Origin: a virus
Strand: one strand, 5' to 3'
DNA: 64,000 nt
IMG/VR virus record: IMGVR_UViG_3300032288_005579
Part shown: piece after piece, positions 1-64,000 of the stretch
Position numbering within the stretch: position 1 is the stretch's first letter
Layout: each line of letters begins with the position of its first letter
Position numbers and translations under genes: made by a program
The notes under the pieces: model-generated
The model's input: the letters and a program-made list of their open reading frames with translations, nothing else
What the model was told of the DNA's origin: nothing
Databases searched by the model: none

Positions 1-97
1 ACCTATACTATCTACCGTTCAAGACGCTTTTACAATTCTAGAGAAGACACAGTTGGACGCATTAGTAATAGAAAATACCTACATCAAAAAATTATGA
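1..97 (+). CDS. C-terminal fragment of a NodU/CmcH-family carbamoyltransferase (gene starts before the window)
   Basis: Frame starting at nt 2 reads PILSTVQDAFTILEKTQLDALVIENTYIKKL*, resembling the Carbam_trans_C terminus (PIVxTPxDAxxxFxxTxLDxLVIxN); its stop overlaps the next ATG (ATGA, 94-97). Not in the ORF track. Confidence 0.65.
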   Translation, partial: PILSTVQDAFTILEKTQLDALVIENTYIKKL

Positions 98-1902
98 ACC
101 TACCAGAAAATTTAAAAGATATATTCAATAAAGTCAGAAGCTTATCAAATGAAGAGTTTAGTACGCTTGTTTCCGCTTTACAAGAAGCTCCTAAAAAAAT
201 GGAAATATTGAATAAAGAACTCACAGTTGTCACTGGTTTATGGAACATAAATAGACCCGGTAGAGATTTCTCCCACTACATAGAGCACTTTGAGAAGTTT
301 CTACAAATCCCAGTCAACATGTTTATATACATACCTCAAGAATACGAATACTTGGTATGGAAACACAGAGATCGAGAGAATACATACGTAAAGATATATG
401 AATTAGACGATGTAAAACGTCTGTATGAACCTTTTTGGGAAAATACCCAAAACATTCGAAATAATCCCGAGTGGTTGAATCAAACCGGCGAAAACGGTTG
501 GTTGAAAGGTTCGCCGCAAGCGTCTATAGAGTTTTACAATCCTATAGTACAATCAAAGATGTTCATGTTGAGCGATGCGACTATATGGGATCCTTTCCAA
601 TCCGAGTATTTTATGTGGCTAGACGCGGGCATAACAAATACTGTATGGGAAAATTATATGATAAACGATCGAGTTCTCGATAAAATCAATAAACATCTTG
701 ACGCGTTTTTATTTCTTTCATATCCATACGAAACGCAAGAAGAAATTCACGGATTTAGAAAGAACGAGATGGATAAAATGGCAGGAAAATCTGTCAAATA
801 TGTTTGCCGAGGGGGATTATTCGGAGGAAGAAAAGAATTAATAAGATCAGCGAATGCAGAATACTATACGTTGCTTGATTCCTCATTATCTCGAGGTTTT
901 ATGGGAACCGAAGAGAGTATTTTTACAATAATGTCCTATCTAAATCCATATAATTATAGACGATACGAACTTGACTCAAATGGGTTGATAGTAAAGTACA
1001 TACAGAATTTGGCGCAGGATACAGCCGAACTAGCTTCCACCCCCGAAAGGAATGTCAGTATAAAGAACAACAATCCAGCGATAAATCATTTAAAAACTTC
1101 GCTGTACATGTTGACTTTCAATTTCCCTGAACAGGTCGAACACACTCTTAAAACATTTGAAGACAATTCGCCTGATTGGTTAAAGAAAACTAGAAAAATT
1201 CTTATAGATAATTCTACTAACGATGAGGCTAGAATAAAAAATAGAGAGATCTCAGATAAATGGGGATTTGAACACATAATTAGGAATGAAAATACGGGCA
1301 TCAACGGAGGTCGTCAATTTGCCGCTGAACATTTTGATGCTTCTGATAGCGACTACTACTTCTTTTTTGAAGACGATATGGGACTTCACCCTTCCACAGA
1401 AACAGGATACTGTAGAAACGGATTCAGAAAATATGTTCCTAATCTGTATAACAGTCTTCACAAGATCATGGTGAGAGAGAACTTCGATTTTTTGAAATTC
1501 TCATTCACAGAGGTTTATATGGACAATCACATACAGGTTTCTTGGTATAATGTACCACAAATAGTGAGAACACGGGATTTCCCAGACTACGATCAACTGC
1601 CTATAACGGGTTTCGATCCCAATGCACCAAGAACTAAATTTGAAAACATAGACGTTTTTGATGGATTAGCGTACATATCAGGAAACATTTATTACGCCAA
1701 TTGGCCTATGATAATGAGTAGAGAGGGCAATAAGAAAGTGTTTTTGACCACAACTTGGGGTAGACCTTACGAACAAACTTGGATGTCTTATGTATATCAA
1801 GAGTGTCTAGAGGGCCGAATAAAACCCGGAATCTTGTTAGCTTCACCAGTAAATCACAATAGAATATCGCATTATAAGCCTGAAGATCGGCGAGAAAACT
1901 AA
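94..1902 (+). CDS. HtrL/YibB-like domain fused to a GT-A (GT2-like) glycosyltransferase domain
   Basis: N-half: TVVTGLWNI, NPIVQSKMFM, WLDAG, CRGGLFGG, MGTEESIF (HtrL-like). C-half: LIDNS, RNENTGINGGRQ, FFEDD (DxD-type). Confidence 0.65.
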   Translation: MNLPENLKDIFNKVRSLSNEEFSTLVSALQEAPKKMEILNKELTVVTGLWNINRPGRDFSHYIEHFEKFLQIPVNMFIYIPQEYEYLVWKHRDRENTYVKIYELDDVKRLYEPFWENTQNIRNNPEWLNQTGENGWLKGSPQASIEFYNPIVQSKMFMLSDATIWDPFQSEYFMWLDAGITNTVWENYMINDRVLDKINKHLDAFLFLSYPYETQEEIHGFRKNEMDKMAGKSVKYVCRGGLFGGRKELIRSANAEYYTLLDSSLSRGFMGTEESIFTIMSYLNPYNYRRYELDSNGLIVKYIQNLAQDTAELASTPERNVSIKNNNPAINHLKTSLYMLTFNFPEQVEHTLKTFEDNSPDWLKKTRKILIDNSTNDEARIKNREISDKWGFEHIIRNENTGINGGRQFAAEHFDASDSDYYFFFEDDMGLHPSTETGYCRNGFRKYVPNLYNSLHKIMVRENFDFLKFSFTEVYMDNHIQVSWYNVPQIVRTRDFPDYDQLPITGFDPNAPRTKFENIDVFDGLAYISGNIYYANWPMIMSREGNKKVFLTTTWGRPYEQTWMSYVYQECLEGRIKPGILLASPVNHNRISHYKPEDRREN

Positions 1903-1920
1903 TTTTTCAACAATAGTCTA

Positions 1921-1928
1921 TATTTATA
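1921..1928 (+). promoter_or_regulatory. TATTTATA phage promoter-like motif (first of at least 12 intergenic copies)
   Basis: ATATTTAT(A/T) recurs 12-46 nt before starts at 1921, 2553, 4543, 5136, 6129, 7279, 20512, 25333, 31847, 32147, 41647 and 63938. Confidence 0.7.
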
Positions 1929-1945
1929 AATAAAATCTACAAACC

Positions 1946-2275
1946 GTGGGAATCCTATTTTTTACTGTATTGGCGATCATCATTGGAATAGTAGTAATAT
2001 CTTACTTTGCCTATTTTATACAGAAGAAGGACGAGATGCAAGAAGCGGCGATAATAAATGCTGTGGACGAATCCAAAGAAGAAGAGAAGCTGGTAGAACA
2101 ACCTCTTCCCGTAGTAATTGAAAATCCTGCAGTAGATCCTATAGTAGAAGTCAAAACGCCTCTTGAGGGTTTATTAAATCAAGCTCAAGTCAACGAATTA
2201 AAAAAGAAGCGTAAACCCGCAGTTAAAAAAACCGTAAAAAAGACCTCCAAAACTAGGTCTAAAAAGATAAAATAA
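1946..2275 (+). CDS. Hypothetical membrane protein with a Lys-rich C-terminal tail
   Basis: GTG start, N-terminal hydrophobic helix, KKKRKPAVKKTVKK tail; preceded by TATTTATA. Confidence 0.7.
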   Translation: MGILFFTVLAIIIGIVVISYFAYFIQKKDEMQEAAIINAVDESKEEEKLVEQPLPVVIENPAVDPIVEVKTPLEGLLNQAQVNELKKKRKPAVKKTVKKTSKTRSKKIK

Positions 2276-2530
2276 ATGTTTCAAAATCAAGAGAAAACCA
2301 AGTTATCCGACAACGAACTGCAACTAATAAAACTTATTAGGCAGGATAGTTTTGAAGCTGCATCAGCTCTTGGAGAGCTTATGTACCAAAGCACGTTACT
2401 CGAACACCAGATAAAGGGCGTAAAAACCCGGGTTATTGAGATAAAGGATAGGGAAAATTCCTTGCTTGAAGAACTTAAAGAAAAGTATGGAAACGTTACG
2501 ATAAATATAGAGACTGGTGAAATTGAGTAG
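2276..2530 (+). CDS. Hypothetical coiled-coil protein
   Basis: 84 aa, abuts the upstream stop; ends LKEKYGNVTINIETGEI. Confidence 0.7.
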   Translation: MFQNQEKTKLSDNELQLIKLIRQDSFEAASALGELMYQSTLLEHQIKGVKTRVIEIKDRENSLLEELKEKYGNVTINIETGEIE

Positions 2531-2583
2531 TTTGTTTTGACCGAGAACAACATATTTATTGCTAGAACAAACTAAAAAAACAA

Positions 2584-4359
2584 ATGGCATCAGAAACCTT
2601 GATTTCACCGGGTGTTTTCCTACAAGAAAACGACTTATCGCAGATAACCCAGGGTCCCGTACAAGTGGGTGCGGCCTTAATAGGTCCCACAGTCTCAGGA
2701 GAAGTTAATATCCCCACAGTAGTAACTACCTATTCACAGTACAAATCTAAATTTGGATCTACCTTCGTTTCAGGAGGAAGCGTATTGGAATACTTAACAA
2801 GCATCGCTGCTCTAAACTATTTTGAACAGGGCGGTGATTCACTTCTTGTTACTAGAGTGGCATCAGGATCTTACACCCCTGCCACCGCTTCAATTTACAC
2901 TCAGGATCCTTCAGTAGTTGCCTTTGTGTTAGAAACACTTACGCCTGGGGTTGTAATGAACAACCAATCTCCGGCTTCCTCAGTTGTCAGCGGATCCCTA
3001 CCTAGTGGATCTAACGTCAACGTACGTTGGGAAGTAGTAAGCTCTAATTCAGGATCTGGATTATTCTCTTTGGTAATTCGCAGAGGAGACGATAGCGAAA
3101 CCAACAAAACCATATTGGAAACTTGGACTAACTTGTCCTTGGATCCTAACGAACCTAACTACGTTGCTTTCGTGATCGGCGATCAAACAAAGAACGTACA
3201 ACTCGACGAGAACGGTAACTACTACGTACAGACTTCCGGATCCTACTCCAACAAGAGTAGCTACGTCAGAGTCAAATCTGTAGCTTCTAGTACGCCTAAC
3301 TACTTCAACAACAACGGCATAGCAAGAACTGAATTCACCGGTTCAATGCCTAAAATAGGTTCAGGCTCCACTCACGGATCCTTTGGAACCGCTGAAGGCG
3401 CGCTTTACGGAGGTCAAATAGTAAACAATACCCCGAACAATCCACTGAACATGTACGAGTCCATACCGAACACTACTTCGGACACAGTGGCCGAGAACAT
3501 TCAGGGCATACAAGCAGCTCAATACAATACTGCTATCAACATGTTAGCAAACAAGGACGCTTATAGATTTAACGTCATATACGCTCCTGGTATAAATTCT
3601 CAAAACGCGCCTTCTCAAATCTCTAACATACTTGCTCTCGCTTCCGATAGAGGCGATGCAATCGCAGTCGTTGACATGGTGTCTTACGCTCAAAGCAAGA
3701 CACAAGTCATCACGCAAGCCGCTAACTACGACAACTCATACGGAGCGACCTACTGGCCTTGGGTACAAATCAGAAGCCGCGAAACAGGTAAACTGAACTT
3801 CGTACCTGCTTCCACACTGATCCCTGCCATCTACGAGTACAATGATAAGGTTGCAGCAGAATGGTTCGCGCCTGCCGGTTTGAATCGTGGTGGTATGGCA
3901 ACGGTAATCCAGCCTGAGCGCAGAGTGAGCGTAGAAGACAGGAACTTCCTGTATCAAGGCAAAGTGAACCCGATCGCGGTGTTCCCTGGAGTTGGTACGG
4001 TTGTTTACGGTCAAAAGACTCTCCAGTCCAAGGCATCCGCCCTCGACAGAGTTAACGTACGCAGATTGCTCATCTCTTTGAAGAGCTACATCGGTCAAGT
4101 CGGTGAGAGCCTAGTATTCGAACCCAATACCCAGGTAACTCGTAATAGATTCTTGAACCAGGTTAACCCTTATCTAGAGTACGTACAACAGCGTCAGGGT
4201 CTCTATGCGTTCCAAGTGACTATGGACGAGAGCAACAACACGCCTGATGTAATCGATCGCAACCAACTCGTTGGTACAATCTACCTGCAGCCTACAAGAG
4301 CGGCCGAATTCATCTACCTGAACTTCAACGTGCTGCCGACTGGAACAAGCTTTTCTTAA
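2584..4359 (+). CDS. Tail sheath protein (T4 gp18-like)
   Basis: SPGVFLQENDLS start, WFAPAGLNRG, GQKTLQ...ALDRVNVRRLL, FEPNTQVTR, IYLQPTRAAEFIYLNF. Confidence 0.95.
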   Translation: MASETLISPGVFLQENDLSQITQGPVQVGAALIGPTVSGEVNIPTVVTTYSQYKSKFGSTFVSGGSVLEYLTSIAALNYFEQGGDSLLVTRVASGSYTPATASIYTQDPSVVAFVLETLTPGVVMNNQSPASSVVSGSLPSGSNVNVRWEVVSSNSGSGLFSLVIRRGDDSETNKTILETWTNLSLDPNEPNYVAFVIGDQTKNVQLDENGNYYVQTSGSYSNKSSYVRVKSVASSTPNYFNNNGIARTEFTGSMPKIGSGSTHGSFGTAEGALYGGQIVNNTPNNPLNMYESIPNTTSDTVAENIQGIQAAQYNTAINMLANKDAYRFNVIYAPGINSQNAPSQISNILALASDRGDAIAVVDMVSYAQSKTQVITQAANYDNSYGATYWPWVQIRSRETGKLNFVPASTLIPAIYEYNDKVAAEWFAPAGLNRGGMATVIQPERRVSVEDRNFLYQGKVNPIAVFPGVGTVVYGQKTLQSKASALDRVNVRRLLISLKSYIGQVGESLVFEPNTQVTRNRFLNQVNPYLEYVQQRQGLYAFQVTMDESNNTPDVIDRNQLVGTIYLQPTRAAEFIYLNFNVLPTGTSFS

Positions 4360-4376
4360 TTGATTAAATATAACAA

Positions 4377-4535
4377 ATGATGAAAAATTTAAGTGGCCTT
4401 TCCGACGACACCCGATTGAGAGTTAGAGTTCCCAAAGCCCTCTACGAGAGCATCAAGAAGCAACTCGATAAGAAGAGACTGTTCGAAGCAAAGGAAAAAA
4501 AGAAGGTTTCTGAAAACAAGAAAAAGAAAAAGTAG
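4377..4535 (+). CDS. Small basic protein, possible ribbon-helix-helix DNA-binding protein
   Basis: MMKNLSGLSDDTRLRVRVPKALYESIKKQLDKKRLFEAKEKKKVSENKKKKK* fills the sheath-tube gap; below the ORF-track cutoff. Confidence 0.55.
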   Translation: MMKNLSGLSDDTRLRVRVPKALYESIKKQLDKKRLFEAKEKKKVSENKKKKK

Positions 4536-4576
4536 TTTTCGATATTTATAGACAGAAAACGTAAACACACAATAAG

Positions 4577-5062
4577 ATGCCTGTATTAGATCCTTCAGAA
4601 ATAATGTTTACCGCGTTCGAACCCATAGTTCAGAACAGGTTCGTATTTTACATCGACGGTATTCCGTCCTTCATCATAAAGAAGGCCGATGCCCCGGGCG
4701 TAGACCAGGGCGAAATCAAGATCGACCACATCAACGTATACCGTAAGATCAAAGGTAAGGCGATGTGGAGGGATCTCGTACTGCAACTCTACAACCCCGT
4801 AACCCCTTCCGGCCAACAGGCTGTGATGGAATGGGTTCGCCTGCATCACGAATCCGTAACCGGTCGCGATGGCTACTCCGACTTCTACAAAAAGGACTGC
4901 AGCATGAATATTCTGGGTCCCGTCGGTGACATCGTTTCCGAGTGGATCGTTAAAGGCGCTTTCATTAAAGCTACGAACTTCGGATCCTACGACTGGTCAA
5001 ACACCGAGACATCCATCTTGGAATTAACTCTCGGCATGGATTACTGCATACTCAACTTCTAA
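4577..5062 (+). CDS. Tail tube protein (T4 gp19-like)
   Basis: 161 aa directly after the sheath; FEPIVQNRF, IDHINVYRKIKGK, EWIVKGAFI; follows a TATTTATA motif. Confidence 0.9.
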   Translation: MPVLDPSEIMFTAFEPIVQNRFVFYIDGIPSFIIKKADAPGVDQGEIKIDHINVYRKIKGKAMWRDLVLQLYNPVTPSGQQAVMEWVRLHHESVTGRDGYSDFYKKDCSMNILGPVGDIVSEWIVKGAFIKATNFGSYDWSNTETSILELTLGMDYCILNF

Positions 5063-5085
5063 AAGGGCGAGTTCGATTTTGCAAG

Positions 5086-5110
5086 AAACCCCTCTTTTGA
5101 GGGGTTTTTT
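5086..5110 (+). terminator. Rho-independent terminator after the tail tube gene
   Basis: AAACCCCTC-TTTT-GAGGGGTTT followed by a T run. Confidence 0.85.
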
Positions 5111-5155
5111 ATTGCGTAAAAGTGAAGTACGCATATATTTATAATTAAATAAGTC

Positions 5156-6112
5156 ATGACAGTCTATCATCTGGAAAACGTAAGTTATCTCAAAAAGACT
5201 TGGGATGTCGTATTTGCAGAGCTTGTTAAACACCTAAAAAACAAACACAGCGCAAAAGTAGTATACGATGGAAACACTCCAGATATAGAGCGTACTTTGT
5301 ACATTCCTGAATTGAATTACCAAATGAAGGACTGTGAATTGGTTATATACGACGAACACAAGGACTCCTTCAAAGCCATAAGTTTCAGCGAACACAAGAC
5401 AAACATTTGGAACGCTTTCGAAAAACGCAACAACAAGAACGATCTACTGCTAATAACCCAGTTCTACGATTGGTTTAATAAAGAGTGCGAAACTGGTGAA
5501 TTCAAACACGATTTGTCTCACTGTAAATTCTCGGTAGGTTCTACAGTATTTTATCCTCTCTGGACAAATATAGACTACGAAGAAATATACAGTAGAAGAA
5601 AGGCCAAGAAACCAGAGGAGTTTGTGGATAAAATGTTCATGTTATTTGGTACCCACAGATCTGATCCTTTTGAATTGTCAAAGCGGGGATATCTAAACGA
5701 AATGGTGGGGTTTTTAGAACAACCGGAATACTTCGATGCTCTAATAAATCACAAAGTTGGTCTATCCATAGCCACAGTAGCAGATTTTTGTTATCGTGAC
5801 ATAGAATACATGGCAATAGGAATGCCTTACATACGAGTGGAATACATAAATGAGTTCGATCCCCCGTTGATTCCGAATTTTCACTACGTTTCTATAGACA
5901 GAGAGAAGAACGGATTACCCCATAATTCGGGTTTAGATAGGGAAGGCAGCGAAAAGCACGTAGAAGCCTATATAAAAAGATTTTTAGAGGTGAAAGAAGA
6001 CACCGCGTTTTTAGAATTTGTGGCTAATAACGCTAGGGAATACTACGTTAAGTACTGCAGTCCAAAAAATAGGATACCGCACTTGCTAAATCTTCTTAGA
6101 ATCAGAGATTGA
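5156..6112 (+). CDS. GT-B-like (CgeB/Glyco_trans_1_2-like) putative glycosyltransferase
   Basis: C-terminal YFDALINHKVGLSIATVADFCYRDIEYMAIGMP resembles the GT-B nucleotide-sugar-binding segment. Confidence 0.5.
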   Translation: MTVYHLENVSYLKKTWDVVFAELVKHLKNKHSAKVVYDGNTPDIERTLYIPELNYQMKDCELVIYDEHKDSFKAISFSEHKTNIWNAFEKRNNKNDLLLITQFYDWFNKECETGEFKHDLSHCKFSVGSTVFYPLWTNIDYEEIYSRRKAKKPEEFVDKMFMLFGTHRSDPFELSKRGYLNEMVGFLEQPEYFDALINHKVGLSIATVADFCYRDIEYMAIGMPYIRVEYINEFDPPLIPNFHYVSIDREKNGLPHNSGLDREGSEKHVEAYIKRFLEVKEDTAFLEFVANNAREYYVKYCSPKNRIPHLLNLLRIRD

Positions 6113-6152
6113 AAATTTCACATACATATATTTATAATAAACAAAACCATTT

Positions 6153-6917
6153 ATGTCAGACAAAAAATACGCAGTTCCAACAGAAATTATTGACCTACCT
6201 TCAAAGGGTGTGTTGTATTCGCCTTTAAATCCGTTGTGTTCGGGTTCGGTCGAAATGAAATACATGACCGCCAAAGAGGAAGACATCCTAACGAACGTTA
6301 ACCTACTTAGACAGGGGTTAGCCATAGAAACGGTGTTGAAATCGCTCATAGTCACAAAGATAAACTACGACGAATTGATCATTGGCGACAGAAACGCGCT
6401 GTTAGTCGCGGCACGCATCCTCGCTTACGGTAAGGACTACGCTTTCGAATACGTAAATCCCAATACTAACGAAAAAGAGTTGGTTACGGTGGATCTGTCA
6501 GAACTAAAATACAAAGAGATCGACTTTGACAAACTCAACGACAAGAACGAGTTCACATTCAAGTTGCCAAAAACGGACAATGTGGTTACCTATAAGATTT
6601 TGACCGTGGCCGACGATAAGGCGATAGAACGTGAAGCAAAGAGCATGAAGAAAGCCCTCAACACAGACGTGGGTATGATGAGTTTAAGGCTCAAGAAGCA
6701 GATAACTTCCGTAAACGGTGACAGCTCAGAGAAAGCCATTCGTGAATTCGTTGACGGTGGGCACCTTCTAGCTATGGATTCCAGAGCCTTAAGAACTGAC
6801 ATGACAAGAAACACACCGGACATCGATATGACATCGCTGGTGACTCTCAGGGACGGTTCTGACCTAAACGTCGATATTCCTATTACTGCAGAATTCTTCT
6901 TCCCAGGTACTGAATAA
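6153..6917 (+). CDS. Baseplate hub assembly protein / tail assembly chaperone (T4 gp26-like)
   Basis: PTEIIDLPSKG, MKYMTAKEEDILT, GDRNALLVAARILAYG, DSRALR; lies between tube and tape measure. Confidence 0.8.
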   Translation: MSDKKYAVPTEIIDLPSKGVLYSPLNPLCSGSVEMKYMTAKEEDILTNVNLLRQGLAIETVLKSLIVTKINYDELIIGDRNALLVAARILAYGKDYAFEYVNPNTNEKELVTVDLSELKYKEIDFDKLNDKNEFTFKLPKTDNVVTYKILTVADDKAIEREAKSMKKALNTDVGMMSLRLKKQITSVNGDSSEKAIREFVDGGHLLAMDSRALRTDMTRNTPDIDMTSLVTLRDGSDLNVDIPITAEFFFPGTE

Positions 6918-6926
6918 ACAGCACCC

Positions 6927-7271
6927 ATGAAGGGCTTTTCCTATTATACCAGTCCACTGTTTCCTGGACCGGAATACAGAGCCGTGTTCATGAACGAGTG
7001 TTTTGAACTTGTTTACCACGGTCAGGGAGGTTTCACTTGGTACGATGTATGGAATATGCCGGTGAAGCACAGGAAGTTCAATCTAAAGAAGATACAGGAA
7101 TTCTTAGACAAGGTACAAGAGGAACGAGACGGAAAGAACCAGAAGCTCACTGAAAGGAGCGATTTTTCAAAATTGATTCCCCAAGAGGTTGCTAAAGCTG
7201 CGCAAAAGAGGCAACAAGACCGGGAATATATAGCTAAAGCGGGATCAAAAACCTCAACCAAAAAGCCTTAA
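6927..7271 (+). CDS. Second tail assembly chaperone segment (gp51-like / 'T' part of a G-GT pair)
   Basis: PEYRAVF...ELVYHGQGGFTWYDVWNMP...RKFNLKKI; same frame as the upstream gene and immediately before the tape measure. Confidence 0.7.
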   Translation: MKGFSYYTSPLFPGPEYRAVFMNECFELVYHGQGGFTWYDVWNMPVKHRKFNLKKIQEFLDKVQEERDGKNQKLTERSDFSKLIPQEVAKAAQKRQQDREYIAKAGSKTSTKKP

Positions 7272-7305
7272 AGCGTCATATTTATTTGTATAACGCAAAT
7301 TTTCC

Positions 7306-10300
7306 GTGGCAGTAGACAACGAAAAACCCGAACAACCGAAATCAGCGGCGGCACCTTCCCAAAAGGAGGATGCTCAAGATTTTTTAAAAGTTTTCAAGGA
7401 ACGATTAGGAATCGAACGCTCAATTCGTGACGAGGCCAAGTACAGTATACAAAACCTAGAAAAACAACTCCAAACAATACAGAAACAAAATGCCAAGTTA
7501 GAAAGTCAGAATCGTGATACGATAAACATAAAGACTATAAATTCCGAGATTCTAAGGAATAAACAGGATTTATACGTTACTACTGCAAAGATAGCTGATA
7601 AAGAGAAAGAGGTACTTAAAGGCGATCCTAAAAAGATTGAGGCATTTAAACAGCAAATGCAGGAACATGAAAAGCTAAAAAAAGCGGAAAAAAAGGCAGA
7701 AGACGAACTTAGAGAATCCGCAATAAAAGTAGAATCAGAAAAAAAGAAGTTAGGTGCAGCAGGCGCTGCTCAAGCAGAAAAAACGTTCTCTAAACAAAAA
7801 CAATTAACACAGGATCTAGCTTTTGCTGAGAGCGAAGCCAAAAGAAAGATAGAACTCGCAGATCAAAATCGAACGAAGGATATAGAGGCCACTGAAAAAG
7901 AGATGGCCTCGAAAAAAACAGATCTGCAAAAGAAAGTGCACCAAGATGGAGTAAAATTAGCGTCACTAGATAGATTACTAGATAATAAGAACCTGTCAGA
8001 GCAAAAAAGAGAAAAATTAGAAAGACAGAAATACGAGATAGAGAGTAACAAAAAACAAAGCGAAAACGAACTATCCCTAATAGACGAAACAAAGAAAAAG
8101 CGTCTAGACGCGTTTGAAGCAATACGAGCAAGAGAAGTAGAAGACGCACAATCCACCCTACAAACAACACAGAAGAACATAGCCGAAGAACAAAAGTTAC
8201 TTCAAGAAAATTTAACTGACGGAGAAAAAGCATACCAACAATCGTTAGAAACGATGGATGCGAAGCAGCAACAGCTTGATATCGCGAAGGACCAGTCACA
8301 GTTGAATTTAGATTCCATGGATGAAGAGGCTTTGACTCTTGCTGCGCTACAAAAACAAAAAGACGTAGAAGAAGCTCAGTTAGCAATTAACGAGAAGAGA
8401 AAACAACAAGAAGTTGAAGTCAGTGATACACTGGGTCTTACGGGAACATTAGCTCAAAAATTCACTGAAAAACTTGGAGTCGGAGAAGGCGTTTACAACG
8501 CAATGACCGAAAAGGCCCGTCAACTTGTAGAAGAGCAAGAAAAGAGCGGTAAAAAAATGGGACTCCTATCCAGCAGGTGGGAGGTTCTTAAAGCTGGTAT
8601 CAAGGCCGCGGGTCAAAATCTTAGAGACATGTGGAACGATCCCGTAGCAAGAGCTGCTATATTGGCAGGGATATTGAAGACCGCGTGGAACGGACTGCGC
8701 GCAGGATTCGATAAAGTCGGAGCTGCGGCTGCCGGCGCAGGAAACATGTTGAAGAAGATGTCTTCGGACTCAGCTTCAGTGTTCTCAGACCTAGCGAAAC
8801 CCGCTTTGGACATAGTAAGTAAGATACCGATGGTGGGTGGATTGATATCGGGAGTTTTAAGCGGTATCATAGCGGTAGTCGACATGGTCACGGGCATGAA
8901 CGATGCCCTGATAAAGACGGGAAGGACTCTCGGAATGACCTACGAACAGACTAAAGCGTTAAACCATCAATTCCAAAACTTTTCGGCTTCCTCTGGGGAC
9001 ATATTCAATAACTCCAAAAAACTTTTAGAGAGCTACGGAGAAATTTCTAAAGAGTTGGGAGTTATAACAACTCTGTCTAACCAAGATCTCACTACAAACA
9101 TAAAACTAAGAGATCTAGCGGGATTGGACGTCCAGACCCGTACGAAGTTGATGACCATCGCAAAGACGTCTGGAAAGGATGTACAAACGCTGACTTCCAA
9201 CATACTTGCTCAAACAACGGCTCTTCAAAAACAGACGGGAATACAACTGAACAATCAAAAAGTTCTAGCTGAAGTGACAAAACTGTCAGGCGTTCTAGGG
9301 TTACAGTTCTCAAAGTTCCCAGAGAAGATAACCGCTGCATACGTACAGATGAAGGCTTTGGGAATGGAACTCACTTCTCTTGATCAAAAAGCCGACGGAT
9401 TCTTAAATTTCCAAGACAGTATACAAAAAGAATTCGAAGCACAGTTGTTGACAGGAAAGGATCTCAATCTCATGAAGGTTCGTGAGTTGATGTTGAACAA
9501 CAAGATAGCGGATGCAGGACTTTTAATTGCCAAACAAGTGGGAAGCTCGAAAGACTTCCTAAAGATGAATAGGTTGGAAGCGCAGTCGTACGCCGCAGCC
9601 ATGGAAATGACTAGAGACGAAGTCGCTAACATGCTTAGAGATCAAGAGGCCATGGCGGCTTTTGGAGCTAATAGTACTAAGGAAGTGCAAAAACAGGTCG
9701 AATTGTTAAGACAACAGGGTAAAGAACACGAAGCTATTGCCAAATTAGGAAGTAGAGAGGCTTACGATGCTATGACTAAGGCCACTTTACAAGAAAAGAT
9801 CGCTGCATTCATAGAGAAGATAAAACAGTCTCTTGCCGATTTCGTAGAGAGAACGGGATTGATCGAAAAAATCGAAAAGATGTTCAAGTGGTTGGAAGAT
9901 CCTTCGAAGATAAGAGGTGTGATATTCGCTGTTAGAGACGCGTTCGCTGGCATAGTAGATATCATGATGTCCGTAGTAGGCGGAATAATGACTGCTCTTA
10001 GTAAGTGGCCATTTAACGCAGTTAGTTCTGACGAACTTTTTAAGTTCAGAGATATGCAAAAATCCATATCTAAAAACATTCGTAGCGTTGGAACTGAAGC
10101 TTTACAAGACGCAGGACAAGAACAAAAAGGAAAAGACCCAAATAAAAAAGAATTTGCTTTAGGCGGATACACTGGAGACGGACCTAAAAATAAGATAGCT
10201 GGTTTGGTTCACGCTCAAGAGTACGTTGTAAACGCTGATCAGTTAGAAAAATTGGGAGGAGTGGTGAACTTCCAAAAAACTCTTAGTGAATTGTTAATGT

Positions 10301-10713
10301 TAAAAGGAAAACAAGAGTTTGAAAAATCTGAAAAATTAACTCAAACAAGCATCATACCGCAAGGAGATAAAGCGGCAGATAGATCAGTTCAACCAACAAC
10401 CCAAAGCATTCAAAGGGTGCCACAACAGACGCCCGTTCAAATGCCGGCTGATGCTACACTGAAAATAGGCGAAATACTGGCCAAAGCAACCAACCAAAAC
10501 AATCAACCCAAAGTAGATGTAAGTTCAATAGGGGAGATTGTAAAAACTGCGCTTGAAGGAGTTAAGACCGCAATAGCGAACAACAACGGCAGAATGCCAG
10601 AGGTTGTCATCAACTTGGATGGAGCGCCTTTGGCCAAAGCCACCGGTGATAATTTCCAAAAAAGAGGTTTCTCATCTACTAGTACAAGCCCCTTATTTTT
10701 ACAGGGCGTATAA
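7306..10713 (+). CDS. Tape measure protein
   Basis: 1135 aa, helical and A/K/Q/E-rich; position after the chaperones; C-terminal FALGGYTGDG...AGLVHAQEYVVNA motif. Confidence 0.85.
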   Translation: MAVDNEKPEQPKSAAAPSQKEDAQDFLKVFKERLGIERSIRDEAKYSIQNLEKQLQTIQKQNAKLESQNRDTINIKTINSEILRNKQDLYVTTAKIADKEKEVLKGDPKKIEAFKQQMQEHEKLKKAEKKAEDELRESAIKVESEKKKLGAAGAAQAEKTFSKQKQLTQDLAFAESEAKRKIELADQNRTKDIEATEKEMASKKTDLQKKVHQDGVKLASLDRLLDNKNLSEQKREKLERQKYEIESNKKQSENELSLIDETKKKRLDAFEAIRAREVEDAQSTLQTTQKNIAEEQKLLQENLTDGEKAYQQSLETMDAKQQQLDIAKDQSQLNLDSMDEEALTLAALQKQKDVEEAQLAINEKRKQQEVEVSDTLGLTGTLAQKFTEKLGVGEGVYNAMTEKARQLVEEQEKSGKKMGLLSSRWEVLKAGIKAAGQNLRDMWNDPVARAAILAGILKTAWNGLRAGFDKVGAAAAGAGNMLKKMSSDSASVFSDLAKPALDIVSKIPMVGGLISGVLSGIIAVVDMVTGMNDALIKTGRTLGMTYEQTKALNHQFQNFSASSGDIFNNSKKLLESYGEISKELGVITTLSNQDLTTNIKLRDLAGLDVQTRTKLMTIAKTSGKDVQTLTSNILAQTTALQKQTGIQLNNQKVLAEVTKLSGVLGLQFSKFPEKITAAYVQMKALGMELTSLDQKADGFLNFQDSIQKEFEAQLLTGKDLNLMKVRELMLNNKIADAGLLIAKQVGSSKDFLKMNRLEAQSYAAAMEMTRDEVANMLRDQEAMAAFGANSTKEVQKQVELLRQQGKEHEAIAKLGSREAYDAMTKATLQEKIAAFIEKIKQSLADFVERTGLIEKIEKMFKWLEDPSKIRGVIFAVRDAFAGIVDIMMSVVGGIMTALSKWPFNAVSSDELFKFRDMQKSISKNIRSVGTEALQDAGQEQKGKDPNKKEFALGGYTGDGPKNKIAGLVHAQEYVVNADQLEKLGGVVNFQKTLSELLMLKGKQEFEKSEKLTQTSIIPQGDKAADRSVQPTTQSIQRVPQQTPVQMPADATLKIGEILAKATNQNNQPKVDVSSIGEIVKTALEGVKTAIANNNGRMPEVVINLDGAPLAKATGDNFQKRGFSSTSTSPLFLQGV

Positions 10714-10723
10714 AAATTAAAGC

Positions 10724-13102
10724 ATGGGAATATTTCAAAAATACATACAGGGAGATAAAACAAAATTAGGTGTACCGCCGAGTACGACTTCCCCGTCGTA
10801 CGAACCCAAAGAGCTCAAAGATTGGAAAACCGATCTTAGGTATTTAAGGTTCGAACTAGACAGAAAAGACGGGGCGTCTTCCAACCAACCGTACGCCCAG
10901 TTCCCTGTACCTGGACCCTATCCGACTAAACTCAATAAAATTCCCACGATCAGTTTGACTGGGGCTACCACATATCTTGATCAAGTCAATCAAAACACTT
11001 TTTTAAGCGGATACAGGTCCAATTTTAACTTAAGAAAAACTTTCATAGACCTATACAACGCCAACGCTGGTCCTGACTTTCCGATTAGGGGAGGGGGAAG
11101 TTACGACGTAGGCGCTCAATTTACGACGCTGTCGGGTCAAATAGACAGACAAAGAATATCTAGCTTCCTCTATGATTTGAATTCTCCAAAGGGAAAGTTA
11201 TTCATAGACAAGCAGAAGAAACTACAGTTCTCAAACCCGAACATAGAGACAGGCGAGGGCATAGTCATACCCCCGTCAAGTCAGGACAAGACTAGTTTAA
11301 AAAGCCGTTTAGGCGCTCTATTGAACAACGGAGATTTTCCAGCTTTCCAAAAAAACACTAGAGTTTACAACGAAAATAACACGCTGCTTCAAGTCGCGGG
11401 AATGGGAACCGGGCAACACGCTCTTAGAGCGGGATTTTCTCCATTCGATTTGGGACAGGACTTCTACGAGAAGACCGTGGGAATGCAACTTTTCATGGAT
11501 CTTAAAACGGCTGTGTCATCGAATAGACTGACAGTGTTGTACCAATACAAACTCGCTAACGGTAATCCGATAGTAAGCACATCGAGTCAAGACGGATTAA
11601 AATCCTCCTCAAAATCGTTATCTACAGTAAATAAACTGGGAATATCGATGAACAATCTGATACTCTTCGATTATCCAGGAGGTCCCAATTCCGCTTACGG
11701 CATAGGTTTTACTACCATTAGACGTTTTACGAATACGAGTCCCGTGTTTGATAAACCTAACGGAGAAACCACATTCGTAGGAACACCAGTTACTAGAGTT
11801 AGAACGGGTTTGGCCATGAGTTACGAAGCGATATCAAAACAAACTATAAACTCTACAAATTCTCCGGGTCTTCCTAGAGTCACTGATATACAAGATTTTA
11901 AGGAAGCTCAAGATCCTATTTATAAAATCAGGGATAGGGAAACTCTGTATTACGGGCCTGGTCAAACGGACAATATCGGAGAAAACGAAGCCGTAGAATT
12001 AAAGTCAGGAGATAATCCATGGGTAAATACGGAAGATGCAGCCAGCGGCACAGTTACTCGTAAGAAAGCTGCAAACGATCAAATAAAGTTCGGATTTGAA
12101 TGCATAAATTACGATGGAAAGAATAATATATTTTTACAATTCAGAGCATTTTTAACAAACGGATTACAAGACAACCATCAAGCTTCATGGAGCAATTTCA
12201 AATACTCGGGTAGGGGCGAAGATTTTTATACGTACAACGGTTTTAGTAGGAACGTAACTTTCGGTTTTAAAGTTTTAGTAGAAAACCCAGAATACCTATT
12301 GACTACCTACAGAAAATTAAACTACCTTGTTTCGCAGGTGTATCCAGACTACTCGCCTACTACGAACATTATGAGAGCTCCAATAGTTAGATTGACCGTA
12401 GGAGATTACCTATACAGAGTACCTGGAATAATGACTAACGTGAACATAACGGTGGATCAAGCCGCAAGTTGGACAAACCCAGGAATAGATCCAGGCATAA
12501 TTGATAGGTGGGAAAATGAAGAGGGCAATAAAACATACCAATACGAATCAGCTGCTCAGATGCCCCAATACGTGAGCGTTCAGATCACATTCAATCCTAT
12601 ACTCGATGTAATTCCTCAAAGATCTAAACCTGGTCAATTGACGCCTTTATTTATGAATATAGGTGAAGGTTACGATAAAAAGGAATTGACTCCTAAAAGT
12701 TCTAATAGTTCTGAGGAGACTGTAAATTGGCAAGATCGCAAGGGAGATTTGACAGGTCAAGAGCAATTGGATATATTGCAGGGCGTTAAAAGGGATAGAA
12801 GACGAGCTAAACGCGTAGAAAATCGCGCTGATGCCCAAGCAAATAGACAACAAAGAAGATCTGAGAGAGCTGGTAGAAGAGACAATAGAGAAGATGATCG
12901 TCTAATGGGAAATAGCGTACTTAGTCAAGAGGATGCTGACAAGCGAATAAAGCTAGGAGAAAGACTACTAAATGCTCAGATTAGAAAAACAAAGAAATTC
13001 CAAGATCGACAAGATAAAAAATTGTTCAAAAGTCTAAAATCAGACGACAAAATAATTACTCCCGATCAAGGATACAAACCTTGGATGTATCAAAATTATT
13101 AA
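10724..13102 (+). CDS. Baseplate / tail-tube initiator-like virion protein
   Basis: Central QFRAFL...SWSNFKYSGRGEDFYTYNGFSRNVTFGFKV...RLTVGDYL segment typical of contractile-tail tube-initiator proteins; R/D-rich low-complexity C-terminus. Confidence 0.6.
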   Translation: MGIFQKYIQGDKTKLGVPPSTTSPSYEPKELKDWKTDLRYLRFELDRKDGASSNQPYAQFPVPGPYPTKLNKIPTISLTGATTYLDQVNQNTFLSGYRSNFNLRKTFIDLYNANAGPDFPIRGGGSYDVGAQFTTLSGQIDRQRISSFLYDLNSPKGKLFIDKQKKLQFSNPNIETGEGIVIPPSSQDKTSLKSRLGALLNNGDFPAFQKNTRVYNENNTLLQVAGMGTGQHALRAGFSPFDLGQDFYEKTVGMQLFMDLKTAVSSNRLTVLYQYKLANGNPIVSTSSQDGLKSSSKSLSTVNKLGISMNNLILFDYPGGPNSAYGIGFTTIRRFTNTSPVFDKPNGETTFVGTPVTRVRTGLAMSYEAISKQTINSTNSPGLPRVTDIQDFKEAQDPIYKIRDRETLYYGPGQTDNIGENEAVELKSGDNPWVNTEDAASGTVTRKKAANDQIKFGFECINYDGKNNIFLQFRAFLTNGLQDNHQASWSNFKYSGRGEDFYTYNGFSRNVTFGFKVLVENPEYLLTTYRKLNYLVSQVYPDYSPTTNIMRAPIVRLTVGDYLYRVPGIMTNVNITVDQAASWTNPGIDPGIIDRWENEEGNKTYQYESAAQMPQYVSVQITFNPILDVIPQRSKPGQLTPLFMNIGEGYDKKELTPKSSNSSEETVNWQDRKGDLTGQEQLDILQGVKRDRRRAKRVENRADAQANRQQRRSERAGRRDNREDDRLMGNSVLSQEDADKRIKLGERLLNAQIRKTKKFQDRQDKKLFKSLKSDDKIITPDQGYKPWMYQNY

Positions 13103-13114
13103 CAAATCATACAG

Positions 13115-13438
13115 ATGCCGTATAGATACGATATATCACCTATAAAAAAGATAACCGATTCCACGTCTAAGAATTTTGGGGAGAGGTACTACGCGAACAA
13201 CGTGTACCCCGACATACCGCTTAGCGACGGAGATGTGTACGTCGTGACGACTTACGGAGATCGTTTGGATCTCCTTGCTCACGACTACTACGGAGATTCT
13301 TCGATGTGGTGGATAATAGCTTCGGCGAATTCCCTCCCCGGGGATTCTATGTATCCCCCGATGGGAGAACAGATAAGGATACCTGCGAGTCCTATGCAAG
13401 ATTACATGTCGTACAAAGAGTTCAACATAAGAAGGTAA
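13115..13438 (+). CDS. LysM-like baseplate wedge protein (gp53/tail-X-like)
   Basis: YVVTTYGDRLDLLAHDYYGDSSMWWIIASAN...GEQIRIP. Confidence 0.85.
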   Translation: MPYRYDISPIKKITDSTSKNFGERYYANNVYPDIPLSDGDVYVVTTYGDRLDLLAHDYYGDSSMWWIIASANSLPGDSMYPPMGEQIRIPASPMQDYMSYKEFNIRR

Positions 13439-13442
13439 AACT

Positions 13443-16400
13443 GTGGCGTACATACAATTAGAAAACATACTTGGGGTACCTATAGAAATTTTCGTAAGGA
13501 ACCAAATTAGGAATAGGAGCAGCAGGATCTCATCAACTAATTCTAATTGGAACGAAGACGATACCATAAAATATAAGGCCAACCGAACCGGATGGGTGAG
13601 GCTAGTTTCTGGGGTCGACGTCAACGAAGAGAATCTCATGAAAACGTATGGTCTCTCAGATCCAAGCGATTTAGCCAAGAGTTTCGTTCTCATGGGAGGA
13701 ACTTCTAAATATAAGACAAGGACAGTTAAACCATATAAATACGATCCCGATAGTTCAGAAGAATACAATCTTAAGTGGCAAGCAGAAGCTCCTGAGATAA
13801 CTGAGTTTGACGGGTATTCCCTAAGATCGGGTTTTCAAGACACATACAACCTTTTCGGAGCAGACGAACTCAACAGTTTCGGTTACAGACCCATGCCCGG
13901 TATAAAGTCTGTGAAGATAACTACAGCTGGTAAATTGGGATCCATAAAAACTGCGAACATCTCATTCACTGTCAACAGTAAGTCCCAGCTCGACGTCATA
14001 GACATATTGTATTTCAAATTGGGATACATGATGTTCTTGGAGTGGGGAAACACAATGTACGTGGACACTAAAGGTGTTGTAAAATCCTCTGAAGAGTACA
14101 GCATAGATCCGTTCGAAGTCGGAATGGACAAAGACAGGTTGAGAGCGAAGATACTAAAATCCATTAAAGAGTCTGACGGAAATTACGACGCCATGATAGG
14201 CATAGTCACGAACTTCAACTTCTCTTTCAAGGACGGATCCTACAGCTGCGAATTGTCCCTCATGGGACTCGGTGTTTTGGCGGAGTCCATGAGGATGAAC
14301 AACACCGCTACGCAGTACCCCGAATTGCTTCGAAACACGATAAAAGATTTAGTGAATCTCAGAAACGCAGAAATAGAAGAGACAAAAAGGAAAGCTAGAG
14401 AGAAAGCCTTAAAACAATTGAACGCGCAATTCGCGGTTGAAGGAACTCCTATAAAAGCGAGTCAATTAGCCCAACCTGAAAATGCTTCGAAGTTCGGATT
14501 CACGGTCTTGTACACTTTCAATAATTCGAATGAAAATCGGCTCCTAGCTAAGGATTACTATTTTAAAGATGCAGGTGGAAATGATTTTTTGATAATAAAT
14601 CAATTTCAAACAGGAGACGATTCAAAAGCCATATCAGGAAAAGCTCAAATGAGACTTAACACGATAACAAACACGTACGAATACTCTGATGCGGCTGAAA
14701 ACTATAAAGTACAAATATCTTCTGATAAAATAGATAAAGTATTTAAAATATATGACTCTTCGTACAACGCAGCAGATATAAAAGCTGTCGCAGCCGAATC
14801 TTTAGATTACACAAATATAGAAATTAGCGTCAAAGAGGGAGGTTTACAATTTCCAATTTGGTATGGAAAAGACAATCCAAACTATTCAGCAATTCCAAAA
14901 AAATACGATGGAAGTTCTGCGCGCATAAAAAACGATTACACGGAAAAGTTTGAATTTTTTGCAGCTGGAAATGGTGATAAGTGGTGGTACTATCATTATT
15001 TAACCAAGGCGAATATACGATTTACTTTGGGAAGTATAGACATCAAAGTATCAAATTTTCCTATAAGACTCACAGAAACCTCAGAAGGCATAGTTGAAGC
15101 AGGAATTAATCGAAGAGTTAGATTCGAGGAAGGAAAATTGTATGACTTCACGTCAGATTTTAATAAATTACGAGACTTGATGCTCATAATATTTAGTAGA
15201 GTAAAATATACAGAATCGACAAAATTTGGATTTGAAATAAGCCGAGGAAGTGCAAGCGATATCATACAATATTCCTGTCAATTCTCCGTAAACATATCTG
15301 ATTTCCAAGACATTCTTAATACTGGGATAGAAGGTCCTATATACACAAATTCTAGTTTAAACAGTCCTGAAGATAATTCTCCTCTTTATAGAAGAGATAA
15401 AGCACCGGAAGCTTATGGACAAATAAAATTAGAAATACAAAATTTACTATTAAATGAAACTTTCAATTTTTCAATAACAGCATCTACTACTGACAGCGCT
15501 TTCTTGCAAAATCTAAATATTGTAAACGGTATTACTTTATCTCCATCAAAAAAAATAAGGATATTCTCTGATGCAGGTACATTTACAACTGATTCTGATG
15601 CGGCAAGACAGGCAGAAGAAGAAGCCATAGACGAATTGGGAGACAAAGGTAAAAAATTGGATGCTAATGAAGTCCAGAGTTACGAAGCTTCCCGTTATTC
15701 TTCTTATCTACAATTGATGTTAAGGGGAGTACAACTCTACAGTTACGCTAAAGTAAGTAAAAAAGGACAAAGGTCGACGCTTAAACAAACTGCAAATCTA
15801 GCAGAGTACATAACCAACTTTATAAATCCTTCACCTACTCAAGGCAACAAATCCTCATCTGAGGATAAAAACTTCATAGACAATTTATTTGAGAACGGCG
15901 CTTTGAAAGTGTTAAAAAATGAAAATTACAATATAGGAAAATTCGTAAACGATACGTTACCTGAGAAAATCGATTTCGAAAACAACAGATATTACACAGA
16001 ATTGTCCTACGGTTTTGCAAGAATGATCATGAGATCCGAGGATCCATTGCTTTTGATTACTAAAGGCAAGCCAAAAGAAGAGGACGCAACAAACACGAAT
16101 AACGAGAATAAAAAAACAGAGCAATCTGAAGAAAACAAAGAGACCAAATTTATTCAGGGTCCCGTAAAGTTTGAAGATCTTATGGTCTCTTATGTCGTCC
16201 CTTACAACCAAGTTTCTCAAGACGCTTCAGCTACAGCAGAATTAAATTATCCCTGTTACATACCGCTCGGGTTTCTATTCATGATGTTCAACCACGTTAG
16301 TTTGCTGTACGAAAACGATAGTAAGAAAGGAGAAAAAGATAAAAATAGGCCTTTAGTTTACATAGATTTCAATCCCGACAGCAATCTTTGTTTAAGAAGC

Positions 16401-18323
16401 GGACAAACGCTAACGATAGATCCCTACAAATTTCTAGTGCCGTATCATGGAACATCTGAGCAATTTCAACAACTTTTTGACGACAACGTAAAGAAAGACG
16501 CAAAGACTTTAAAATCTCCTAAAGATACAAGCGCAAGAATTAAAGGAGCGGAAAACATTTGGGATCCCTCAAAACAAGACGGAATTTCTAAGTATTTACC
16601 GTCTTTTATAACTGACGATGCCGGTTACGGAGTGTACAAAGGGAAGTTAATGAACGTGCTTGTAAACGTATCGTACGTGCTTAGCATGATAGAAAACAAA
16701 ATACAAGCCGACGAATCCAATAGCTTGCTTCTGAAACCGACTTTGGAAGATTTGGTCATAGATCTCAATAGGTGTTTGGGAAGTTTTAACTATTTACGGG
16801 TAGGATACGATCAAGAAGCCAACGTATTTTACATAACAGACGATCAAAGCGTTCCTAGCGTGAATATGGTAGATAGACAAAAGTCAAACGGAGGGAAATA
16901 CGATTTGCCGCTTTACGGAAAAAATAGCATAGCGGAATCTTTCGATTTTAAAACAGAGTACGGTACTAAGTTAGCTAACCTACTCGCTATAGCGGCGAAT
17001 TCTGATACGGGAGGAGAAGAAGGATCTTCGACAGCGGGAAAAGAAGTCAGCACAATAGCCAAAGCAAACAAGGGACTTGTAAATAGGTACGCGCCTGTCA
17101 TAGGAGCCGTTAACGAACCAAAACCCAAAGAAAATAAAGATCAAAAAGACGCTGCTGAATCCACGTCTAAATCTCAAGAACCAAACGATACAACGAAATT
17201 GGCGGCTCTGCAATTCAACAACGCGATAAAAAGTTTTTACTCTGAGTTAAATAACAGTTCCCAAGACAAAGTCAATCTTTGTACGAACTACTATTTAGAC
17301 AGATTGACTAAAACAAAAACAAAAGATCCGTCTACGAACTCTTCGGCGATGATTCCGTTGACTCTAAACTTTACCACAGACGGAATTTCAGGATTATACA
17401 TGGGCAACGCTTTCACCGTTAGCGAAGATATTTTGCCTTACAGTTTCAATAGAACAATAAAATCAACCGATGCAAACGGAGACGGAGAAGTCACTACTAG
17501 AACTCTCGGATTCATTATCACCGGATTGGATCACAGCATAGAGAACAATCGATGGAAGACGAGCGTCAAAGCGAACATGTACTATTTAAAATCTTTGACA
17601 GATTACAGCGCTGAAACTAGGAATTTATCACAGGATACGGGTGGTATAACTGTAGATCAAAAAGCTCTGGCTGAGGCTAAAAAAGCGCAAATACCCGAGG
17701 GTGAAACTCCAATGAGTACAGATAATTTTGGAATAGGTAAAAAGTATCACTCAAATTATGAGTTTAAACGTGGTACTTCAAACATCGATTTGTCTAAGAT
17801 GGGTCTTAGTGCTTTATCAGATAGCGAAATAAACGATGTTACAAACGAAAATAGATTTAATTTCGGGACAATACCCAGTCCAGTACAATACTTTGTTGTT
17901 CACCACACAGCCGGATGTCAAGCTTGCGGATATCAAGGAACAGTAAAAACGTTCTACGATAGAGGGTTACCAGTTCAATACATAATAGATAGAGACGGAT
18001 CGATATACAGATTCTTGCCGGATGGAGCTAAGGGACAGCACACGTACCCAGGTAAAGTTAACGGAAAAACCATAAGTAATTCAAATTCTATAGGAGCTGA
18101 ATTGGTGTCTGCACTTGATAATGCAGATGCTAGCATAACAGACGCTCAAGTAAACTCTGCTATTAAGCTTATACACTGGTTGGGTATATCAAAAGAAAAC
18201 GTGTTTGGTCACGGAGAGGTGCAAACTACAGAGAATCTAAGAGCCGGCGGTTTCGACACTTCGTTCACTAAAGAGCCAAATGAAGGCGGTAAAGTGTGTA
18301 CAAAAATAAGAACGCAGGGATAA
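13443..18323 (+). CDS. Baseplate hub protein with C-terminal N-acetylmuramoyl-L-alanine amidase (Amidase_2)
   Basis: N-terminal RPMPGIKSV...LEWG...GNYDAMIG hub motifs; C-terminal VVHHTAG, HTY, NSNSIGAEL, GHGEV zinc-amidase motifs. Confidence 0.75.
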   Translation: MAYIQLENILGVPIEIFVRNQIRNRSSRISSTNSNWNEDDTIKYKANRTGWVRLVSGVDVNEENLMKTYGLSDPSDLAKSFVLMGGTSKYKTRTVKPYKYDPDSSEEYNLKWQAEAPEITEFDGYSLRSGFQDTYNLFGADELNSFGYRPMPGIKSVKITTAGKLGSIKTANISFTVNSKSQLDVIDILYFKLGYMMFLEWGNTMYVDTKGVVKSSEEYSIDPFEVGMDKDRLRAKILKSIKESDGNYDAMIGIVTNFNFSFKDGSYSCELSLMGLGVLAESMRMNNTATQYPELLRNTIKDLVNLRNAEIEETKRKAREKALKQLNAQFAVEGTPIKASQLAQPENASKFGFTVLYTFNNSNENRLLAKDYYFKDAGGNDFLIINQFQTGDDSKAISGKAQMRLNTITNTYEYSDAAENYKVQISSDKIDKVFKIYDSSYNAADIKAVAAESLDYTNIEISVKEGGLQFPIWYGKDNPNYSAIPKKYDGSSARIKNDYTEKFEFFAAGNGDKWWYYHYLTKANIRFTLGSIDIKVSNFPIRLTETSEGIVEAGINRRVRFEEGKLYDFTSDFNKLRDLMLIIFSRVKYTESTKFGFEISRGSASDIIQYSCQFSVNISDFQDILNTGIEGPIYTNSSLNSPEDNSPLYRRDKAPEAYGQIKLEIQNLLLNETFNFSITASTTDSAFLQNLNIVNGITLSPSKKIRIFSDAGTFTTDSDAARQAEEEAIDELGDKGKKLDANEVQSYEASRYSSYLQLMLRGVQLYSYAKVSKKGQRSTLKQTANLAEYITNFINPSPTQGNKSSSEDKNFIDNLFENGALKVLKNENYNIGKFVNDTLPEKIDFENNRYYTELSYGFARMIMRSEDPLLLITKGKPKEEDATNTNNENKKTEQSEENKETKFIQGPVKFEDLMVSYVVPYNQVSQDASATAELNYPCYIPLGFLFMMFNHVSLLYENDSKKGEKDKNRPLVYIDFNPDSNLCLRSGQTLTIDPYKFLVPYHGTSEQFQQLFDDNVKKDAKTLKSPKDTSARIKGAENIWDPSKQDGISKYLPSFITDDAGYGVYKGKLMNVLVNVSYVLSMIENKIQADESNSLLLKPTLEDLVIDLNRCLGSFNYLRVGYDQEANVFYITDDQSVPSVNMVDRQKSNGGKYDLPLYGKNSIAESFDFKTEYGTKLANLLAIAANSDTGGEEGSSTAGKEVSTIAKANKGLVNRYAPVIGAVNEPKPKENKDQKDAAESTSKSQEPNDTTKLAALQFNNAIKSFYSELNNSSQDKVNLCTNYYLDRLTKTKTKDPSTNSSAMIPLTLNFTTDGISGLYMGNAFTVSEDILPYSFNRTIKSTDANGDGEVTTRTLGFIITGLDHSIENNRWKTSVKANMYYLKSLTDYSAETRNLSQDTGGITVDQKALAEAKKAQIPEGETPMSTDNFGIGKKYHSNYEFKRGTSNIDLSKMGLSALSDSEINDVTNENRFNFGTIPSPVQYFVVHHTAGCQACGYQGTVKTFYDRGLPVQYIIDRDGSIYRFLPDGAKGQHTYPGKVNGKTISNSNSIGAELVSALDNADASITDAQVNSAIKLIHWLGISKENVFGHGEVQTTENLRAGGFDTSFTKEPNEGGKVCTKIRTQG

Positions 18324-19154
18324 ATGAGATACTATCCATCATTCGCGGTAAAAATCAATTTAGTAGCAAACGGAGATTTGCAACTAGACGGAAAACCTTA
18401 TTCTGGATACTACTACGAAACATTCGACGGGGAAGTATTCTCAGGTCCAAATCCAGTCATAGGACCGGGAGAAAAATTGTCAAGATCTCAAATCGTAGAA
18501 GGACCAGACCACAGCTCCACACTATCTTATTTTAATCCGTTTACATATAGCACTACCGGAAAAGATTTTACCCTTGACGGAAAACCTTACAGTGGTCCGT
18601 ATTTCATAGATTCCGCTGGAGATTACAGAACTCCTCCAGACGCACAACCTCCTCAAAATGCGAATAGACGCCTTGAATCCACGGGAGAGGGTATAAAAGT
18701 AAATAAAAGCGCAGCGCCAGGAATAAGGAGCACTAACCAAAATTTATTCGAACCCACGCCCTACTATCCTTTTCCACTGGAATCTGATTACAGTGTGGGA
18801 TACATAACGAGGTATTTTGTGAAGCGAGTGAACGATCGAGGATACGTGGTAGAGATATCCCCCGATGAATACGCTGCCATACAAAACGGATCAGTGAGAT
18901 ACGACGTTTCATTCTACACATCAGCAAAAATACTGTGGAGAATAAGAGGCGCAGAGAAGAGCGAGAGATTGTCGCAATACGACTTCAGAGAAAGCGTAGA
19001 GGACACGAACAAAAGATTGGTCGAGAAATTAGACACGACTTTCCTCGGTATAAAAGCGTTCATAGGAGGAGATTACAAGAAGTTCTACAGACCTGACACA
19101 GTTGTAAATTTCCCGACTGGAAGTTCCGCTTCTACGAAATTTATTTATACATAA
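18324..19154 (+). CDS. Hypothetical virion-associated protein
   Basis: Abuts the hub gene; two LDGKPYSG repeats; YYPFPLESDY..G.ITRYFVKR. Confidence 0.7.
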   Translation: MRYYPSFAVKINLVANGDLQLDGKPYSGYYYETFDGEVFSGPNPVIGPGEKLSRSQIVEGPDHSSTLSYFNPFTYSTTGKDFTLDGKPYSGPYFIDSAGDYRTPPDAQPPQNANRRLESTGEGIKVNKSAAPGIRSTNQNLFEPTPYYPFPLESDYSVGYITRYFVKRVNDRGYVVEISPDEYAAIQNGSVRYDVSFYTSAKILWRIRGAEKSERLSQYDFRESVEDTNKRLVEKLDTTFLGIKAFIGGDYKKFYRPDTVVNFPTGSSASTKFIYT

Positions 19155-19167
19155 CCCAACAGATAGA

Positions 19168-19197
19168 TTTACATTTAGAGAACGAATTGGTTATGTT
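19168..19197 (+). promoter_or_regulatory. Putative sigma70-type promoter
   Basis: TTTACA-N18-TATGTT upstream of 19216; similar TTTACA-N17-TATATT at 20963-20991 and TTTACA-N17-TACATT at 28372-28400. Confidence 0.4.
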
Positions 19198-19215
19198 GCA
19201 ACAAAGGTTTTGACA

Positions 19216-20502
19216 ATGCACTTCTTAGTAGAAAACAAACAACAGTTCGACAGGCTCTCTCCGCAGAGCGAATGCTTTGTACAAGTAGTTCCAAGCAGTT
19301 ACTCTTACCACCCAAAATTGGTGGATGTGTGTTTAGTGTACTATCGCAACATAGAAAAGGGTTACATATTCGCTATAAAGCACAGCGAAACAGCCGGCGT
19401 AGACACTGATCTCGTAGTTCAGTTTTTGAAGAAACACGACCGGGTTTTTGTGCTCGATAGAAAATTTCACTCTTACTTCTTGGATCCAAAAAATTTGGTG
19501 GACATTAAGTTCGAAACTCCTGAATCTGACTCTAAATCCCAGCTTAGAACATCCATACAGTTAGACTACGAGAAAAGATTTTCTGATAAAGAGAATTGCA
19601 ACGAACTCATACCTGTCACCAAGCATTACGAGCACTTAGAAAACGTTTACGATTATTACAAGAATTATTTCTTTAATTGCGGAGATCATTCGTCAATAAA
19701 TAAAGTAGTCGATGCTTACTTTTACGTGGAGAACAGTAGGGTTGGTGTTAAGGACTGTTTCTTTGATGAATTTACTGTGCACAATAAAAAACACTCGTAC
19801 GAAGACGGTGGAGTGTACACGCACTACAACATGTATAACCAAACAGGTCGACCGACGAATACGTTCAACGGAGTAAATTTTTTGGCTATACCCAAAGAAG
19901 ACCATTATAGGACATGTATAATTCCTAAAGCTGATTATTTAGTAGAATACGATTTTGACGGTTATCACATAAGACTCATAGCTAATGAACTTGGCGTTGA
20001 GCTACCAAAGACCTCCATTCACGAGCATCTAGGAAAGCAATACTTCCAAAAGCAAGAGCTCACAGAGGAGGAATACAAACAATCCAAAACCATAACCTTC
20101 AGACAACTTTACGGTGGAGTCATGGAGGAATATAGGCACATAGAGTTGTTTTCTAAGATGGAAAGCATGATAGATTCGCTCTGGAAACAATACAATTCGA
20201 ACAAAGTATTACGTCTTCCTACAGGAATTTATCTGTTCTACGACGTTACCATGACTCCTTACAAGGTCTTCAACTATTACGTACAGAACCTAGAAACTAA
20301 AAACAATTCTGAGAAGATCCTTGCCGTTAAAGAGCTTTTAAAGGGAAAAGGCACAGAATTGGTACTAATAACGTACGATGCATTCCTGTTTGACTTCTCA
20401 GTGTCAGACGGTAAGGAGCTTCTGTGTTCCATAAAGGAAACCCTAGAGTCCGGGGGCTTCCCAGTTAAACACAAATACGGTAAGGACTATATTTTACAGT
20501 GA
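19216..20502 (+). CDS. Short, divergent family A DNA polymerase-like protein
   Basis: Motif A EYDFDGYHIRL, motif B SKTITFRQLYGG, motif C ITYDAFLFD; only about 430 aa. TTG alternative start at 19210. Confidence 0.7.
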   Translation: MHFLVENKQQFDRLSPQSECFVQVVPSSYSYHPKLVDVCLVYYRNIEKGYIFAIKHSETAGVDTDLVVQFLKKHDRVFVLDRKFHSYFLDPKNLVDIKFETPESDSKSQLRTSIQLDYEKRFSDKENCNELIPVTKHYEHLENVYDYYKNYFFNCGDHSSINKVVDAYFYVENSRVGVKDCFFDEFTVHNKKHSYEDGGVYTHYNMYNQTGRPTNTFNGVNFLAIPKEDHYRTCIIPKADYLVEYDFDGYHIRLIANELGVELPKTSIHEHLGKQYFQKQELTEEEYKQSKTITFRQLYGGVMEEYRHIELFSKMESMIDSLWKQYNSNKVLRLPTGIYLFYDVTMTPYKVFNYYVQNLETKNNSEKILAVKELLKGKGTELVLITYDAFLFDFSVSDGKELLCSIKETLESGGFPVKHKYGKDYILQ

Positions 20503-20523
20503 AAACAAACATATTTATAGCTA

Positions 20524-20955
20524 ATGGTTGCAGAATTTGAAAACATAGAACTTACAAAAGAAATGCTAAAAAATAAGCTACTCTGTACTTTTACTACAGA
20601 AGACAATCTAGAGGAGCTACTAGAGAACATAAGTAGAGAGTACAAAATACTCTACAACAAGATATTTGTGCTCTCCTCCCCGGATTCAAAGGAATTGATC
20701 TGTACCTACAACATAGATACAGAAGAGACACTTCCTAGAATAATGAAAAACACCATACTGGTTCACAGAAAAAAGGACACTAATACGCTGTACACCATAA
20801 ATTCTTTAAACGCGCTTATACTCGAGCTGAACAACGGCGTATTGGACACTAAATTCCCCATCACGTGGGAAAACTACAGAAACTCCATCTTATTGGTACA
20901 AGACACAAAATTCAGGAAGCTAAATACAGAAGTAAAGAAAATCGTGAACTTGTAA
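20524..20955 (+). CDS. Conserved hypothetical phage protein
   Basis: 143 aa, NKLLCTF...LVHRKKDTNTLYTINSLN; preceded by TATTTATA. Confidence 0.75.
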   Translation: MVAEFENIELTKEMLKNKLLCTFTTEDNLEELLENISREYKILYNKIFVLSSPDSKELICTYNIDTEETLPRIMKNTILVHRKKDTNTLYTINSLNALILELNNGVLDTKFPITWENYRNSILLVQDTKFRKLNTEVKKIVNL

Positions 20956-20962
20956 AATAAAC

Positions 20963-20991
20963 TTTACAAATCTCGCTTAATCAGTTATATT
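20963..20991 (+). promoter_or_regulatory. Putative sigma70-type promoter for the SSB gene
   Basis: TTTACA-N17-TATATT, ending 26 nt before the ATG at 21017. Confidence 0.5.
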
Positions 20992-21016
20992 CACTAAAAT
21001 AAAACACGTTACAACT

Positions 21017-21799
21017 ATGGACATTTCGCAATTGAGAAATCGACTCGCGTCCCTGCAAAACCCGAAAGCTTCGGGCAGAGGTGAGTTGAAAAAGACGCTT
21101 TGGTCCCCTACAGTAGGTAAACATTCCGTTAGGATCGTTCCTTCGCTGTTCGACAAAGCAAATCCCTTCAAAGAACTTTACTTTCACTACGAATTCGGTA
21201 AGACGATGATTTCGCTTACCAACTTCGGAGAAAAGGATCCCATCGTGGAGTTTGCACAGGGATTGAGAAAATCATCTAACAAAGAGGATTGGCAACTTGC
21301 CAAAAAGCTGGAGCCGAAACTCCGCATCTTCGCTCCCGTAATCGTACGTGGAGAAGAGGATAAAGGCGTTCTGCTTTGGGGATTCGGCAAGCAGATCTAC
21401 ATGGATTTGCTTTCCATCGCTGAAGACGAGGACGTTGGCGATTACACCGATCCTGTACAGGGACGAGACATCACCATCGAAACTCTGGACAAGGCAAGCA
21501 CAGGTTTGACTTACGACAAATCCACAGTTCGCATTCGCACAAAGGTAACGCCTCTGTCTGCGAAAGCAGAAGAAGCGAAGAAGTGGTTATCAGAACAACC
21601 TGATCCGATGACGCAATTCAAACGCTACTCTTACGACGAGATGAAAGCGGCTTTGTTGGGATATTTGAATCCTGAAAGCGAAGCTGAACAATCAGTCGCT
21701 TCTCCTAATCCTCCTGAAGAACCAAAAGCACAAGCTTACACCTTGAGCACAACTAAGGCGGACACCAAATCAAAAATCGACGATCTGTTTGAATTCTAA
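21017..21799 (+). CDS. Single-stranded DNA-binding protein (T4 gp32-like)
   Basis: LWSPTVGKHSVRIVP, NPFKELYFHY, DPIVEFA, LWGFGK, DYTDPVQGRDI; acidic C-terminus IDDLFEF. Confidence 0.85.
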   Translation: MDISQLRNRLASLQNPKASGRGELKKTLWSPTVGKHSVRIVPSLFDKANPFKELYFHYEFGKTMISLTNFGEKDPIVEFAQGLRKSSNKEDWQLAKKLEPKLRIFAPVIVRGEEDKGVLLWGFGKQIYMDLLSIAEDEDVGDYTDPVQGRDITIETLDKASTGLTYDKSTVRIRTKVTPLSAKAEEAKKWLSEQPDPMTQFKRYSYDEMKAALLGYLNPESEAEQSVASPNPPEEPKAQAYTLSTTKADTKSKIDDLFEF

Positions 21800-21801
21800 T
21801 T

Positions 21802-21824
21802 AAAGCCCCGAAAGGGGCTTTTTT
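21802..21824 (+). terminator. Rho-independent terminator
   Basis: AAAGCCCC-GAAA-GGGGCTTT plus T run (GNRA loop). Confidence 0.85.
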
Positions 21825-21831
21825 AACCACT

Positions 21832-22917
21832 ATGGCGAAAAAAGCAAGCTTAAACGACGCGGTCGCTGCGGTCGTAAAGGACAAGTCTCAGTTCAATCTT
21901 GAAAGTTTCAAGAAAGGAAAGAACCTGAGCACAACATCAGTAAAGTTCAAGGACCAGAAATGGATTCCACTGTCTAAGGCGTTTCAAGACACGCTTCAGA
22001 TCCCTGGAATTCCTATGGGCCACATCACACTTTTAAGGGGTCACTCAGACACCGGCAAAACAACAGCGATGTTGGAAGCCGCTATCCAGTGTCAAAAGAT
22101 GGGCATATTGCCTGTCCTTCTTATAACCGAAATGAAGTGGTCGTGGGAGCACGCCAGAGAGATGGGGTTGCAGTTCGATGAAGTACCAGATACCGATACG
22201 GGCGAGATATTGGACTACAAGGGGTTCTTCCTGTACATCGACAGGGAAAAGCTGAATTGTATAGAGGACGTTAGTGCTTTCATCATGGATATCCTTGACG
22301 AACAGAAGCGAGGAAACCTTCCTTACGATCTGTGTTTCTTCTGGGATTCCGTGGGTTCCATTCCTTGCAGATTATCCATTGAATCGAACAAGAACAACAA
22401 CGAATGGAACGCTGGTGCCATGTCTCAACAGTTCGGTAATTTTGTAAACCAGAAGATCGTTATGTCAAGGAAAGAAAGCTCTCCTTACACAAACACCTTC
22501 GTAGCAGTCAACAAAGTTTGGGTCGCAAAGCCCGAAACGATCATGAGCCAACCTAAGATGAAAAACAAGGGTGGAGATACTATGTTCTTCGACTCATCGA
22601 TGGTCATTACTTTCGGTAACGTCACAAGTTCGGGCACAAGCAAACTCAAAGCCACCAAAGGCGGCAAAGAGATTGAGTTCGCTAAGCGTACTAAAATATC
22701 TTGCGATAAGAACCACGTTACTGGCGTAACCGGGGTTGGACGCGTCATTGTCACAGTTCACGGTTTCATCTCAGAAGAAAAGCGAGAGCTCGACGATTAC
22801 AAGAAGCAGTATTCCCACCAGTGGTTAAAGGTTCTTGGTTCCAAGGATTTTGATGTCATCGAAGAGGAAGACAATTCACAGGCGGCCGATATATTCGACC
22901 AATCAGAAAACGATTAA
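21832..22917 (+). CDS. recA: RecA/UvsX-like recombinase
   Basis: Walker A GHSDTGKT, Walker B FFWDSVGS, VAVNKVW, KGGDTMFF. Confidence 0.85.
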   Translation: MAKKASLNDAVAAVVKDKSQFNLESFKKGKNLSTTSVKFKDQKWIPLSKAFQDTLQIPGIPMGHITLLRGHSDTGKTTAMLEAAIQCQKMGILPVLLITEMKWSWEHAREMGLQFDEVPDTDTGEILDYKGFFLYIDREKLNCIEDVSAFIMDILDEQKRGNLPYDLCFFWDSVGSIPCRLSIESNKNNNEWNAGAMSQQFGNFVNQKIVMSRKESSPYTNTFVAVNKVWVAKPETIMSQPKMKNKGGDTMFFDSSMVITFGNVTSSGTSKLKATKGGKEIEFAKRTKISCDKNHVTGVTGVGRVIVTVHGFISEEKRELDDYKKQYSHQWLKVLGSKDFDVIEEEDNSQAADIFDQSEND

Positions 22918-23943
22918 ATGACTCCTGAACAAAAGAAGATCTTCGACTCTCTTTCACAGAAGCAAGAGCCGGAAGAACAGCTAACGCTCGATAGTCGTGT
23001 GTTGGTTGTAGACGCACTTAACACATTCATGAGGGCGTTTGCTGTCATACGGCACGTCAATCACAATCTGACACCGATAGGTGGTCTCACCGGTTTTTTG
23101 CGGTCCGTAGGATACGCAATCAATGTGGTGAGACCCACACGGGTCATAGTGGTTTTCGACGGTCAAGGATCTTCGACTAACAAGCGTTACATCTACCCAG
23201 AGTATAAAGCGAACAGACATCTCAGACGCATAACAAATTGGGACCACTTCGAAACTCAAGAAGCGGAATCAGAAGCGATCATCAATCAAGTCGTAAGGCT
23301 CGTTCATTACCTGAAGTGTTTACCGGTCGACGTATTGACGATCGATAAGATAGAAGCGGACGATGTGATAGGATACTTAGCACAGAGGGTAGGAAAACAG
23401 ACAACGATAATGTCTAGCGATAGAGACTATCTACAATTGGTCAGCGATCGCATAACCGTGTTTTCCCCAACCAAGAAAAAGTTCTACACACCAGATCTTG
23501 TGTTGAAAGAATACGGAGTAACTCCCGAAAATTTCCTAATACAAAAGATGTTGTTAGGTGATTCTGGTGACAACGTACCTGGTGTAGTGGGCTTGGGACC
23601 AAAGACTCTGATAAAAGAGTTTCCTGAACTAGGAAAAATCGATAAAGTTACGCTTAACGAAATACTGGAGAAGTGTGAATCTGGAAAAAAGAAGGTTCAC
23701 GGATCGATAAGAAATTTTAAGAGTCAATTGGAGATCAACAAACTATTGATGGACTTGGAAAATCCTAACATACCAGAGGAATCGATAAAAGATATAGAAA
23801 ATTGCATACTCGAGCCCTATAAGCAGTTTAATTCCCAGGAATTTGTTAAGTTGTATAATGAAGACGATTTAGGAAACAGCATACCCAACTTACAGGCATG
23901 GTTGTTCAATCACTTCCACATACTATCTAAATATAAAGCATGA
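22918..23943 (+). CDS. 5'-3' exonuclease / flap endonuclease (T4 RNase H / PolI N-domain-like)
   Basis: VVDALN, VVFDG, YPEYKANR, EADDVIG, SSDRDYLQL, LGDSGDNVPGVVGLGPKT. Confidence 0.92.
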   Translation: MTPEQKKIFDSLSQKQEPEEQLTLDSRVLVVDALNTFMRAFAVIRHVNHNLTPIGGLTGFLRSVGYAINVVRPTRVIVVFDGQGSSTNKRYIYPEYKANRHLRRITNWDHFETQEAESEAIINQVVRLVHYLKCLPVDVLTIDKIEADDVIGYLAQRVGKQTTIMSSDRDYLQLVSDRITVFSPTKKKFYTPDLVLKEYGVTPENFLIQKMLLGDSGDNVPGVVGLGPKTLIKEFPELGKIDKVTLNEILEKCESGKKKVHGSIRNFKSQLEINKLLMDLENPNIPEESIKDIENCILEPYKQFNSQEFVKLYNEDDLGNSIPNLQAWLFNHFHILSKYKA

Positions 23944-25316
23944 GCACACTAAATACGTTACAACAGTACGGAGTTTCATTTCAAATCAAGGTTCTGTCGT
24001 CCTTGTTAAAACACAAAGAGTTCTTACACAACATTTACGACATCCTAAATCCAGACGAGTTCGATAATCCCTCTCACAAGTGGATCATCAAAGAGACTCT
24101 GAAATACTATTCGAAGTATCATACGAATCCCACTCCTGAGTATCTCTCTGTCGAAGTTAAGAAGATCGATAACGACGTTCTTAAGATCAGCGTAGCGGAA
24201 CAAATCAAAGAAGCTCTTAAAGCCATCAACGAAGATCGCGAATACGTAGAGACAGAGTTCAGTAACTTCTGCAGAAATCAACAACTAAAGAAGGCTTTGA
24301 TGTCTTCAGTAGAACTGCTCACTAAGGGACAGTACGATGACATCAGATCGATGATCGATACTGCGTTAAAAGCTGGTCAAAGCCGGGACATCGGACACGA
24401 GTACGAAAAAGATGTAGAAACAAGATACAGATCTGAAGAGAGAAAAGCAGTTCCCACAGTTTGGCCTCACGTAAATAATTTATTGATGGGAGGTCTAGGA
24501 GCAGGAGATCTTGGCATAGTACTAGGATCACCAGGTGGTGGAAAATCTTGGTTTCTAATAAACTTAGGCGCTGCTGCAGTCAAAGCTGGTTACAACGTGT
24601 GTCACTACACTTTGGAACTTTCACAAGACTACGTTGGTAAAAGATACGATTCTACCTTTACGGGTATTGAATTCCAAAGGATACACCTTCATAGAGAAGA
24701 AATCGAAAAGGTGGTCAATGCTCTACCAGGAAAGTTGATCATCAAAGAGTATCCGATGGGAAAAACTACACCATCTACCATAGAAACTCACATACAAAAG
24801 TGTGAGACCATAGGATTCAAACCCGATCTTGTCATTATAGACTACGTGGATCTCTTAAGATCTAAGATGAAATCCACTGAGAGGAAGGACGAGATAGACG
24901 ATGTTTACACTTCCATAAAAGGCTTGGCCAGGCAGATAAAAACGCCGATCTGGACAGTCTCTCAAGTGAATAGGATGGGATCTAAAGATGACATCATCGA
25001 AGCCGATAAAATCGCTGGATCTTACGATAAGATCATGATCGCAGACTTCGCAATGTCGCTTTCCAGAAAGCGCTCTGATAAACTGAATGGAACTGGTAGG
25101 ATACACATAATCAAAAACAGATTCGGTGCCGACGGTATGACATTTTCTGCAGTTATAAACACTTCAAATGGACATATTGACATAAGTAACACAGAAATTG
25201 ACGATTCAGAGCTCCAGGTAGAAGACAATCCGGTCAGAACAATGCAGAATAGAATACAGTTAGCTGGGGAAGAGAAAAAATACTTAGCAAACAAATTTTA
25301 TGAGTTAGGCTTATAA
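23940..25316 (+). CDS. dnaB: Replicative DNA helicase (DnaB / T4 gp41-like)
   Basis: GSPGGGKS Walker A, YTLELS, IIDYVDLL, TVSQVNR, IIKNRFG. Confidence 0.9.
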   Translation: MSTLNTLQQYGVSFQIKVLSSLLKHKEFLHNIYDILNPDEFDNPSHKWIIKETLKYYSKYHTNPTPEYLSVEVKKIDNDVLKISVAEQIKEALKAINEDREYVETEFSNFCRNQQLKKALMSSVELLTKGQYDDIRSMIDTALKAGQSRDIGHEYEKDVETRYRSEERKAVPTVWPHVNNLLMGGLGAGDLGIVLGSPGGGKSWFLINLGAAAVKAGYNVCHYTLELSQDYVGKRYDSTFTGIEFQRIHLHREEIEKVVNALPGKLIIKEYPMGKTTPSTIETHIQKCETIGFKPDLVIIDYVDLLRSKMKSTERKDEIDDVYTSIKGLARQIKTPIWTVSQVNRMGSKDDIIEADKIAGSYDKIMIADFAMSLSRKRSDKLNGTGRIHIIKNRFGADGMTFSAVINTSNGHIDISNTEIDDSELQVEDNPVRTMQNRIQLAGEEKKYLANKFYELGL

Positions 25317-25359
25317 GAAAGAAAATATCAGATATTTATAACTACAAAAACAACTGATT

Positions 25360-25581
25360 ATGCCGAGCATCTGGAATCTATATCAAAGAGCCCCCAAAGG
25401 TGACAACTTCAGGAGACCTGAAGGATACACGGAGTCTTACATCGATCGTTCGTTCCAAGAAGCCGCTGAGGCAGCTTCTTCCAATTTGATCGTGGATCTG
25501 AAGAATTTCTTCCAATCTACGAATAAGAAGACTTGGTACGAAAGTAAGAACGAGAACGCGGGAAGCGTCCCCCAAGGTTAA
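25360..25581 (+). CDS. Hypothetical protein
   Basis: 73 aa, preceded by TATTTATA at 25333. Confidence 0.6.
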   Translation: MPSIWNLYQRAPKGDNFRRPEGYTESYIDRSFQEAAEAASSNLIVDLKNFFQSTNKKTWYESKNENAGSVPQG

Positions 25582-25697
25582 TCAGTCCAATCTAAACTTT
25601 TGGATGTTTTAAATTAGACGAATAGTCTAAAGGTCAAAAGATCTGTTTAAAAATTAAAAAACGTAAGAAATTACGAAGGCTATTATAGGCTATATAT

Positions 25698-26675
25698 ATG
25701 AGCAAATTATTTACGAAACGGGTTAACATTCTACCATACGACTATCCGTCGTTACTTAAATACAAAGACGCAATACGACACTCCTACTGGATAGATACGG
25801 AGTACAATTTCACTACAGACATAAACGACTTCATGGTCAATATCACCGAAAACGAAAGGGAGGTGATCAAACGTACCATGCTTGCCATAGCTCAAATAGA
25901 AGTCAACGTTAAAACCTTTTGGGCAGACATGTACAAGCGTATGCCGATCACAGAGATCGGTGACGTAGGCATGACATTCGCAGAGTCAGAGGTTAGGCAC
26001 AAGGACGCATACGCTCGCCTCCTAAGGATCCTTGGTTTGGAGGATGAGTTCAAGACTGTTGTGGAAATCCCAGCCATTAAAGATAGGATCAAGTATCTAA
26101 GCAAATACTTAGACGGTACTCGCAGCACAGACAACAAGATGTACACTAAGTCCGTACTGCTGTTCTCTCTGTTCATCGAGCATGTGTCACTATTCTCCCA
26201 GTTTCTCATCATGATGTCCTTTAATAAAGACCGTAACGTCTTTAAAGGGATATCTAACGTGGTTGAAGCCACATCGAAGGAAGAAGACATACACGGTAAC
26301 TTCGGTGCAGAGATCATTAACATCATCAAGCAAGAGAATCCCGAGTGGTTCGATTCTGAGTTCGAAGCTCTAATAGACACCGCATGTAATAAAGCATATA
26401 AAGCCGAGTGTAAGATCCTTGACTGGATCTTTGAACACGGCGAATTAGACTTCCTACCAAAGACAACTATCCAGCATTTCATTAAGAATCGCTTCAATAA
26501 CTCTTTGAAAAAGATCGGTATGGAACCCATATTCGAAGTAGATTCCGATGAGATAAAGAAAACCAAGTGGTTTGAGATAGAGACCACATCCACAAAAGAA
26601 GGAGACTTCTTCTACAAGAAACAGATCGACTACTCGAAGAAACAAAAAGCCATAACAGAAGACGATTTGTTCTAA
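25698..26675 (+). CDS. nrdB: Ribonucleotide reductase class Ia beta subunit
   Basis: YW..TEYNF..D, ESEVRHKDAY, IEHVSLFSQF, EEDIHG di-iron ligands; C-terminal DFF.K...DY...DDLF. Confidence 0.92.
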   Translation: MSKLFTKRVNILPYDYPSLLKYKDAIRHSYWIDTEYNFTTDINDFMVNITENEREVIKRTMLAIAQIEVNVKTFWADMYKRMPITEIGDVGMTFAESEVRHKDAYARLLRILGLEDEFKTVVEIPAIKDRIKYLSKYLDGTRSTDNKMYTKSVLLFSLFIEHVSLFSQFLIMMSFNKDRNVFKGISNVVEATSKEEDIHGNFGAEIINIIKQENPEWFDSEFEALIDTACNKAYKAECKILDWIFEHGELDFLPKTTIQHFIKNRFNNSLKKIGMEPIFEVDSDEIKKTKWFEIETTSTKEGDFFYKKQIDYSKKQKAITEDDLF

Positions 26676-26717
26676 TAATGAATTAAATACTATACATTAA
26701 TTGATAACCACTACTTA

Positions 26718-28355
26718 GTGAATTATATGCTATACAAAGATTACTACTGGTTGAATGATGAGGCGAGAACATTTCTCTCTCGTGGATACATAACTGAGAC
26801 TGCAGAAGATAGGATCAAAGAGATAGCTACCGTTGCAGAGAAATACCTTGAGATAAAGGGATTCGCTGAGAAGTTCGAGCGTTATATGGCTAAGGGCTAC
26901 TATAGTCTAGCCACCCCAGTATGGATAAACTTCGGTAAAGACAAAGGCCTTCCCATCTCATGTTACGGTTCTTGGATAGACGACTCTCTTGAGAGCATGC
27001 TAACAACAGCAAGAGAAATAGGCATGATGTCGAAATACGGTGGTGGAACATCAGCGTACCTCGGCAACATCCGCCCTAGAGGATCAGATATCAGTACTGG
27101 AGGCAAAGCAGACGGACCTATACACTACGCTCGATTGTACGATACTGTAGTAGATGTTTGTAAACAATCAGAGGCTCGTCGCGGAGCTTGCGCAGTGTAT
27201 CTGCCTATAGAGCACAGCGACATAATGGAATTTCTTGACATTGGCAGCGAAGGCAACCCCATACAGAACCTACAGTACGGAGTTACAATCGGTGATCAAT
27301 GGCTTTCTGAAATGAAAGCTGGTGACCCTGTTAAAAGAAAAGTTTGGGCTAAGGTTATCCAACGCCGCTCGGAGTTCGGGTATCCTTACCTACTTTTCAG
27401 GGACAATGCAAATAAAAACACGCCGTACAAGGAACTAGGTTATAAAATCACCGCAAGCAACCTGTGTTCGGAGATCATGTTACCCACAGACTCTGATAAC
27501 TCTTTCGTTTGTTGCATAGGTTCAATAAACCTATTGCACTGGGAAGAGATAGAGAAAACGGATGCTATTGAGGTGTATACACAATTCCTCAATGCTGTGA
27601 TGGACGAATTTATAATGAAGTCTCACAAACCCGGATTACAGCGCGCTTGGAATTTTGCGCTGAGTCACAGAGCCATCGGAGTGGGAGTATTAGGATACCA
27701 TTCATTCCTACAGTCTAAACTAATTCCTTTCGAATCTATACAAGCAAAACAGTGGAATGATAGGATATTCAAAGTGCTGAAGCAGAGAACAGAGGCCGCT
27801 TCCAAAGATCTCTATTTAAACGATCAAGAGAGATACGAGTGCATGAGACCGGGATTTGCTAACACCACACTGATAGCTATTGCACCAACAAAGTCCTCTT
27901 CTTTTATCTTGGGTCAAGTAAGCATGGGTATCGAACCCATCAAATCTAATTACTTCGTGAAAGATCTTTCTAAGATCAAGACGGTGTACAAAAACCCGCA
28001 CTTGCTAGAAGAACTGAAGAAGTATAATATGGATACTGAGGAAGTGTGGGATAGTATCATGAAGAAGGACGGATCCGTACAGCACTTGGATTTCCCCACC
28101 AAAGAGGTTTTCAAAACCTTCCTTGAGATATCACCAAAAGAGATAATTATTCAAACTGCTCAGCGTCAAAAATACATAGACCAATCCCAGTCTGTGAACC
28201 TGATGATTCACCCTACGATACCTGCAAAGGACATCAATCAACTTTATTTGTATGCTCATGAAGAGGGTGTAAAAACCCTTTATTATCAGTATTCACAGAA
28301 TTCTGCCCAAGCATTTGCTAGAAACATATTAGAATGCGTAAACTGCGAGGCTTAA
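26718..28355 (+). CDS. nrdA: Ribonucleotide reductase class Ia alpha subunit (short, no ATP cone)
   Basis: PISC, SNLCSEI, CCIGSIN, AIAPT.SSS, IDQSQSVNL, KTLYY, C-terminal CVNC. ATG alternative at 26727. Confidence 0.92.
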   Translation: MNYMLYKDYYWLNDEARTFLSRGYITETAEDRIKEIATVAEKYLEIKGFAEKFERYMAKGYYSLATPVWINFGKDKGLPISCYGSWIDDSLESMLTTAREIGMMSKYGGGTSAYLGNIRPRGSDISTGGKADGPIHYARLYDTVVDVCKQSEARRGACAVYLPIEHSDIMEFLDIGSEGNPIQNLQYGVTIGDQWLSEMKAGDPVKRKVWAKVIQRRSEFGYPYLLFRDNANKNTPYKELGYKITASNLCSEIMLPTDSDNSFVCCIGSINLLHWEEIEKTDAIEVYTQFLNAVMDEFIMKSHKPGLQRAWNFALSHRAIGVGVLGYHSFLQSKLIPFESIQAKQWNDRIFKVLKQRTEAASKDLYLNDQERYECMRPGFANTTLIAIAPTKSSSFILGQVSMGIEPIKSNYFVKDLSKIKTVYKNPHLLEELKKYNMDTEEVWDSIMKKDGSVQHLDFPTKEVFKTFLEISPKEIIIQTAQRQKYIDQSQSVNLMIHPTIPAKDINQLYLYAHEEGVKTLYYQYSQNSAQAFARNILECVNCEA

Positions 28356-28416
28356 CACAAAAAACTAAATCTTTACAATTATAAGGGCAACGATTACATT
28401 CATCTAAACAAGCGTT

Positions 28417-29439
28417 ATGAAATTAGAAAAATACGAAAAACTAAAACAGCGGTTAGAGGTTCTCAAACTAGAGAAAAACTTTTTCCCGCTTAACACAACC
28501 CTGTATTGGTTTTCCTTTCTTGGAAACATCTTCTTGATTTACTTTGGTTACTTCTTCATAAGAACGATTACAGACACACTGCCTGACTTATTCCCATACC
28601 AGGATGAATTTTTTATGGTGTTTATTGCTCTATTCCTTTCTGGATACGAGCTCACTAAAAGATTTGTAATAGATCAGACCGCGAATTCTTTAGTGGGTCC
28701 TAAAAAATCTTTGAGTTTTGGAGTTGTATTCGGCGTATTAGCCTCATTGTTTCTAATAGGAGGATCTTTTTACATGTCCATAAAGGGCGCTCATAGACTT
28801 GTGGACAACAAGGATGTCATAACAGCGCAAATAGATTCAGTATCCACTAAAAAAATAGAAGACATCTCGGCTTATTACGATAAAGAAATAGCTTTCTATA
28901 GATCTCAACCTGCGCGCACACGCACTGATCGAATGTATAGAGATTCTATAGTCTCAAGTCTTCAGGTTCAAAAGGACACAAAAATAACCGAAGAAGAAAA
29001 TAAACAGGAGTTTAAAGCTGGTGATTCTTTGGCAGAGAACGAAGAGAACGATTTTGCTTTCATGATCATAACGGTGTTTTTAGAGGCGATAGTCATACTC
29101 GGTGTTGGATTTAATTCCTTCTATACGGTATCGACATACGAAGAGACGGGTAAGCTACTACAAACACCAAAGTACCGTCAATACATGAACAACCTCCAAC
29201 TCTTGAAGATGTATTACGCCAATGGTAAAAAAGAACCTGGGGAATTGACGCTATCATTCACAAAACTTGCATCTCTCGTTAAGAATCAAAAGCTGGGAAT
29301 ATCAAATTCAGAGGTAAAAGATTTTATATCGATGTGCACAGAACTTGGAATATGCAAAGAAATGCAGAACAAGCGTAAGCAACTTGTGATGACCTACGAA
29401 GACGCGAAAAAAGCTCTTCAAAAGGACGACATATTTTAG
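28417..29439 (+). CDS. Hypothetical multi-pass membrane protein
   Basis: About four hydrophobic segments separated by a charged loop. Confidence 0.7.
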   Translation: MKLEKYEKLKQRLEVLKLEKNFFPLNTTLYWFSFLGNIFLIYFGYFFIRTITDTLPDLFPYQDEFFMVFIALFLSGYELTKRFVIDQTANSLVGPKKSLSFGVVFGVLASLFLIGGSFYMSIKGAHRLVDNKDVITAQIDSVSTKKIEDISAYYDKEIAFYRSQPARTRTDRMYRDSIVSSLQVQKDTKITEEENKQEFKAGDSLAENEENDFAFMIITVFLEAIVILGVGFNSFYTVSTYEETGKLLQTPKYRQYMNNLQLLKMYYANGKKEPGELTLSFTKLASLVKNQKLGISNSEVKDFISMCTELGICKEMQNKRKQLVMTYEDAKKALQKDDIF

Positions 29440-29451
29440 TAGATTACTCCC

Positions 29452-31761
29452 ATGATACAAAAAAGTTACGTAATGGTGGACACCATGGACAAGTTCCGTG
29501 CCATGGCAGACCACGTTAAAAATAACGACATAGTCGCTTTCGATACGGAAACAACGTCTCTCAATCCACGAAAAGGTAAGATCATCGGTTTCTCAGTCAC
29601 TCCGGAAATAGGTTACGGTTATTACGTACCTACGATGGTTTTTAAGGATGGAAACTTACAGGATACTTACATCGACGGCAAATTGACTCATGATCTCGCT
29701 AAGAAGTTCATGACTGCATTGACAACCAAGAAACTTGTGATGCACAACGGTTCATTCGACTGCCGCTTTGTCAAGTGCTTCTACGATGTTGATCTAATTC
29801 CCAGCTTATACGCGGATACTATACTGTTAGTTCATACTCTGATGGAAGAGGGCGCTGGATTCGGTTCAAAGTCTCCATTCGCTCTGAAGGAAATCGCTAA
29901 GACGATTCAGAACGAGATAGGACTTGACGTTGAGAAAGAAGCTAACGAGGAGCAAGTCGAACTTAAGAATTCTATTAAGAACAACGGAGGTTCAATAACT
30001 AAAGAGAATTACGAGATCTTTAAAGCAGACATTGAGATTCTCTCTAAGTATGCTGCGGCCGATACAGACTTAACACTTAGAGTGTTCAATTACTTCGAAC
30101 CGCAACTAGAGTCTCAAGGTCTAAGAAAGTTTTATTACGAAGACGAAGTCATGCCTCTTTACAGGGAAGTTACGATTCCCATGGAAAGTCGAGGCGTCAG
30201 ACTGAATATGCCGCTGATAACAGAGGCAAAGAACAGAATTAGTGAAGATCTAAAGAAGTACCAAGAACTGGTAATAAAAGAGCTTCTTGCTCACATAGAA
30301 GTCAGAACGTGGGTCATATATAAAGCTACTGAAGCTTATCCTCCTAACCACAAGGGAGCTTACGCTCAAGAACTGGTTTCCATGTACAACATAGATATAC
30401 CTAAGTCTGAAAAGACTGGAAAGTATAGCATAACTAACGCCAATGTATCTCAACTGCCAGATAACGAGATAAAAGAATTCTTGGTTACAGGCAACGCAGA
30501 GTCTCTACCTGAGGATGTAAGATTGAAGGTGAGCATGAAACTCTGGAAAGAGGATAACGCGGGTCAATACTTCAACATACAGTCTAAGGATCACTTAGGA
30601 GAAATAGCATTTGGTGCCTTAGGCATCCAACCCATTTCAGAGACAAAAACAGGTAAACCTCAATTCGATGAAGACATGATACAAATCATCGCTGAGGATC
30701 ACGATTGGGCCAAGAATTTGCGCATCTACAATAAGTTGATGAAGATCAGTTCTACTTACATGGATCGGTTCTTGGAAAGTCACGAAGATGGTAAGTACTA
30801 TTTTTCCTATAAGCAACACGGTACAGTTTCAGGTAGATACGGCTCAGACGCTCAACAGTTGCCAAGGCCAAAAGAGGAGGGTGAAGACGAACAAGTCATC
30901 GTTGAATACAACAACCTTGTTAGGGCGTTCTTCATACCTTACGATGGGAACATATTCATAGATAATGACTACGAATCTCTTGAACCCAAGACGTTCTCTC
31001 ACGTGTCAGGAGATGAGGGACTTATGGACATCTTCAGAAACAATTGGGATTTCTATTCTACGATCGCTATAAAAACCGAGAAACTTAATCAGTATTCTCC
31101 TGACAAAAAAGCCCCTAACTACTTAAGAAAGCTTGCTCCACAATTGCGCAACAAGGCCAAAGCGTATTCGTTGGGTATACCTTACGGTATGGGTGCATAT
31201 GCATTGGGTAAAAATATTGGAGTAAAGACTAAAGAAGCTGAAGAACTTGTAAATGGATATCTGAATGGATTTCCTAATCTTAAGAAGTGGATGGAGGAAT
31301 CTAAAGCGTTCGCCAAAGAAAACGGTTTCATAAAAACGCAAGTAGGTCGAATAAGACACTTACCAAAAGTTCAAATACTGTATAGCAAGTACGGAGACAG
31401 GCTATTCGATTACAAGTTCAAACTGCAGTTGGAGAAACAAAAGGGAAAAGAATACGTAACGAACATGTTCAGAGACTATAAGAACGGTCTGAACAACAGT
31501 CTAAACGTCCAGATACAGGGCTTAGCTGCATCAATCGTGAATAGGGCGGCGATCGCAATCAATCGTGAGTTCAAGAAACTTGGCATATCAGGTCAGGTCG
31601 TCGCCCAAATTCACGACCAGCTGATCATGGAGGTCGAAGAATCAAGATCTAAAGAAGCAGCAGAAGTCGTTCAGGATATGATGGAAAATACGACCAAGCT
31701 TAAGATACCTTTAGTAGCAATTCCTTCGATTGCCCATAATTGGAGAGATGGACATGGCTAA
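29452..31761 (+). CDS. polA: DNA polymerase family A with 3'-5' exonuclease domain
   Basis: Exo I FDTET, Exo II HNGSFD, Exo III YAAAD; GTVSGRY, motif A DNDYESLEP, motif B AKAYSLGIPYG, motif C QIHDQ. Confidence 0.92.
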   Translation: MIQKSYVMVDTMDKFRAMADHVKNNDIVAFDTETTSLNPRKGKIIGFSVTPEIGYGYYVPTMVFKDGNLQDTYIDGKLTHDLAKKFMTALTTKKLVMHNGSFDCRFVKCFYDVDLIPSLYADTILLVHTLMEEGAGFGSKSPFALKEIAKTIQNEIGLDVEKEANEEQVELKNSIKNNGGSITKENYEIFKADIEILSKYAAADTDLTLRVFNYFEPQLESQGLRKFYYEDEVMPLYREVTIPMESRGVRLNMPLITEAKNRISEDLKKYQELVIKELLAHIEVRTWVIYKATEAYPPNHKGAYAQELVSMYNIDIPKSEKTGKYSITNANVSQLPDNEIKEFLVTGNAESLPEDVRLKVSMKLWKEDNAGQYFNIQSKDHLGEIAFGALGIQPISETKTGKPQFDEDMIQIIAEDHDWAKNLRIYNKLMKISSTYMDRFLESHEDGKYYFSYKQHGTVSGRYGSDAQQLPRPKEEGEDEQVIVEYNNLVRAFFIPYDGNIFIDNDYESLEPKTFSHVSGDEGLMDIFRNNWDFYSTIAIKTEKLNQYSPDKKAPNYLRKLAPQLRNKAKAYSLGIPYGMGAYALGKNIGVKTKEAEELVNGYLNGFPNLKKWMEESKAFAKENGFIKTQVGRIRHLPKVQILYSKYGDRLFDYKFKLQLEKQKGKEYVTNMFRDYKNGLNNSLNVQIQGLAASIVNRAAIAINREFKKLGISGQVVAQIHDQLIMEVEESRSKEAAEVVQDMMENTTKLKIPLVAIPSIAHNWRDGHG

Positions 31762-31880
31762 ATGCTACATAAAATATCAGTAATTCTTGTAGGGGCTTAT
31801 ATAAACAAACTGGTGGATACACGTGGAAATACTCTAAGTAATTGCATATTTATAGAAAAACAAACACAAACACAATAACT

Positions 31881-32057
31881 ATGATAGCGAACATCTTATT
31901 TTGGGTATTAGCAGCCGGAGTAATCGGATTCATCGGCTACAAATTCGTTCAAATGCAAAAAGACTCTAAAGGAGGAAACACTGGAAATACTTCTGGTGGT
32001 GGAGGCGGAACTGTTGGAGGCGGAGAAGGCGAACTGCCTAAGGATAACATTAAGTGA
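31881..32057 (+). CDS. Small membrane protein with Gly-rich tail
   Basis: MIANILFWVLAAGVIGFIGYKF...GGGGGTVGGG; ATG at 31881 lies 34 nt after TATTTATA (ORF track starts at 31842). Confidence 0.6.
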   Translation: MIANILFWVLAAGVIGFIGYKFVQMQKDSKGGNTGNTSGGGGGTVGGGEGELPKDNIK

Positions 32058-32065
32058 TCCTACTC

Positions 32066-32102
32066 AAAAAAAAAATAGCCCCATTATTTGGGGCTTTTTT
32101 TT
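32066..32102 (+). terminator. Rho-independent terminator (possibly bidirectional)
   Basis: A run, AGCCCCA-TTATT-TGGGGCT, T run. Confidence 0.8.
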
Positions 32103-32248
32103 GCTCACTGAAAATGAAAATTTTTATAAGAACTCAAGAATGTCTATATTTATAGACAAATAAACGATAGAGGTACGACAGGCCTTTAAGTTATGACAGA
32201 GTTAAATTATTCATTAACCAAAAAAACGTCACAGGAGGACGTAACATT

Positions 32249-32686
32249 ATGACACAGTTAACTAAATTCGCAGGTTTTGATCTTGATCCATTCGATCTGT
32301 TGTGGAGGAATTTCATAGACCACGACTCAAGATTCAACACACTACTAGAAAAAGTAAACTATCCCACGGATATTTACGAAACCGAAGAAGGTATCACCTT
32401 CGAACTGGCCGTTGTAGGCTTGGATTCCAAAGACATCTCTGTAGAAACACAAGGAGAAGTGCTGAGGATCAAATACACAAAAGAAAAACACGAGGACGAG
32501 GCAAAGTATATCTACAAGGGTATTGCTAAGCGTTCGTTCGATTTGGCTTGGAAGGTTTCTTCTAAGTTCGACCTCACCAAACTTGAGGCTCAACTTGAAA
32601 GGGGACTTTTGACCATCCGTGTTCCTTTCGCTGAGACCGCGAAAGCAAAAGCAATCCAAATCAAAGAAGTAAAACAAGTAGGATAA
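32249..32686 (+). CDS. hsp20: Small heat shock protein (Hsp20 / alpha-crystallin)
   Basis: YPTDIYE, FELAVVG, YIYKGIAKRSF, AQLERGLLTIRVP. Confidence 0.92.
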   Translation: MTQLTKFAGFDLDPFDLLWRNFIDHDSRFNTLLEKVNYPTDIYETEEGITFELAVVGLDSKDISVETQGEVLRIKYTKEKHEDEAKYIYKGIAKRSFDLAWKVSSKFDLTKLEAQLERGLLTIRVPFAETAKAKAIQIKEVKQVG

Positions 32687-32718
32687 GATAAAGGCCTGTC
32701 GACCTTTATCGTTTAGTT

Positions 32719-32910
32719 ATGTTTTCCCTATGTACACAATTCATCACCGTCCAGGAAAGTCTCTATAAAATAGAGAGAATATTTGATGAGCACAGAGTCC
32801 CTGACGTTGAGCTTTTTAAATACTGGCTCCGTGCTGAAACAGTGTTCAGAAAGGATGGAAAATTGTACTTTTGTAACAAAATAGAAGAAGCAGAAATTGT
32901 AAACGAATAA
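32719..32910 (+). CDS. Hypothetical protein
   Basis: 63 aa between hsp20 and groES; FRKDGKLYFCNKIEEAE. Confidence 0.65.
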   Translation: MFSLCTQFITVQESLYKIERIFDEHRVPDVELFKYWLRAETVFRKDGKLYFCNKIEEAEIVNE

Positions 32911-32916
32911 ACAACT

Positions 32917-33210
32917 ATGAGCAAATTAAAACCATTGAATGGAAATGTGATCCTTAAAAAGGTCGAAGAGTCCGAACAAACTTACGGACAGATAGTCATA
33001 CCCGACATGGGTAAAGAAAAACCGGAACTTGGCGAAGTAGTCGCGGTCAGCGATACGTACAATTGGCACAAAGGTTCGGATGTTGCGTCTAATCTCAAAC
33101 CCGGTCAACTGGTGTTGATTCCAAAAATGGGAGCTATGTCATTCTCTATAGACACTGAGGATTATATCATCATTAAGGAAACTGAGGTACTATCAATCAT
33201 CGAAAAATAA
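32917..33210 (+). CDS. groES: Co-chaperonin GroES
   Basis: LKPLNGNVILK, GQIVIPD..KEKP..GEVVAV, YIIIKETEVL. Confidence 0.92.
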   Translation: MSKLKPLNGNVILKKVEESEQTYGQIVIPDMGKEKPELGEVVAVSDTYNWHKGSDVASNLKPGQLVLIPKMGAMSFSIDTEDYIIIKETEVLSIIEK

Positions 33211-34826
33211 TGAGCACAACTAAAAACGTATTCGGCACAGAACTCAAGGAGAAGCTGTACGCCGGCATATCAAAGCTTAACGAGTCCGTATCTTCTACGC
33301 TTGGACCGGGAGGTCGCACCGTACTGATTCGCGAACAGAACGGAGAGGTTAAAGTTACCAAAGACGGTGTATCAGTAGCAAAAGCATTTCACAAGTTGGA
33401 GGACGACATCGAGGACCTTGGCGCACAACTCGTCAAGCAAGTGGCGATCAAGTCCGCTAACGAAGCTGGTGATGGTACTACGACTTCTACGCTTCTCGCC
33501 GCCGAGATTGTAAATCAAGGCATCAAAGAGGTCCGTGGAGGTCGTAATGCTGTCGCTATCAAGCGTGAGCTAGATAAATTGACCGCTGAAGTGATCGAAG
33601 ACATCAAGAAGATCGCCATTCCCGTAAATTCAGAAGATCAGATTAGGCAAGTAGCGACCATTTCAGGTAACAACGACGAAGAGGTCGGAAACCTTATTGC
33701 TACTGCTATTGAAAAAGTGGGTCGCGAAGGCGTTGTGACCATCGAAGAGTCCAAGACGGGTGAGACCAGCTTAGAAGTTGTGGAAGGCATGCAGTTCGAT
33801 CGCGGCTACAAGTCGCCTTACTTCGTGACCAACAACACCTCCATGCAGGCTGTTTTAGAAGACTGCTATGTGATGCTCTTCGATGGAAGAATATCTACGG
33901 CGCAAGAACTTCTCCAAGCATTGACCAAGTGTAACTCAGAAAACAAACCTCTCTTGGTGATCGCAGAAGATTTTGGAGATGAAGCTCTTGCTACTCTTAT
34001 CGTAAATAAGATGAGAGGCATTGTACAAGTGTGCGCAGTAAAAGCGCCAGAGTTCGGAGAGAGAAAAACACTAGTGCTTGAGGACATCGCAATCCTCACA
34101 GGCGGTCAAGTACTGTCTAAGGACAAGGGTCACAAACTCGATAAGATTCCTTCAGCACAACTGTCTCAATACCTCGGTAAAGCTAGACTCGTAACCGTTT
34201 CCAAAGAGGATACGACAATCGTAGACGGAAAGGGTTCCTCAGAATCCATCGAAGCGCGCGCTAATGAGATCAAAGAGCAGATCGAAAAATCGCAATCGTT
34301 CTTCGAAAAAGAAAAACTACAAGAGCGACTGGGTAAAATGGTAGGCGGTGTGGCCATCATCAACGTAGGCGGTAACTCTGAGATCGAGATCAAGGAGAAG
34401 AAGGACCGATTGGAAGATGCGCTATACGCCACTAAAGCGGCACTCGCAGACGGTATCGTAGCAGGTGGTGGAGCCACCCTGTACAGGCTTTCGATAGCTC
34501 ACAGAGGAACCACTACGGCGGAAGGCGACATCGCGTACATGATCCTTCAGGACGCTTTGCAAGCACCGTTCGAAAAGATCCTCAGTAACGCTGGAATCGA
34601 GAACTGGTGGGACAACCTTCCAAGGGGCGAGAATGAAGTGTTTGACGCTAAGAATCGTAAGATCGTGGACGCGTTCGAAGCCGGCATCATCGATCCTGCA
34701 AAGGTTGTGATCACTGCCCTTAAGAACGCAGTCTCGGTCGCTGGTACAATTCTCACCACAGAAAGCGTGGTATTCGAGAAGAAGGACAAAGACGAGAAGG
34801 CGGATCCTATGGCGGGAATGATGTAA
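33210..34826 (+). CDS. groEL: Chaperonin GroEL
   Basis: [46 protein letters not shown]. Confidence 0.96.
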
Positions 34827-34835
34827 ATAAAGGTT

Positions 34836-34934
34836 AGTCAGGTAGCGGAATGTAGACGCAGGTCGTAGGTAGCACCGTTCACAAACAGCCTTATAACGTG
34901 GTGAACATTACAGGTTCGAATCCTGTCCTGACTA
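34836..34934 (+). ncRNA. tRNA-like RNA 1 (acceptor, D-like and T arms; no canonical anticodon arm)
   Basis: AGTCAGG/CCTGACT-A acceptor, GCG/CGC D stem, ACAGG-TTCGAAT-CCTGT T arm, long GTTCAC/GTGAAC extra arm. Confidence 0.75.
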
Positions 34935-35011
34935 CGATGTTGAGTAGCGCTCAAATGAACTTAGGGCGGTTTCGGGCTAGCCTAAGAGAGATCGACAAAA
35001 AGCCCGTACAT

Positions 35012-35135
35012 AGTCAGGTGGCAGAAAGTAATGCAGGTTACAGTACTCCACGGGGCAACACGGTCTAGAACGTGGGAAGTCTAAGACAAGCCAGCCCGTC
35101 TGAAAGTGGTGCAGGTTCGAATCCTGTCCTGACTA
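35012..35135 (+). ncRNA. tRNA-like RNA 2 (same scaffold as RNA 1, different 73-nt insert)
   Basis: AGTCAGG/CCTGACT-A acceptor, GCA/TGC D stem, GCAGG-TTCGAAT-CCTGT T arm; shares a 25-nt 3' segment with RNA 1. Confidence 0.75.
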
Positions 35136-35141
35136 CAAAAT

Positions 35142-35230
35142 AGTCGTGTGGCGCAAGTGTGAAGAATAAGCACCTAGGGCAGCGAGCTGCGGAAACGCGG
35201 AGGTTGTGGGTTCGAATCCCATCACGACTA
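35142..35230 (+). ncRNA. tRNA-like RNA 3
   Basis: AGTCGTG/CACGACT-A acceptor, GTGGG-TTCGAAT-CCCAT T arm, CTGCG-GAAA-CGCGG extra arm; no recognisable anticodon stem-loop. Confidence 0.7.
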
Positions 35231-35286
35231 CAAAGTGGAGCAACATGTGCAGTAGCCACAGGGTCCTAGGTCCCACTGCACTCTAT

Positions 35287-35359
35287 CGCGGGTTATGGAA
35301 GTGGTCATCCGCCAGGTCTCATAAGCCAGGAATCGGGGGTTCGAATCCCTCACCCGCTA
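35287..35359 (+). tRNA. tRNA with CAT anticodon (Met, or Ile2 if lysidinylated)
   Basis: 73 nt; GCGGGT/ACCCGC acceptor with unpaired 1:72, CTCATAA loop (CAT at 35320-35322), GGGGG-TTCGAAT-CCCTC T arm; CCA not encoded. Confidence 0.85.
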
Positions 35360-35363
35360 CTAA

Positions 35364-35450
35364 AGGGTTGATCGGGGAAGTGAGGTTCGTTAACCTGTCG
35401 GTGGAGGTGGAACCTTGTGAGTTGTAACCGACCGAGTAAAGCCGATCTTA
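35364..35450 (+). ncRNA. Unidentified structured RNA downstream of the tRNA
   Basis: Nested helices GATCGG/CCGATC, AGGTT/AACCT and GTCGGT/ACCGAC in a GC-rich non-coding stretch. Confidence 0.5.
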
Positions 35451-35490
35451 AAAGCGGGTGTCCACGCAACCATCTCCCGCTTTCCTTTTT
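35451..35490 (+). terminator. Terminator-like hairpin ending the chaperone/RNA transcript
   Basis: AAAGCGGG...CCCGCTTT (17-nt loop) followed by CCTTTTT. Confidence 0.6.
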
Positions 35491-35552
35491 ATTGTTACAC
35501 GTAAAATGAATTTTTTTATGTTCTTAAAATATTGTTATATTACCAAAAAAGC

Positions 35553-36599
35553 ATGCAAAAATTCATAATCAACAAAGACTTATTGGCTGCGCTTGACGAT
35601 TACGATCGCAAGAGCAACCTCATGGAGAAACACTCCAACGTGGGGCTTCCCTACGAAGGAGACCTCAAAGCAGACGTCAACGACGATCTGATCTACCACG
35701 TACCAATCTACGATACATGTCAGCGGAGATTCGCGGCCTTCTGTTCTTTCACTGAGGCCATATGGCACAAGCACGAGGATCCGCGCAAGATGGGAAAACA
35801 CTTCGCAGATCACCATATACCCGAAGAGTTCGATTGGTTCATGCTGTGGTATTTGTTTCGACTGTGCGGCAGCGGCATCAACTATGTGCCTCGCTACTCT
35901 AAAGAAACCATTAAAGACATACTCGGTACCCACGGTTATGGCAACTTCTGGATCATCGACTCTATATTGAAGGGTCGTTACACTTGGCAAGAGTGGAGAG
36001 AAGATCTGAGAAACCGCATCAGACCCTTCACAGACAATAAAGGATATCTGCTACCTCAATTCACGTTCGAAGGAGAGCGCAGCGGAAACCATCTGCGTAG
36101 GTTCATACTCGAACACTCAGAGAGATTGGTGAGACACATCTTCGATAAAGTAACTAAAGAGAGGATGGACATCTATCAAGTAACCGATTACGGCAACGAG
36201 TACCTCAAAGAACAGGGATTCAAGAAGCAGAACTTCGTGCTCACAGCTTTTGCGGCAGACATAGCAGAATACATGCCACAGTACGTGAACCCTAAGGGAT
36301 ACGTGTACTGCGGAACCAACGCTGTGCGGTGCATCAACGCAATATTCCCAAAGGTGTCTAAGAAAGTAAAAGACTTCGAGTACCTCAACGAGGTGCTACA
36401 GTTTCTATCAGACAGATACAACTTGAACCCTATCGACTGCGAAGACGCGAGAGCGTGCGACGTTGTACGATACTTCCAAGAATACCAGTCTCCAGATCAT
36501 GTCATTAAGAATGATGGACGAAAGATGCTCAACAACTCTGTATTGAAGCAGATTTGGGGAGAAGAGAAGTATTACGACTTCGCAAACAAAATAAAGTAA
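35553..36599 (+). CDS. aGPT-Pplase-like (alpha-glutamyl/putrescinyl-thymine pyrophosphorylase; amino acid:DNA transferase superfamily) base-modification enzyme
   Basis: HVPIYDTCQRR, WYLFRL, FVLTAFAADIAEY..VYCGTNAVRCI and IDCEDARACDVVRY parallel the family pattern (F.NV.R..DR; FRLFN; F.AYQ..TDL...GPGA..GL; DIEN.LCE..KY). ATG at 35553. Confidence 0.6.
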   Translation: MQKFIINKDLLAALDDYDRKSNLMEKHSNVGLPYEGDLKADVNDDLIYHVPIYDTCQRRFAAFCSFTEAIWHKHEDPRKMGKHFADHHIPEEFDWFMLWYLFRLCGSGINYVPRYSKETIKDILGTHGYGNFWIIDSILKGRYTWQEWREDLRNRIRPFTDNKGYLLPQFTFEGERSGNHLRRFILEHSERLVRHIFDKVTKERMDIYQVTDYGNEYLKEQGFKKQNFVLTAFAADIAEYMPQYVNPKGYVYCGTNAVRCINAIFPKVSKKVKDFEYLNEVLQFLSDRYNLNPIDCEDARACDVVRYFQEYQSPDHVIKNDGRKMLNNSVLKQIWGEEKYYDFANKIK

Positions 36600-36600
36600 C

Positions 36601-37482
36601 ATGTTCGAAAACAAGGCAACGGACCAATCCAACTTGGATTTGGAGGGAGGCAGGGATCTTAACTACTACCTCGACATGACCAAAGACTACAAGTCGGATG
36701 CGGAGTTCAAGATAAAACAGCTTGAAGGTTTCAACGTCATCGACGATGGAGAATTCCAGTACGGAACCAAAGCCAGAATGGGCGACTTCATGATCAGTCG
36801 AGTGAAGGAGGACACTTTAGTATACGTGGCACCTAGAACAGGCTACGCTCCTTACTCTCTCACGTACCTAGCAAAGAAGTACAACAAGAAACTGGTGCTC
36901 TTCATGCCCGCTTCCAAAGAGGCATCCGAACACCAGCTCAGAGTGATAGAGGAAGGCGCCACACCCATATTCCTTAGGACAGCAGCAATGCCGACTCTCA
37001 ACGCTTGGGCCAAACAGTTCGCTCAAAAGACTGGCGCAAAGTACTTGCCATTCGGACTCAAGCACGAGGAGGTCGTGGCAGGTGGAGTGCGCATATTCCA
37101 CGACGCACTCAAAGACCTGAACATACCCGAAATGTGGACAGTATTCTCAACCGGTGTGCTGTCCAGAACCCTTCAGATCGCTCTTCCCAATACGACGTTC
37201 AATGCTGTAGCTGTCGCAAGGAACGTGCAACCAGGCGAACTAGGCAGAGCCAGATTCTATACCTACGATAAGGCATTCACAAGAGAATCAAAGGTCCATG
37301 TACCGTTCGATTGCATCAAGACCTACGACGCAAAGGGTTGGGAGTATATGAAGAAGTACGGTAAGGAGGGCGACTGGTTCTGGAACGTGGCAAGGAACAT
37401 GCCGAAACCGACCATAAAACCAAGCGATGTTGACTCAGAACGGGCTTGGGGAGATAAGTCAGATATGGACAAGTACCTATAA
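36601..37482 (+). CDS. PLP-dependent enzyme, fold type II (TrpB / cysteine synthase-like)
   Basis: GTKAR (Schiff-base Lys), VYVAPRTGYAPYSL, LVLFMP, STGVLSR phosphate loop, YDAKGW. Confidence 0.8.
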   Translation: MFENKATDQSNLDLEGGRDLNYYLDMTKDYKSDAEFKIKQLEGFNVIDDGEFQYGTKARMGDFMISRVKEDTLVYVAPRTGYAPYSLTYLAKKYNKKLVLFMPASKEASEHQLRVIEEGATPIFLRTAAMPTLNAWAKQFAQKTGAKYLPFGLKHEEVVAGGVRIFHDALKDLNIPEMWTVFSTGVLSRTLQIALPNTTFNAVAVARNVQPGELGRARFYTYDKAFTRESKVHVPFDCIKTYDAKGWEYMKKYGKEGDWFWNVARNMPKPTIKPSDVDSERAWGDKSDMDKYL

Positions 37483-37524
37483 AATTTATTAGATTAGCTG
37501 AACAAATTAGTGTATATTAAAACT

Positions 37525-37809
37525 ATGAAAAACAAAAACATACTTGAAGAAGCAAATGAAATTGTCAACAGACGATCTCAAGAAAAGGAACGAATGTACG
37601 GTCCATTTTCTGAGGGAATGGAACGCGCTGCTATGATCATGCGTGGAATGACAGGCAAGAATTTTACAGCCGAAGACGTATACGTTGCATTGGTTGCATT
37701 AAAACTTTCTAGGCATTCTTACAATTATCGCAGAGATAATCTACTTGATGCCACTGCATACTTAGGAGCTTTAGATAATTACATCTCAGATAAACAAAGC
37801 AAAAAATAA
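37525..37809 (+). CDS. DUF6378-like small all-alpha protein (possible nucleotide pyrophosphohydrolase)
   Basis: ILEEANEIV...YG...DV...LKLSR...RDNLLDATAY pattern. Confidence 0.7.
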   Translation: MKNKNILEEANEIVNRRSQEKERMYGPFSEGMERAAMIMRGMTGKNFTAEDVYVALVALKLSRHSYNYRRDNLLDATAYLGALDNYISDKQSKK

Positions 37810-37810
37810 T

Positions 37811-37975
37811 ATGAGTACTAAATCGCAGATCAATAGAATTAGGGATAAAATCAAAGAAGTAGTCACTTCTCCGGCAAAAGATTGGTTTGATAGAACTGTA
37901 AACAAGTCAGCAAAACTTAGGATACTGAGAAGAAAGTTGCACAATTTAGAGGTCGCTAGAACAAAGGGACGATGA
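37811..37975 (+). CDS. Small basic hypothetical protein
   Basis: 54 aa MSTKSQINRIRDKIKE...TKGR*, fills the gap with an ATGA overlap to the next gene; not in the ORF track. Confidence 0.55.
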   Translation: MSTKSQINRIRDKIKEVVTSPAKDWFDRTVNKSAKLRILRRKLHNLEVARTKGR

Positions 37976-38310
37976 ATTTATTTTATGGGATATTGACGGG
38001 CATTATAGCACAAGCTATAACATTTTGTCAATTACAGGGAAGCGCTAAGTGGGGATGGTATGAAAAATATCCTATACTCATACTTCTTTTGGGAATCCCA
38101 TCGTCTTATTTTTTTATAAAGTCTACTCACAGTATCATAGAGGTTTATAACGGAGAAATATGGCCTAGTAGATTGTTAGGATTTGGAACAGGTATCATAA
38201 CTTTTTACGTAATGAGTTACCTATTATTTCACGAATCCATAACTCTGAAAACTATTATTTGTTTAATACTGTCTTTCGCTATCGTAGCTATTCAATTGTA
38301 TTGGAGATGA
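37972..38310 (+). CDS. Small 4-TM membrane protein (SMR/DMT-like)
   Basis: 112 aa, four hydrophobic helices, IWPSRLLGFG. Confidence 0.6.
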   Translation: MNLFYGILTGIIAQAITFCQLQGSAKWGWYEKYPILILLLGIPSSYFFIKSTHSIIEVYNGEIWPSRLLGFGTGIITFYVMSYLLFHESITLKTIICLILSFAIVAIQLYWR

Positions 38311-38519
38311 TGCTAGAATTTCAAAGTCCTATACCGGTTATAGTAGAGAACGACAAAGAAGGTTACGCTATATACGTTACAAACGGAGGGTCCTTTGAAA
38401 ACGATATTTGGTGTGTTGTGCATTGCGATGGAGGGCATGTTAGACACTATACAAGCGATCAAATAAAAATACATGCGAATGCTACTTTAGGAATACAAAA
38501 AATCAATACACCAAAATGA
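38307..38519 (+). CDS. Conserved hypothetical phage protein
   Basis: MMLEFQSPIPV...GYAIYV..GG.FENDIWCVV..DGG.VRHY; ATG at 38307 overlaps the upstream stop. Confidence 0.65.
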   Translation: MMLEFQSPIPVIVENDKEGYAIYVTNGGSFENDIWCVVHCDGGHVRHYTSDQIKIHANATLGIQKINTPK

Positions 38520-38677
38520 AGAGTTTTTTACTTGGCACAATAGGTGTTATAGTAGCTGCTATAATACCATTTGGAATACTAAAATTAGCAGCGACCATGA
38601 TGGATAGAAAAGAACGACTACAAAAACAAAAACAATATGAAGATCAAGAAAATAAGACAGGTAAAGACACCAACTAG
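38516..38677 (+). CDS. Small membrane-anchored hypothetical protein
   Basis: 53 aa with hydrophobic N-terminus and ATGA overlap; overlaps the dUTPase start by 41 nt. Confidence 0.4.
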   Translation: MKSFLLGTIGVIVAAIIPFGILKLAATMMDRKERLQKQKQYEDQENKTGKDTN

Positions 38678-39074
38678 AGGCACACCTGATAGCGCAGGAA
38701 TCGATCTGTACATTCCTAAGGACTACACTAATAAGCCAATAACCATCGAACCGGGAGAGTCACTATTCATTCCCAGCGGCATAAAAGCACATGTTCCAAA
38801 AGGACACGCATGGGTCGCTATGAATAAGAGCGGAGTAGCTGTGAAACAGGGTCTATCGGTAGGAGCGCAAGTTGTGGATGCCGATTACGATGGAGAAATA
38901 CATATTCACGTGTTCAATTTCTCCGATATACCCCAAGAGATTCAGCCCGAACAAAAGATAATTCAAATGTTACTTTTGCCCGTAAACTTCGAAAACATTG
39001 AAGAGGTGGAAGAACTTCCTGATAGGAAGACAGAGCGGGGTAGCGGAGGATTCGGAAGCACAGGATTACAATAG
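38637..39074 (+). CDS. dut: dUTPase (trimeric)
   Basis: SAGIDL, NKSG, VVDADYDGEI, RGSGGFGSTG. Confidence 0.93.
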   Translation: MKIKKIRQVKTPTRGTPDSAGIDLYIPKDYTNKPITIEPGESLFIPSGIKAHVPKGHAWVAMNKSGVAVKQGLSVGAQVVDADYDGEIHIHVFNFSDIPQEIQPEQKIIQMLLLPVNFENIEEVEELPDRKTERGSGGFGSTGLQ

Positions 39075-39076
39075 TC

Positions 39077-39556
39077 ATGGGAAGAGAAGAGACCATACAC
39101 ATCTTAGAGGAAAGAACTAGGCAAAAATTGTCTAAGCTTGATGCTGTATACGTTAACATAGCAAAAGAAGTGGGATCTCTTTCTAATTGTGAAAGAAGTA
39201 AAGTCGGCGCCATACTTGTAAAAGACGGTAACATAATATCCATGGGGTATAATGGAACTCCCAAGGGTTTTGATAATTGCTGTGAAGACGTCGTAGTAGT
39301 CGATGGAGAGAGTAAACTTGTTACTAAAAAGGAAGTGCTGCATGCGGAAATGAATGCAGTTTTAAAAGCAGCGAGAACCGGAAATTCAGTCGAAGGATCT
39401 ACGCTGTACATAACTCTTGCGCCTTGCATAGATTGCTCGAAATATCTATTGCAATCGGGAATACGAAGAGTTGTATATTTGGAAGAGTATAGGGACAATA
39501 GCGGAGTTACGCTGTTGGGTAATTACATAAAAGTAGAAAAGTATGATGTTAAGTAA
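39077..39556 (+). CDS. dCMP deaminase
   Basis: KVGAILVKD, GYNGTP, LHAEMNA, APCIDC zinc motifs. Confidence 0.92.
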   Translation: MGREETIHILEERTRQKLSKLDAVYVNIAKEVGSLSNCERSKVGAILVKDGNIISMGYNGTPKGFDNCCEDVVVVDGESKLVTKKEVLHAEMNAVLKAARTGNSVEGSTLYITLAPCIDCSKYLLQSGIRRVVYLEEYRDNSGVTLLGNYIKVEKYDVK

Positions 39557-40178
39557 TGCAACAGAGGCGTTTGAATATTTGTACCACGATTTGAATACTC
39601 GAGGGGAGGATTTTGCTGGAACGAAGGCAAGATTCAATGCTTCATTCACCGTGTCAAACGTAGAAGATAACATCATTGAAACTCCACAACGAGCTTTCAA
39701 AAAGAGTTACGCTGAATACGAATGGAACTGGTATCTTACGGGGAATAGAGACGCGAAAGAAATAGCTGAGCGTGCCAAAATATGGCAAAACATGATGGTT
39801 CCTGGTACTACAGAGGTTAATTCCAACTACGGGTATTTTTGGAAGTACAATGATCAGTTAGATAGAGTCATAAACGAGTTAAAGAACAATCCAAATACCC
39901 GCCGCGCCATAGTGGTTCATTATGATATCAATGAACTCGATAGGTACAAATACGATACACCGTGTAATGATGTATTGAACTTCTACGTTAAGGACGGAAA
40001 GTTAGAACTCACAGTCTTCGCTAGAAGCATAGATCTGTGGTTCGGATTCTGCAACGATTTCTATATATTTTCCAGACTCATGAAGATGGTATCTAAAGAA
40101 ACAGGTTATGAGTTGGGAAACATGCATTGGTTCATTACGAATTTACATATATACGAAAGACACTACAACAAACTATAA
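39543..40178 (+). CDS. Thymidylate synthase homologue with a dCMP-type specificity residue (dCMP hydroxymethylase/methylase-like)
   Basis: Catalytic PCN, NSNYG, RSIDLWFGFCND (Asp at the E. coli TS N177 position, as in T4 gp42 FGFRND), NLHIY. Confidence 0.8.
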   Translation: MMLSNATEAFEYLYHDLNTRGEDFAGTKARFNASFTVSNVEDNIIETPQRAFKKSYAEYEWNWYLTGNRDAKEIAERAKIWQNMMVPGTTEVNSNYGYFWKYNDQLDRVINELKNNPNTRRAIVVHYDINELDRYKYDTPCNDVLNFYVKDGKLELTVFARSIDLWFGFCNDFYIFSRLMKMVSKETGYELGNMHWFITNLHIYERHYNKL

Positions 40179-40179
40179 C

Positions 40180-40506
40180 ATGCAATTTACAGAAGTTAAG
40201 TGCGTCATGGGCGCAGAAGATTACAACTTAAAATTGGGGCATCTATACTTGGCCGAGGTTACCAAAAACGGACACTATAAACTTTTAGAAACTTCACCAC
40301 CGGAACCGTACAATTGTTTTCACAAGGAACGATTTGAACCCACTGGAAAGGTATATAGTTACGAAGAGATCTTCGGTACGTATGAAGAATATTATTATGA
40401 TCACTCGAAAGGATTTTGCGAAGAATGCGAGGATTATTTCGTATATTTAAATAGTTTAAAAGCAAAACACAAAGACAATGGAGACACCAATGAAAGCCAA
40501 TCTTAA
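40180..40506 (+). CDS. Hypothetical protein
   Basis: ATG at 40180 just after the TS stop; CxxC near the C-terminus. Confidence 0.6.
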   Translation: MQFTEVKCVMGAEDYNLKLGHLYLAEVTKNGHYKLLETSPPEPYNCFHKERFEPTGKVYSYEEIFGTYEEYYYDHSKGFCEECEDYFVYLNSLKAKHKDNGDTNESQS

Positions 40507-40717
40507 TATCACTCTGGACAAGACTACACCCATGTCTTGTGACGAGTGCGGCTCAAACGTATTTCACGAGGTGGTTATGATTAGGAAAGCATCAAAGTTC
40601 CTTATCGGTTCTGCCCAAGATGCCCTTATCCCGATACCTATTTTCGCATGCGCTAAGTGTAACCACGTAAACAACGATCTGTACCCTCCTGACATGAAGA
40701 AGGAGATGGAGGGTTGA
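40478..40717 (+). CDS. Zinc-ribbon protein
   Basis: CDEC...CAKCNH. Confidence 0.7.
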   Translation: METPMKANLNITLDKTTPMSCDECGSNVFHEVVMIRKASKFLIGSAQDALIPIPIFACAKCNHVNNDLYPPDMKKEMEG

Positions 40718-40720
40718 GTT

Positions 40721-41626
40721 GTGGAAAAGAAGCCTATAGAGATTAATCACGCTTACCAAAAAAGCGTATCGTACAGTCAATTGTCCATGTATACGAATTG
40801 TCAGTATTCGTGGTACCTGGCTTACGTCAAGAAGAAAAAGGTATTCAAACCAGGAATTCACCTTCTTTACGGTACATCGTTACACGAGACTCTGCAAAAT
40901 TACTTGCATGTCATGTACAACGAATCTATCAAGGCGGCCGACGAAATCGATTTAAGCGCATATTTAGAAGATAGGATGATAGCCAATTATAAGGCTGATC
41001 TGGAAAATAACGACAAACAACACTATTGTACCAAAGAGGAATTCAAGGAGTTTTTAGAGGACGGAGTTGCCTCTTTAGAGTGGTTCAAAAAGAATCGTGG
41101 CAAATACTTCTCTAGAAAAGACACAGAGCTCGTAGGCATAGAAATACCCATCTTACAATCCGTAACCGACTATTCTCCCAATGTTCTCATTCAGGGTTAT
41201 ATCGACTTTATACTTTATCACAAGGATACCGATAGTTATACTATTTTTGATATCAAAACGTCTACGCGAGGCTGGAAGGACAAAGAGAAGAAGGACGCTA
41301 CGAAGCTCAGTCAGATCCTCATCTACAAACACTTTTACTCTAAGGCCCTCAACATCCCAGAGGAAAAGATCGATGTCAAGTTTTTCATAGTCAAGAGAAA
41401 GATCTTCGAATCCACGGAGTTCAAGGTTTCAAGGATCCAAGAGTTTGTTCCTGCTAACAAGACTAAAAAAGTAAAGGAAGCTTACACGAGTTTGGAGAAC
41501 TTTATCAAGGAGTGCTTCACTCCAGACGCTAAATACAACGAAGAGCGGGTGTATCCTAAAAATACAGACGCCTGTAAGTACTGCCCTTACAAAGATAAAC
41601 CTGAGCTTTGCGATAGAAAGAACTAG
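40721..41626 (+). CDS. PD-(D/E)XK exonuclease, Cas4/AddB-like with a probable Fe-S cluster
   Basis: SYSQLSMYTNC, GTSLH, GYIDF, DIKTS, QILIY, CKYCPY...C. Confidence 0.85.
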   Translation: MEKKPIEINHAYQKSVSYSQLSMYTNCQYSWYLAYVKKKKVFKPGIHLLYGTSLHETLQNYLHVMYNESIKAADEIDLSAYLEDRMIANYKADLENNDKQHYCTKEEFKEFLEDGVASLEWFKKNRGKYFSRKDTELVGIEIPILQSVTDYSPNVLIQGYIDFILYHKDTDSYTIFDIKTSTRGWKDKEKKDATKLSQILIYKHFYSKALNIPEEKIDVKFFIVKRKIFESTEFKVSRIQEFVPANKTKKVKEAYTSLENFIKECFTPDAKYNEERVYPKNTDACKYCPYKDKPELCDRKN

Positions 41627-41671
41627 TGTATTTCCACATTTACATATATTTATAATAAAGATAATGTAAAT

Positions 41672-41893
41672 ATGGAAAAGAAGTTCTCTACAACGACGGT
41701 TAAGATACCTGAAAAAATGTATCAAGACTACAAGATCATGAACGTGAGAGCGGACATGAATTTACAAGATCTAGTTCATAGATCTATGTATCTATACTTG
41801 ACTGATGCAGATTTTAGGTATAAAATACACCAAACCTATTCAACTTATTATACAGGAAGCGATATAATGAATGCGATAACAAACTTCAAATAG
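41672..41893 (+). CDS. Ribbon-helix-helix-like regulator
   Basis: TTVKIPEKMYQDYK...LQDLVHRSMYLYL; after TATTTATA, heading the glycan operon. Confidence 0.6.
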   Translation: MEKKFSTTTVKIPEKMYQDYKIMNVRADMNLQDLVHRSMYLYLTDADFRYKIHQTYSTYYTGSDIMNAITNFK

Positions 41894-41895
41894 TT

Positions 41896-43341
41896 ATGGA
41901 AAATATCAAAGAGGGTTATATTCCAAAAACCGACAGAAAGAAAATACTGTTGATGTGCGACGATATTAGAATGCACTCAGGCATAGCCACAATGGCAAGA
42001 GAAATAGTTTTAGGTACTTCTCACAGATTCAATTGGGTAAATTTAGGCGCCGCAATAAATCATCCAGAGATGGGTAAGAAATTAGACCTTTGTGATGACA
42101 CAAGCAAACACGCTGGAATACCCGATTCAAGTGTATACGTGTATCCCTCCAATGGATACGGAACTATTGAGATCGTTAGGCAGCTTATCAACGATGAAAA
42201 GCCGGATGCAATAATGATATTCACCGATCCCAGGTATTGGGTGTGGTTTTTTCAGATGGAGAACGAAGTACGAAAACACATTCCAGTTTTTTACTTATCT
42301 ATTTGGGACGATTATCCTGCTCCTAATTATAATAAATCATATTATGATTCTTGCGATCTTTTAATGTCCATTTCAAAACAAACAGAGAATATTCACAAGC
42401 TTGTTTTGGGGGATAGAGCTAAGGATAAGATTATAACTTATGTTCCTCACGGAATAAATCATAGGAGTTTTTACCCGATAACCGAAGACTCTCACGAAAC
42501 ACTGGCACTTCAAGAATTTAAGAAAAATGTTTTTGGTAAAGACACGCCAGAATTCGTGGTATTCTATAACTCAAGAAATATCAGGCGGAAGTGTACTTCT
42601 GATTTGATATTTGCATACTCTGTGTTCTGTGATATGATAGGAAAAGAGAAAGCATCAAAATGCGCGCTTCTTCTACACACACAAAAAGCTGACGAAAACG
42701 GCACCAATCTTCAAGCCGTAGTAGATCTCGTATGCGATCCAGAGTATCAAAAAGTGTATTTCTCAGAGAGCGCTATAGGCGTAAATCTAATGAATATGCT
42801 TTACAACTTAGCAGATGTGACTGCGCTTATATCTTCTAACGAAGGTTGGGGGCTTTCTTTGACAGAGTCAATGATGGCCGGAAGAATGATCATCGCTAAC
42901 GTAACTGGTGGTATGCAGGATCAAATGAGATTCGAAGATGAAAACGGGGATTGGATAAAGTTCGATGACAACTTCCCCTCTAACCACACTGGAAAGTACA
43001 AGAATTGCGGAGAATGGGCTGTACCCGTATTCCCCTCCAACATCAGTGTAGTAGGATCTATACCCACGCCGTATATATACGACGATCGCTGCGACTTTAG
43101 AGATGTTGCAAAAGCAATAAAAGAGGTTTATGACATGCCTAAAGAAGAGAGACTAGCAAGGGGAGAAAAGGGCAGGGAATGGGTTTTATCTGATGAGTCT
43201 ATGATGAGCGCTGACAATATGTCTAAGAACGTAATAAACTCAATTGAAGAGTGCTTTAATAAGTTCGAACCTAAATCCTATGAACTTATAAAAATAGAAA
43301 AATTGCCTCGTAAGAAAATCACACATAAACTAATTTACTGA
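41896..43341 (+). CDS. Glycosyltransferase, GT4 (GT-B)
   Basis: KILLMCDD...SG, YVPHG, RNIRRK, SSNEGWGLSLTESM, TGGMQDQ. Confidence 0.85.
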   Translation: MENIKEGYIPKTDRKKILLMCDDIRMHSGIATMAREIVLGTSHRFNWVNLGAAINHPEMGKKLDLCDDTSKHAGIPDSSVYVYPSNGYGTIEIVRQLINDEKPDAIMIFTDPRYWVWFFQMENEVRKHIPVFYLSIWDDYPAPNYNKSYYDSCDLLMSISKQTENIHKLVLGDRAKDKIITYVPHGINHRSFYPITEDSHETLALQEFKKNVFGKDTPEFVVFYNSRNIRRKCTSDLIFAYSVFCDMIGKEKASKCALLLHTQKADENGTNLQAVVDLVCDPEYQKVYFSESAIGVNLMNMLYNLADVTALISSNEGWGLSLTESMMAGRMIIANVTGGMQDQMRFEDENGDWIKFDDNFPSNHTGKYKNCGEWAVPVFPSNISVVGSIPTPYIYDDRCDFRDVAKAIKEVYDMPKEERLARGEKGREWVLSDESMMSADNMSKNVINSIEECFNKFEPKSYELIKIEKLPRKKITHKLIY

Positions 43342-43345
43342 TAAT

Positions 43346-44656
43346 ATGAAACCGTTGTGCGTTATATCGTGTCCAATAGACACATACTCAGGATACGGAA
43401 GCAGAAGCCGAGATTTCGTAAAAGCGCTTTACGAACTTAAGAAAGACGAATGGAACATTAAAGTCCTTTCACAGAGGTGGGGAAACACCCCATGGAATTA
43501 CATAAAGAACGAACTAAAGAACGATCAATATTGGGCTTTCTTAAAAGATGTTATCATACCCGGAAATCAATTGAATCAACAGCCTGATTATTGGTTTCAA
43601 ATAACAGTGCCTAACGAATTTCAACCAATAGGCAAGTTATACAACGTCGGAGTTACTGCAGGAATAGAGTCAACCATGTGCCATCCTACTTGGATAGATG
43701 GTATAAATAAAATGCCTCTGACCTTAGTGTCCTCCAATCACGCTAAGAACGTCATAAAGAATTCTGTCTTCCAAGAAAAGGATACAAATAATCCTGACAT
43801 TGTGAAACGTGAAGTACGATGCGAAAAACCCGTAGAAGTTTTATTCGAAGGTTTGGATACAAACAAGTATTTTTACATAGAGCCTAAAGACTATCCCAAA
43901 ACAAAACTAACCGAATCTTTAAATTCTATAGAAGAGAGTTTCAATTATCTGTTTGTTGGACATTGGTTGCAAGGGGCTCATGGCCACGATAGAAAGAATG
44001 TGGCAAGCATGATAAGAATGTTCTTAGAGACGTTTAAGAACCAGAAAAAGAAACCTGGTTTGATTTTGAAAACTACTCGAGTATCTAATAGCGTAATGGA
44101 CAGAGAAGACATATTGGAAAATATAGATCTTATAAGAAACTCTATAGACTCTAAAGATTTACCCAATATATATCTTTTACACGGTGAGTTGAATGATGAA
44201 GACATGAATCTCATATACAACCACAATAAAGTAAAAGCCATGTTGTGTCTAACTCACGGAGAAGGCTACTGTCGTCCACTGTTAGAGTTCAGTATCACGA
44301 AGAAACCTATCATAGCCAGCGGATGGTCAGGTCATCTAGATTTCTTAAAACCCGAATTTAACTCTTTAATTCCCGGACAATTACAGAATTTGCATCCGAG
44401 TGTATTAGTGGATAACATTCTGATAAAGGAGTCGTCGTGGTTTTATCCAGATGAAACAGCAAGTAAAGCAGTTATGGAAGTTATGTTTGAGAAGTACGAT
44501 AGATACCTAGAGAACGCTAAGAGACAGGCTTTTAGAAGTAAGACAGAATTTTCTATGGAAAATATGAAAGACAAACTTAGACAATTCGTAGATGCTTTTC
44601 CTAAACCTATACCTTTACAGTTACCTAAACTTAAAAAGATCAATGTATCAAATTAA
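43346..44656 (+). CDS. Glycosyltransferase, GT4 (GT-B)
   Basis: SGYG, YLFVG, RKNV, THGEGYCRPLLE, SGWSGHLDF. Confidence 0.85.
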   Translation: MKPLCVISCPIDTYSGYGSRSRDFVKALYELKKDEWNIKVLSQRWGNTPWNYIKNELKNDQYWAFLKDVIIPGNQLNQQPDYWFQITVPNEFQPIGKLYNVGVTAGIESTMCHPTWIDGINKMPLTLVSSNHAKNVIKNSVFQEKDTNNPDIVKREVRCEKPVEVLFEGLDTNKYFYIEPKDYPKTKLTESLNSIEESFNYLFVGHWLQGAHGHDRKNVASMIRMFLETFKNQKKKPGLILKTTRVSNSVMDREDILENIDLIRNSIDSKDLPNIYLLHGELNDEDMNLIYNHNKVKAMLCLTHGEGYCRPLLEFSITKKPIIASGWSGHLDFLKPEFNSLIPGQLQNLHPSVLVDNILIKESSWFYPDETASKAVMEVMFEKYDRYLENAKRQAFRSKTEFSMENMKDKLRQFVDAFPKPIPLQLPKLKKINVSN

Positions 44657-44662
44657 TCGTTT

Positions 44663-44887
44663 ATGTTAGATAAGATAAAAGAAATAGTACAAGCTTACGC
44701 TATCGCAATAAATCCCACAGAGGAGCAAAAGCGAATAGCCGAAGAAAGATTAAAGATTTGCATGACATGTGAAAATTGGGAAGAATCTCCCATAGCTAGA
44801 TGCAAACTTTGCGGATGTTTAACTAAGGGAAAAGTGTTTTCTCCTAATGGACCTGATGCTTGCCCCATAAAAAAATGGACAGTATGA
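44663..44887 (+). CDS. Small Cys-rich hypothetical protein
   Basis: ERLKICMTC...CKLCGC...CPIKKW. Confidence 0.7.
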   Translation: MLDKIKEIVQAYAIAINPTEEQKRIAEERLKICMTCENWEESPIARCKLCGCLTKGKVFSPNGPDACPIKKWTV

Positions 44888-45096
44888 ATAAAGAAACTTT
44901 AGAGAATTGGTTATTGGGATTCGTTGCAGCATGCGGAGAAAATCCCCCCACAAAAGAACAGTGGATGACCCTTGTAGAAGCAGTAAAGTCATTACATAAA
45001 AGGGACTCAGTGATCCATCCACCTTCGTGGACTTACACAGGAACTCACACGGTAAATCACGCGTCAAAAGAAGAAAAAAAAATATTGAATGACTAA
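44884..45096 (+). CDS. Hypothetical protein
   Basis: ATG at 44884 overlaps the upstream stop. Confidence 0.55.
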   Translation: MNKETLENWLLGFVAACGENPPTKEQWMTLVEAVKSLHKRDSVIHPPSWTYTGTHTVNHASKEEKKILND

Positions 45097-45541
45097 GGAT
45101 AACTTAATAGATTGCCCGCTTTGCTTAGAACAAGGTTCTTGTTATACTACAGCTATTAACGAGTTCAAAAATTCGTATATGTGTTTGGGATGCGGATTTC
45201 AAACCAATGATTTTTTACAGGAGGAAGATAGTGAAACTGTCAACATGTACGAATCTGAATTGCCAAATCTGTATAAAGATTTAAAGAGGCAAGATAACAT
45301 TGGTAGAGTTTGGTTTCCAAGCGCAGTCAACATAGAAGATAAAGGAACGGTGTTTGCAAACGGAAAGACTGCTGATGAATGGCAATGGAGTGCTATAAAA
45401 AACATTCCATTAACTGAAGAAGATAGGAAAAAAGTAATCTTTAGAAATTCTAATAAGAATTACAAATCTGATTCTACTTCAATGAAACACTTCGGAAAAG
45501 ATTTTTTGTCTGCGTTAGAATATATTGGAGTAGAATTTTAG
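45089..45541 (+). CDS. Zn-finger hypothetical protein
   Basis: CPLC...CLGCG. Confidence 0.65.
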   Translation: MTKDNLIDCPLCLEQGSCYTTAINEFKNSYMCLGCGFQTNDFLQEEDSETVNMYESELPNLYKDLKRQDNIGRVWFPSAVNIEDKGTVFANGKTADEWQWSAIKNIPLTEEDRKKVIFRNSNKNYKSDSTSMKHFGKDFLSALEYIGVEF

Positions 45542-45545
45542 TAGC

Positions 45546-46163
45546 ATGAAAATAAGTTACGCCATTCCTGTATGTAACGAATTCGCGGAGTTAGATAGAC
45601 TTTTGAATGGGATTATTTCTCACGCTGAAGGTCCCTACGAAATAGTGGTTCAATGCGATCAAGGCAATACAACAGACGAAGTGCGTAACGTATTACAAAA
45701 ATACGAAAATAAAATTAAGGTTGTTGAATTTCCTCTAAATCAAGACTTTGCCTCTTTTAAAAATAACTTAAAGAAGAACTGTTCTGGGGATTGGATAATC
45801 CAAATTGATGCTGACGAGGAACTCACGCAAATGTTTCTAGAGAACGTGCACAACATATTAGACTCCAATCCAGAAGTAGAAGTGTTCTTTTTACCTAGAA
45901 TAAATACAGTGGAAGGATTAACAGATCATCACATAGCTAAGTGGAGATGGCGTGTTGATGAATTGGGCAGAATAAATTTCCCTGATTGGCAAACCAGAAT
46001 ACTTAAGAACCTTCCCAAAATTCAATGGAAAAACAAGGTTCACGAAGTTTTAAGCGGTTATACCAATTACACGCACTTCCCTACCGATGATGAGTTGTGC
46101 ATCATACATCGAAAAACTATAGATAGACAGGAAAAACAAAATGAATCCTATTCAAAGATATGA
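45546..46163 (+). CDS. Glycosyltransferase, GT2 (WaaE/KdtX-like)
   Basis: ISYAIPVCNE, DFASFKN, QIDADE, PDWQTRI, WKNKVHE. Confidence 0.85.
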   Translation: MKISYAIPVCNEFAELDRLLNGIISHAEGPYEIVVQCDQGNTTDEVRNVLQKYENKIKVVEFPLNQDFASFKNNLKKNCSGDWIIQIDADEELTQMFLENVHNILDSNPEVEVFFLPRINTVEGLTDHHIAKWRWRVDELGRINFPDWQTRILKNLPKIQWKNKVHEVLSGYTNYTHFPTDDELCIIHRKTIDRQEKQNESYSKI

Positions 46164-47125
46164 AAACCGCTCTTATAACAGGAATAAACGGTCAGGACGG
46201 ATCATATCTAGCTGAACATCTATTGGATTTGGGGTACGAAGTTCATGGTATACTCAAAAGAAATTCTGTAGCTGAGAATCAAACCGCAAGATTGGATTCT
46301 ATTTACGATAGACTTAAACTCCAATACGCAGATCTAACTGACATATCTTCCCTTTATCGAGTAATCAATAAGGTTAAACCTCACGAAATATATAATCTAG
46401 CAGCCCAATCTCACGTGAGGATATCATTCGATCAACCCCTATATACGGCACATTCTACAGGATTGGGAGCTTTGAATCTTTTAGAGGCCGTAAAAGAGGC
46501 AGACACAAACATAAAAGTTTATCAAGCCTCTTCGTCAGAGATGTTTGGAAATAGCATAGATCCTGACGGATACCAAAGAGAAACCACTGCCATGAACCCA
46601 GTGTCTCCTTACGGTTGCGCTAAGGTATTCGCTTACAACATATCTAGAAACTACAGGAACTCTTACGGTATGTTTGTGTCTAACGGCATACTGTTCAATC
46701 ACGAGTCTCCAAGAAGGGGAACTAACTTCGTTACAAACAAGATCTGCAAAGAGGCAGTAAAAATAAAATTACGCATTTCGGATAAACTTTCATTGGGTAA
46801 TCTAGACGCATCCAGAGACTGGGGTCACGCCAAGGATTATGTCAAAGCAATGCATTTGATCCTGCAATTGGATAAACCAGACGATTTTGTATGCGCAACA
46901 GGACAGTCCCACACAGTTAGAGATTTGTGCGAATTTGCCTTCTCTGAATTGGGATTGGACTATAGAAACTACGTTGTGCAGGAAGAGAAGTACCTTAGAC
47001 CAGAAGAATTGAATTTCTTAAAGGGGGATTCCTCAAAATTAAAAGCTGCAACCGGTTGGACACTCGAGTATTCTTTTGAACAAATGATACGAGAAATGTT
47101 AAATTATTGGCTACGTAAAGTATGA
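46160..47125 (+). CDS. gmd: GDP-mannose 4,6-dehydratase
   Basis: ALITGINGQDGSYLAE, NLAAQSHV, QASSSEMFG, SPYGCAK, NHESPRRG, RDWGHAKDY. Confidence 0.95.
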   Translation: MKTALITGINGQDGSYLAEHLLDLGYEVHGILKRNSVAENQTARLDSIYDRLKLQYADLTDISSLYRVINKVKPHEIYNLAAQSHVRISFDQPLYTAHSTGLGALNLLEAVKEADTNIKVYQASSSEMFGNSIDPDGYQRETTAMNPVSPYGCAKVFAYNISRNYRNSYGMFVSNGILFNHESPRRGTNFVTNKICKEAVKIKLRISDKLSLGNLDASRDWGHAKDYVKAMHLILQLDKPDDFVCATGQSHTVRDLCEFAFSELGLDYRNYVVQEEKYLRPEELNFLKGDSSKLKAATGWTLEYSFEQMIREMLNYWLRKV

Positions 47126-48030
47126 ATAAAGTTGTTATTACAGGAGGAAACGGATTAGTCGGAAAGTACCTTCAGCGTCATATGGATGGTGTGTTCTTGG
47201 GCTCAAAAGACTTTGATCTCACTATTGAGAGCGAAGTATCTAAAATGTATCAAGTGCACCGACCTGATGTTGTTATACATCTAGCAGCTAGAGTCGGTGG
47301 TATAATGGATAACATAAATAAACCATTTCCATACTATGAAGATAACGTGTTAATGAACAGTTATGTAATGAAGTACGCGAGATTGAACGATGTAAAAAAG
47401 TTCATCGGCGTGTTATCCACTTGCGCTTATCCAGATATAGCACCATCTACTTATCCTATGGTAGAAGAGGATTTGCATCACGGAATACCTAACGAAAATA
47501 ATTACGGATACGGATATTCAAAGAGAATGTTGGCGGTTCATATAGACATCGCTAGAAAACAGGGTTTGAATTATTCATACATATTGCCCTCAAATTTATA
47601 TGGAGAATTTGAACACGGAGATTCTAATAGGCGTCACTTTGTTGGTGCGCTTTTAGAAAAAATACGAGAAGCAAAGAAGAACAACCATAATAAGATCACG
47701 TTGTTCGGAGATGGATCTCCATTAAGGCAGTTTACTTTTGCAGAAGATGTTGCTAAAATACTGAAACTAATAGTAGAAAAGGACGTCAAAGAAAATATAA
47801 ATGTGAGCACGGAAGAGAACATGACGATAGATGAAATGGCGAGAAAAGCTTTGATAGCGACAGATTCTAGGAACTTAAGTATAGAATACGATACAACTAA
47901 ACCAAATGGACAGTATAGAAAAGATGTTTCCATAAAAAAGTTGAAACGCATTTTTCCAGAGTACGAATTTACTTCGTATATTGATGGTATTAGAAAAACA
48001 TACAAAGCAATAAATAAAAATCATGAATGA
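47122..48030 (+). CDS. fcl: GDP-L-fucose synthase
   Basis: HLAARVGGI, STCAYP, YGYSKR, PSNLYG, GDGSPLRQF, KPNGQYRK. Confidence 0.88.
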   Translation: MNKVVITGGNGLVGKYLQRHMDGVFLGSKDFDLTIESEVSKMYQVHRPDVVIHLAARVGGIMDNINKPFPYYEDNVLMNSYVMKYARLNDVKKFIGVLSTCAYPDIAPSTYPMVEEDLHHGIPNENNYGYGYSKRMLAVHIDIARKQGLNYSYILPSNLYGEFEHGDSNRRHFVGALLEKIREAKKNNHNKITLFGDGSPLRQFTFAEDVAKILKLIVEKDVKENINVSTEENMTIDEMARKALIATDSRNLSIEYDTTKPNGQYRKDVSIKKLKRIFPEYEFTSYIDGIRKTYKAINKNHE

Positions 48031-49372
48031 CAAAAAACAACAAATTCTCGATCTAATAAGCGAGTACGTAAAGGAAAAGAAAACCAATAAAACATGGAAA
48101 CCTGGAGAGGATTGGGTACAGTATTCGGGTCCCTACTTTGACGATAAGGAATTCACCAATGCAGTAGACGCTCTTTTGAAAGAGTGGTTTATATTAGGAG
48201 AAAAAGGTCGTGAATTTGAAAAACGCTTTGCTCCCCATTTGGGCAAGAAAGATGGCGTACTAGTTAACTCAGGTAGCTCCGCGAACTTGTTGATGGTGTC
48301 TGTATTGAAGACAAAGCGAGGAGGAAAATTACCGGTAGGATCCAAGTTCATAACTCCTGTGGTTTGTTTCCCCACAACAATCAACCCTCTAATCCAAAAC
48401 GGTTATAAACCCGTGTTTGTGGATGTTACTCTTCCAAACCTCAATCTAAATTTAGATAAGGTAGAAGACATTTTGGAGAAGGACACGAACAGAGAAATCA
48501 AGGGCATTATATTTGCCCACGTATTGGGAAATCCTCCTGATATGGATAGACTTATTTCCATAATCAAAAAGTACGAGCTCATCTACTTAGAAGACTGCTG
48601 CGATGCGCTAGGTTCTACATGGGAAGGTAAACCTCTAGGTTCATTCGGAGACATAGCTACATGCTCGTTCTTCCCAGCCCACCACATGACCATGGGAGAG
48701 GGAGGATTCGTAGCCATAAACAGTGCAAAAATGAGAATGGCATTGGCTTCTTTACGAGATTGGGGTCGTGCGTGCTATTGTAACACCGTGAAACCTGGAA
48801 ATGTAATGGATGGTACAGGTTGTGGATGTAGATTCAACACGTGGTTTAAGGGACATGACGATATCGTTTTCGATCACAGATACGTGTTCGACGAAATTGG
48901 ATACAATGTAAAGCCCACTGAAATGCAAGCGGCTATGGGATTGGCACAATTGGATAAACTGGAATTGATGCACAGCAGAAGAAAACATAACTTCAACAGA
49001 CTCAAATCCATATTTAGTAAGTATGAAAACTACTTCTATATCCCGTATGCATCAGATAAGGCCGACGTATCTTGGTTTGGATACTTAGTAACTTTAAAGG
49101 ATAATGTACCCTTCAAAAAATCCGATCTTGTGGATTTTATGGAAGCTGCTAAAATACAAACCAGATCTTATTTTACGGGTAATGCACTACTGCATCCCGC
49201 TTACGAAGAGCAAGCTAAAGAGTACGAAGATCCGAGAAATCAATTTCCAGTTGCTACTAAAACTACCATCGATACCTTCTTTTTAGGTGTTTATCCAGGA
49301 ATAACTGATGAACAGCTGGATTACATAGAAAATACATTGGATAATTTCATGAAGGATCACAATAAAAAGTAA
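48023..49372 (+). CDS. rfbH: CDP-4-keto-6-deoxyglucose 3-dehydrase E1 (PMP, Fe-S)
   Basis: VNSGSSANL, EDCCDALG, FFPAHHMTMGEGG (His instead of Lys), WGRACYC...CGCRF Fe-S motif, SWFG. Confidence 0.9.
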   Translation: MNDKKQQILDLISEYVKEKKTNKTWKPGEDWVQYSGPYFDDKEFTNAVDALLKEWFILGEKGREFEKRFAPHLGKKDGVLVNSGSSANLLMVSVLKTKRGGKLPVGSKFITPVVCFPTTINPLIQNGYKPVFVDVTLPNLNLNLDKVEDILEKDTNREIKGIIFAHVLGNPPDMDRLISIIKKYELIYLEDCCDALGSTWEGKPLGSFGDIATCSFFPAHHMTMGEGGFVAINSAKMRMALASLRDWGRACYCNTVKPGNVMDGTGCGCRFNTWFKGHDDIVFDHRYVFDEIGYNVKPTEMQAAMGLAQLDKLELMHSRRKHNFNRLKSIFSKYENYFYIPYASDKADVSWFGYLVTLKDNVPFKKSDLVDFMEAAKIQTRSYFTGNALLHPAYEEQAKEYEDPRNQFPVATKTTIDTFFLGVYPGITDEQLDYIENTLDNFMKDHNKK

Positions 49373-49378
49373 AATAGT

Positions 49379-50371
49379 GTGGGATACATATCATTTCCTC
49401 GAATAGGTTACTCAGGTAATTTAGGATCCCAGTTATCCCAATACTCTGCTCTTTATGCTGTGGCCAAGAATAATGGTTTAGATGTGGTATTTCCTGAGTC
49501 TAGCGTATACGATGGATGGGGACATAAGTTTGCTGCCGTATTCAATATGGAAACAAATTATATATCTGACAAGTGTTTCTCTAGTCTATCTCTTCCTTAT
49601 TTAGGATTGGCCGAGTACAATAGACGGGCGAACGGTATACCTCAGTCACAAAACTTTTCTGAATCCGTTACCCTTAATTGGGAATTGTTGCCTGTCAATA
49701 GTAGACATGTGACTAAAGATAGATTATTGAACTTAGATAAAAATAAAAACTACTGGGTGGATGAGTTATTCCACATGTTTGAGGATTACCATCCCAATTA
49801 CAGAGAGGAAATTCTATCTTGGAGATGGAATAAGGACAAGTACGCGGCTGCGAAAAAAGATTACGATAAGATAAAAGTAGAAGGAAAAGAGTTGGTTTCT
49901 ATCCATGTTAGAAGAGGCGATTATTTATCTCATGATCACTTCTGTAAATTGGATCAAGATTATTATAATGAAGCGCTATCGTATTTTACTGAAGACATGG
50001 ACAAATACCACTTTGTCGTATTCTCTAATGATATACCGTGGTGCAAAGAGAACCTTATAGAGGGCAACAAAGTTACTTTCGTAGATCCGCCCGGACAGGA
50101 TATAGTTCAAATAAAGAGATCAGATTACCCCATAGAAATGTCTGATGACGCTAGTGATCTTATCCTCATGAGTATGTGTGATCACAACATAATAGCTAAT
50201 AGTAGTTTTAGTTGGTGGGCTGCGTATACAAACTCCAATCCCAATAAAAAAGTAATCTATCCGCAAAATTACGTCAAATGGAATAGTCCAGTCGCCATAG
50301 ATTTAAATGACGGTAAATATGCTGTACAAGATTTGGGTTGGATACCTGTAAAAAACACTGATAAAGTATGA
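49379..50371 (+). CDS. alpha-1,2-fucosyltransferase-like (GT11)
   Basis: GNLGSQL, SIHVRRGDY, VFSNDI.WCK, IIANSSFSWWAAY. Confidence 0.88.
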   Translation: MGYISFPRIGYSGNLGSQLSQYSALYAVAKNNGLDVVFPESSVYDGWGHKFAAVFNMETNYISDKCFSSLSLPYLGLAEYNRRANGIPQSQNFSESVTLNWELLPVNSRHVTKDRLLNLDKNKNYWVDELFHMFEDYHPNYREEILSWRWNKDKYAAAKKDYDKIKVEGKELVSIHVRRGDYLSHDHFCKLDQDYYNEALSYFTEDMDKYHFVVFSNDIPWCKENLIEGNKVTFVDPPGQDIVQIKRSDYPIEMSDDASDLILMSMCDHNIIANSSFSWWAAYTNSNPNKKVIYPQNYVKWNSPVAIDLNDGKYAVQDLGWIPVKNTDKV

Positions 50372-51351
50372 GAATAGCGTTTCTAACTGAGATGAATTTT
50401 AAGGGAAAGGTTCCCGATACTCATACTAATATGAGAACAGAGTTTGCTTGGATGCATGCTCTAGACGCTGATCACTATCACATAAGATCTTACGAAGGCG
50501 TTGTAAACTACGATCACGTATTCATCATATTCCCAAAAGGAATGGTCTATTTGAATGCTATTGCAGTTAAAATGTCAGAAGACAGGAATCCAGTGTCCGA
50601 TTTATTAGATTCAAACCTCATAAATTCTTTAAAGTCTAACAACGGCAAAGTCCATTTCGTTCAAGAGGGTCCTCACTGGTTGTGGAACGATTACGAAATG
50701 ATTGATCAAATAAATTTCTACAATCTTCTTGTACAGTGCGATTCTATCTTCTGTCACAACGAGTACGATAGAGCTTACTACTTAGGATTTTTTCCTGAAA
50801 AGGAGGTTAATGTTATTCCGTCTCTGATGATAGAGACCCTATTGAAACCTATAGTTCCTAAAGCTGATAATAAGACCATAATTGGAGGAAATTTTGCAAG
50901 ATGGTATGGAGGGTTCGAATCGTACACAATAGCCAGTATTTTTGAAATTCCTATATGGGTTCAAGATTCTCATGCCAAAAGATACCAAGAACCGATGATG
51001 GAAAATTTATTCCACTTGAATAGGGTGGTTTGGATAGATTGGATGAGAACTCTTTCTTCGTTTAAATACGCAGTGCATCTTATGCCAACAGTCGCAGCTG
51101 GAACTTTCTCTTTGAACTGTGCCTACTTTGGAATTCCATGCATAGGTAACGAAAAGGTGGATACCCAAAGATTGTGCCACCCTGAATTATCGGTAGATGT
51201 CGCTGATTTGAATAAAGCGAGAACTTTGGCCAAACAACTCAAAGACGATATACATTTTTACGAAGAGTGTTCAAAGAGGTCGAAAGAGAATTACGAACGT
51301 TACTATTCTGTAAAAATATGGAATGAGACACTAACTAAAGCTTTGCAATGA
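50368..51351 (+). CDS. Putative GT-B glycosyltransferase
   Basis: C-terminal LMPTVAAGTFSLNCAYFGIPCIG resembles a degenerate GT-B motif; operon context. Confidence 0.55.
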   Translation: MRIAFLTEMNFKGKVPDTHTNMRTEFAWMHALDADHYHIRSYEGVVNYDHVFIIFPKGMVYLNAIAVKMSEDRNPVSDLLDSNLINSLKSNNGKVHFVQEGPHWLWNDYEMIDQINFYNLLVQCDSIFCHNEYDRAYYLGFFPEKEVNVIPSLMIETLLKPIVPKADNKTIIGGNFARWYGGFESYTIASIFEIPIWVQDSHAKRYQEPMMENLFHLNRVVWIDWMRTLSSFKYAVHLMPTVAAGTFSLNCAYFGIPCIGNEKVDTQRLCHPELSVDVADLNKARTLAKQLKDDIHFYEECSKRSKENYERYYSVKIWNETLTKALQ

Positions 51352-53069
51352 AGAACAACAAATTCATAATAATGGTCGCGTCTTATAACAATGAAGATTG
51401 GGTCGAATACAACATAGTCAGCATACTAAACCAAACATATGATAACTATCACGTGTATTACGTGGACGATTGCTCTACCGACAAAACTAATCAGATCGTT
51501 ACAGATCTAACTAAAGGAAATGATAAATTCACCATCATCAGAAACGATAAGAATTTAGGAGCAGATGGCGGTGCGATATACAACCACATCAGGATGTTCG
51601 ATTCACTAGAAGACGATGAGATTTGCGTGCAAATGTCAGGTGACGATTGGTTATTCGATGAAAACGTGTTGGAGAAATTGAACAACTTCTATAACGAAAA
51701 GGATGTATGGATGACATACGGCCAGTTTTATGTCTATAACGGAAGTTGGCAATTAGAAAAAGCAAATCCACAGAATACGCGCTACGATGATTTTATTCAT
51801 AGGCATAAACTGTATAGAAAAGATCTTTGGAGAGCGGGACATCTATTAACTACACGGGGATTTTTGGCTAAGAAGATAGATGTGAGGGACATTCAAACTT
51901 TGGAAGATGGAAAGTGGTACTATCATGCGCCTGATCTTGCTTTGACCTATCCATTCTTGGAGATGTGTCCTAAAGACAAGATAGGCGTAGTAGATTTTCC
52001 AACCTATGTGTGGAACGGCAGCGAGAAATGTCACGAAAGAACAGTCAAAAGACAAACAGCAGAAAATCATAAATACGAAGTAGAGATACGCAATAGAAAA
52101 CACTACAAAGAGGGTCTATCCGGGGAAAAACTCCCTCAGATAAACGTGTATTACGATTACATGGAATTGACCAACATCCCAAAAGAGTTCACTTACTGCT
52201 ATAAAGTAGAAGAACTTGGAGAGTACGATATGGTGTTGATCATGGATTGGGAGATTCCAAATTGGATAGACGGAAAGATAAAAGTAAAAGAGGGCGTACC
52301 GATAGTAGCAAGATTGGCGGAACACAGCAGTTATTGGAAGTACGAGATATACGAAAAGGTATTAAATAACTACGATAAGTTTGATGTCATATTCACCCAC
52401 GACAAACGATTACTAGAACAACTGCCTAATGCGAGATTCATGCCAGCCGCAGATTGCATAGTGTTCAATAGGATCCCAAACCCAGTCAAAGGATACGAGC
52501 CCTTTAAGTGCGATCCTAAAAATGAGAACTACGAACTTCCCGATGACGTGTTCCAAATATACCAAAAATCAAAGCTCGTATCTGTTATGGCATCAGATAA
52601 AGCGTGGTTGCCTGGACACGTACAGAGATTGAAGTTTCTAGATAAGGTCAAGCACCGTGTTGACGTTTACGGAACCTGTCAAAAGGTTCTATTTGGTAAA
52701 GAGACTAGAAGGGAAACCAAGTTCCTCAGCCTAAGAGACTACGCCTTCAGCATAGCTATAGAAAACCTCAGCCATGAAGTCGATGACTATTATTTCACAG
52801 AAAAGATCGTGGATTGCTTTACTACAGGAACAGTTCCCATTTATTACGGGTGTCCTAATATAGGAAAATTCTTTGATACCAAAGGCATATTGATATTTGA
52901 GAACGATCAACAGTTAAGTGACATCTTAGATAACTTGAGTATGGATCTGTACTATTCGATGATGGATTCTATAAAGCACAACTACGAAGTGAGTATGAAG
53001 ATGAACTTGACAAATGATTTGGCATACAAGCATTACTTTAAAGACGTAATAGACAATTATAAAAAATGA
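51348..53069 (+). CDS. GT2 domain fused to an alpha-1,3-fucosyltransferase-like (GT10) domain
   Basis: N: ASYNNE, VDDCSTD, SGDDWL. C: YAFSIAIEN...YFTEKIVDCF.TGTVPIYYG. Confidence 0.8.
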   Translation: MKNNKFIIMVASYNNEDWVEYNIVSILNQTYDNYHVYYVDDCSTDKTNQIVTDLTKGNDKFTIIRNDKNLGADGGAIYNHIRMFDSLEDDEICVQMSGDDWLFDENVLEKLNNFYNEKDVWMTYGQFYVYNGSWQLEKANPQNTRYDDFIHRHKLYRKDLWRAGHLLTTRGFLAKKIDVRDIQTLEDGKWYYHAPDLALTYPFLEMCPKDKIGVVDFPTYVWNGSEKCHERTVKRQTAENHKYEVEIRNRKHYKEGLSGEKLPQINVYYDYMELTNIPKEFTYCYKVEELGEYDMVLIMDWEIPNWIDGKIKVKEGVPIVARLAEHSSYWKYEIYEKVLNNYDKFDVIFTHDKRLLEQLPNARFMPAADCIVFNRIPNPVKGYEPFKCDPKNENYELPDDVFQIYQKSKLVSVMASDKAWLPGHVQRLKFLDKVKHRVDVYGTCQKVLFGKETRRETKFLSLRDYAFSIAIENLSHEVDDYYFTEKIVDCFTTGTVPIYYGCPNIGKFFDTKGILIFENDQQLSDILDNLSMDLYYSMMDSIKHNYEVSMKMNLTNDLAYKHYFKDVIDNYKK

Positions 53070-54112
53070 AAACAATTATTGTAACAGGATCTGGCGGCCT
53101 AATAGGCAGAGAGACAACAGAATTCTTTCTGAAGAAGGGATTCAGGGTCATAGGTATTGACAACAATATGAGACGATACTTTTTTGGAGAAGACGGATCA
53201 GTATCATCGAACATAGAGTCTATTTCAAAGATGTCTAACTATGTGCATAAAGCCATAGACATAAGAAATTACGAAGATTTGGAAAACCTGTTCTCTGAAT
53301 ATAATTCAGACATAGATTGCATAATACACGCAGCAGCTCAACCATCGCACGATTGGGCAGCTAAAGAGCCATTCACTGATTTTCATGTGAATGCAACTTC
53401 TACTATAAACTTGTTAGAACTGACTAGAAAGTATTGCGGCAATGCGACATTCATATTCATGTCAACCAATAAAGTCTACGGTGATAATCCTAATTACTTA
53501 TCCCTGTTAGAGACAGAGACACGATACGAACTTCCAGAAATTCACCCGTATTACGATGGTTTGAACGAATCATTCTCTATAGATAATACTAAGCACAGTC
53601 TTTTTGGCTGTTCTAAACTATCTGCTGATGTATATGTGCAAGAATACGGTCGTTATTTTGGTATAAAGACTACAATTTTTAGAGGCGGGTGTTTAACAGG
53701 ATCTAAACACAAAGGCGCAGAACTTCACGGATTCTTAAATTATCTAGTTAAGTGCAATCTAGAAGGTCGCACGTACAATCTATTCGGATACAAAGGAAAG
53801 CAAGTAAGGGATAATATCCACTCCTCGGATCTAGTGAACGCTTTTTGGCACGTATACAATAATCCCAAAGTCGGAGAGGTTTATAACATTGGAGGTTCTA
53901 GGCATTCAAACTGTTCTATATTAGAAGCGATTGAAAAGATAGAAGGCATGACTAGTAAAAAAATGTCTTTGAATTACGTTGATCAAAACAGATCAGGAGA
54001 TCATATATGGTGGATATCAGACATAAGTAAATTTAAGAAGGATTACCCCGAATGGCATTTGACATATACTATAGACGATATCATACAAGAGATAATCAAA
54101 AACATAGGCTGA
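53066..54112 (+). CDS. rfbE: CDP-paratose 2-epimerase (tyvelose epimerase)-like SDR
   Basis: GSGGLIG, AAQPSHD, STNKVYG, FGCSKLSAD, RGGCLTG, GKQVRD. Confidence 0.8.
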   Translation: MKTIIVTGSGGLIGRETTEFFLKKGFRVIGIDNNMRRYFFGEDGSVSSNIESISKMSNYVHKAIDIRNYEDLENLFSEYNSDIDCIIHAAAQPSHDWAAKEPFTDFHVNATSTINLLELTRKYCGNATFIFMSTNKVYGDNPNYLSLLETETRYELPEIHPYYDGLNESFSIDNTKHSLFGCSKLSADVYVQEYGRYFGIKTTIFRGGCLTGSKHKGAELHGFLNYLVKCNLEGRTYNLFGYKGKQVRDNIHSSDLVNAFWHVYNNPKVGEVYNIGGSRHSNCSILEAIEKIEGMTSKKMSLNYVDQNRSGDHIWWISDISKFKKDYPEWHLTYTIDDIIQEIIKNIG

Positions 54113-54113
54113 T

Positions 54114-54740
54114 ATGTACTATTCTCAATTTCAACAGGATCAATTTCTAAATGAAAATGTGTTTCAAAATTTCTCAAATGGATTTTTTGTTGACATAGGC
54201 GCATATGACGGAATTACGCAAGGCAGCAACTCTCTCTTCTTTGAAGAATTGGGTTGGAGTGGAGTATGCATAGAGCCCAATCCAACACTATTCAAGAGAC
54301 TGAAGGAGAATAGAAAATGCGCTTGTCTAAACTATGCTGTGTCAGATGTTGTGGGAGAAGAGGAATTTATGCTTATAAACGGGCCTAATACTTTAGGAGG
54401 TCTTACTAAAAATTACGACTCTTCGAATCTCAAAGCTTTTGAGAATGATTTGAAACATAATAATTACACTTACGAATACATAAAAGTAAAGACCGAAAAG
54501 TTCAATAACATAATAAATCAAAAAAGGATAGATTATCTTTCTATAGACGTGGAAGGAAACGAATTGAACATTCTGAAAACTATAGACTTTGATAGTTATG
54601 ATATTAGAGTTATGACTATAGAAAGCAATAATTTTGGTGATAGAATACTAGAATTCTTTTCTGATAAGCCGTATACACTAATTAATAGACTAGGATGCGA
54701 TGATGTTTACGTAAAGAACACTATAATACTCACTGTGTAA
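54114..54740 (+). CDS. FkbM-family methyltransferase
   Basis: FVDIGAYDG, CIEPNP, SIDVEGNE. Confidence 0.88.
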   Translation: MYYSQFQQDQFLNENVFQNFSNGFFVDIGAYDGITQGSNSLFFEELGWSGVCIEPNPTLFKRLKENRKCACLNYAVSDVVGEEEFMLINGPNTLGGLTKNYDSSNLKAFENDLKHNNYTYEYIKVKTEKFNNIINQKRIDYLSIDVEGNELNILKTIDFDSYDIRVMTIESNNFGDRILEFFSDKPYTLINRLGCDDVYVKNTIILTV

Positions 54741-54760
54741 CAATTAAATAAAAGAAAGAT

Positions 54761-55735
54761 ATGAAAAAAGTAGTATATGTAACAGGTTGTTTTGGTTTCA
54801 TAGGATCCTATGTTACTAGAGCGTGTTTAGAAAAAGGATGGTACGTTATAGGTGTAGATAAATGCACTTATGCCTCCAACGAAGAATTGGCTTGGGAGTG
54901 GGCATCAAAATACACTGACAACTTCATGTTTCTGAGAGAAGACATCAACGATTTAAAGTTCTTGTACGAATGTGACTACGTCATAAATACCGCAGCTGAA
55001 ACCCATGTTGGCAATTCTATTGTTAAGAGTGAAGAGTTTGTGAAATCAAACATACAAGGCGTTCACAACTTACTAGAGCTAATTAGGAATTATAGAGCCG
55101 AATCCAACCATGTTCCTACATTACTTCACTTTTCAACTGATGAAGTGTATGGAGATATAGATGAAGGTTCACACACAGAAAAAGATCTGTTAAAACCCTC
55201 CAATCCCTACTCAGCTACAAAAGCCGCAGCTGACATGTTGATATTGGCTTGGGCAAGAACGTATGAATTACCCTACGTGATAGTTAGGCCCACAAATAAC
55301 TACGGTGCTGGACAGTACGTGGAGAAGTTAATACCAAAAACTTGTAAACATTTGGGTTTAGAAAGAAGAATACCTCTTCACAATGGAGGAAAACCTGTCA
55401 GAACTTGGTTGAATGTTAAAGACACTGCTAGCGCAATAATAAAAATAATAGAGAGCAAAGCAGTTAACCAGATATACAACATATCTGGAGGATTTGAACA
55501 AACCAATCTGGAAACAGTTAGACAGGTAATAAAAGCATATAACGGGGACGATCTAAAATCCAGTACGTCTAATGTAGAAAAGTATTTAGACCTATCTTAT
55601 AAGAGACCCGGTATGGATGTTAGATATTCCTTGGATGACTCTAAAATCAGATCACTAGGTTGGGAACCCAAAGCCATTTTCGAGGAAGAACTTAAAGAGA
55701 TCGTCGCTTATTATAAGGGTAAATTCATATGGTAA
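54761..55735 (+). CDS. rfbB: dTDP-glucose 4,6-dehydratase-like
   Basis: AAETHV..S, HFSTDEVYG, PSNPYSATKAA, TNNYG..QYVEKLIP, RPG.DVRYSLD. Confidence 0.88.
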   Translation: MKKVVYVTGCFGFIGSYVTRACLEKGWYVIGVDKCTYASNEELAWEWASKYTDNFMFLREDINDLKFLYECDYVINTAAETHVGNSIVKSEEFVKSNIQGVHNLLELIRNYRAESNHVPTLLHFSTDEVYGDIDEGSHTEKDLLKPSNPYSATKAAADMLILAWARTYELPYVIVRPTNNYGAGQYVEKLIPKTCKHLGLERRIPLHNGGKPVRTWLNVKDTASAIIKIIESKAVNQIYNISGGFEQTNLETVRQVIKAYNGDDLKSSTSNVEKYLDLSYKRPGMDVRYSLDDSKIRSLGWEPKAIFEEELKEIVAYYKGKFIW

Positions 55736-56688
55736 AACCCAAATTAGTCATATCGAACATGTATAGAGCGAAGAACAAATACGCCTTCTTCGCCATGCAC
55801 CAAGCCATAACGAAACTACCAGAGTTGGATATTGAATTCCACATTTTGTGGGATGATTACGCGTATGAAGATTCTTGGACCAAAAAGATAAATGAACTTG
55901 GATGTAAGATAGTTCCTTATACTAAAAAACAATTAGACGAATACTGTATAGGTCTTGGAGTGCCTCAATCTAAAATAGATCAATTCAAGAATTTTGGAGC
56001 CATCTATTTCATAATACATGCCCACTATTTGTACAGCCATAAAATCACAGATTACTATTTGATCTATGACGATGACATATACTTCAAAGACGATTTGCAA
56101 GAACTGAAGCACTGCCTAATCAATAAAATACCCTGCTTAATCGCAGAACCCATGAACAGTTATTGCGACAAAGTAATGGCGAACACGCTTTTTGATTTGT
56201 ATCCGGGAGCCAAAGATTATTATATTGCAATAAATCCCCAGATTCTGGGATTCAATGCTGGTTTTCAAGGAATAAGCTTAGATATGTACGAAGACTTCCT
56301 TGATCCTCAGTATTTTAATTACTTACTGGGAATTTTTAACTATAACGGCATATACGACGAAAATGGAAAAGAGATAACGGGTCCGAAAAGAACAATGATA
56401 GATACTCAGCAACAGTCTTTTTTCGGGATTATGAATATCATAAGGTCTAAAACCACTCCCCACATATTGAATCCCAGTGAATACTTTGTGTGTCCTAATT
56501 GGGGCACTCATCCAATTTATGGACAATTGGATCCCACAAATGAATACGAGGGCTGGGATATAAATATGAAATCAAAGGTGGTTCACTTCATAGGGCACAC
56601 CAAATTTAACGGAGTGTATTACGGTAAACCGAAAGTCTTTTATAAATTAGTTGACGAATACTTAAACGCCCATGGAATATACGAATAA
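55729..56688 (+). CDS. Putative GT-A (GT8-like) glycosyltransferase
   Basis: YDDDI, FNAGF, QQS, HFIG motifs. Confidence 0.55.
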   Translation: MVKPKLVISNMYRAKNKYAFFAMHQAITKLPELDIEFHILWDDYAYEDSWTKKINELGCKIVPYTKKQLDEYCIGLGVPQSKIDQFKNFGAIYFIIHAHYLYSHKITDYYLIYDDDIYFKDDLQELKHCLINKIPCLIAEPMNSYCDKVMANTLFDLYPGAKDYYIAINPQILGFNAGFQGISLDMYEDFLDPQYFNYLLGIFNYNGIYDENGKEITGPKRTMIDTQQQSFFGIMNIIRSKTTPHILNPSEYFVCPNWGTHPIYGQLDPTNEYEGWDINMKSKVVHFIGHTKFNGVYYGKPKVFYKLVDEYLNAHGIYE

Positions 56689-58465
56689 GAAGCTTAGCGA
56701 TATTATAGCAGAATTTCTAAAACATTTGGAGATTGATACGGTTTTTGGAATCATAGGATCAGCTAATTCCCACATATTTGACTCTATACAAAAACTTGGT
56801 TATACAAGAATCATAAACACGCACCACGAACAATCAGCAGTGATGGCGATGGGTGCATACTATAGAGCATCAGGAAAATTATCTGCGGCTATAGTAACAG
56901 CTGGCGGAGGATCTACTAACGCCGTAACAGGAGTCGTAAGTAACTGGGCCGATTCCATACCAGGATTGATCATATCAGGTCAAGAAGCAAGTAATTACGT
57001 AAGAGATTATAGTAAGCTTAGAATGTATGGAACCCAAGGCCTGAACATGGTTAAAATGGTTTCAGACGTTACTAAGTACGCGGTTCAAATAGACGAACAC
57101 AGTTCTATCCAAGACGAGCTTGAAAAGGCTTTAAAAATATCTGTATCAGATAGACCTGGACCCTGTTGGATAGACGTACCCTTTAACATGCAATCCAAGA
57201 TCGTACAAACTAGAGATTGGAAGAATGATATCTCCAGAAGAAAGCTGGTTTTCGTGCAAGATATATTAGACGAAATAAGAAAGAGCGAAAGACCCGTTGT
57301 ATTAGGGGGAAACGGAGTCAGGTTGTCCAACTCAAAAGGCATATTCAATAGGTTTGTAAAGGCGGCAAAAATCCCCACCTTCCTATCATGGTCAGGCATC
57401 GATCTATTGAGTCACGATAATCCCTACTTTTACGGAAGATTCGGTCTATACGGTCAACGAGCTGCTAACTTCATAGTTCAGAACGCGGACTTAGTTCTTG
57501 TGTTAGGTAGTCGATTGGCTCTTCCCCACGTGGGATACGACTTCTCTCAGTTCGCAAGAGGTGCTAAGATCATCGTAGTAGACATTGACGAATTGGAGGC
57601 TAAGAAACATGACAGAGTGTACCACGTTTACGAAGATTGCAAAGATGTTTTGCAGACTTTGATGGAAGAACCGTGGAAAATTTTTGGAGAAAAACCCAAC
57701 TGGATTCAGTACTGTAATTCCATTAGATCGAAATACCCACTAGTTGATGATTATCACAAAGATAACGGATATATAAATTCCTATAAGTTCATAGACAGAA
57801 TGTCCGATTATTTGAAGGACGATCACATCGTTGTTACAGATATGGGTACAGCTCTGCTAAGCGGACACCAAACTATAAAACTTAAAGAGAACCAAACAAT
57901 GTTCACTTCTTTGGGACTCGGAGAAATGGGATACGGATTACCTGGTGCATTAGGCGCCGCACTAGCTTGTCCAAACAAACCAGTTCTTTGTATGAATTGT
58001 GATGGAGGTATGATGATGAATTTACAAGAGGCTCATACAATCATAGAGAACAATCTACCGGTGAAGATCATTATCTTCAACAATGACGGGTATCTCATGA
58101 TCAAGCATACGCAAAAGATGTTGTTCAAGAACAATTACGTTAGCGTAGATAAGAGAACGGGTTTGGGATTACCGGACTTTAGTAAAGTCATGCCGGCTTT
58201 CGGATATGAATACGCAGACTTAAGGTCGTGGGAAGATTTTGATGATAAGATGAAATGGTTCATAGACAATCCCAATGCGGCCGTCCTAGAAGTGTTCATG
58301 GACCCAGAACAGGATTTTATACCCAAAGTAAAAGGAGTATTGAAAGAGGATTTGACCATACTTGCTCCACCGATAGAAGAGATGTCTCCGCTTCTGTCTA
58401 TCGAACAAGTGAAGGACAGCATGATTGTACCTCTAAGTGAAAAGTCAAAACAGATAAAGAGATGA
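56672..58465 (+). CDS. Thiamine-diphosphate-dependent carboligase (acetolactate synthase / YerE-like)
   Basis: HHEQSAVMA, TAGGGSTN, GLGEMGYGLP, CDGGMMMNLQE...NN ThDP motif. Confidence 0.88.
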   Translation: MEYTNKKLSDIIAEFLKHLEIDTVFGIIGSANSHIFDSIQKLGYTRIINTHHEQSAVMAMGAYYRASGKLSAAIVTAGGGSTNAVTGVVSNWADSIPGLIISGQEASNYVRDYSKLRMYGTQGLNMVKMVSDVTKYAVQIDEHSSIQDELEKALKISVSDRPGPCWIDVPFNMQSKIVQTRDWKNDISRRKLVFVQDILDEIRKSERPVVLGGNGVRLSNSKGIFNRFVKAAKIPTFLSWSGIDLLSHDNPYFYGRFGLYGQRAANFIVQNADLVLVLGSRLALPHVGYDFSQFARGAKIIVVDIDELEAKKHDRVYHVYEDCKDVLQTLMEEPWKIFGEKPNWIQYCNSIRSKYPLVDDYHKDNGYINSYKFIDRMSDYLKDDHIVVTDMGTALLSGHQTIKLKENQTMFTSLGLGEMGYGLPGALGAALACPNKPVLCMNCDGGMMMNLQEAHTIIENNLPVKIIIFNNDGYLMIKHTQKMLFKNNYVSVDKRTGLGLPDFSKVMPAFGYEYADLRSWEDFDDKMKWFIDNPNAAVLEVFMDPEQDFIPKVKGVLKEDLTILAPPIEEMSPLLSIEQVKDSMIVPLSEKSKQIKR

Positions 58466-59328
58466 TCAGAGTAGGAATAATAGGGACTGGAAATATAGGA
58501 GCGGATCTTTTGTTGAAGGTACTAAAGACTGACTACATAAAGCCTGTCATATTTGCAGGAAGGCGCTTAGACTCCGATGGTATGAGAATAGCCAAAGAGC
58601 GCGGAGTTCCAGTAACTGATAAGGGCATACAGTACTTCATAGACAACCCAAAGTGTTGCGATGTCGTGTATGATTGTACGAACGCTGATGACGCAAGAGA
58701 ACACGCTAATGTATTCTCAGAACAGGGGATAAAAGTCATAGACCTTACGCCTTCTAAGGTAGGAGTCATGTGTTCGCCAAGCATAAATCCCAGTGCAGTA
58801 CAGTTGAACGAGAATGTCAACATGATAACTTGCGGAGGACAGTCTGCAGTGCCCATGTTGAATCTGATTTCTAAGTATTGTAAAGATTTAAGATATGTGG
58901 AGATGGTATCCCAGATCTCATCCAATAGTGCAGGGATGGCGACAAGGATAAACATTGATTCTTACATACACACAACAGAGAGCGCGATCAGGCAGTTTAC
59001 AGGATGCGAAAACTGCAAGGTCATATTGAACCTGAACCCAGCAGAACCCTGCGTGGACATGCAAACCACCATGTTTCTACAGTTTAAAGATATTGATTTC
59101 AACAAACTGGTGGAGGAGATCTATAAGAAAGTTAAGGAGTTGCAGCGATACATTCCGCATTACGAATTAGTACTTCCTCCAGTTATAAACGACGACGTAT
59201 TAGTGTTGAGCATAAAAGTTAGGGGATCAGGTGACTATTTGCCAGAATACGCAGGAAACCTTGACGTTATAAATTGCGCAGCTATAGAATTAACTAGAAT
59301 ACTAAATGAAACAGATAATCATAACTGA
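58462..59328 (+). CDS. mhpF: Acetaldehyde dehydrogenase (acylating)
   Basis: IIGTGNIG, DCTNA, IDLTP, NMITCGGQ, ATRINID, LPEYAGNLDVINCAA. Confidence 0.92.
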   Translation: MIRVGIIGTGNIGADLLLKVLKTDYIKPVIFAGRRLDSDGMRIAKERGVPVTDKGIQYFIDNPKCCDVVYDCTNADDAREHANVFSEQGIKVIDLTPSKVGVMCSPSINPSAVQLNENVNMITCGGQSAVPMLNLISKYCKDLRYVEMVSQISSNSAGMATRINIDSYIHTTESAIRQFTGCENCKVILNLNPAEPCVDMQTTMFLQFKDIDFNKLVEEIYKKVKELQRYIPHYELVLPPVINDDVLVLSIKVRGSGDYLPEYAGNLDVINCAAIELTRILNETDNHN

Positions 59329-60304
59329 CTCGTCTTTGAGGGACGGTAATCACGCCGTTAAACACAGTCTAGACTTCCACAGCGTAAAAAGATACTGTAA
59401 AGCCGCAGAGGAGTGCGGTATACCCATTGTAGAAGTCGGTCATGGAAACGGATTAGGAGCATCTTCCTTACTAATAGGAAAATCAAAGTATGCAGATAGA
59501 GAACTCCTAAGTTCTGCAAGAGAGATTTTAGTGAATAGTAAATTGGGAATACACATCATTCCCGGTATTGCTACTATAAAGAAAGACATAGAACCCGCCA
59601 TAGAGATAGGAGTAGATGTGTACAGAGTCGCCACTCATTGCACTGAAGCCACGTTGTCGAAGTCTCACATAGAATATCTCAAGTCAAAAAATAAAACTGT
59701 TTTTGGTGTTCTCATGATGTCTGCATTAGCAGACACTAAGACTCTATTAGATAACGCGAAGATCATGGAAGAATACGGAGCCGAAGCCGTCATAATCATG
59801 GATTCTACTGGAACTTATTTACCGCACGATGTGAAGGAGAGGATTTCGGCTCTCAAGAATGGATTGAATATTGATATTGGATTTCATGCGCATGATAACT
59901 TGGGATTGGCAACAGCAAATTCCCTTGTAGCGGCAGAAGAAGGAGCTAAATACATAGACGCCTGCATAAGAGGATTCGGTGCGGGAGCGGGCAATGCTCA
60001 TCTTGAAATGATAGTACCGGTATTGGAAAAGAGCGGATTCAAACTCAACGTGGATTTTAAGAGGATCATAATAGAAGCAGACAGCGTTATGGAATATCTG
60101 ATACCCTCAGCTCCCGTATCCACTCCTGTGAATGTATTGACCGGCTTAAATCGATTGTTCTCAGGTTTCGAAAAACCCATAATCAAAGCATCTAAACTTT
60201 ATGGAGTTGAATACTCTTCGTTGATATTTGAATTGGGAAATAGAAAGCTGGTTGCAGGACAAGAGGATCTGATATTAGAGGTTGCGCAAAAATTAAAGAA
60301 ATGA
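59306..60304 (+). CDS. mhpE: 4-hydroxy-2-oxovalerate aldolase
   Basis: DSSLRDGNH, EVGHGNGLG, RVATHCTE, MDSTG, FHAHDNLG, GAGAGN, LVAGQEDLI. Confidence 0.92.
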   Translation: MKQIIITDSSLRDGNHAVKHSLDFHSVKRYCKAAEECGIPIVEVGHGNGLGASSLLIGKSKYADRELLSSAREILVNSKLGIHIIPGIATIKKDIEPAIEIGVDVYRVATHCTEATLSKSHIEYLKSKNKTVFGVLMMSALADTKTLLDNAKIMEEYGAEAVIIMDSTGTYLPHDVKERISALKNGLNIDIGFHAHDNLGLATANSLVAAEEGAKYIDACIRGFGAGAGNAHLEMIVPVLEKSGFKLNVDFKRIIIEADSVMEYLIPSAPVSTPVNVLTGLNRLFSGFEKPIIKASKLYGVEYSSLIFELGNRKLVAGQEDLILEVAQKLKK

Positions 60305-61215
60305 ACATACTCATTACAGGCGGCAACGGATTTCTTGGATCTAATTTAGTTAGAAGATTTTTGTTTGAGAATCACAGTGTATACGTTGTATCGAACAATA
60401 CCAATAACATAACTGATGTATTAGATCGTGTTAAGTATAGTAAAGGTCACACCAAAGATTTACCCGATCTTAAAGACGAGATAAGAGAATTCTCGCCTGA
60501 CGCAGTGCTCCACCTCGGTTGGTCAGGAGGCAATAGGCATATAGACGTAAACGATCTAAAACAATTTCAAGAGAATATCGAACCGGGAATTCATTTTCTA
60601 AAGATACTAGGAGATCTTCCTATTCCTCCAAATTTCTATGGATTCGGAAGCTTTTCTGAATACGGTAATTACAATCGTAAAATATCAGAGACGGATCAAG
60701 AGGATCCGATAAATCTATATGGATTGTCCAAGTACACGTTCAAAAACTATAGTAAGTTGATATGTAGCATGTATGATATGGACTGGTCTTGGATCAGACC
60801 ATGTTACACCTATGGTCCTTATGATGTGGATACAAGATTGATTCCTTTACTTATCAAAAAGTTTTCTAATCACGAACACGTAATCTTAGACGATTGCGAA
60901 AAGAGACTAGACTATTTGTATGTAGACGATTTTGTAAACTACGTGTATACACTAGTGGTCAAAAAGAAGGTAGGAACATTCAACGTGTGTTCTGGAAAAG
61001 AATACTCTCTAAAAGATGTTATACTCAAAATCAAGAAGCTTACTAATTCCAAAAGCGAAATTACATTTGATCCTAGTTTGAATAGAACATACGTCTCTAA
61101 ATATATCTGTGGAAACAATAGTAAGATAGTAAAAGCAACTAGCACTTCACCTAAAGTAAGTATAGAAGAAGGACTCATGAATACCATAAATCACTATAAA
61201 CAAAAAATAAAATGA
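60301..61215 (+). CDS. NAD-dependent epimerase/reductase (SDR)
   Basis: TGGNGFLG, YGLSK, RPCYTYGP, DYLYVDD. Confidence 0.85.
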   Translation: MNILITGGNGFLGSNLVRRFLFENHSVYVVSNNTNNITDVLDRVKYSKGHTKDLPDLKDEIREFSPDAVLHLGWSGGNRHIDVNDLKQFQENIEPGIHFLKILGDLPIPPNFYGFGSFSEYGNYNRKISETDQEDPINLYGLSKYTFKNYSKLICSMYDMDWSWIRPCYTYGPYDVDTRLIPLLIKKFSNHEHVILDDCEKRLDYLYVDDFVNYVYTLVVKKKVGTFNVCSGKEYSLKDVILKIKKLTNSKSEITFDPSLNRTYVSKYICGNNSKIVKATSTSPKVSIEEGLMNTINHYKQKIK

Positions 61216-61850
61216 AAAACTTAGTAGTTGAAAAAGAGGGCGGTTGGATATGGCCGGCTTTGGATCAAATTAGTTGGGAATACCAGAACGAATTTCAAGA
61301 TTTGGCTCAACATGTTTTGCCTCACGTAAAAGACAGAAGAGTGATGATTCAAGCGGGAGGAAACTGCGGATTCATGCTAAGTAAGTTTGTTGGAGAGTTT
61401 GAGCACGTGTATACGTTTGAACCAGATCCTGTCAATTTCTACTGTCTGAATCAAAATTTGCAAAACGAGAATGTTATAAAATTACAAGCGTGCTTAGGAA
61501 AAGACAGAAATCCTGTGAGAACTCAACAACTATTTAGAGAAGGAAAACCGAATGATACGGGGGGAGTGCACGTATCAGGAGCAGGATATGTTCCATCTAT
61601 TCTAATAGACGATTTGAATTTACCTTACTGCGATTTGATACAGTTAGACGTTGAGGGATACGAATACAACGCTATTCTAGGCGGTCTTCATACCATTAAA
61701 ACCCATAAACCAGTTTTGTGCGTAGAGTTCTGTGAAAAGTGGTTAAATAAATACGATTCAGACTCAAACAAACTCCTTGATTTGCTTAATTCGATGGGAT
61801 ACTCTATGGTAGAAGAACACGGAGTCGATAAGATCTTTACTTATAAATAG
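61212..61850 (+). CDS. FkbM-family methyltransferase
   Basis: IQAGGNCG, YTFEPDP, QLDVEGYE. Confidence 0.85.
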   Translation: MKNLVVEKEGGWIWPALDQISWEYQNEFQDLAQHVLPHVKDRRVMIQAGGNCGFMLSKFVGEFEHVYTFEPDPVNFYCLNQNLQNENVIKLQACLGKDRNPVRTQQLFREGKPNDTGGVHVSGAGYVPSILIDDLNLPYCDLIQLDVEGYEYNAILGGLHTIKTHKPVLCVEFCEKWLNKYDSDSNKLLDLLNSMGYSMVEEHGVDKIFTYK

Positions 61851-61858
61851 TCCAATCT

Positions 61859-62647
61859 ATGAAAGTACTTGTGACTGGAGCTAATGGATACATAGGGAAA
61901 AGCCTGTGTATAAATTTGTCTTCGAAATATGAGATAACTGCTATAACCAGAAAAGAGGTAGATCTTACGGATTTTCAAGCTGTGAGTGAATACTTCAAAG
62001 ACAAGTATTTTGATGTGGTTATTCACTGTGCTATAAGCGGTGGACGTAGATTGCAAGAAGACGGAATATCGGTTTTAGATGATAACATAAAGATGTTCTA
62101 CAATCTAGAACACAACAAAAATCACTTCGGAAGGTTCATAAACTTCGGATCGGGCGCAGAGATATATCATAAGAACAAGTATTATGGCCTTAGTAAGAGT
62201 GTTATAAACCAATCAATAAGAACAAAGGAAAAATTCTACAACGTTAGGATATTCGCGGTGTTCGATCAAAACGAATTAGACACCAGATTCATAAAGACTT
62301 GCATAACGAATTATCTTAATAGACAGGCCATAGTCATACACGCAGATAAGCACATGGATTTTTTCTATATGAAAGATCTAATAACTGTTGTAGATTACTA
62401 CATAAGCAATGAAGATCCTCCATTTAAAGAGTTCAACTGCAGTTATGGAAAACCTATAACCCTTAAACAAATTGCGTATCTCATAAATCACCTAGAAAAT
62501 CATAAAGTACCAGTGATAGTAGAGTCCCAATCCATGGAAGTAGATTACATATCGCTGACAACCCAAAGAATTCTTGGATTAGATTACATAGGATTAGAGA
62601 GCGGCATAATAGAGACATATAACAATCTTACAAATGAAAAAAATTAG
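61859..62647 (+). CDS. NAD-dependent epimerase/reductase (SDR)
   Basis: TGANGYIG, GSGAE, YGLSK, DFFYMKD. Confidence 0.82.
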   Translation: MKVLVTGANGYIGKSLCINLSSKYEITAITRKEVDLTDFQAVSEYFKDKYFDVVIHCAISGGRRLQEDGISVLDDNIKMFYNLEHNKNHFGRFINFGSGAEIYHKNKYYGLSKSVINQSIRTKEKFYNVRIFAVFDQNELDTRFIKTCITNYLNRQAIVIHADKHMDFFYMKDLITVVDYYISNEDPPFKEFNCSYGKPITLKQIAYLINHLENHKVPVIVESQSMEVDYISLTTQRILGLDYIGLESGIIETYNNLTNEKN

Positions 62648-63920
62648 TTTCATAATAAACGCATCAGTCAATACACTGAGTTATCTCAAGCTACTTCTGA
62701 ATTCTCTTAAGACCAATCTGAGGTATTACGAACACGAGATCATAGTATTTGTCGATTCTGATAATGAGGGCACAACAGAGTATTTGAAATCTATAAAATC
62801 TGATTATTACGATTTGAAGGTTATAACCCACTCATTAAAACCCTGCGTAGGATACTCTAGAAATAGCAATCTATTGGTAGAACTAGCATCACACGATATA
62901 GTGAGTTATCTTCAATCAGACATGGTCGTCTGCAAAGATTACGATGTGGGTATATTAGAGGACATAGAAGACAATTGCATACTTAGTTCTACTAGAATAG
63001 AACCTCCGTTACACGGACCCTCCGAAGTAACATTTACAGCAAACTTTGGGTTATATCCTAATACATTCAAAAACGAAGAGTTTCTTCAGTACTCAGAATC
63101 TGTAAAGAGTACTAAGATAGTATCTCATTTCTTTGCGCCCTTTACTTTCTATAAAAAGGTGTGGTTGGATTGTGGAGGTTACGATACACTATTTAGAAAA
63201 TCAAGAGAAGACTCAGATCTTTTACAGAGATTTGTACATAGCGGTGTTAAGATAAAGCAAACATACAAATCGAATGTTTATCATTTCACGTGTGTTGCAT
63301 CAAGAGGTTTGAACTGGTTCGATAGATCTAATAAAGAAGCACAAGAAAAGCTGCAAATGCAGAACATAGCAGACACTATTGAAATGAAGAAATTCATAAG
63401 AAAGTGGGGAGGATTCTCACACGGGGAGGAACAACTGTACAAATACGATATAGATCTTGTATTGTTAAATTCAAATGAACACAATACGGATATGTCTATA
63501 ATACCAAACATCGAGCCATACTTCTCTAGAGTTTGGCTACAGTCTGAAGAGATAGTACAAAAGATAACATCATTCTCTCAAAATGGAGAACACCTATACG
63601 CGAACACGCTTCTTAAGTTTACCGAAGAAGATTGGCAAAAATTCAGCAAGTACTACAATAGTACAGACTATTCAAAGATTTATAAATTCGGTGCACCAGA
63701 AGAGTGGAACATAAAGATAGAAGTGCCTGTTGAAGGGTTGGTCAGAGACAATTTCATAGTCTCCAATCCAGCGATCCTCAAGAGCATGATAAATGTTGAA
63801 CCTGGTAGATACGAAACGGATTTTAATACAGTAATAGACATAAGGAACCATAAGCTTATTGATACCCCTGTAAAAGTGGAAAACCCCGTGTTTGATATGG
63901 AGCTCATACAAATACATTGA
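62634..63920 (+). CDS. Glycosyltransferase, GT2
   Basis: IIVFVD, YLQSDMV, GGYDTLF...EDSD, YHF. Confidence 0.8.
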   Translation: MKKISFIINASVNTLSYLKLLLNSLKTNLRYYEHEIIVFVDSDNEGTTEYLKSIKSDYYDLKVITHSLKPCVGYSRNSNLLVELASHDIVSYLQSDMVVCKDYDVGILEDIEDNCILSSTRIEPPLHGPSEVTFTANFGLYPNTFKNEEFLQYSESVKSTKIVSHFFAPFTFYKKVWLDCGGYDTLFRKSREDSDLLQRFVHSGVKIKQTYKSNVYHFTCVASRGLNWFDRSNKEAQEKLQMQNIADTIEMKKFIRKWGGFSHGEEQLYKYDIDLVLLNSNEHNTDMSIIPNIEPYFSRVWLQSEEIVQKITSFSQNGEHLYANTLLKFTEEDWQKFSKYYNSTDYSKIYKFGAPEEWNIKIEVPVEGLVRDNFIVSNPAILKSMINVEPGRYETDFNTVIDIRNHKLIDTPVKVENPVFDMELIQIH

Positions 63921-63955
63921 TATTGCACCCAAATCCATATTTATAATAAAGAACA

Positions 63956-64000
63956 ATGGAACCAGCTACCCATCCCAGATACACCATTACCCTAGAGGGG
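63956..64000 (+). CDS. Start of a gene running off the window
   Basis: ATG 18 nt after TATTTATA (63938); open to the window end. Confidence 0.5.
   Translation, partial: MEPATHPRYTITLEG

Follow-up and report, generated by a model that had tools for sequence, protein, structure and literature searches.

The complete genome of a large uncultured phage, IMG/VR record IMGVR_UViG_3300032288_005579, carries an island of sugar genes that we read, with a probability of about 0.7, as a virus-adapted erwiniose-type pathway to a nucleotide-activated 3,6-dideoxyhexose with a four-carbon branch attached at C4. Its genes most likely serve an unusual glycan sugar, and not amino acids or aromatic breakdown. 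The pathway idea is already known for bacteria and hence is not new there; from the gene sequences we infer all chemical steps, the nucleotide carrier, the acceptor and the assignment of the reductase.

The island and its conserved core

The window, a stretch of 64,000 nucleotides, belongs to a 183,411-bp virus record with a CheckV completeness of 100%, whose genome carries sheath, tape measure, DnaB, RNR, PolA and GroEL genes. The island spans about 22 kb, from about 41896 to 63920 (Table 1). The earlier note had confined it to 48023-62647 and named there an E1 3-dehydrase, a tyvelose-epimerase-like SDR, a 4,6-dehydratase, a ThDP enzyme, a dehydrogenase, an aldolase, an SDR, an FkbM gene and a further SDR; every one of these is present, though the island is wider than that interval. 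The ORFs from 48023 to 62647 are all intact and on the plus strand, and each of the named genes has family support. Neighbours overlap by 4-23 nt or are separated by at most 20 nt, and the sugar-pathway genes are translationally coupled. Downstream of the last GT2 gene lie small non-sugar ORFs only. The GT11, GT4-like, GT2 + GT10 fusion, first FkbM and GT8-like genes lying in between had gone unmentioned.

Table 1 Features of the sugar island, in coordinates of the window
Feature	Position	Strand	Support
GT-B (GT4/GT1-type) glycosyltransferase, opens island	41896..43341	+	Pfam Glycos_transf_1 E 2.3e-7; PHROG glycosyltransferase
Conserved 436-aa protein, weakly GT1-like	43346..44656	+	Pfam Glycos_transf_1 E 0.007 (under cut-off); 57% homologue in G002
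Conserved 150-aa protein, function not assigned	45089..45541	+	Homologues 50-52% in G001, G002
GT2 glycosyltransferase (GT2a)	45546..46163	+	Pfam PF00535 E 2.5e-16
GDP-mannose 4,6-dehydratase (Gmd), accessory insertion	46160..47125	+	TIGR01472 406 bits, slightly below 415 cut-off
Fcl-like GDP-sugar epimerase/reductase, accessory insertion	47122..48030	+	NF047922 161 bits, cut-off 500
E1-type PMP/[2Fe-2S] NDP-4-keto-6-deoxyhexose 3-dehydrase (RfbH/DdhC-like)	48023..49372	+	NF011936 453 bits, cut-off 423
GT11 (alpha-1,2-fucosyltransferase family) glycosyltransferase	49379..50371	+	Pfam PF01531 E 2e-22
327-aa GT4-like glycosyltransferase	50368..51351	+	64-67% homologues directly behind E1 in G001/G002
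GT2 + GT10 (fucosyltransferase C-terminal) fusion	51348..53069	+	Pfam PF00535 E 4.5e-19, PF00852 E 1.2e-9
CDP-tyvelose 2-epimerase-like SDR	53066..54112	+	PDB 1orr 144 bits (best), 9rl0 141 bits
FkbM-family methyltransferase 1 (FkbM1)	54114..54740	+	Pfam PF05050 E 9e-22
RmlB-like NDP-glucose 4,6-dehydratase, core of viral cassette	54761..55735	+	TIGR01181 292 bits; PDB 2hun (dTDP-glucose 4,6-dehydratase) 232 bits
319-aa GT8-like glycosyltransferase	55729..56688	+	Pfam Glyco_transf_8 E 0.014 (sub-threshold); 65-67% homologues in G001/G002
YerE-like ThDP carboligase, JanthE subclade (CDG motif)	56672..58465	+	Three TPP domains, PDB matches, trees
Acylating acetaldehyde dehydrogenase (ErwJ / DmpF family)	58462..59328	+	TIGR03215 307 bits, cut-off 282
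Class II pyruvate aldolase, 4-hydroxy-2-oxopentanoate-making (ErwI / DmpG family)	59306..60304	+	TIGR03217 328 bits, cut-off 286
304-aa extended SDR (SDR304), accessory reductase or epimerase	60301..61215	+	Pfam Epimerase E 1.5e-34; GxxGxxG, Y140xxxK
FkbM-family methyltransferase 2 (FkbM2)	61212..61850	+	Pfam PF05050 E 1.8e-13
262-aa short RmlD-like SDR (SDR262)	61859..62647	+	Pfam Epimerase, RmlD_sub_bind; Y109xxxK
428-aa GT2 glycosyltransferase, last gene of island	62634..63920	+	Pfam PF00535 E 6e-8

The opening GT-B gene has a 66% homologue at the same position in the relative G002. E1 has 53-54% homologues in both syntenic relatives, G001 and G002, and those of the terminal GT2 gene (50-51%) lie behind SDR262, which comes after the aldolase in both. 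The Gmd and Fcl-like genes are not found at the corresponding place in these relatives, where a GT2a homologue is followed directly by E1; E1 is therefore core and the Gmd/Fcl pair an insertion. Together with the GT11 gene, the pair is a separate, phage-specific GDP-sugar add-on. Pfam searches gave no match for the 150-aa and 327-aa proteins. The nearest ESM Atlas clusters of the latter are viral 'glycosyl transferase family 1' (0.99) and the Atlas neighbours of the 319-aa protein are GT8/viral (0.96-0.98), in both cases a lead only.

The carboligase and its two partner enzymes

Against the PDB, the ThDP enzyme scores 572 bits over 591 residues with JanthE (8rph), 242 with PpYerE (5ahk) and 235 with an AHAS (6lpi). 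In the tree, the YerE-like family, phage enzyme included, is split from AHAS with a support of 100, and the AHAS equivalogs of NCBIfam give 325 bits against cut-offs of 538-738. The enzyme is thus YerE-like rather than AHAS, as had been proposed. Its Glu53 is invariant and its motif, NCDGGMMMNLQE, is of the rare CDG type; this ThDP-binding motif is common to the phage enzyme (CMNCDGGMMMNLQE) and JanthE (CLNCDGGMMMNLQE). JanthE of Janthinobacterium sp. HH01 (PDB 8RPH/8RPI/8RPJ) is the closest solved relative, roughly half identical as judged by eye on the alignment, whereas the phage enzyme falls in a virus-only clade.

The erwiniose scheme of Pectobacterium atrosepticum SCRI1043 has been demonstrated in part, for ErwE, ErwF, ErwI and ErwJ (Steitz et al. 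2022, PMC9306805). In this ErwJ/I/E/F scheme, acetyl-CoA gives acetaldehyde, which with pyruvate gives 4-hydroxy-2-oxopentanoate; its C4 unit passes to a 4-keto-3,6-dideoxy sugar, and an SDR reduces the product. Matched through JanthE and this scheme, the phage ThDP enzyme is the probable counterpart of ErwE.

The dehydrogenase gene shares its first 4 nt with the ThDP gene. Its product scores 220 bits with PDB 7z3s and retains the catalytic Cys of ITCGGQ. The aldolase retains the RDGNH and HAH metal/catalytic motifs, plus the DmpG communication domain, and has His83 at the position of Leu87 of BphI and Phe285 at that of Tyr290. ThDP-linked aldolases (72 of 72) have H or Y at the first position and F, H or M at the second; all three catabolic controls, dmpG and mhpE among them, have Leu and Tyr. 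The L87N/Y290F variant of BphI is (4R)-specific (PMC3962088). The His/Phe pair of the phage aldolase predicts a product that is probably the 4R form, opposite to that of the catabolic enzymes; the R enantiomer is the substrate of ErwE (PMC9306805). The earlier idea that MhpF/E-type enzymes run in reverse and feed a C4 transfer by the ThDP enzyme agrees with the Pectobacterium scheme, with the family placement of the ThDP enzyme, with its linkage to ErwJ, ErwI and E1, and with the aldolase residues.

A pathway of the same type could use another branch or acceptor: a C2 unit from pyruvate (yersiniose-type), another 2-oxo acid, or a ketosugar other than NDP-4-keto-3,6-dideoxyglucose, such as GDP-4-keto-3,6-dideoxymannose from Gmd and E1. 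JanthE (8RPH), a YerE-like carboligase with ketone acceptors, uses 4-hydroxy-2-oxovalerate but is promiscuous, and since it also accepts pyruvate and C4-C6 oxo acids, homology does not fix the branch length. In addition, the Gmd/Fcl pair lies directly 5' of E1, and in one viral subgroup (L098-L103, L107) the enzyme is CDG but ErwI/J are missing inside 8 kb. We nonetheless regard such a variant as unlikely: the ErwI and ErwJ genes adjoin the ThDP gene, are coupled to it and occur in 65-67 of 75 viral CDG loci; ErwE rejects pyruvate (PMC9306805); and the syntenic relatives have no Gmd, though they retain the RmlB-like dehydratase and E1.

Proposed route and supply by the host

E1 scores 334 bits with the PDB entry for E1 (3bcx) and 166 with ColD. 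Its His220 is invariant and Cys193/251/253/267 are retained, with a loop 6 residues longer. The 4,6-dehydratase, in turn, obtains just 69 bits from the CDP-type profile TIGR02622, far below its TIGR01181 score. It is thus dTDP-type, whereas characterised relatives of E1 act on CDP-sugars.

The 100%-complete phage genome contains no nucleotidyltransferase (PF00483, PF12804), E3 (PF00175) or ferredoxin (PF00111) and, unlike bacterial clusters, encodes no flippase or cytidylyltransferase; five further large viral records are likewise without PF00175. Start sugar and electrons therefore have to be supplied by the host. A CDP-linked ketosugar, as in the YerE reaction cited in the earlier note, is not established, because the dehydratase is RmlB-like and both nucleotidyltransferase and E3 are missing.

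The same missing families might indicate a pathway that is incomplete or non-functional in the phage, a decaying or inert acquisition. We consider this very improbable: every ORF is intact with its catalytic residues retained, the same E3-less RmlB-type layout is maintained at 50-83% identity over many viral contigs, and the virus-only clade of the ThDP tree holds 71 of the 80 viral copies, giant-virus contigs among them and the phage enzyme inside. The conserved E3-less layout and this clade therefore argue for a working design using host supply.

In the erwiniose-type pathway, the RmlB-like dehydratase would convert host NDP-glucose to NDP-4-keto-6-deoxyglucose, from which the Fe-S/PMP enzyme E1, with electrons from a host reductase, would remove the 3-OH to give NDP-4-keto-3,6-dideoxyglucose. 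In a parallel branch, the acylating dehydrogenase would reduce acetyl-CoA to acetaldehyde, and the aldolase would join it with pyruvate to 4-hydroxy-2-oxopentanoate, probably 4R. The JanthE/ErwE-type ThDP enzyme would decarboxylate this acid and place the 3-hydroxybutanoyl unit on the C4 ketone. Reduction of the branch ketone by an SDR would then yield the 4-C-(1,3-dihydroxybutyl) sugar. SDR262 is the likeliest candidate for this side-chain ketoreductase, the putative role of ErwF. The phage has two SDRs behind the aldolase; erwiniose requires one reduction only. SDR304, FkbM2, the tyvelose-epimerase-like SDR and FkbM1 probably provide epimerisation and O-methylation in this phage. Gmd, the Fcl-like enzyme and GT11/GT10 would add a GDP-6-deoxyhexose branch to the glycan, into which about eight soluble glycosyltransferases may build the branched sugar.

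Spread and comparison with known systems

The viral survey comprised 82 IMG/VR loci, with gene presence scored around the ThDP gene. The CDG motif occurs in 75, ErwI in 67, ErwJ in 65, the RmlB-like dehydratase in 65, E1 in 64 and SDR262 in 60. SDR304 is found in 35, mostly alongside FkbM2 (28/82). The GDG-type loci (n = 4) have neither ErwI nor ErwJ.

The Pectobacterium erwiniose cluster has four enzyme types in common with the phage, beside E1 3-dehydrase and 4,6-dehydratase, a likeness by enzyme type. It differs in its CDP-glucose 4,6-dehydratase and CDP-3,6-dideoxyhexose genes, where the phage has an RmlB-like dehydratase and lacks cytidylyltransferase, E3 and flippase. The gene order is also unlike, the phage reductase coming after the aldolase, and the phage adds two FkbM genes, the tyvelose-epimerase-like SDR and the GDP-sugar module, all within a viral genome. 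YerE/YerF of Yersinia pseudotuberculosis (yersiniose A) and PpYerE (5AHK) belong to the same family and share the acceptor type, an E1-made 4-keto-3,6-dideoxy sugar. YerE, however, builds a C2 branch from pyruvate, carries a GDG motif and has no aldolase or dehydrogenase partners, whereas the phage enzyme has CDG and both. With the catabolic DmpFG/BphIJ/MhpEF systems the phage shares both protein families, above the NCBIfam equivalog cut-offs, but in a biosynthetic context instead of meta-cleavage and with a predicted reversed flux.

That the ThDP, dehydrogenase and aldolase genes act as auxiliary metabolic genes, an acetolactate synthase for branched-chain amino acids with DmpFG/MhpEF for aldehyde or aromatic catabolism, is suggested by the top NCBIfam names of the ThDP enzyme (acetolactate synthase large subunit), by the JGI label of its relatives ('acetolactate synthase') and by a prasinovirus review that reads the same gene types as such (PMC5371798), but is scarcely credible given the AHAS scores and tree split, the aldolase's lack of the Leu87/Tyr290 pair, the absence nearby of a small subunit, ilvC/D, hydratase or meta-cleavage gene, and the embedding of the genes among, and coupling to, deoxysugar and glycosyltransferase genes, which bears out the earlier note's dismissal of both functions.

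The nearest bacterial ThDP homologues are 43-48% identical, and all five species representatives (Pedobacter, Mucilaginibacter, Ca. Methylopumilus, Methylotenera, Oleiharenicola) are CDG. The four representatives with flanking sequence all have ErwJ, ErwI and E1 within 10 kb. Nearest among cellular homologues are Pedobacter sp. PLR, Mucilaginibacter pedocola and Ca. Methylopumilus (L004-L006; ThDP 45-48%, ErwJ and ErwI 44-55%, E1 39-40%), with the CDG motif and aldolase signature of the phage. At the Pedobacter locus (L004), the one with a detailed annotation, the CDP pathway is complete: E3-like reductase, RfbF, CDP-glucose 4,6-dehydratase (RfbG), SDR, ThDP enzyme, ErwJ, ErwI, SDR, RfbH and the Wzx flippase. 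It is thus an O-antigen or capsule unit, whereas the phage is without E3, RfbF, RfbG and Wzx. The Pedobacter SDRs are not orthologous to those of the phage, the identity being at most 26%.

A run of sugar genes in a phage genome

The sugar-gene island at 41896-63920 comprises 21 ORFs, all on the + strand, that overlap by 4-23 nt or sit at most 20 nt apart, save for one gap of 432 nt. Within the run of the ThDP enzyme, the acylating acetaldehyde dehydrogenase (ErwJ-type) and the aldolase (ErwI-type), the overlaps are 4 and 23 nt. The window covers bases 4629-68628 of an IMG/VR viral sequence of 183,411 bp, whose completeness is rated at 100%. The record also encodes a tail sheath, a tape measure, a DnaB helicase, an RNR, a family-A polymerase and GroEL. 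Every gene that an earlier note had read by eye proved real by profile and PDB matches. Between and around these genes lie those for GT4-like, GT2, GT11, GT2+GT10, GT8-like and GT2 transferases, a first FkbM, Gmd and an Fcl-like enzyme; the GT8-like and GT4-like assignments are leads only. Past 63920 there are only small non-sugar ORFs, and a promoter and terminator scan gave nothing exceeding shuffled sequences.

Genes of the proposed branched-sugar pathway in the island.
Feature	Start	End	Strand	Match
E1/RfbH	48023	49372	+	NF011936, 453 bits (cut-off 423)
CDP-tyvelose-2-epimerase-like SDR	53066		+	PDB 1orr, 144 bits
4,6-dehydratase, dTDP-glucose-type (RmlB-like)	54761	55735	+	TIGR01181, 292 bits; CDP-type TIGR02622, 69; PDB 2hun, 232 bits
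Three-domain ThDP enzyme	56672	58465	+	PF02776, PF00205 and PF02775, all above cut-off
Acylating acetaldehyde dehydrogenase (ErwJ-type)	58462	59328	+	TIGR03215, 307 (cut-off 282)
4-hydroxy-2-oxovalerate aldolase (ErwI-type)	59306	60304	+	TIGR03217, 328 (cut-off 286)
SDR (304 aa, SDR304)	60301	61215	+	
FkbM methyltransferase (FkbM2)	61212	61850	+	
Short SDR (SDR262)	61859	62647	+	

The GT2+GT10 gene (51348-53069) encodes one 573-aa protein, in which a GT2 domain is fused with a GT10 (fucosyltransferase C-terminal) domain; the fusion is 49% conserved in one syntenic viral relative (G002) and 79% in another of the loci compared (L149). Outside the island, a 1626-aa ORF (13443-18323) follows the tape-measure region. 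Judged by eye, its C-terminal end (HHTAG...DIGAE-like) looks like an amidase and is a candidate N-acetylmuramoyl-L-alanine amidase or PGRP-type domain.

The carboligase and the aldolase

Acyl-branched higher-carbon sugars such as erwiniose, caryophyllose and gastriose are rare, previously seen in bacterial envelopes only, and their biosynthetic logic was proposed in 2022. ErwE, ErwF, ErwI and ErwJ were identified in P. atrosepticum, where ErwE couples 4-hydroxy-2-oxopentanoate, and not pyruvate, to a ketone and picks the R enantiomer (Steitz et al. 2022, PMC9306805). A SAM methyltransferase is present in a proposed branched-sugar cluster of R. palustris (PMC9306805). The route suggested earlier for this phage, with MhpF/E-type enzymes running in reverse and the ThDP enzyme transferring a C4 unit to a 4-ketosugar, is exactly the one proposed in PMC9306805, and that reading is supported here; for bacteria the erwiniose-type route is already known and not new. 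As in the erwiniose module, an acylating acetaldehyde dehydrogenase and a class II pyruvate aldolase adjoin the ThDP gene of the phage.

Among solved structures, the ThDP enzyme matches JanthE (8RPH) with 572 bits, PpYerE (5AHK) with 242 and E. coli AHAS I with 235. Its catalytic glutamate, Glu53, is invariant in an alignment of 30 sequences. The CDG motif, NCDGGMMMN, is common to the phage, JanthE, 75 of the 82 viral loci analysed and the five nearest bacterial loci, with GDG instead of CDG in remoter members of the YerE-like family. In a 103-row tree that family splits from the AHAS outgroup with an SH-aLRT of 100, and the phage enzyme falls on its side, in a 23-row clade (support 99) with Pedobacter, Mucilaginibacter, Ca. 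Methylopumilus, Methylotenera and Oleiharenicola. These five bacteria are the best among 185,579 species representatives, at 43-48% identity to the phage enzyme; metagenomes contain closer homologues of it, more than 100 proteins with 68-78% identity. The bacterial YerE-like sample consisted of the best 80 loci of the alignment scan, among which Pectobacterium is absent. The phage enzyme is a candidate counterpart of ErwE; a single-protein scan of genome contigs, meant to place ErwE in the tree, returned no matches.

On sequence grounds the ThDP enzyme is classed as YerE-like, of the JanthE type, and not as an AHAS. The AHAS equivalog models reach at best 325 bits, below cut-offs of 538-738, and the island holds neither a small subunit nor an ilv gene, in keeping with the earlier opinion that these are probably not branched-chain amino acid genes. 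JanthE, a carboligase with ketones as acceptors, can use 4-hydroxy-2-oxovalerate; its natural substrates are unknown (PMC12188165). Carboligation onto a ketone acceptor, an NDP-ketosugar, is predicted for the phage enzyme, and CDG enzymes of the JanthE type are predicted to use 4-hydroxy-2-oxopentanoate as their physiological donor.

The aldolase that would make this donor was aligned to PDB 8ih7, with an offset of 12 to BphI numbering. It has His83 at the position of BphI Leu87 and Phe285 at that of BphI Tyr290. All 72 of 72 ThDP-linked aldolases, viral and bacterial, carry His or Tyr at the 87 position and Phe, His or Met at the 290 position. Three catabolic controls, each next to meta-cleavage (hydratase, hydrolase) genes (dmpG of P. 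putida KF715, dmpG of pCAR1 and E. coli mhpE), have Leu and Tyr there; the remaining catalytic motifs are common to both groups. BphI is strictly (4S); its Y290F variant loses stereocontrol, and L87N/Y290F and L87W/Y290F are (4R)-specific (PMC3962088). The aldolases of the sugar pathway thus resemble, in nature, what engineering made of BphI, and the (4R) type predicted for them agrees with the enantiopreference of ErwE. The His/Phe signature counts directly against a catabolic role and bears out the doubt voiced earlier that these were aromatic-catabolism genes. Taken as a sequence rule, the residues at the two positions separate biosynthetic from catabolic aldolases and predict natural (4R)-selective class II enzymes, which are of biocatalytic interest.

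The same signature occurs in an aldolase 52% identical to that of the phage, part of an ErwJ/ErwI-type pair on plasmid pSYMBR3459 of Paraburkholderia phenoliruptrix BR3459a (500185-505398). The pair lies next to genes for an SDR, a member of the carboxymuconolactone-decarboxylase family and a ThDP-binding protein that shares only 22% identity with the phage enzyme, and the neighbourhood lacks deoxysugar genes. Here the (4R)-type aldolase may serve a different biosynthetic purpose.

E1 and the supply of the start sugar

In E1, His220, which binds PMP in place of the aminotransferase lysine, is invariant. The cluster cysteines Cys193, Cys251, Cys253 and Cys267 are kept with the spacing C-X57-C-X1-C-X13-C; the motif of Yersinia E1 has X7 where the phage has X13, and the Cys loop of the phage enzyme is the longer one. 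The whole loop is missing from 34 of 100 E1 homologues, including those of giant-virus-type contigs such as L111. These loop-less proteins are ColD-like, iron-sulfur-free dehydrases inside otherwise similar cassettes. The place of the phage gene after those for Gmd and the Fcl-like enzyme could suggest a ColD, acting in colitose synthesis. This reading is rejected: the score of 334 bits to the structure of Yersinia E1 is twice that to ColD structures (161-167 bits), the Fe-S cysteines are kept and, in relatives without Gmd and Fcl, E1 directly follows the GT2a gene.

A supply of CDP-4-keto-3,6-dideoxyglucose of the phage's own would take RfbF, CDP-glucose 4,6-dehydratase, E1 and E3: E1 alone is present, and the dehydratase is RmlB-like. 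The phage genome contains no PF00483 (NTP_transferase), PF12804 (NTP_transf_3), PF00175 (FNR-type NAD_binding_1) or PF00111 (Fer2) domain; PF00175 is also absent from five further large cassette-bearing viral records. The 327-aa gene after E1 was rejected as an E3 substitute, since it shows neither an FNR nor a ferredoxin signal and has GT4-like neighbours in the Atlas. The lack of these domains beside a retained Fe-S E1 argues that E1 must draw its electrons, and the pathway its start sugar, from the host. A precedent would be SpnQ, a TDP-sugar 3-dehydrase served by general ferredoxin/flavodoxin reductases.

A viral lineage and its possible acceptor

Synteny with bacterial loci, a check proposed in the earlier note, was found. 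The four nearest flanked bacterial loci have ErwJ/ErwI-type genes (44-55% identity) and an E1, all within 10 kb, and an E1 homologue is close by at about 50 of the best 80 bacterial YerE-like loci. The Pedobacter locus (L004) encodes a classic CDP pathway, with an E3-type reductase, glucose-1-P cytidylyltransferase, CDP-glucose 4,6-dehydratase, SDR, ThDP enzyme, ErwJ, ErwI, SDR, RfbH and Wzx. The phage differs from it in having a dTDP-type dehydratase where Pedobacter has a CDP-type one, in SDRs that are not orthologous (at most 26% identity to those of the bacterial cluster) and in an island without a flippase.

An alignment-based scan of IMG/VR gave 443 viral stretches, from which 82 loci were analysed. 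Besides the ThDP enzyme, of CDG type in 75, they contain ErwI (67), ErwJ (65), E1 (64), the RmlB-like dehydratase (65) and SDR262 (60); ErwI/J are absent from the four GDG-type loci. SDR262 follows the aldolase in those 60, and the phage has SDR304 as a second SDR. By its conservation and position, SDR262 is a candidate for the role of ErwF, the side-chain ketoreductase. SDR304 and FkbM2 form a recurrent accessory pair. Two relatives, G001 and G002, are syntenic with the phage on either side of the island and have a GT2 gene directly followed by E1, which marks Gmd, the Fcl-like enzyme and GT11 as additions in this phage. The conserved core comprises E1, the RmlB-like dehydratase, the GT8-like gene, the ThDP enzyme, ErwJ, ErwI, SDR262 and GT2.

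A virus-only clade unites 71 viral sequences with support 100, three giant-virus MAG contigs among them; its sister clade has the same five bacteria and four viral contigs. Uncultured phages and giant-virus contigs thus commonly carry the module, which has a viral clade of its own. The YerE-like family is sparse in cells relative to its frequency in viral contigs. In Gammaproteobacteria, the class of a Pseudomonas sp. MAG, six of 400 sampled genomes had a YerE-like match at E <= 1e-90, all six at most 38% identical.

A full-text literature search for 'erwiniose' returned nothing on viruses. The GenBank phage collection has no near DNA match; its protein matches are AHAS-level only, at most 30.5% identical and mostly in bacterial or contaminated records. 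A prasinovirus review assigns viral 'acetolactate synthase', 'acetaldehyde dehydrogenase' and 'oxovalerate aldolase' to amino-acid and aldehyde metabolism (PMC5371798). In IMG/VR the cassette is present on MAG contigs of giant viruses, and viral genes so labelled, those of prasinoviruses included, would belong to a sugar pathway instead.

The module raises the question of whether phages attach exotic sugars to themselves or to their hosts. The island encodes no flippase, polymerase, polyprenyl-phosphate transferase or membrane protein, and none of its 21 proteins has transmembrane-like segments. Just before the window, at genome positions 571-3088, lie two GT60 (PF11397) genes with 205 and 131 bits, well above cut-off; large ORFs with 27-41% Thr+Ser stand at genome positions 172396-181072 and 121751-125332. 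The two sets of genes point to O-glycosylation of proteins, which could provide the acceptor for the island sugars, and self-glycosylation of the virion is a live hypothesis. Lipid-linked intermediates of the host could equally well be the targets of the soluble transferases. The full reading, to which we give a probability of about 0.3, is that a virus-only lineage of the module (RmlB-like dehydratase, E3-less Fe-S E1, CDG ThDP enzyme, '(4R)-designed' aldolase) might enable phages and algal giant viruses to turn NDP-glucose, acetyl-CoA and pyruvate of the host into a branched deoxysugar with ten carbons and O-methylation. In this phage, soluble glycosyltransferases would then install the sugar on its own virion proteins, such as a GT60-served Thr/Ser-rich fibre, and not on host LPS.

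The cassette also has variants. IMG/VR contigs L098-L103 and L107 have a CDG-type ThDP enzyme 57-59% identical to that of the phage, with SDR262 and GT2a homologues; they show no ErwI/J within 8 kb, and their sole E1-like protein is Fe-S-free (32-34% identity). This subgroup may use a different donor acid. The phage itself has a second small sugar module past the window end (genome 84009-90632; 79381-86004 in window numbering), with a Methyltransf_24 protein, a 232-aa RmlD-like SDR, unannotated neighbours and a 427-aa DegT/RfbH-like protein about 40% identical to E1 of the relatives.
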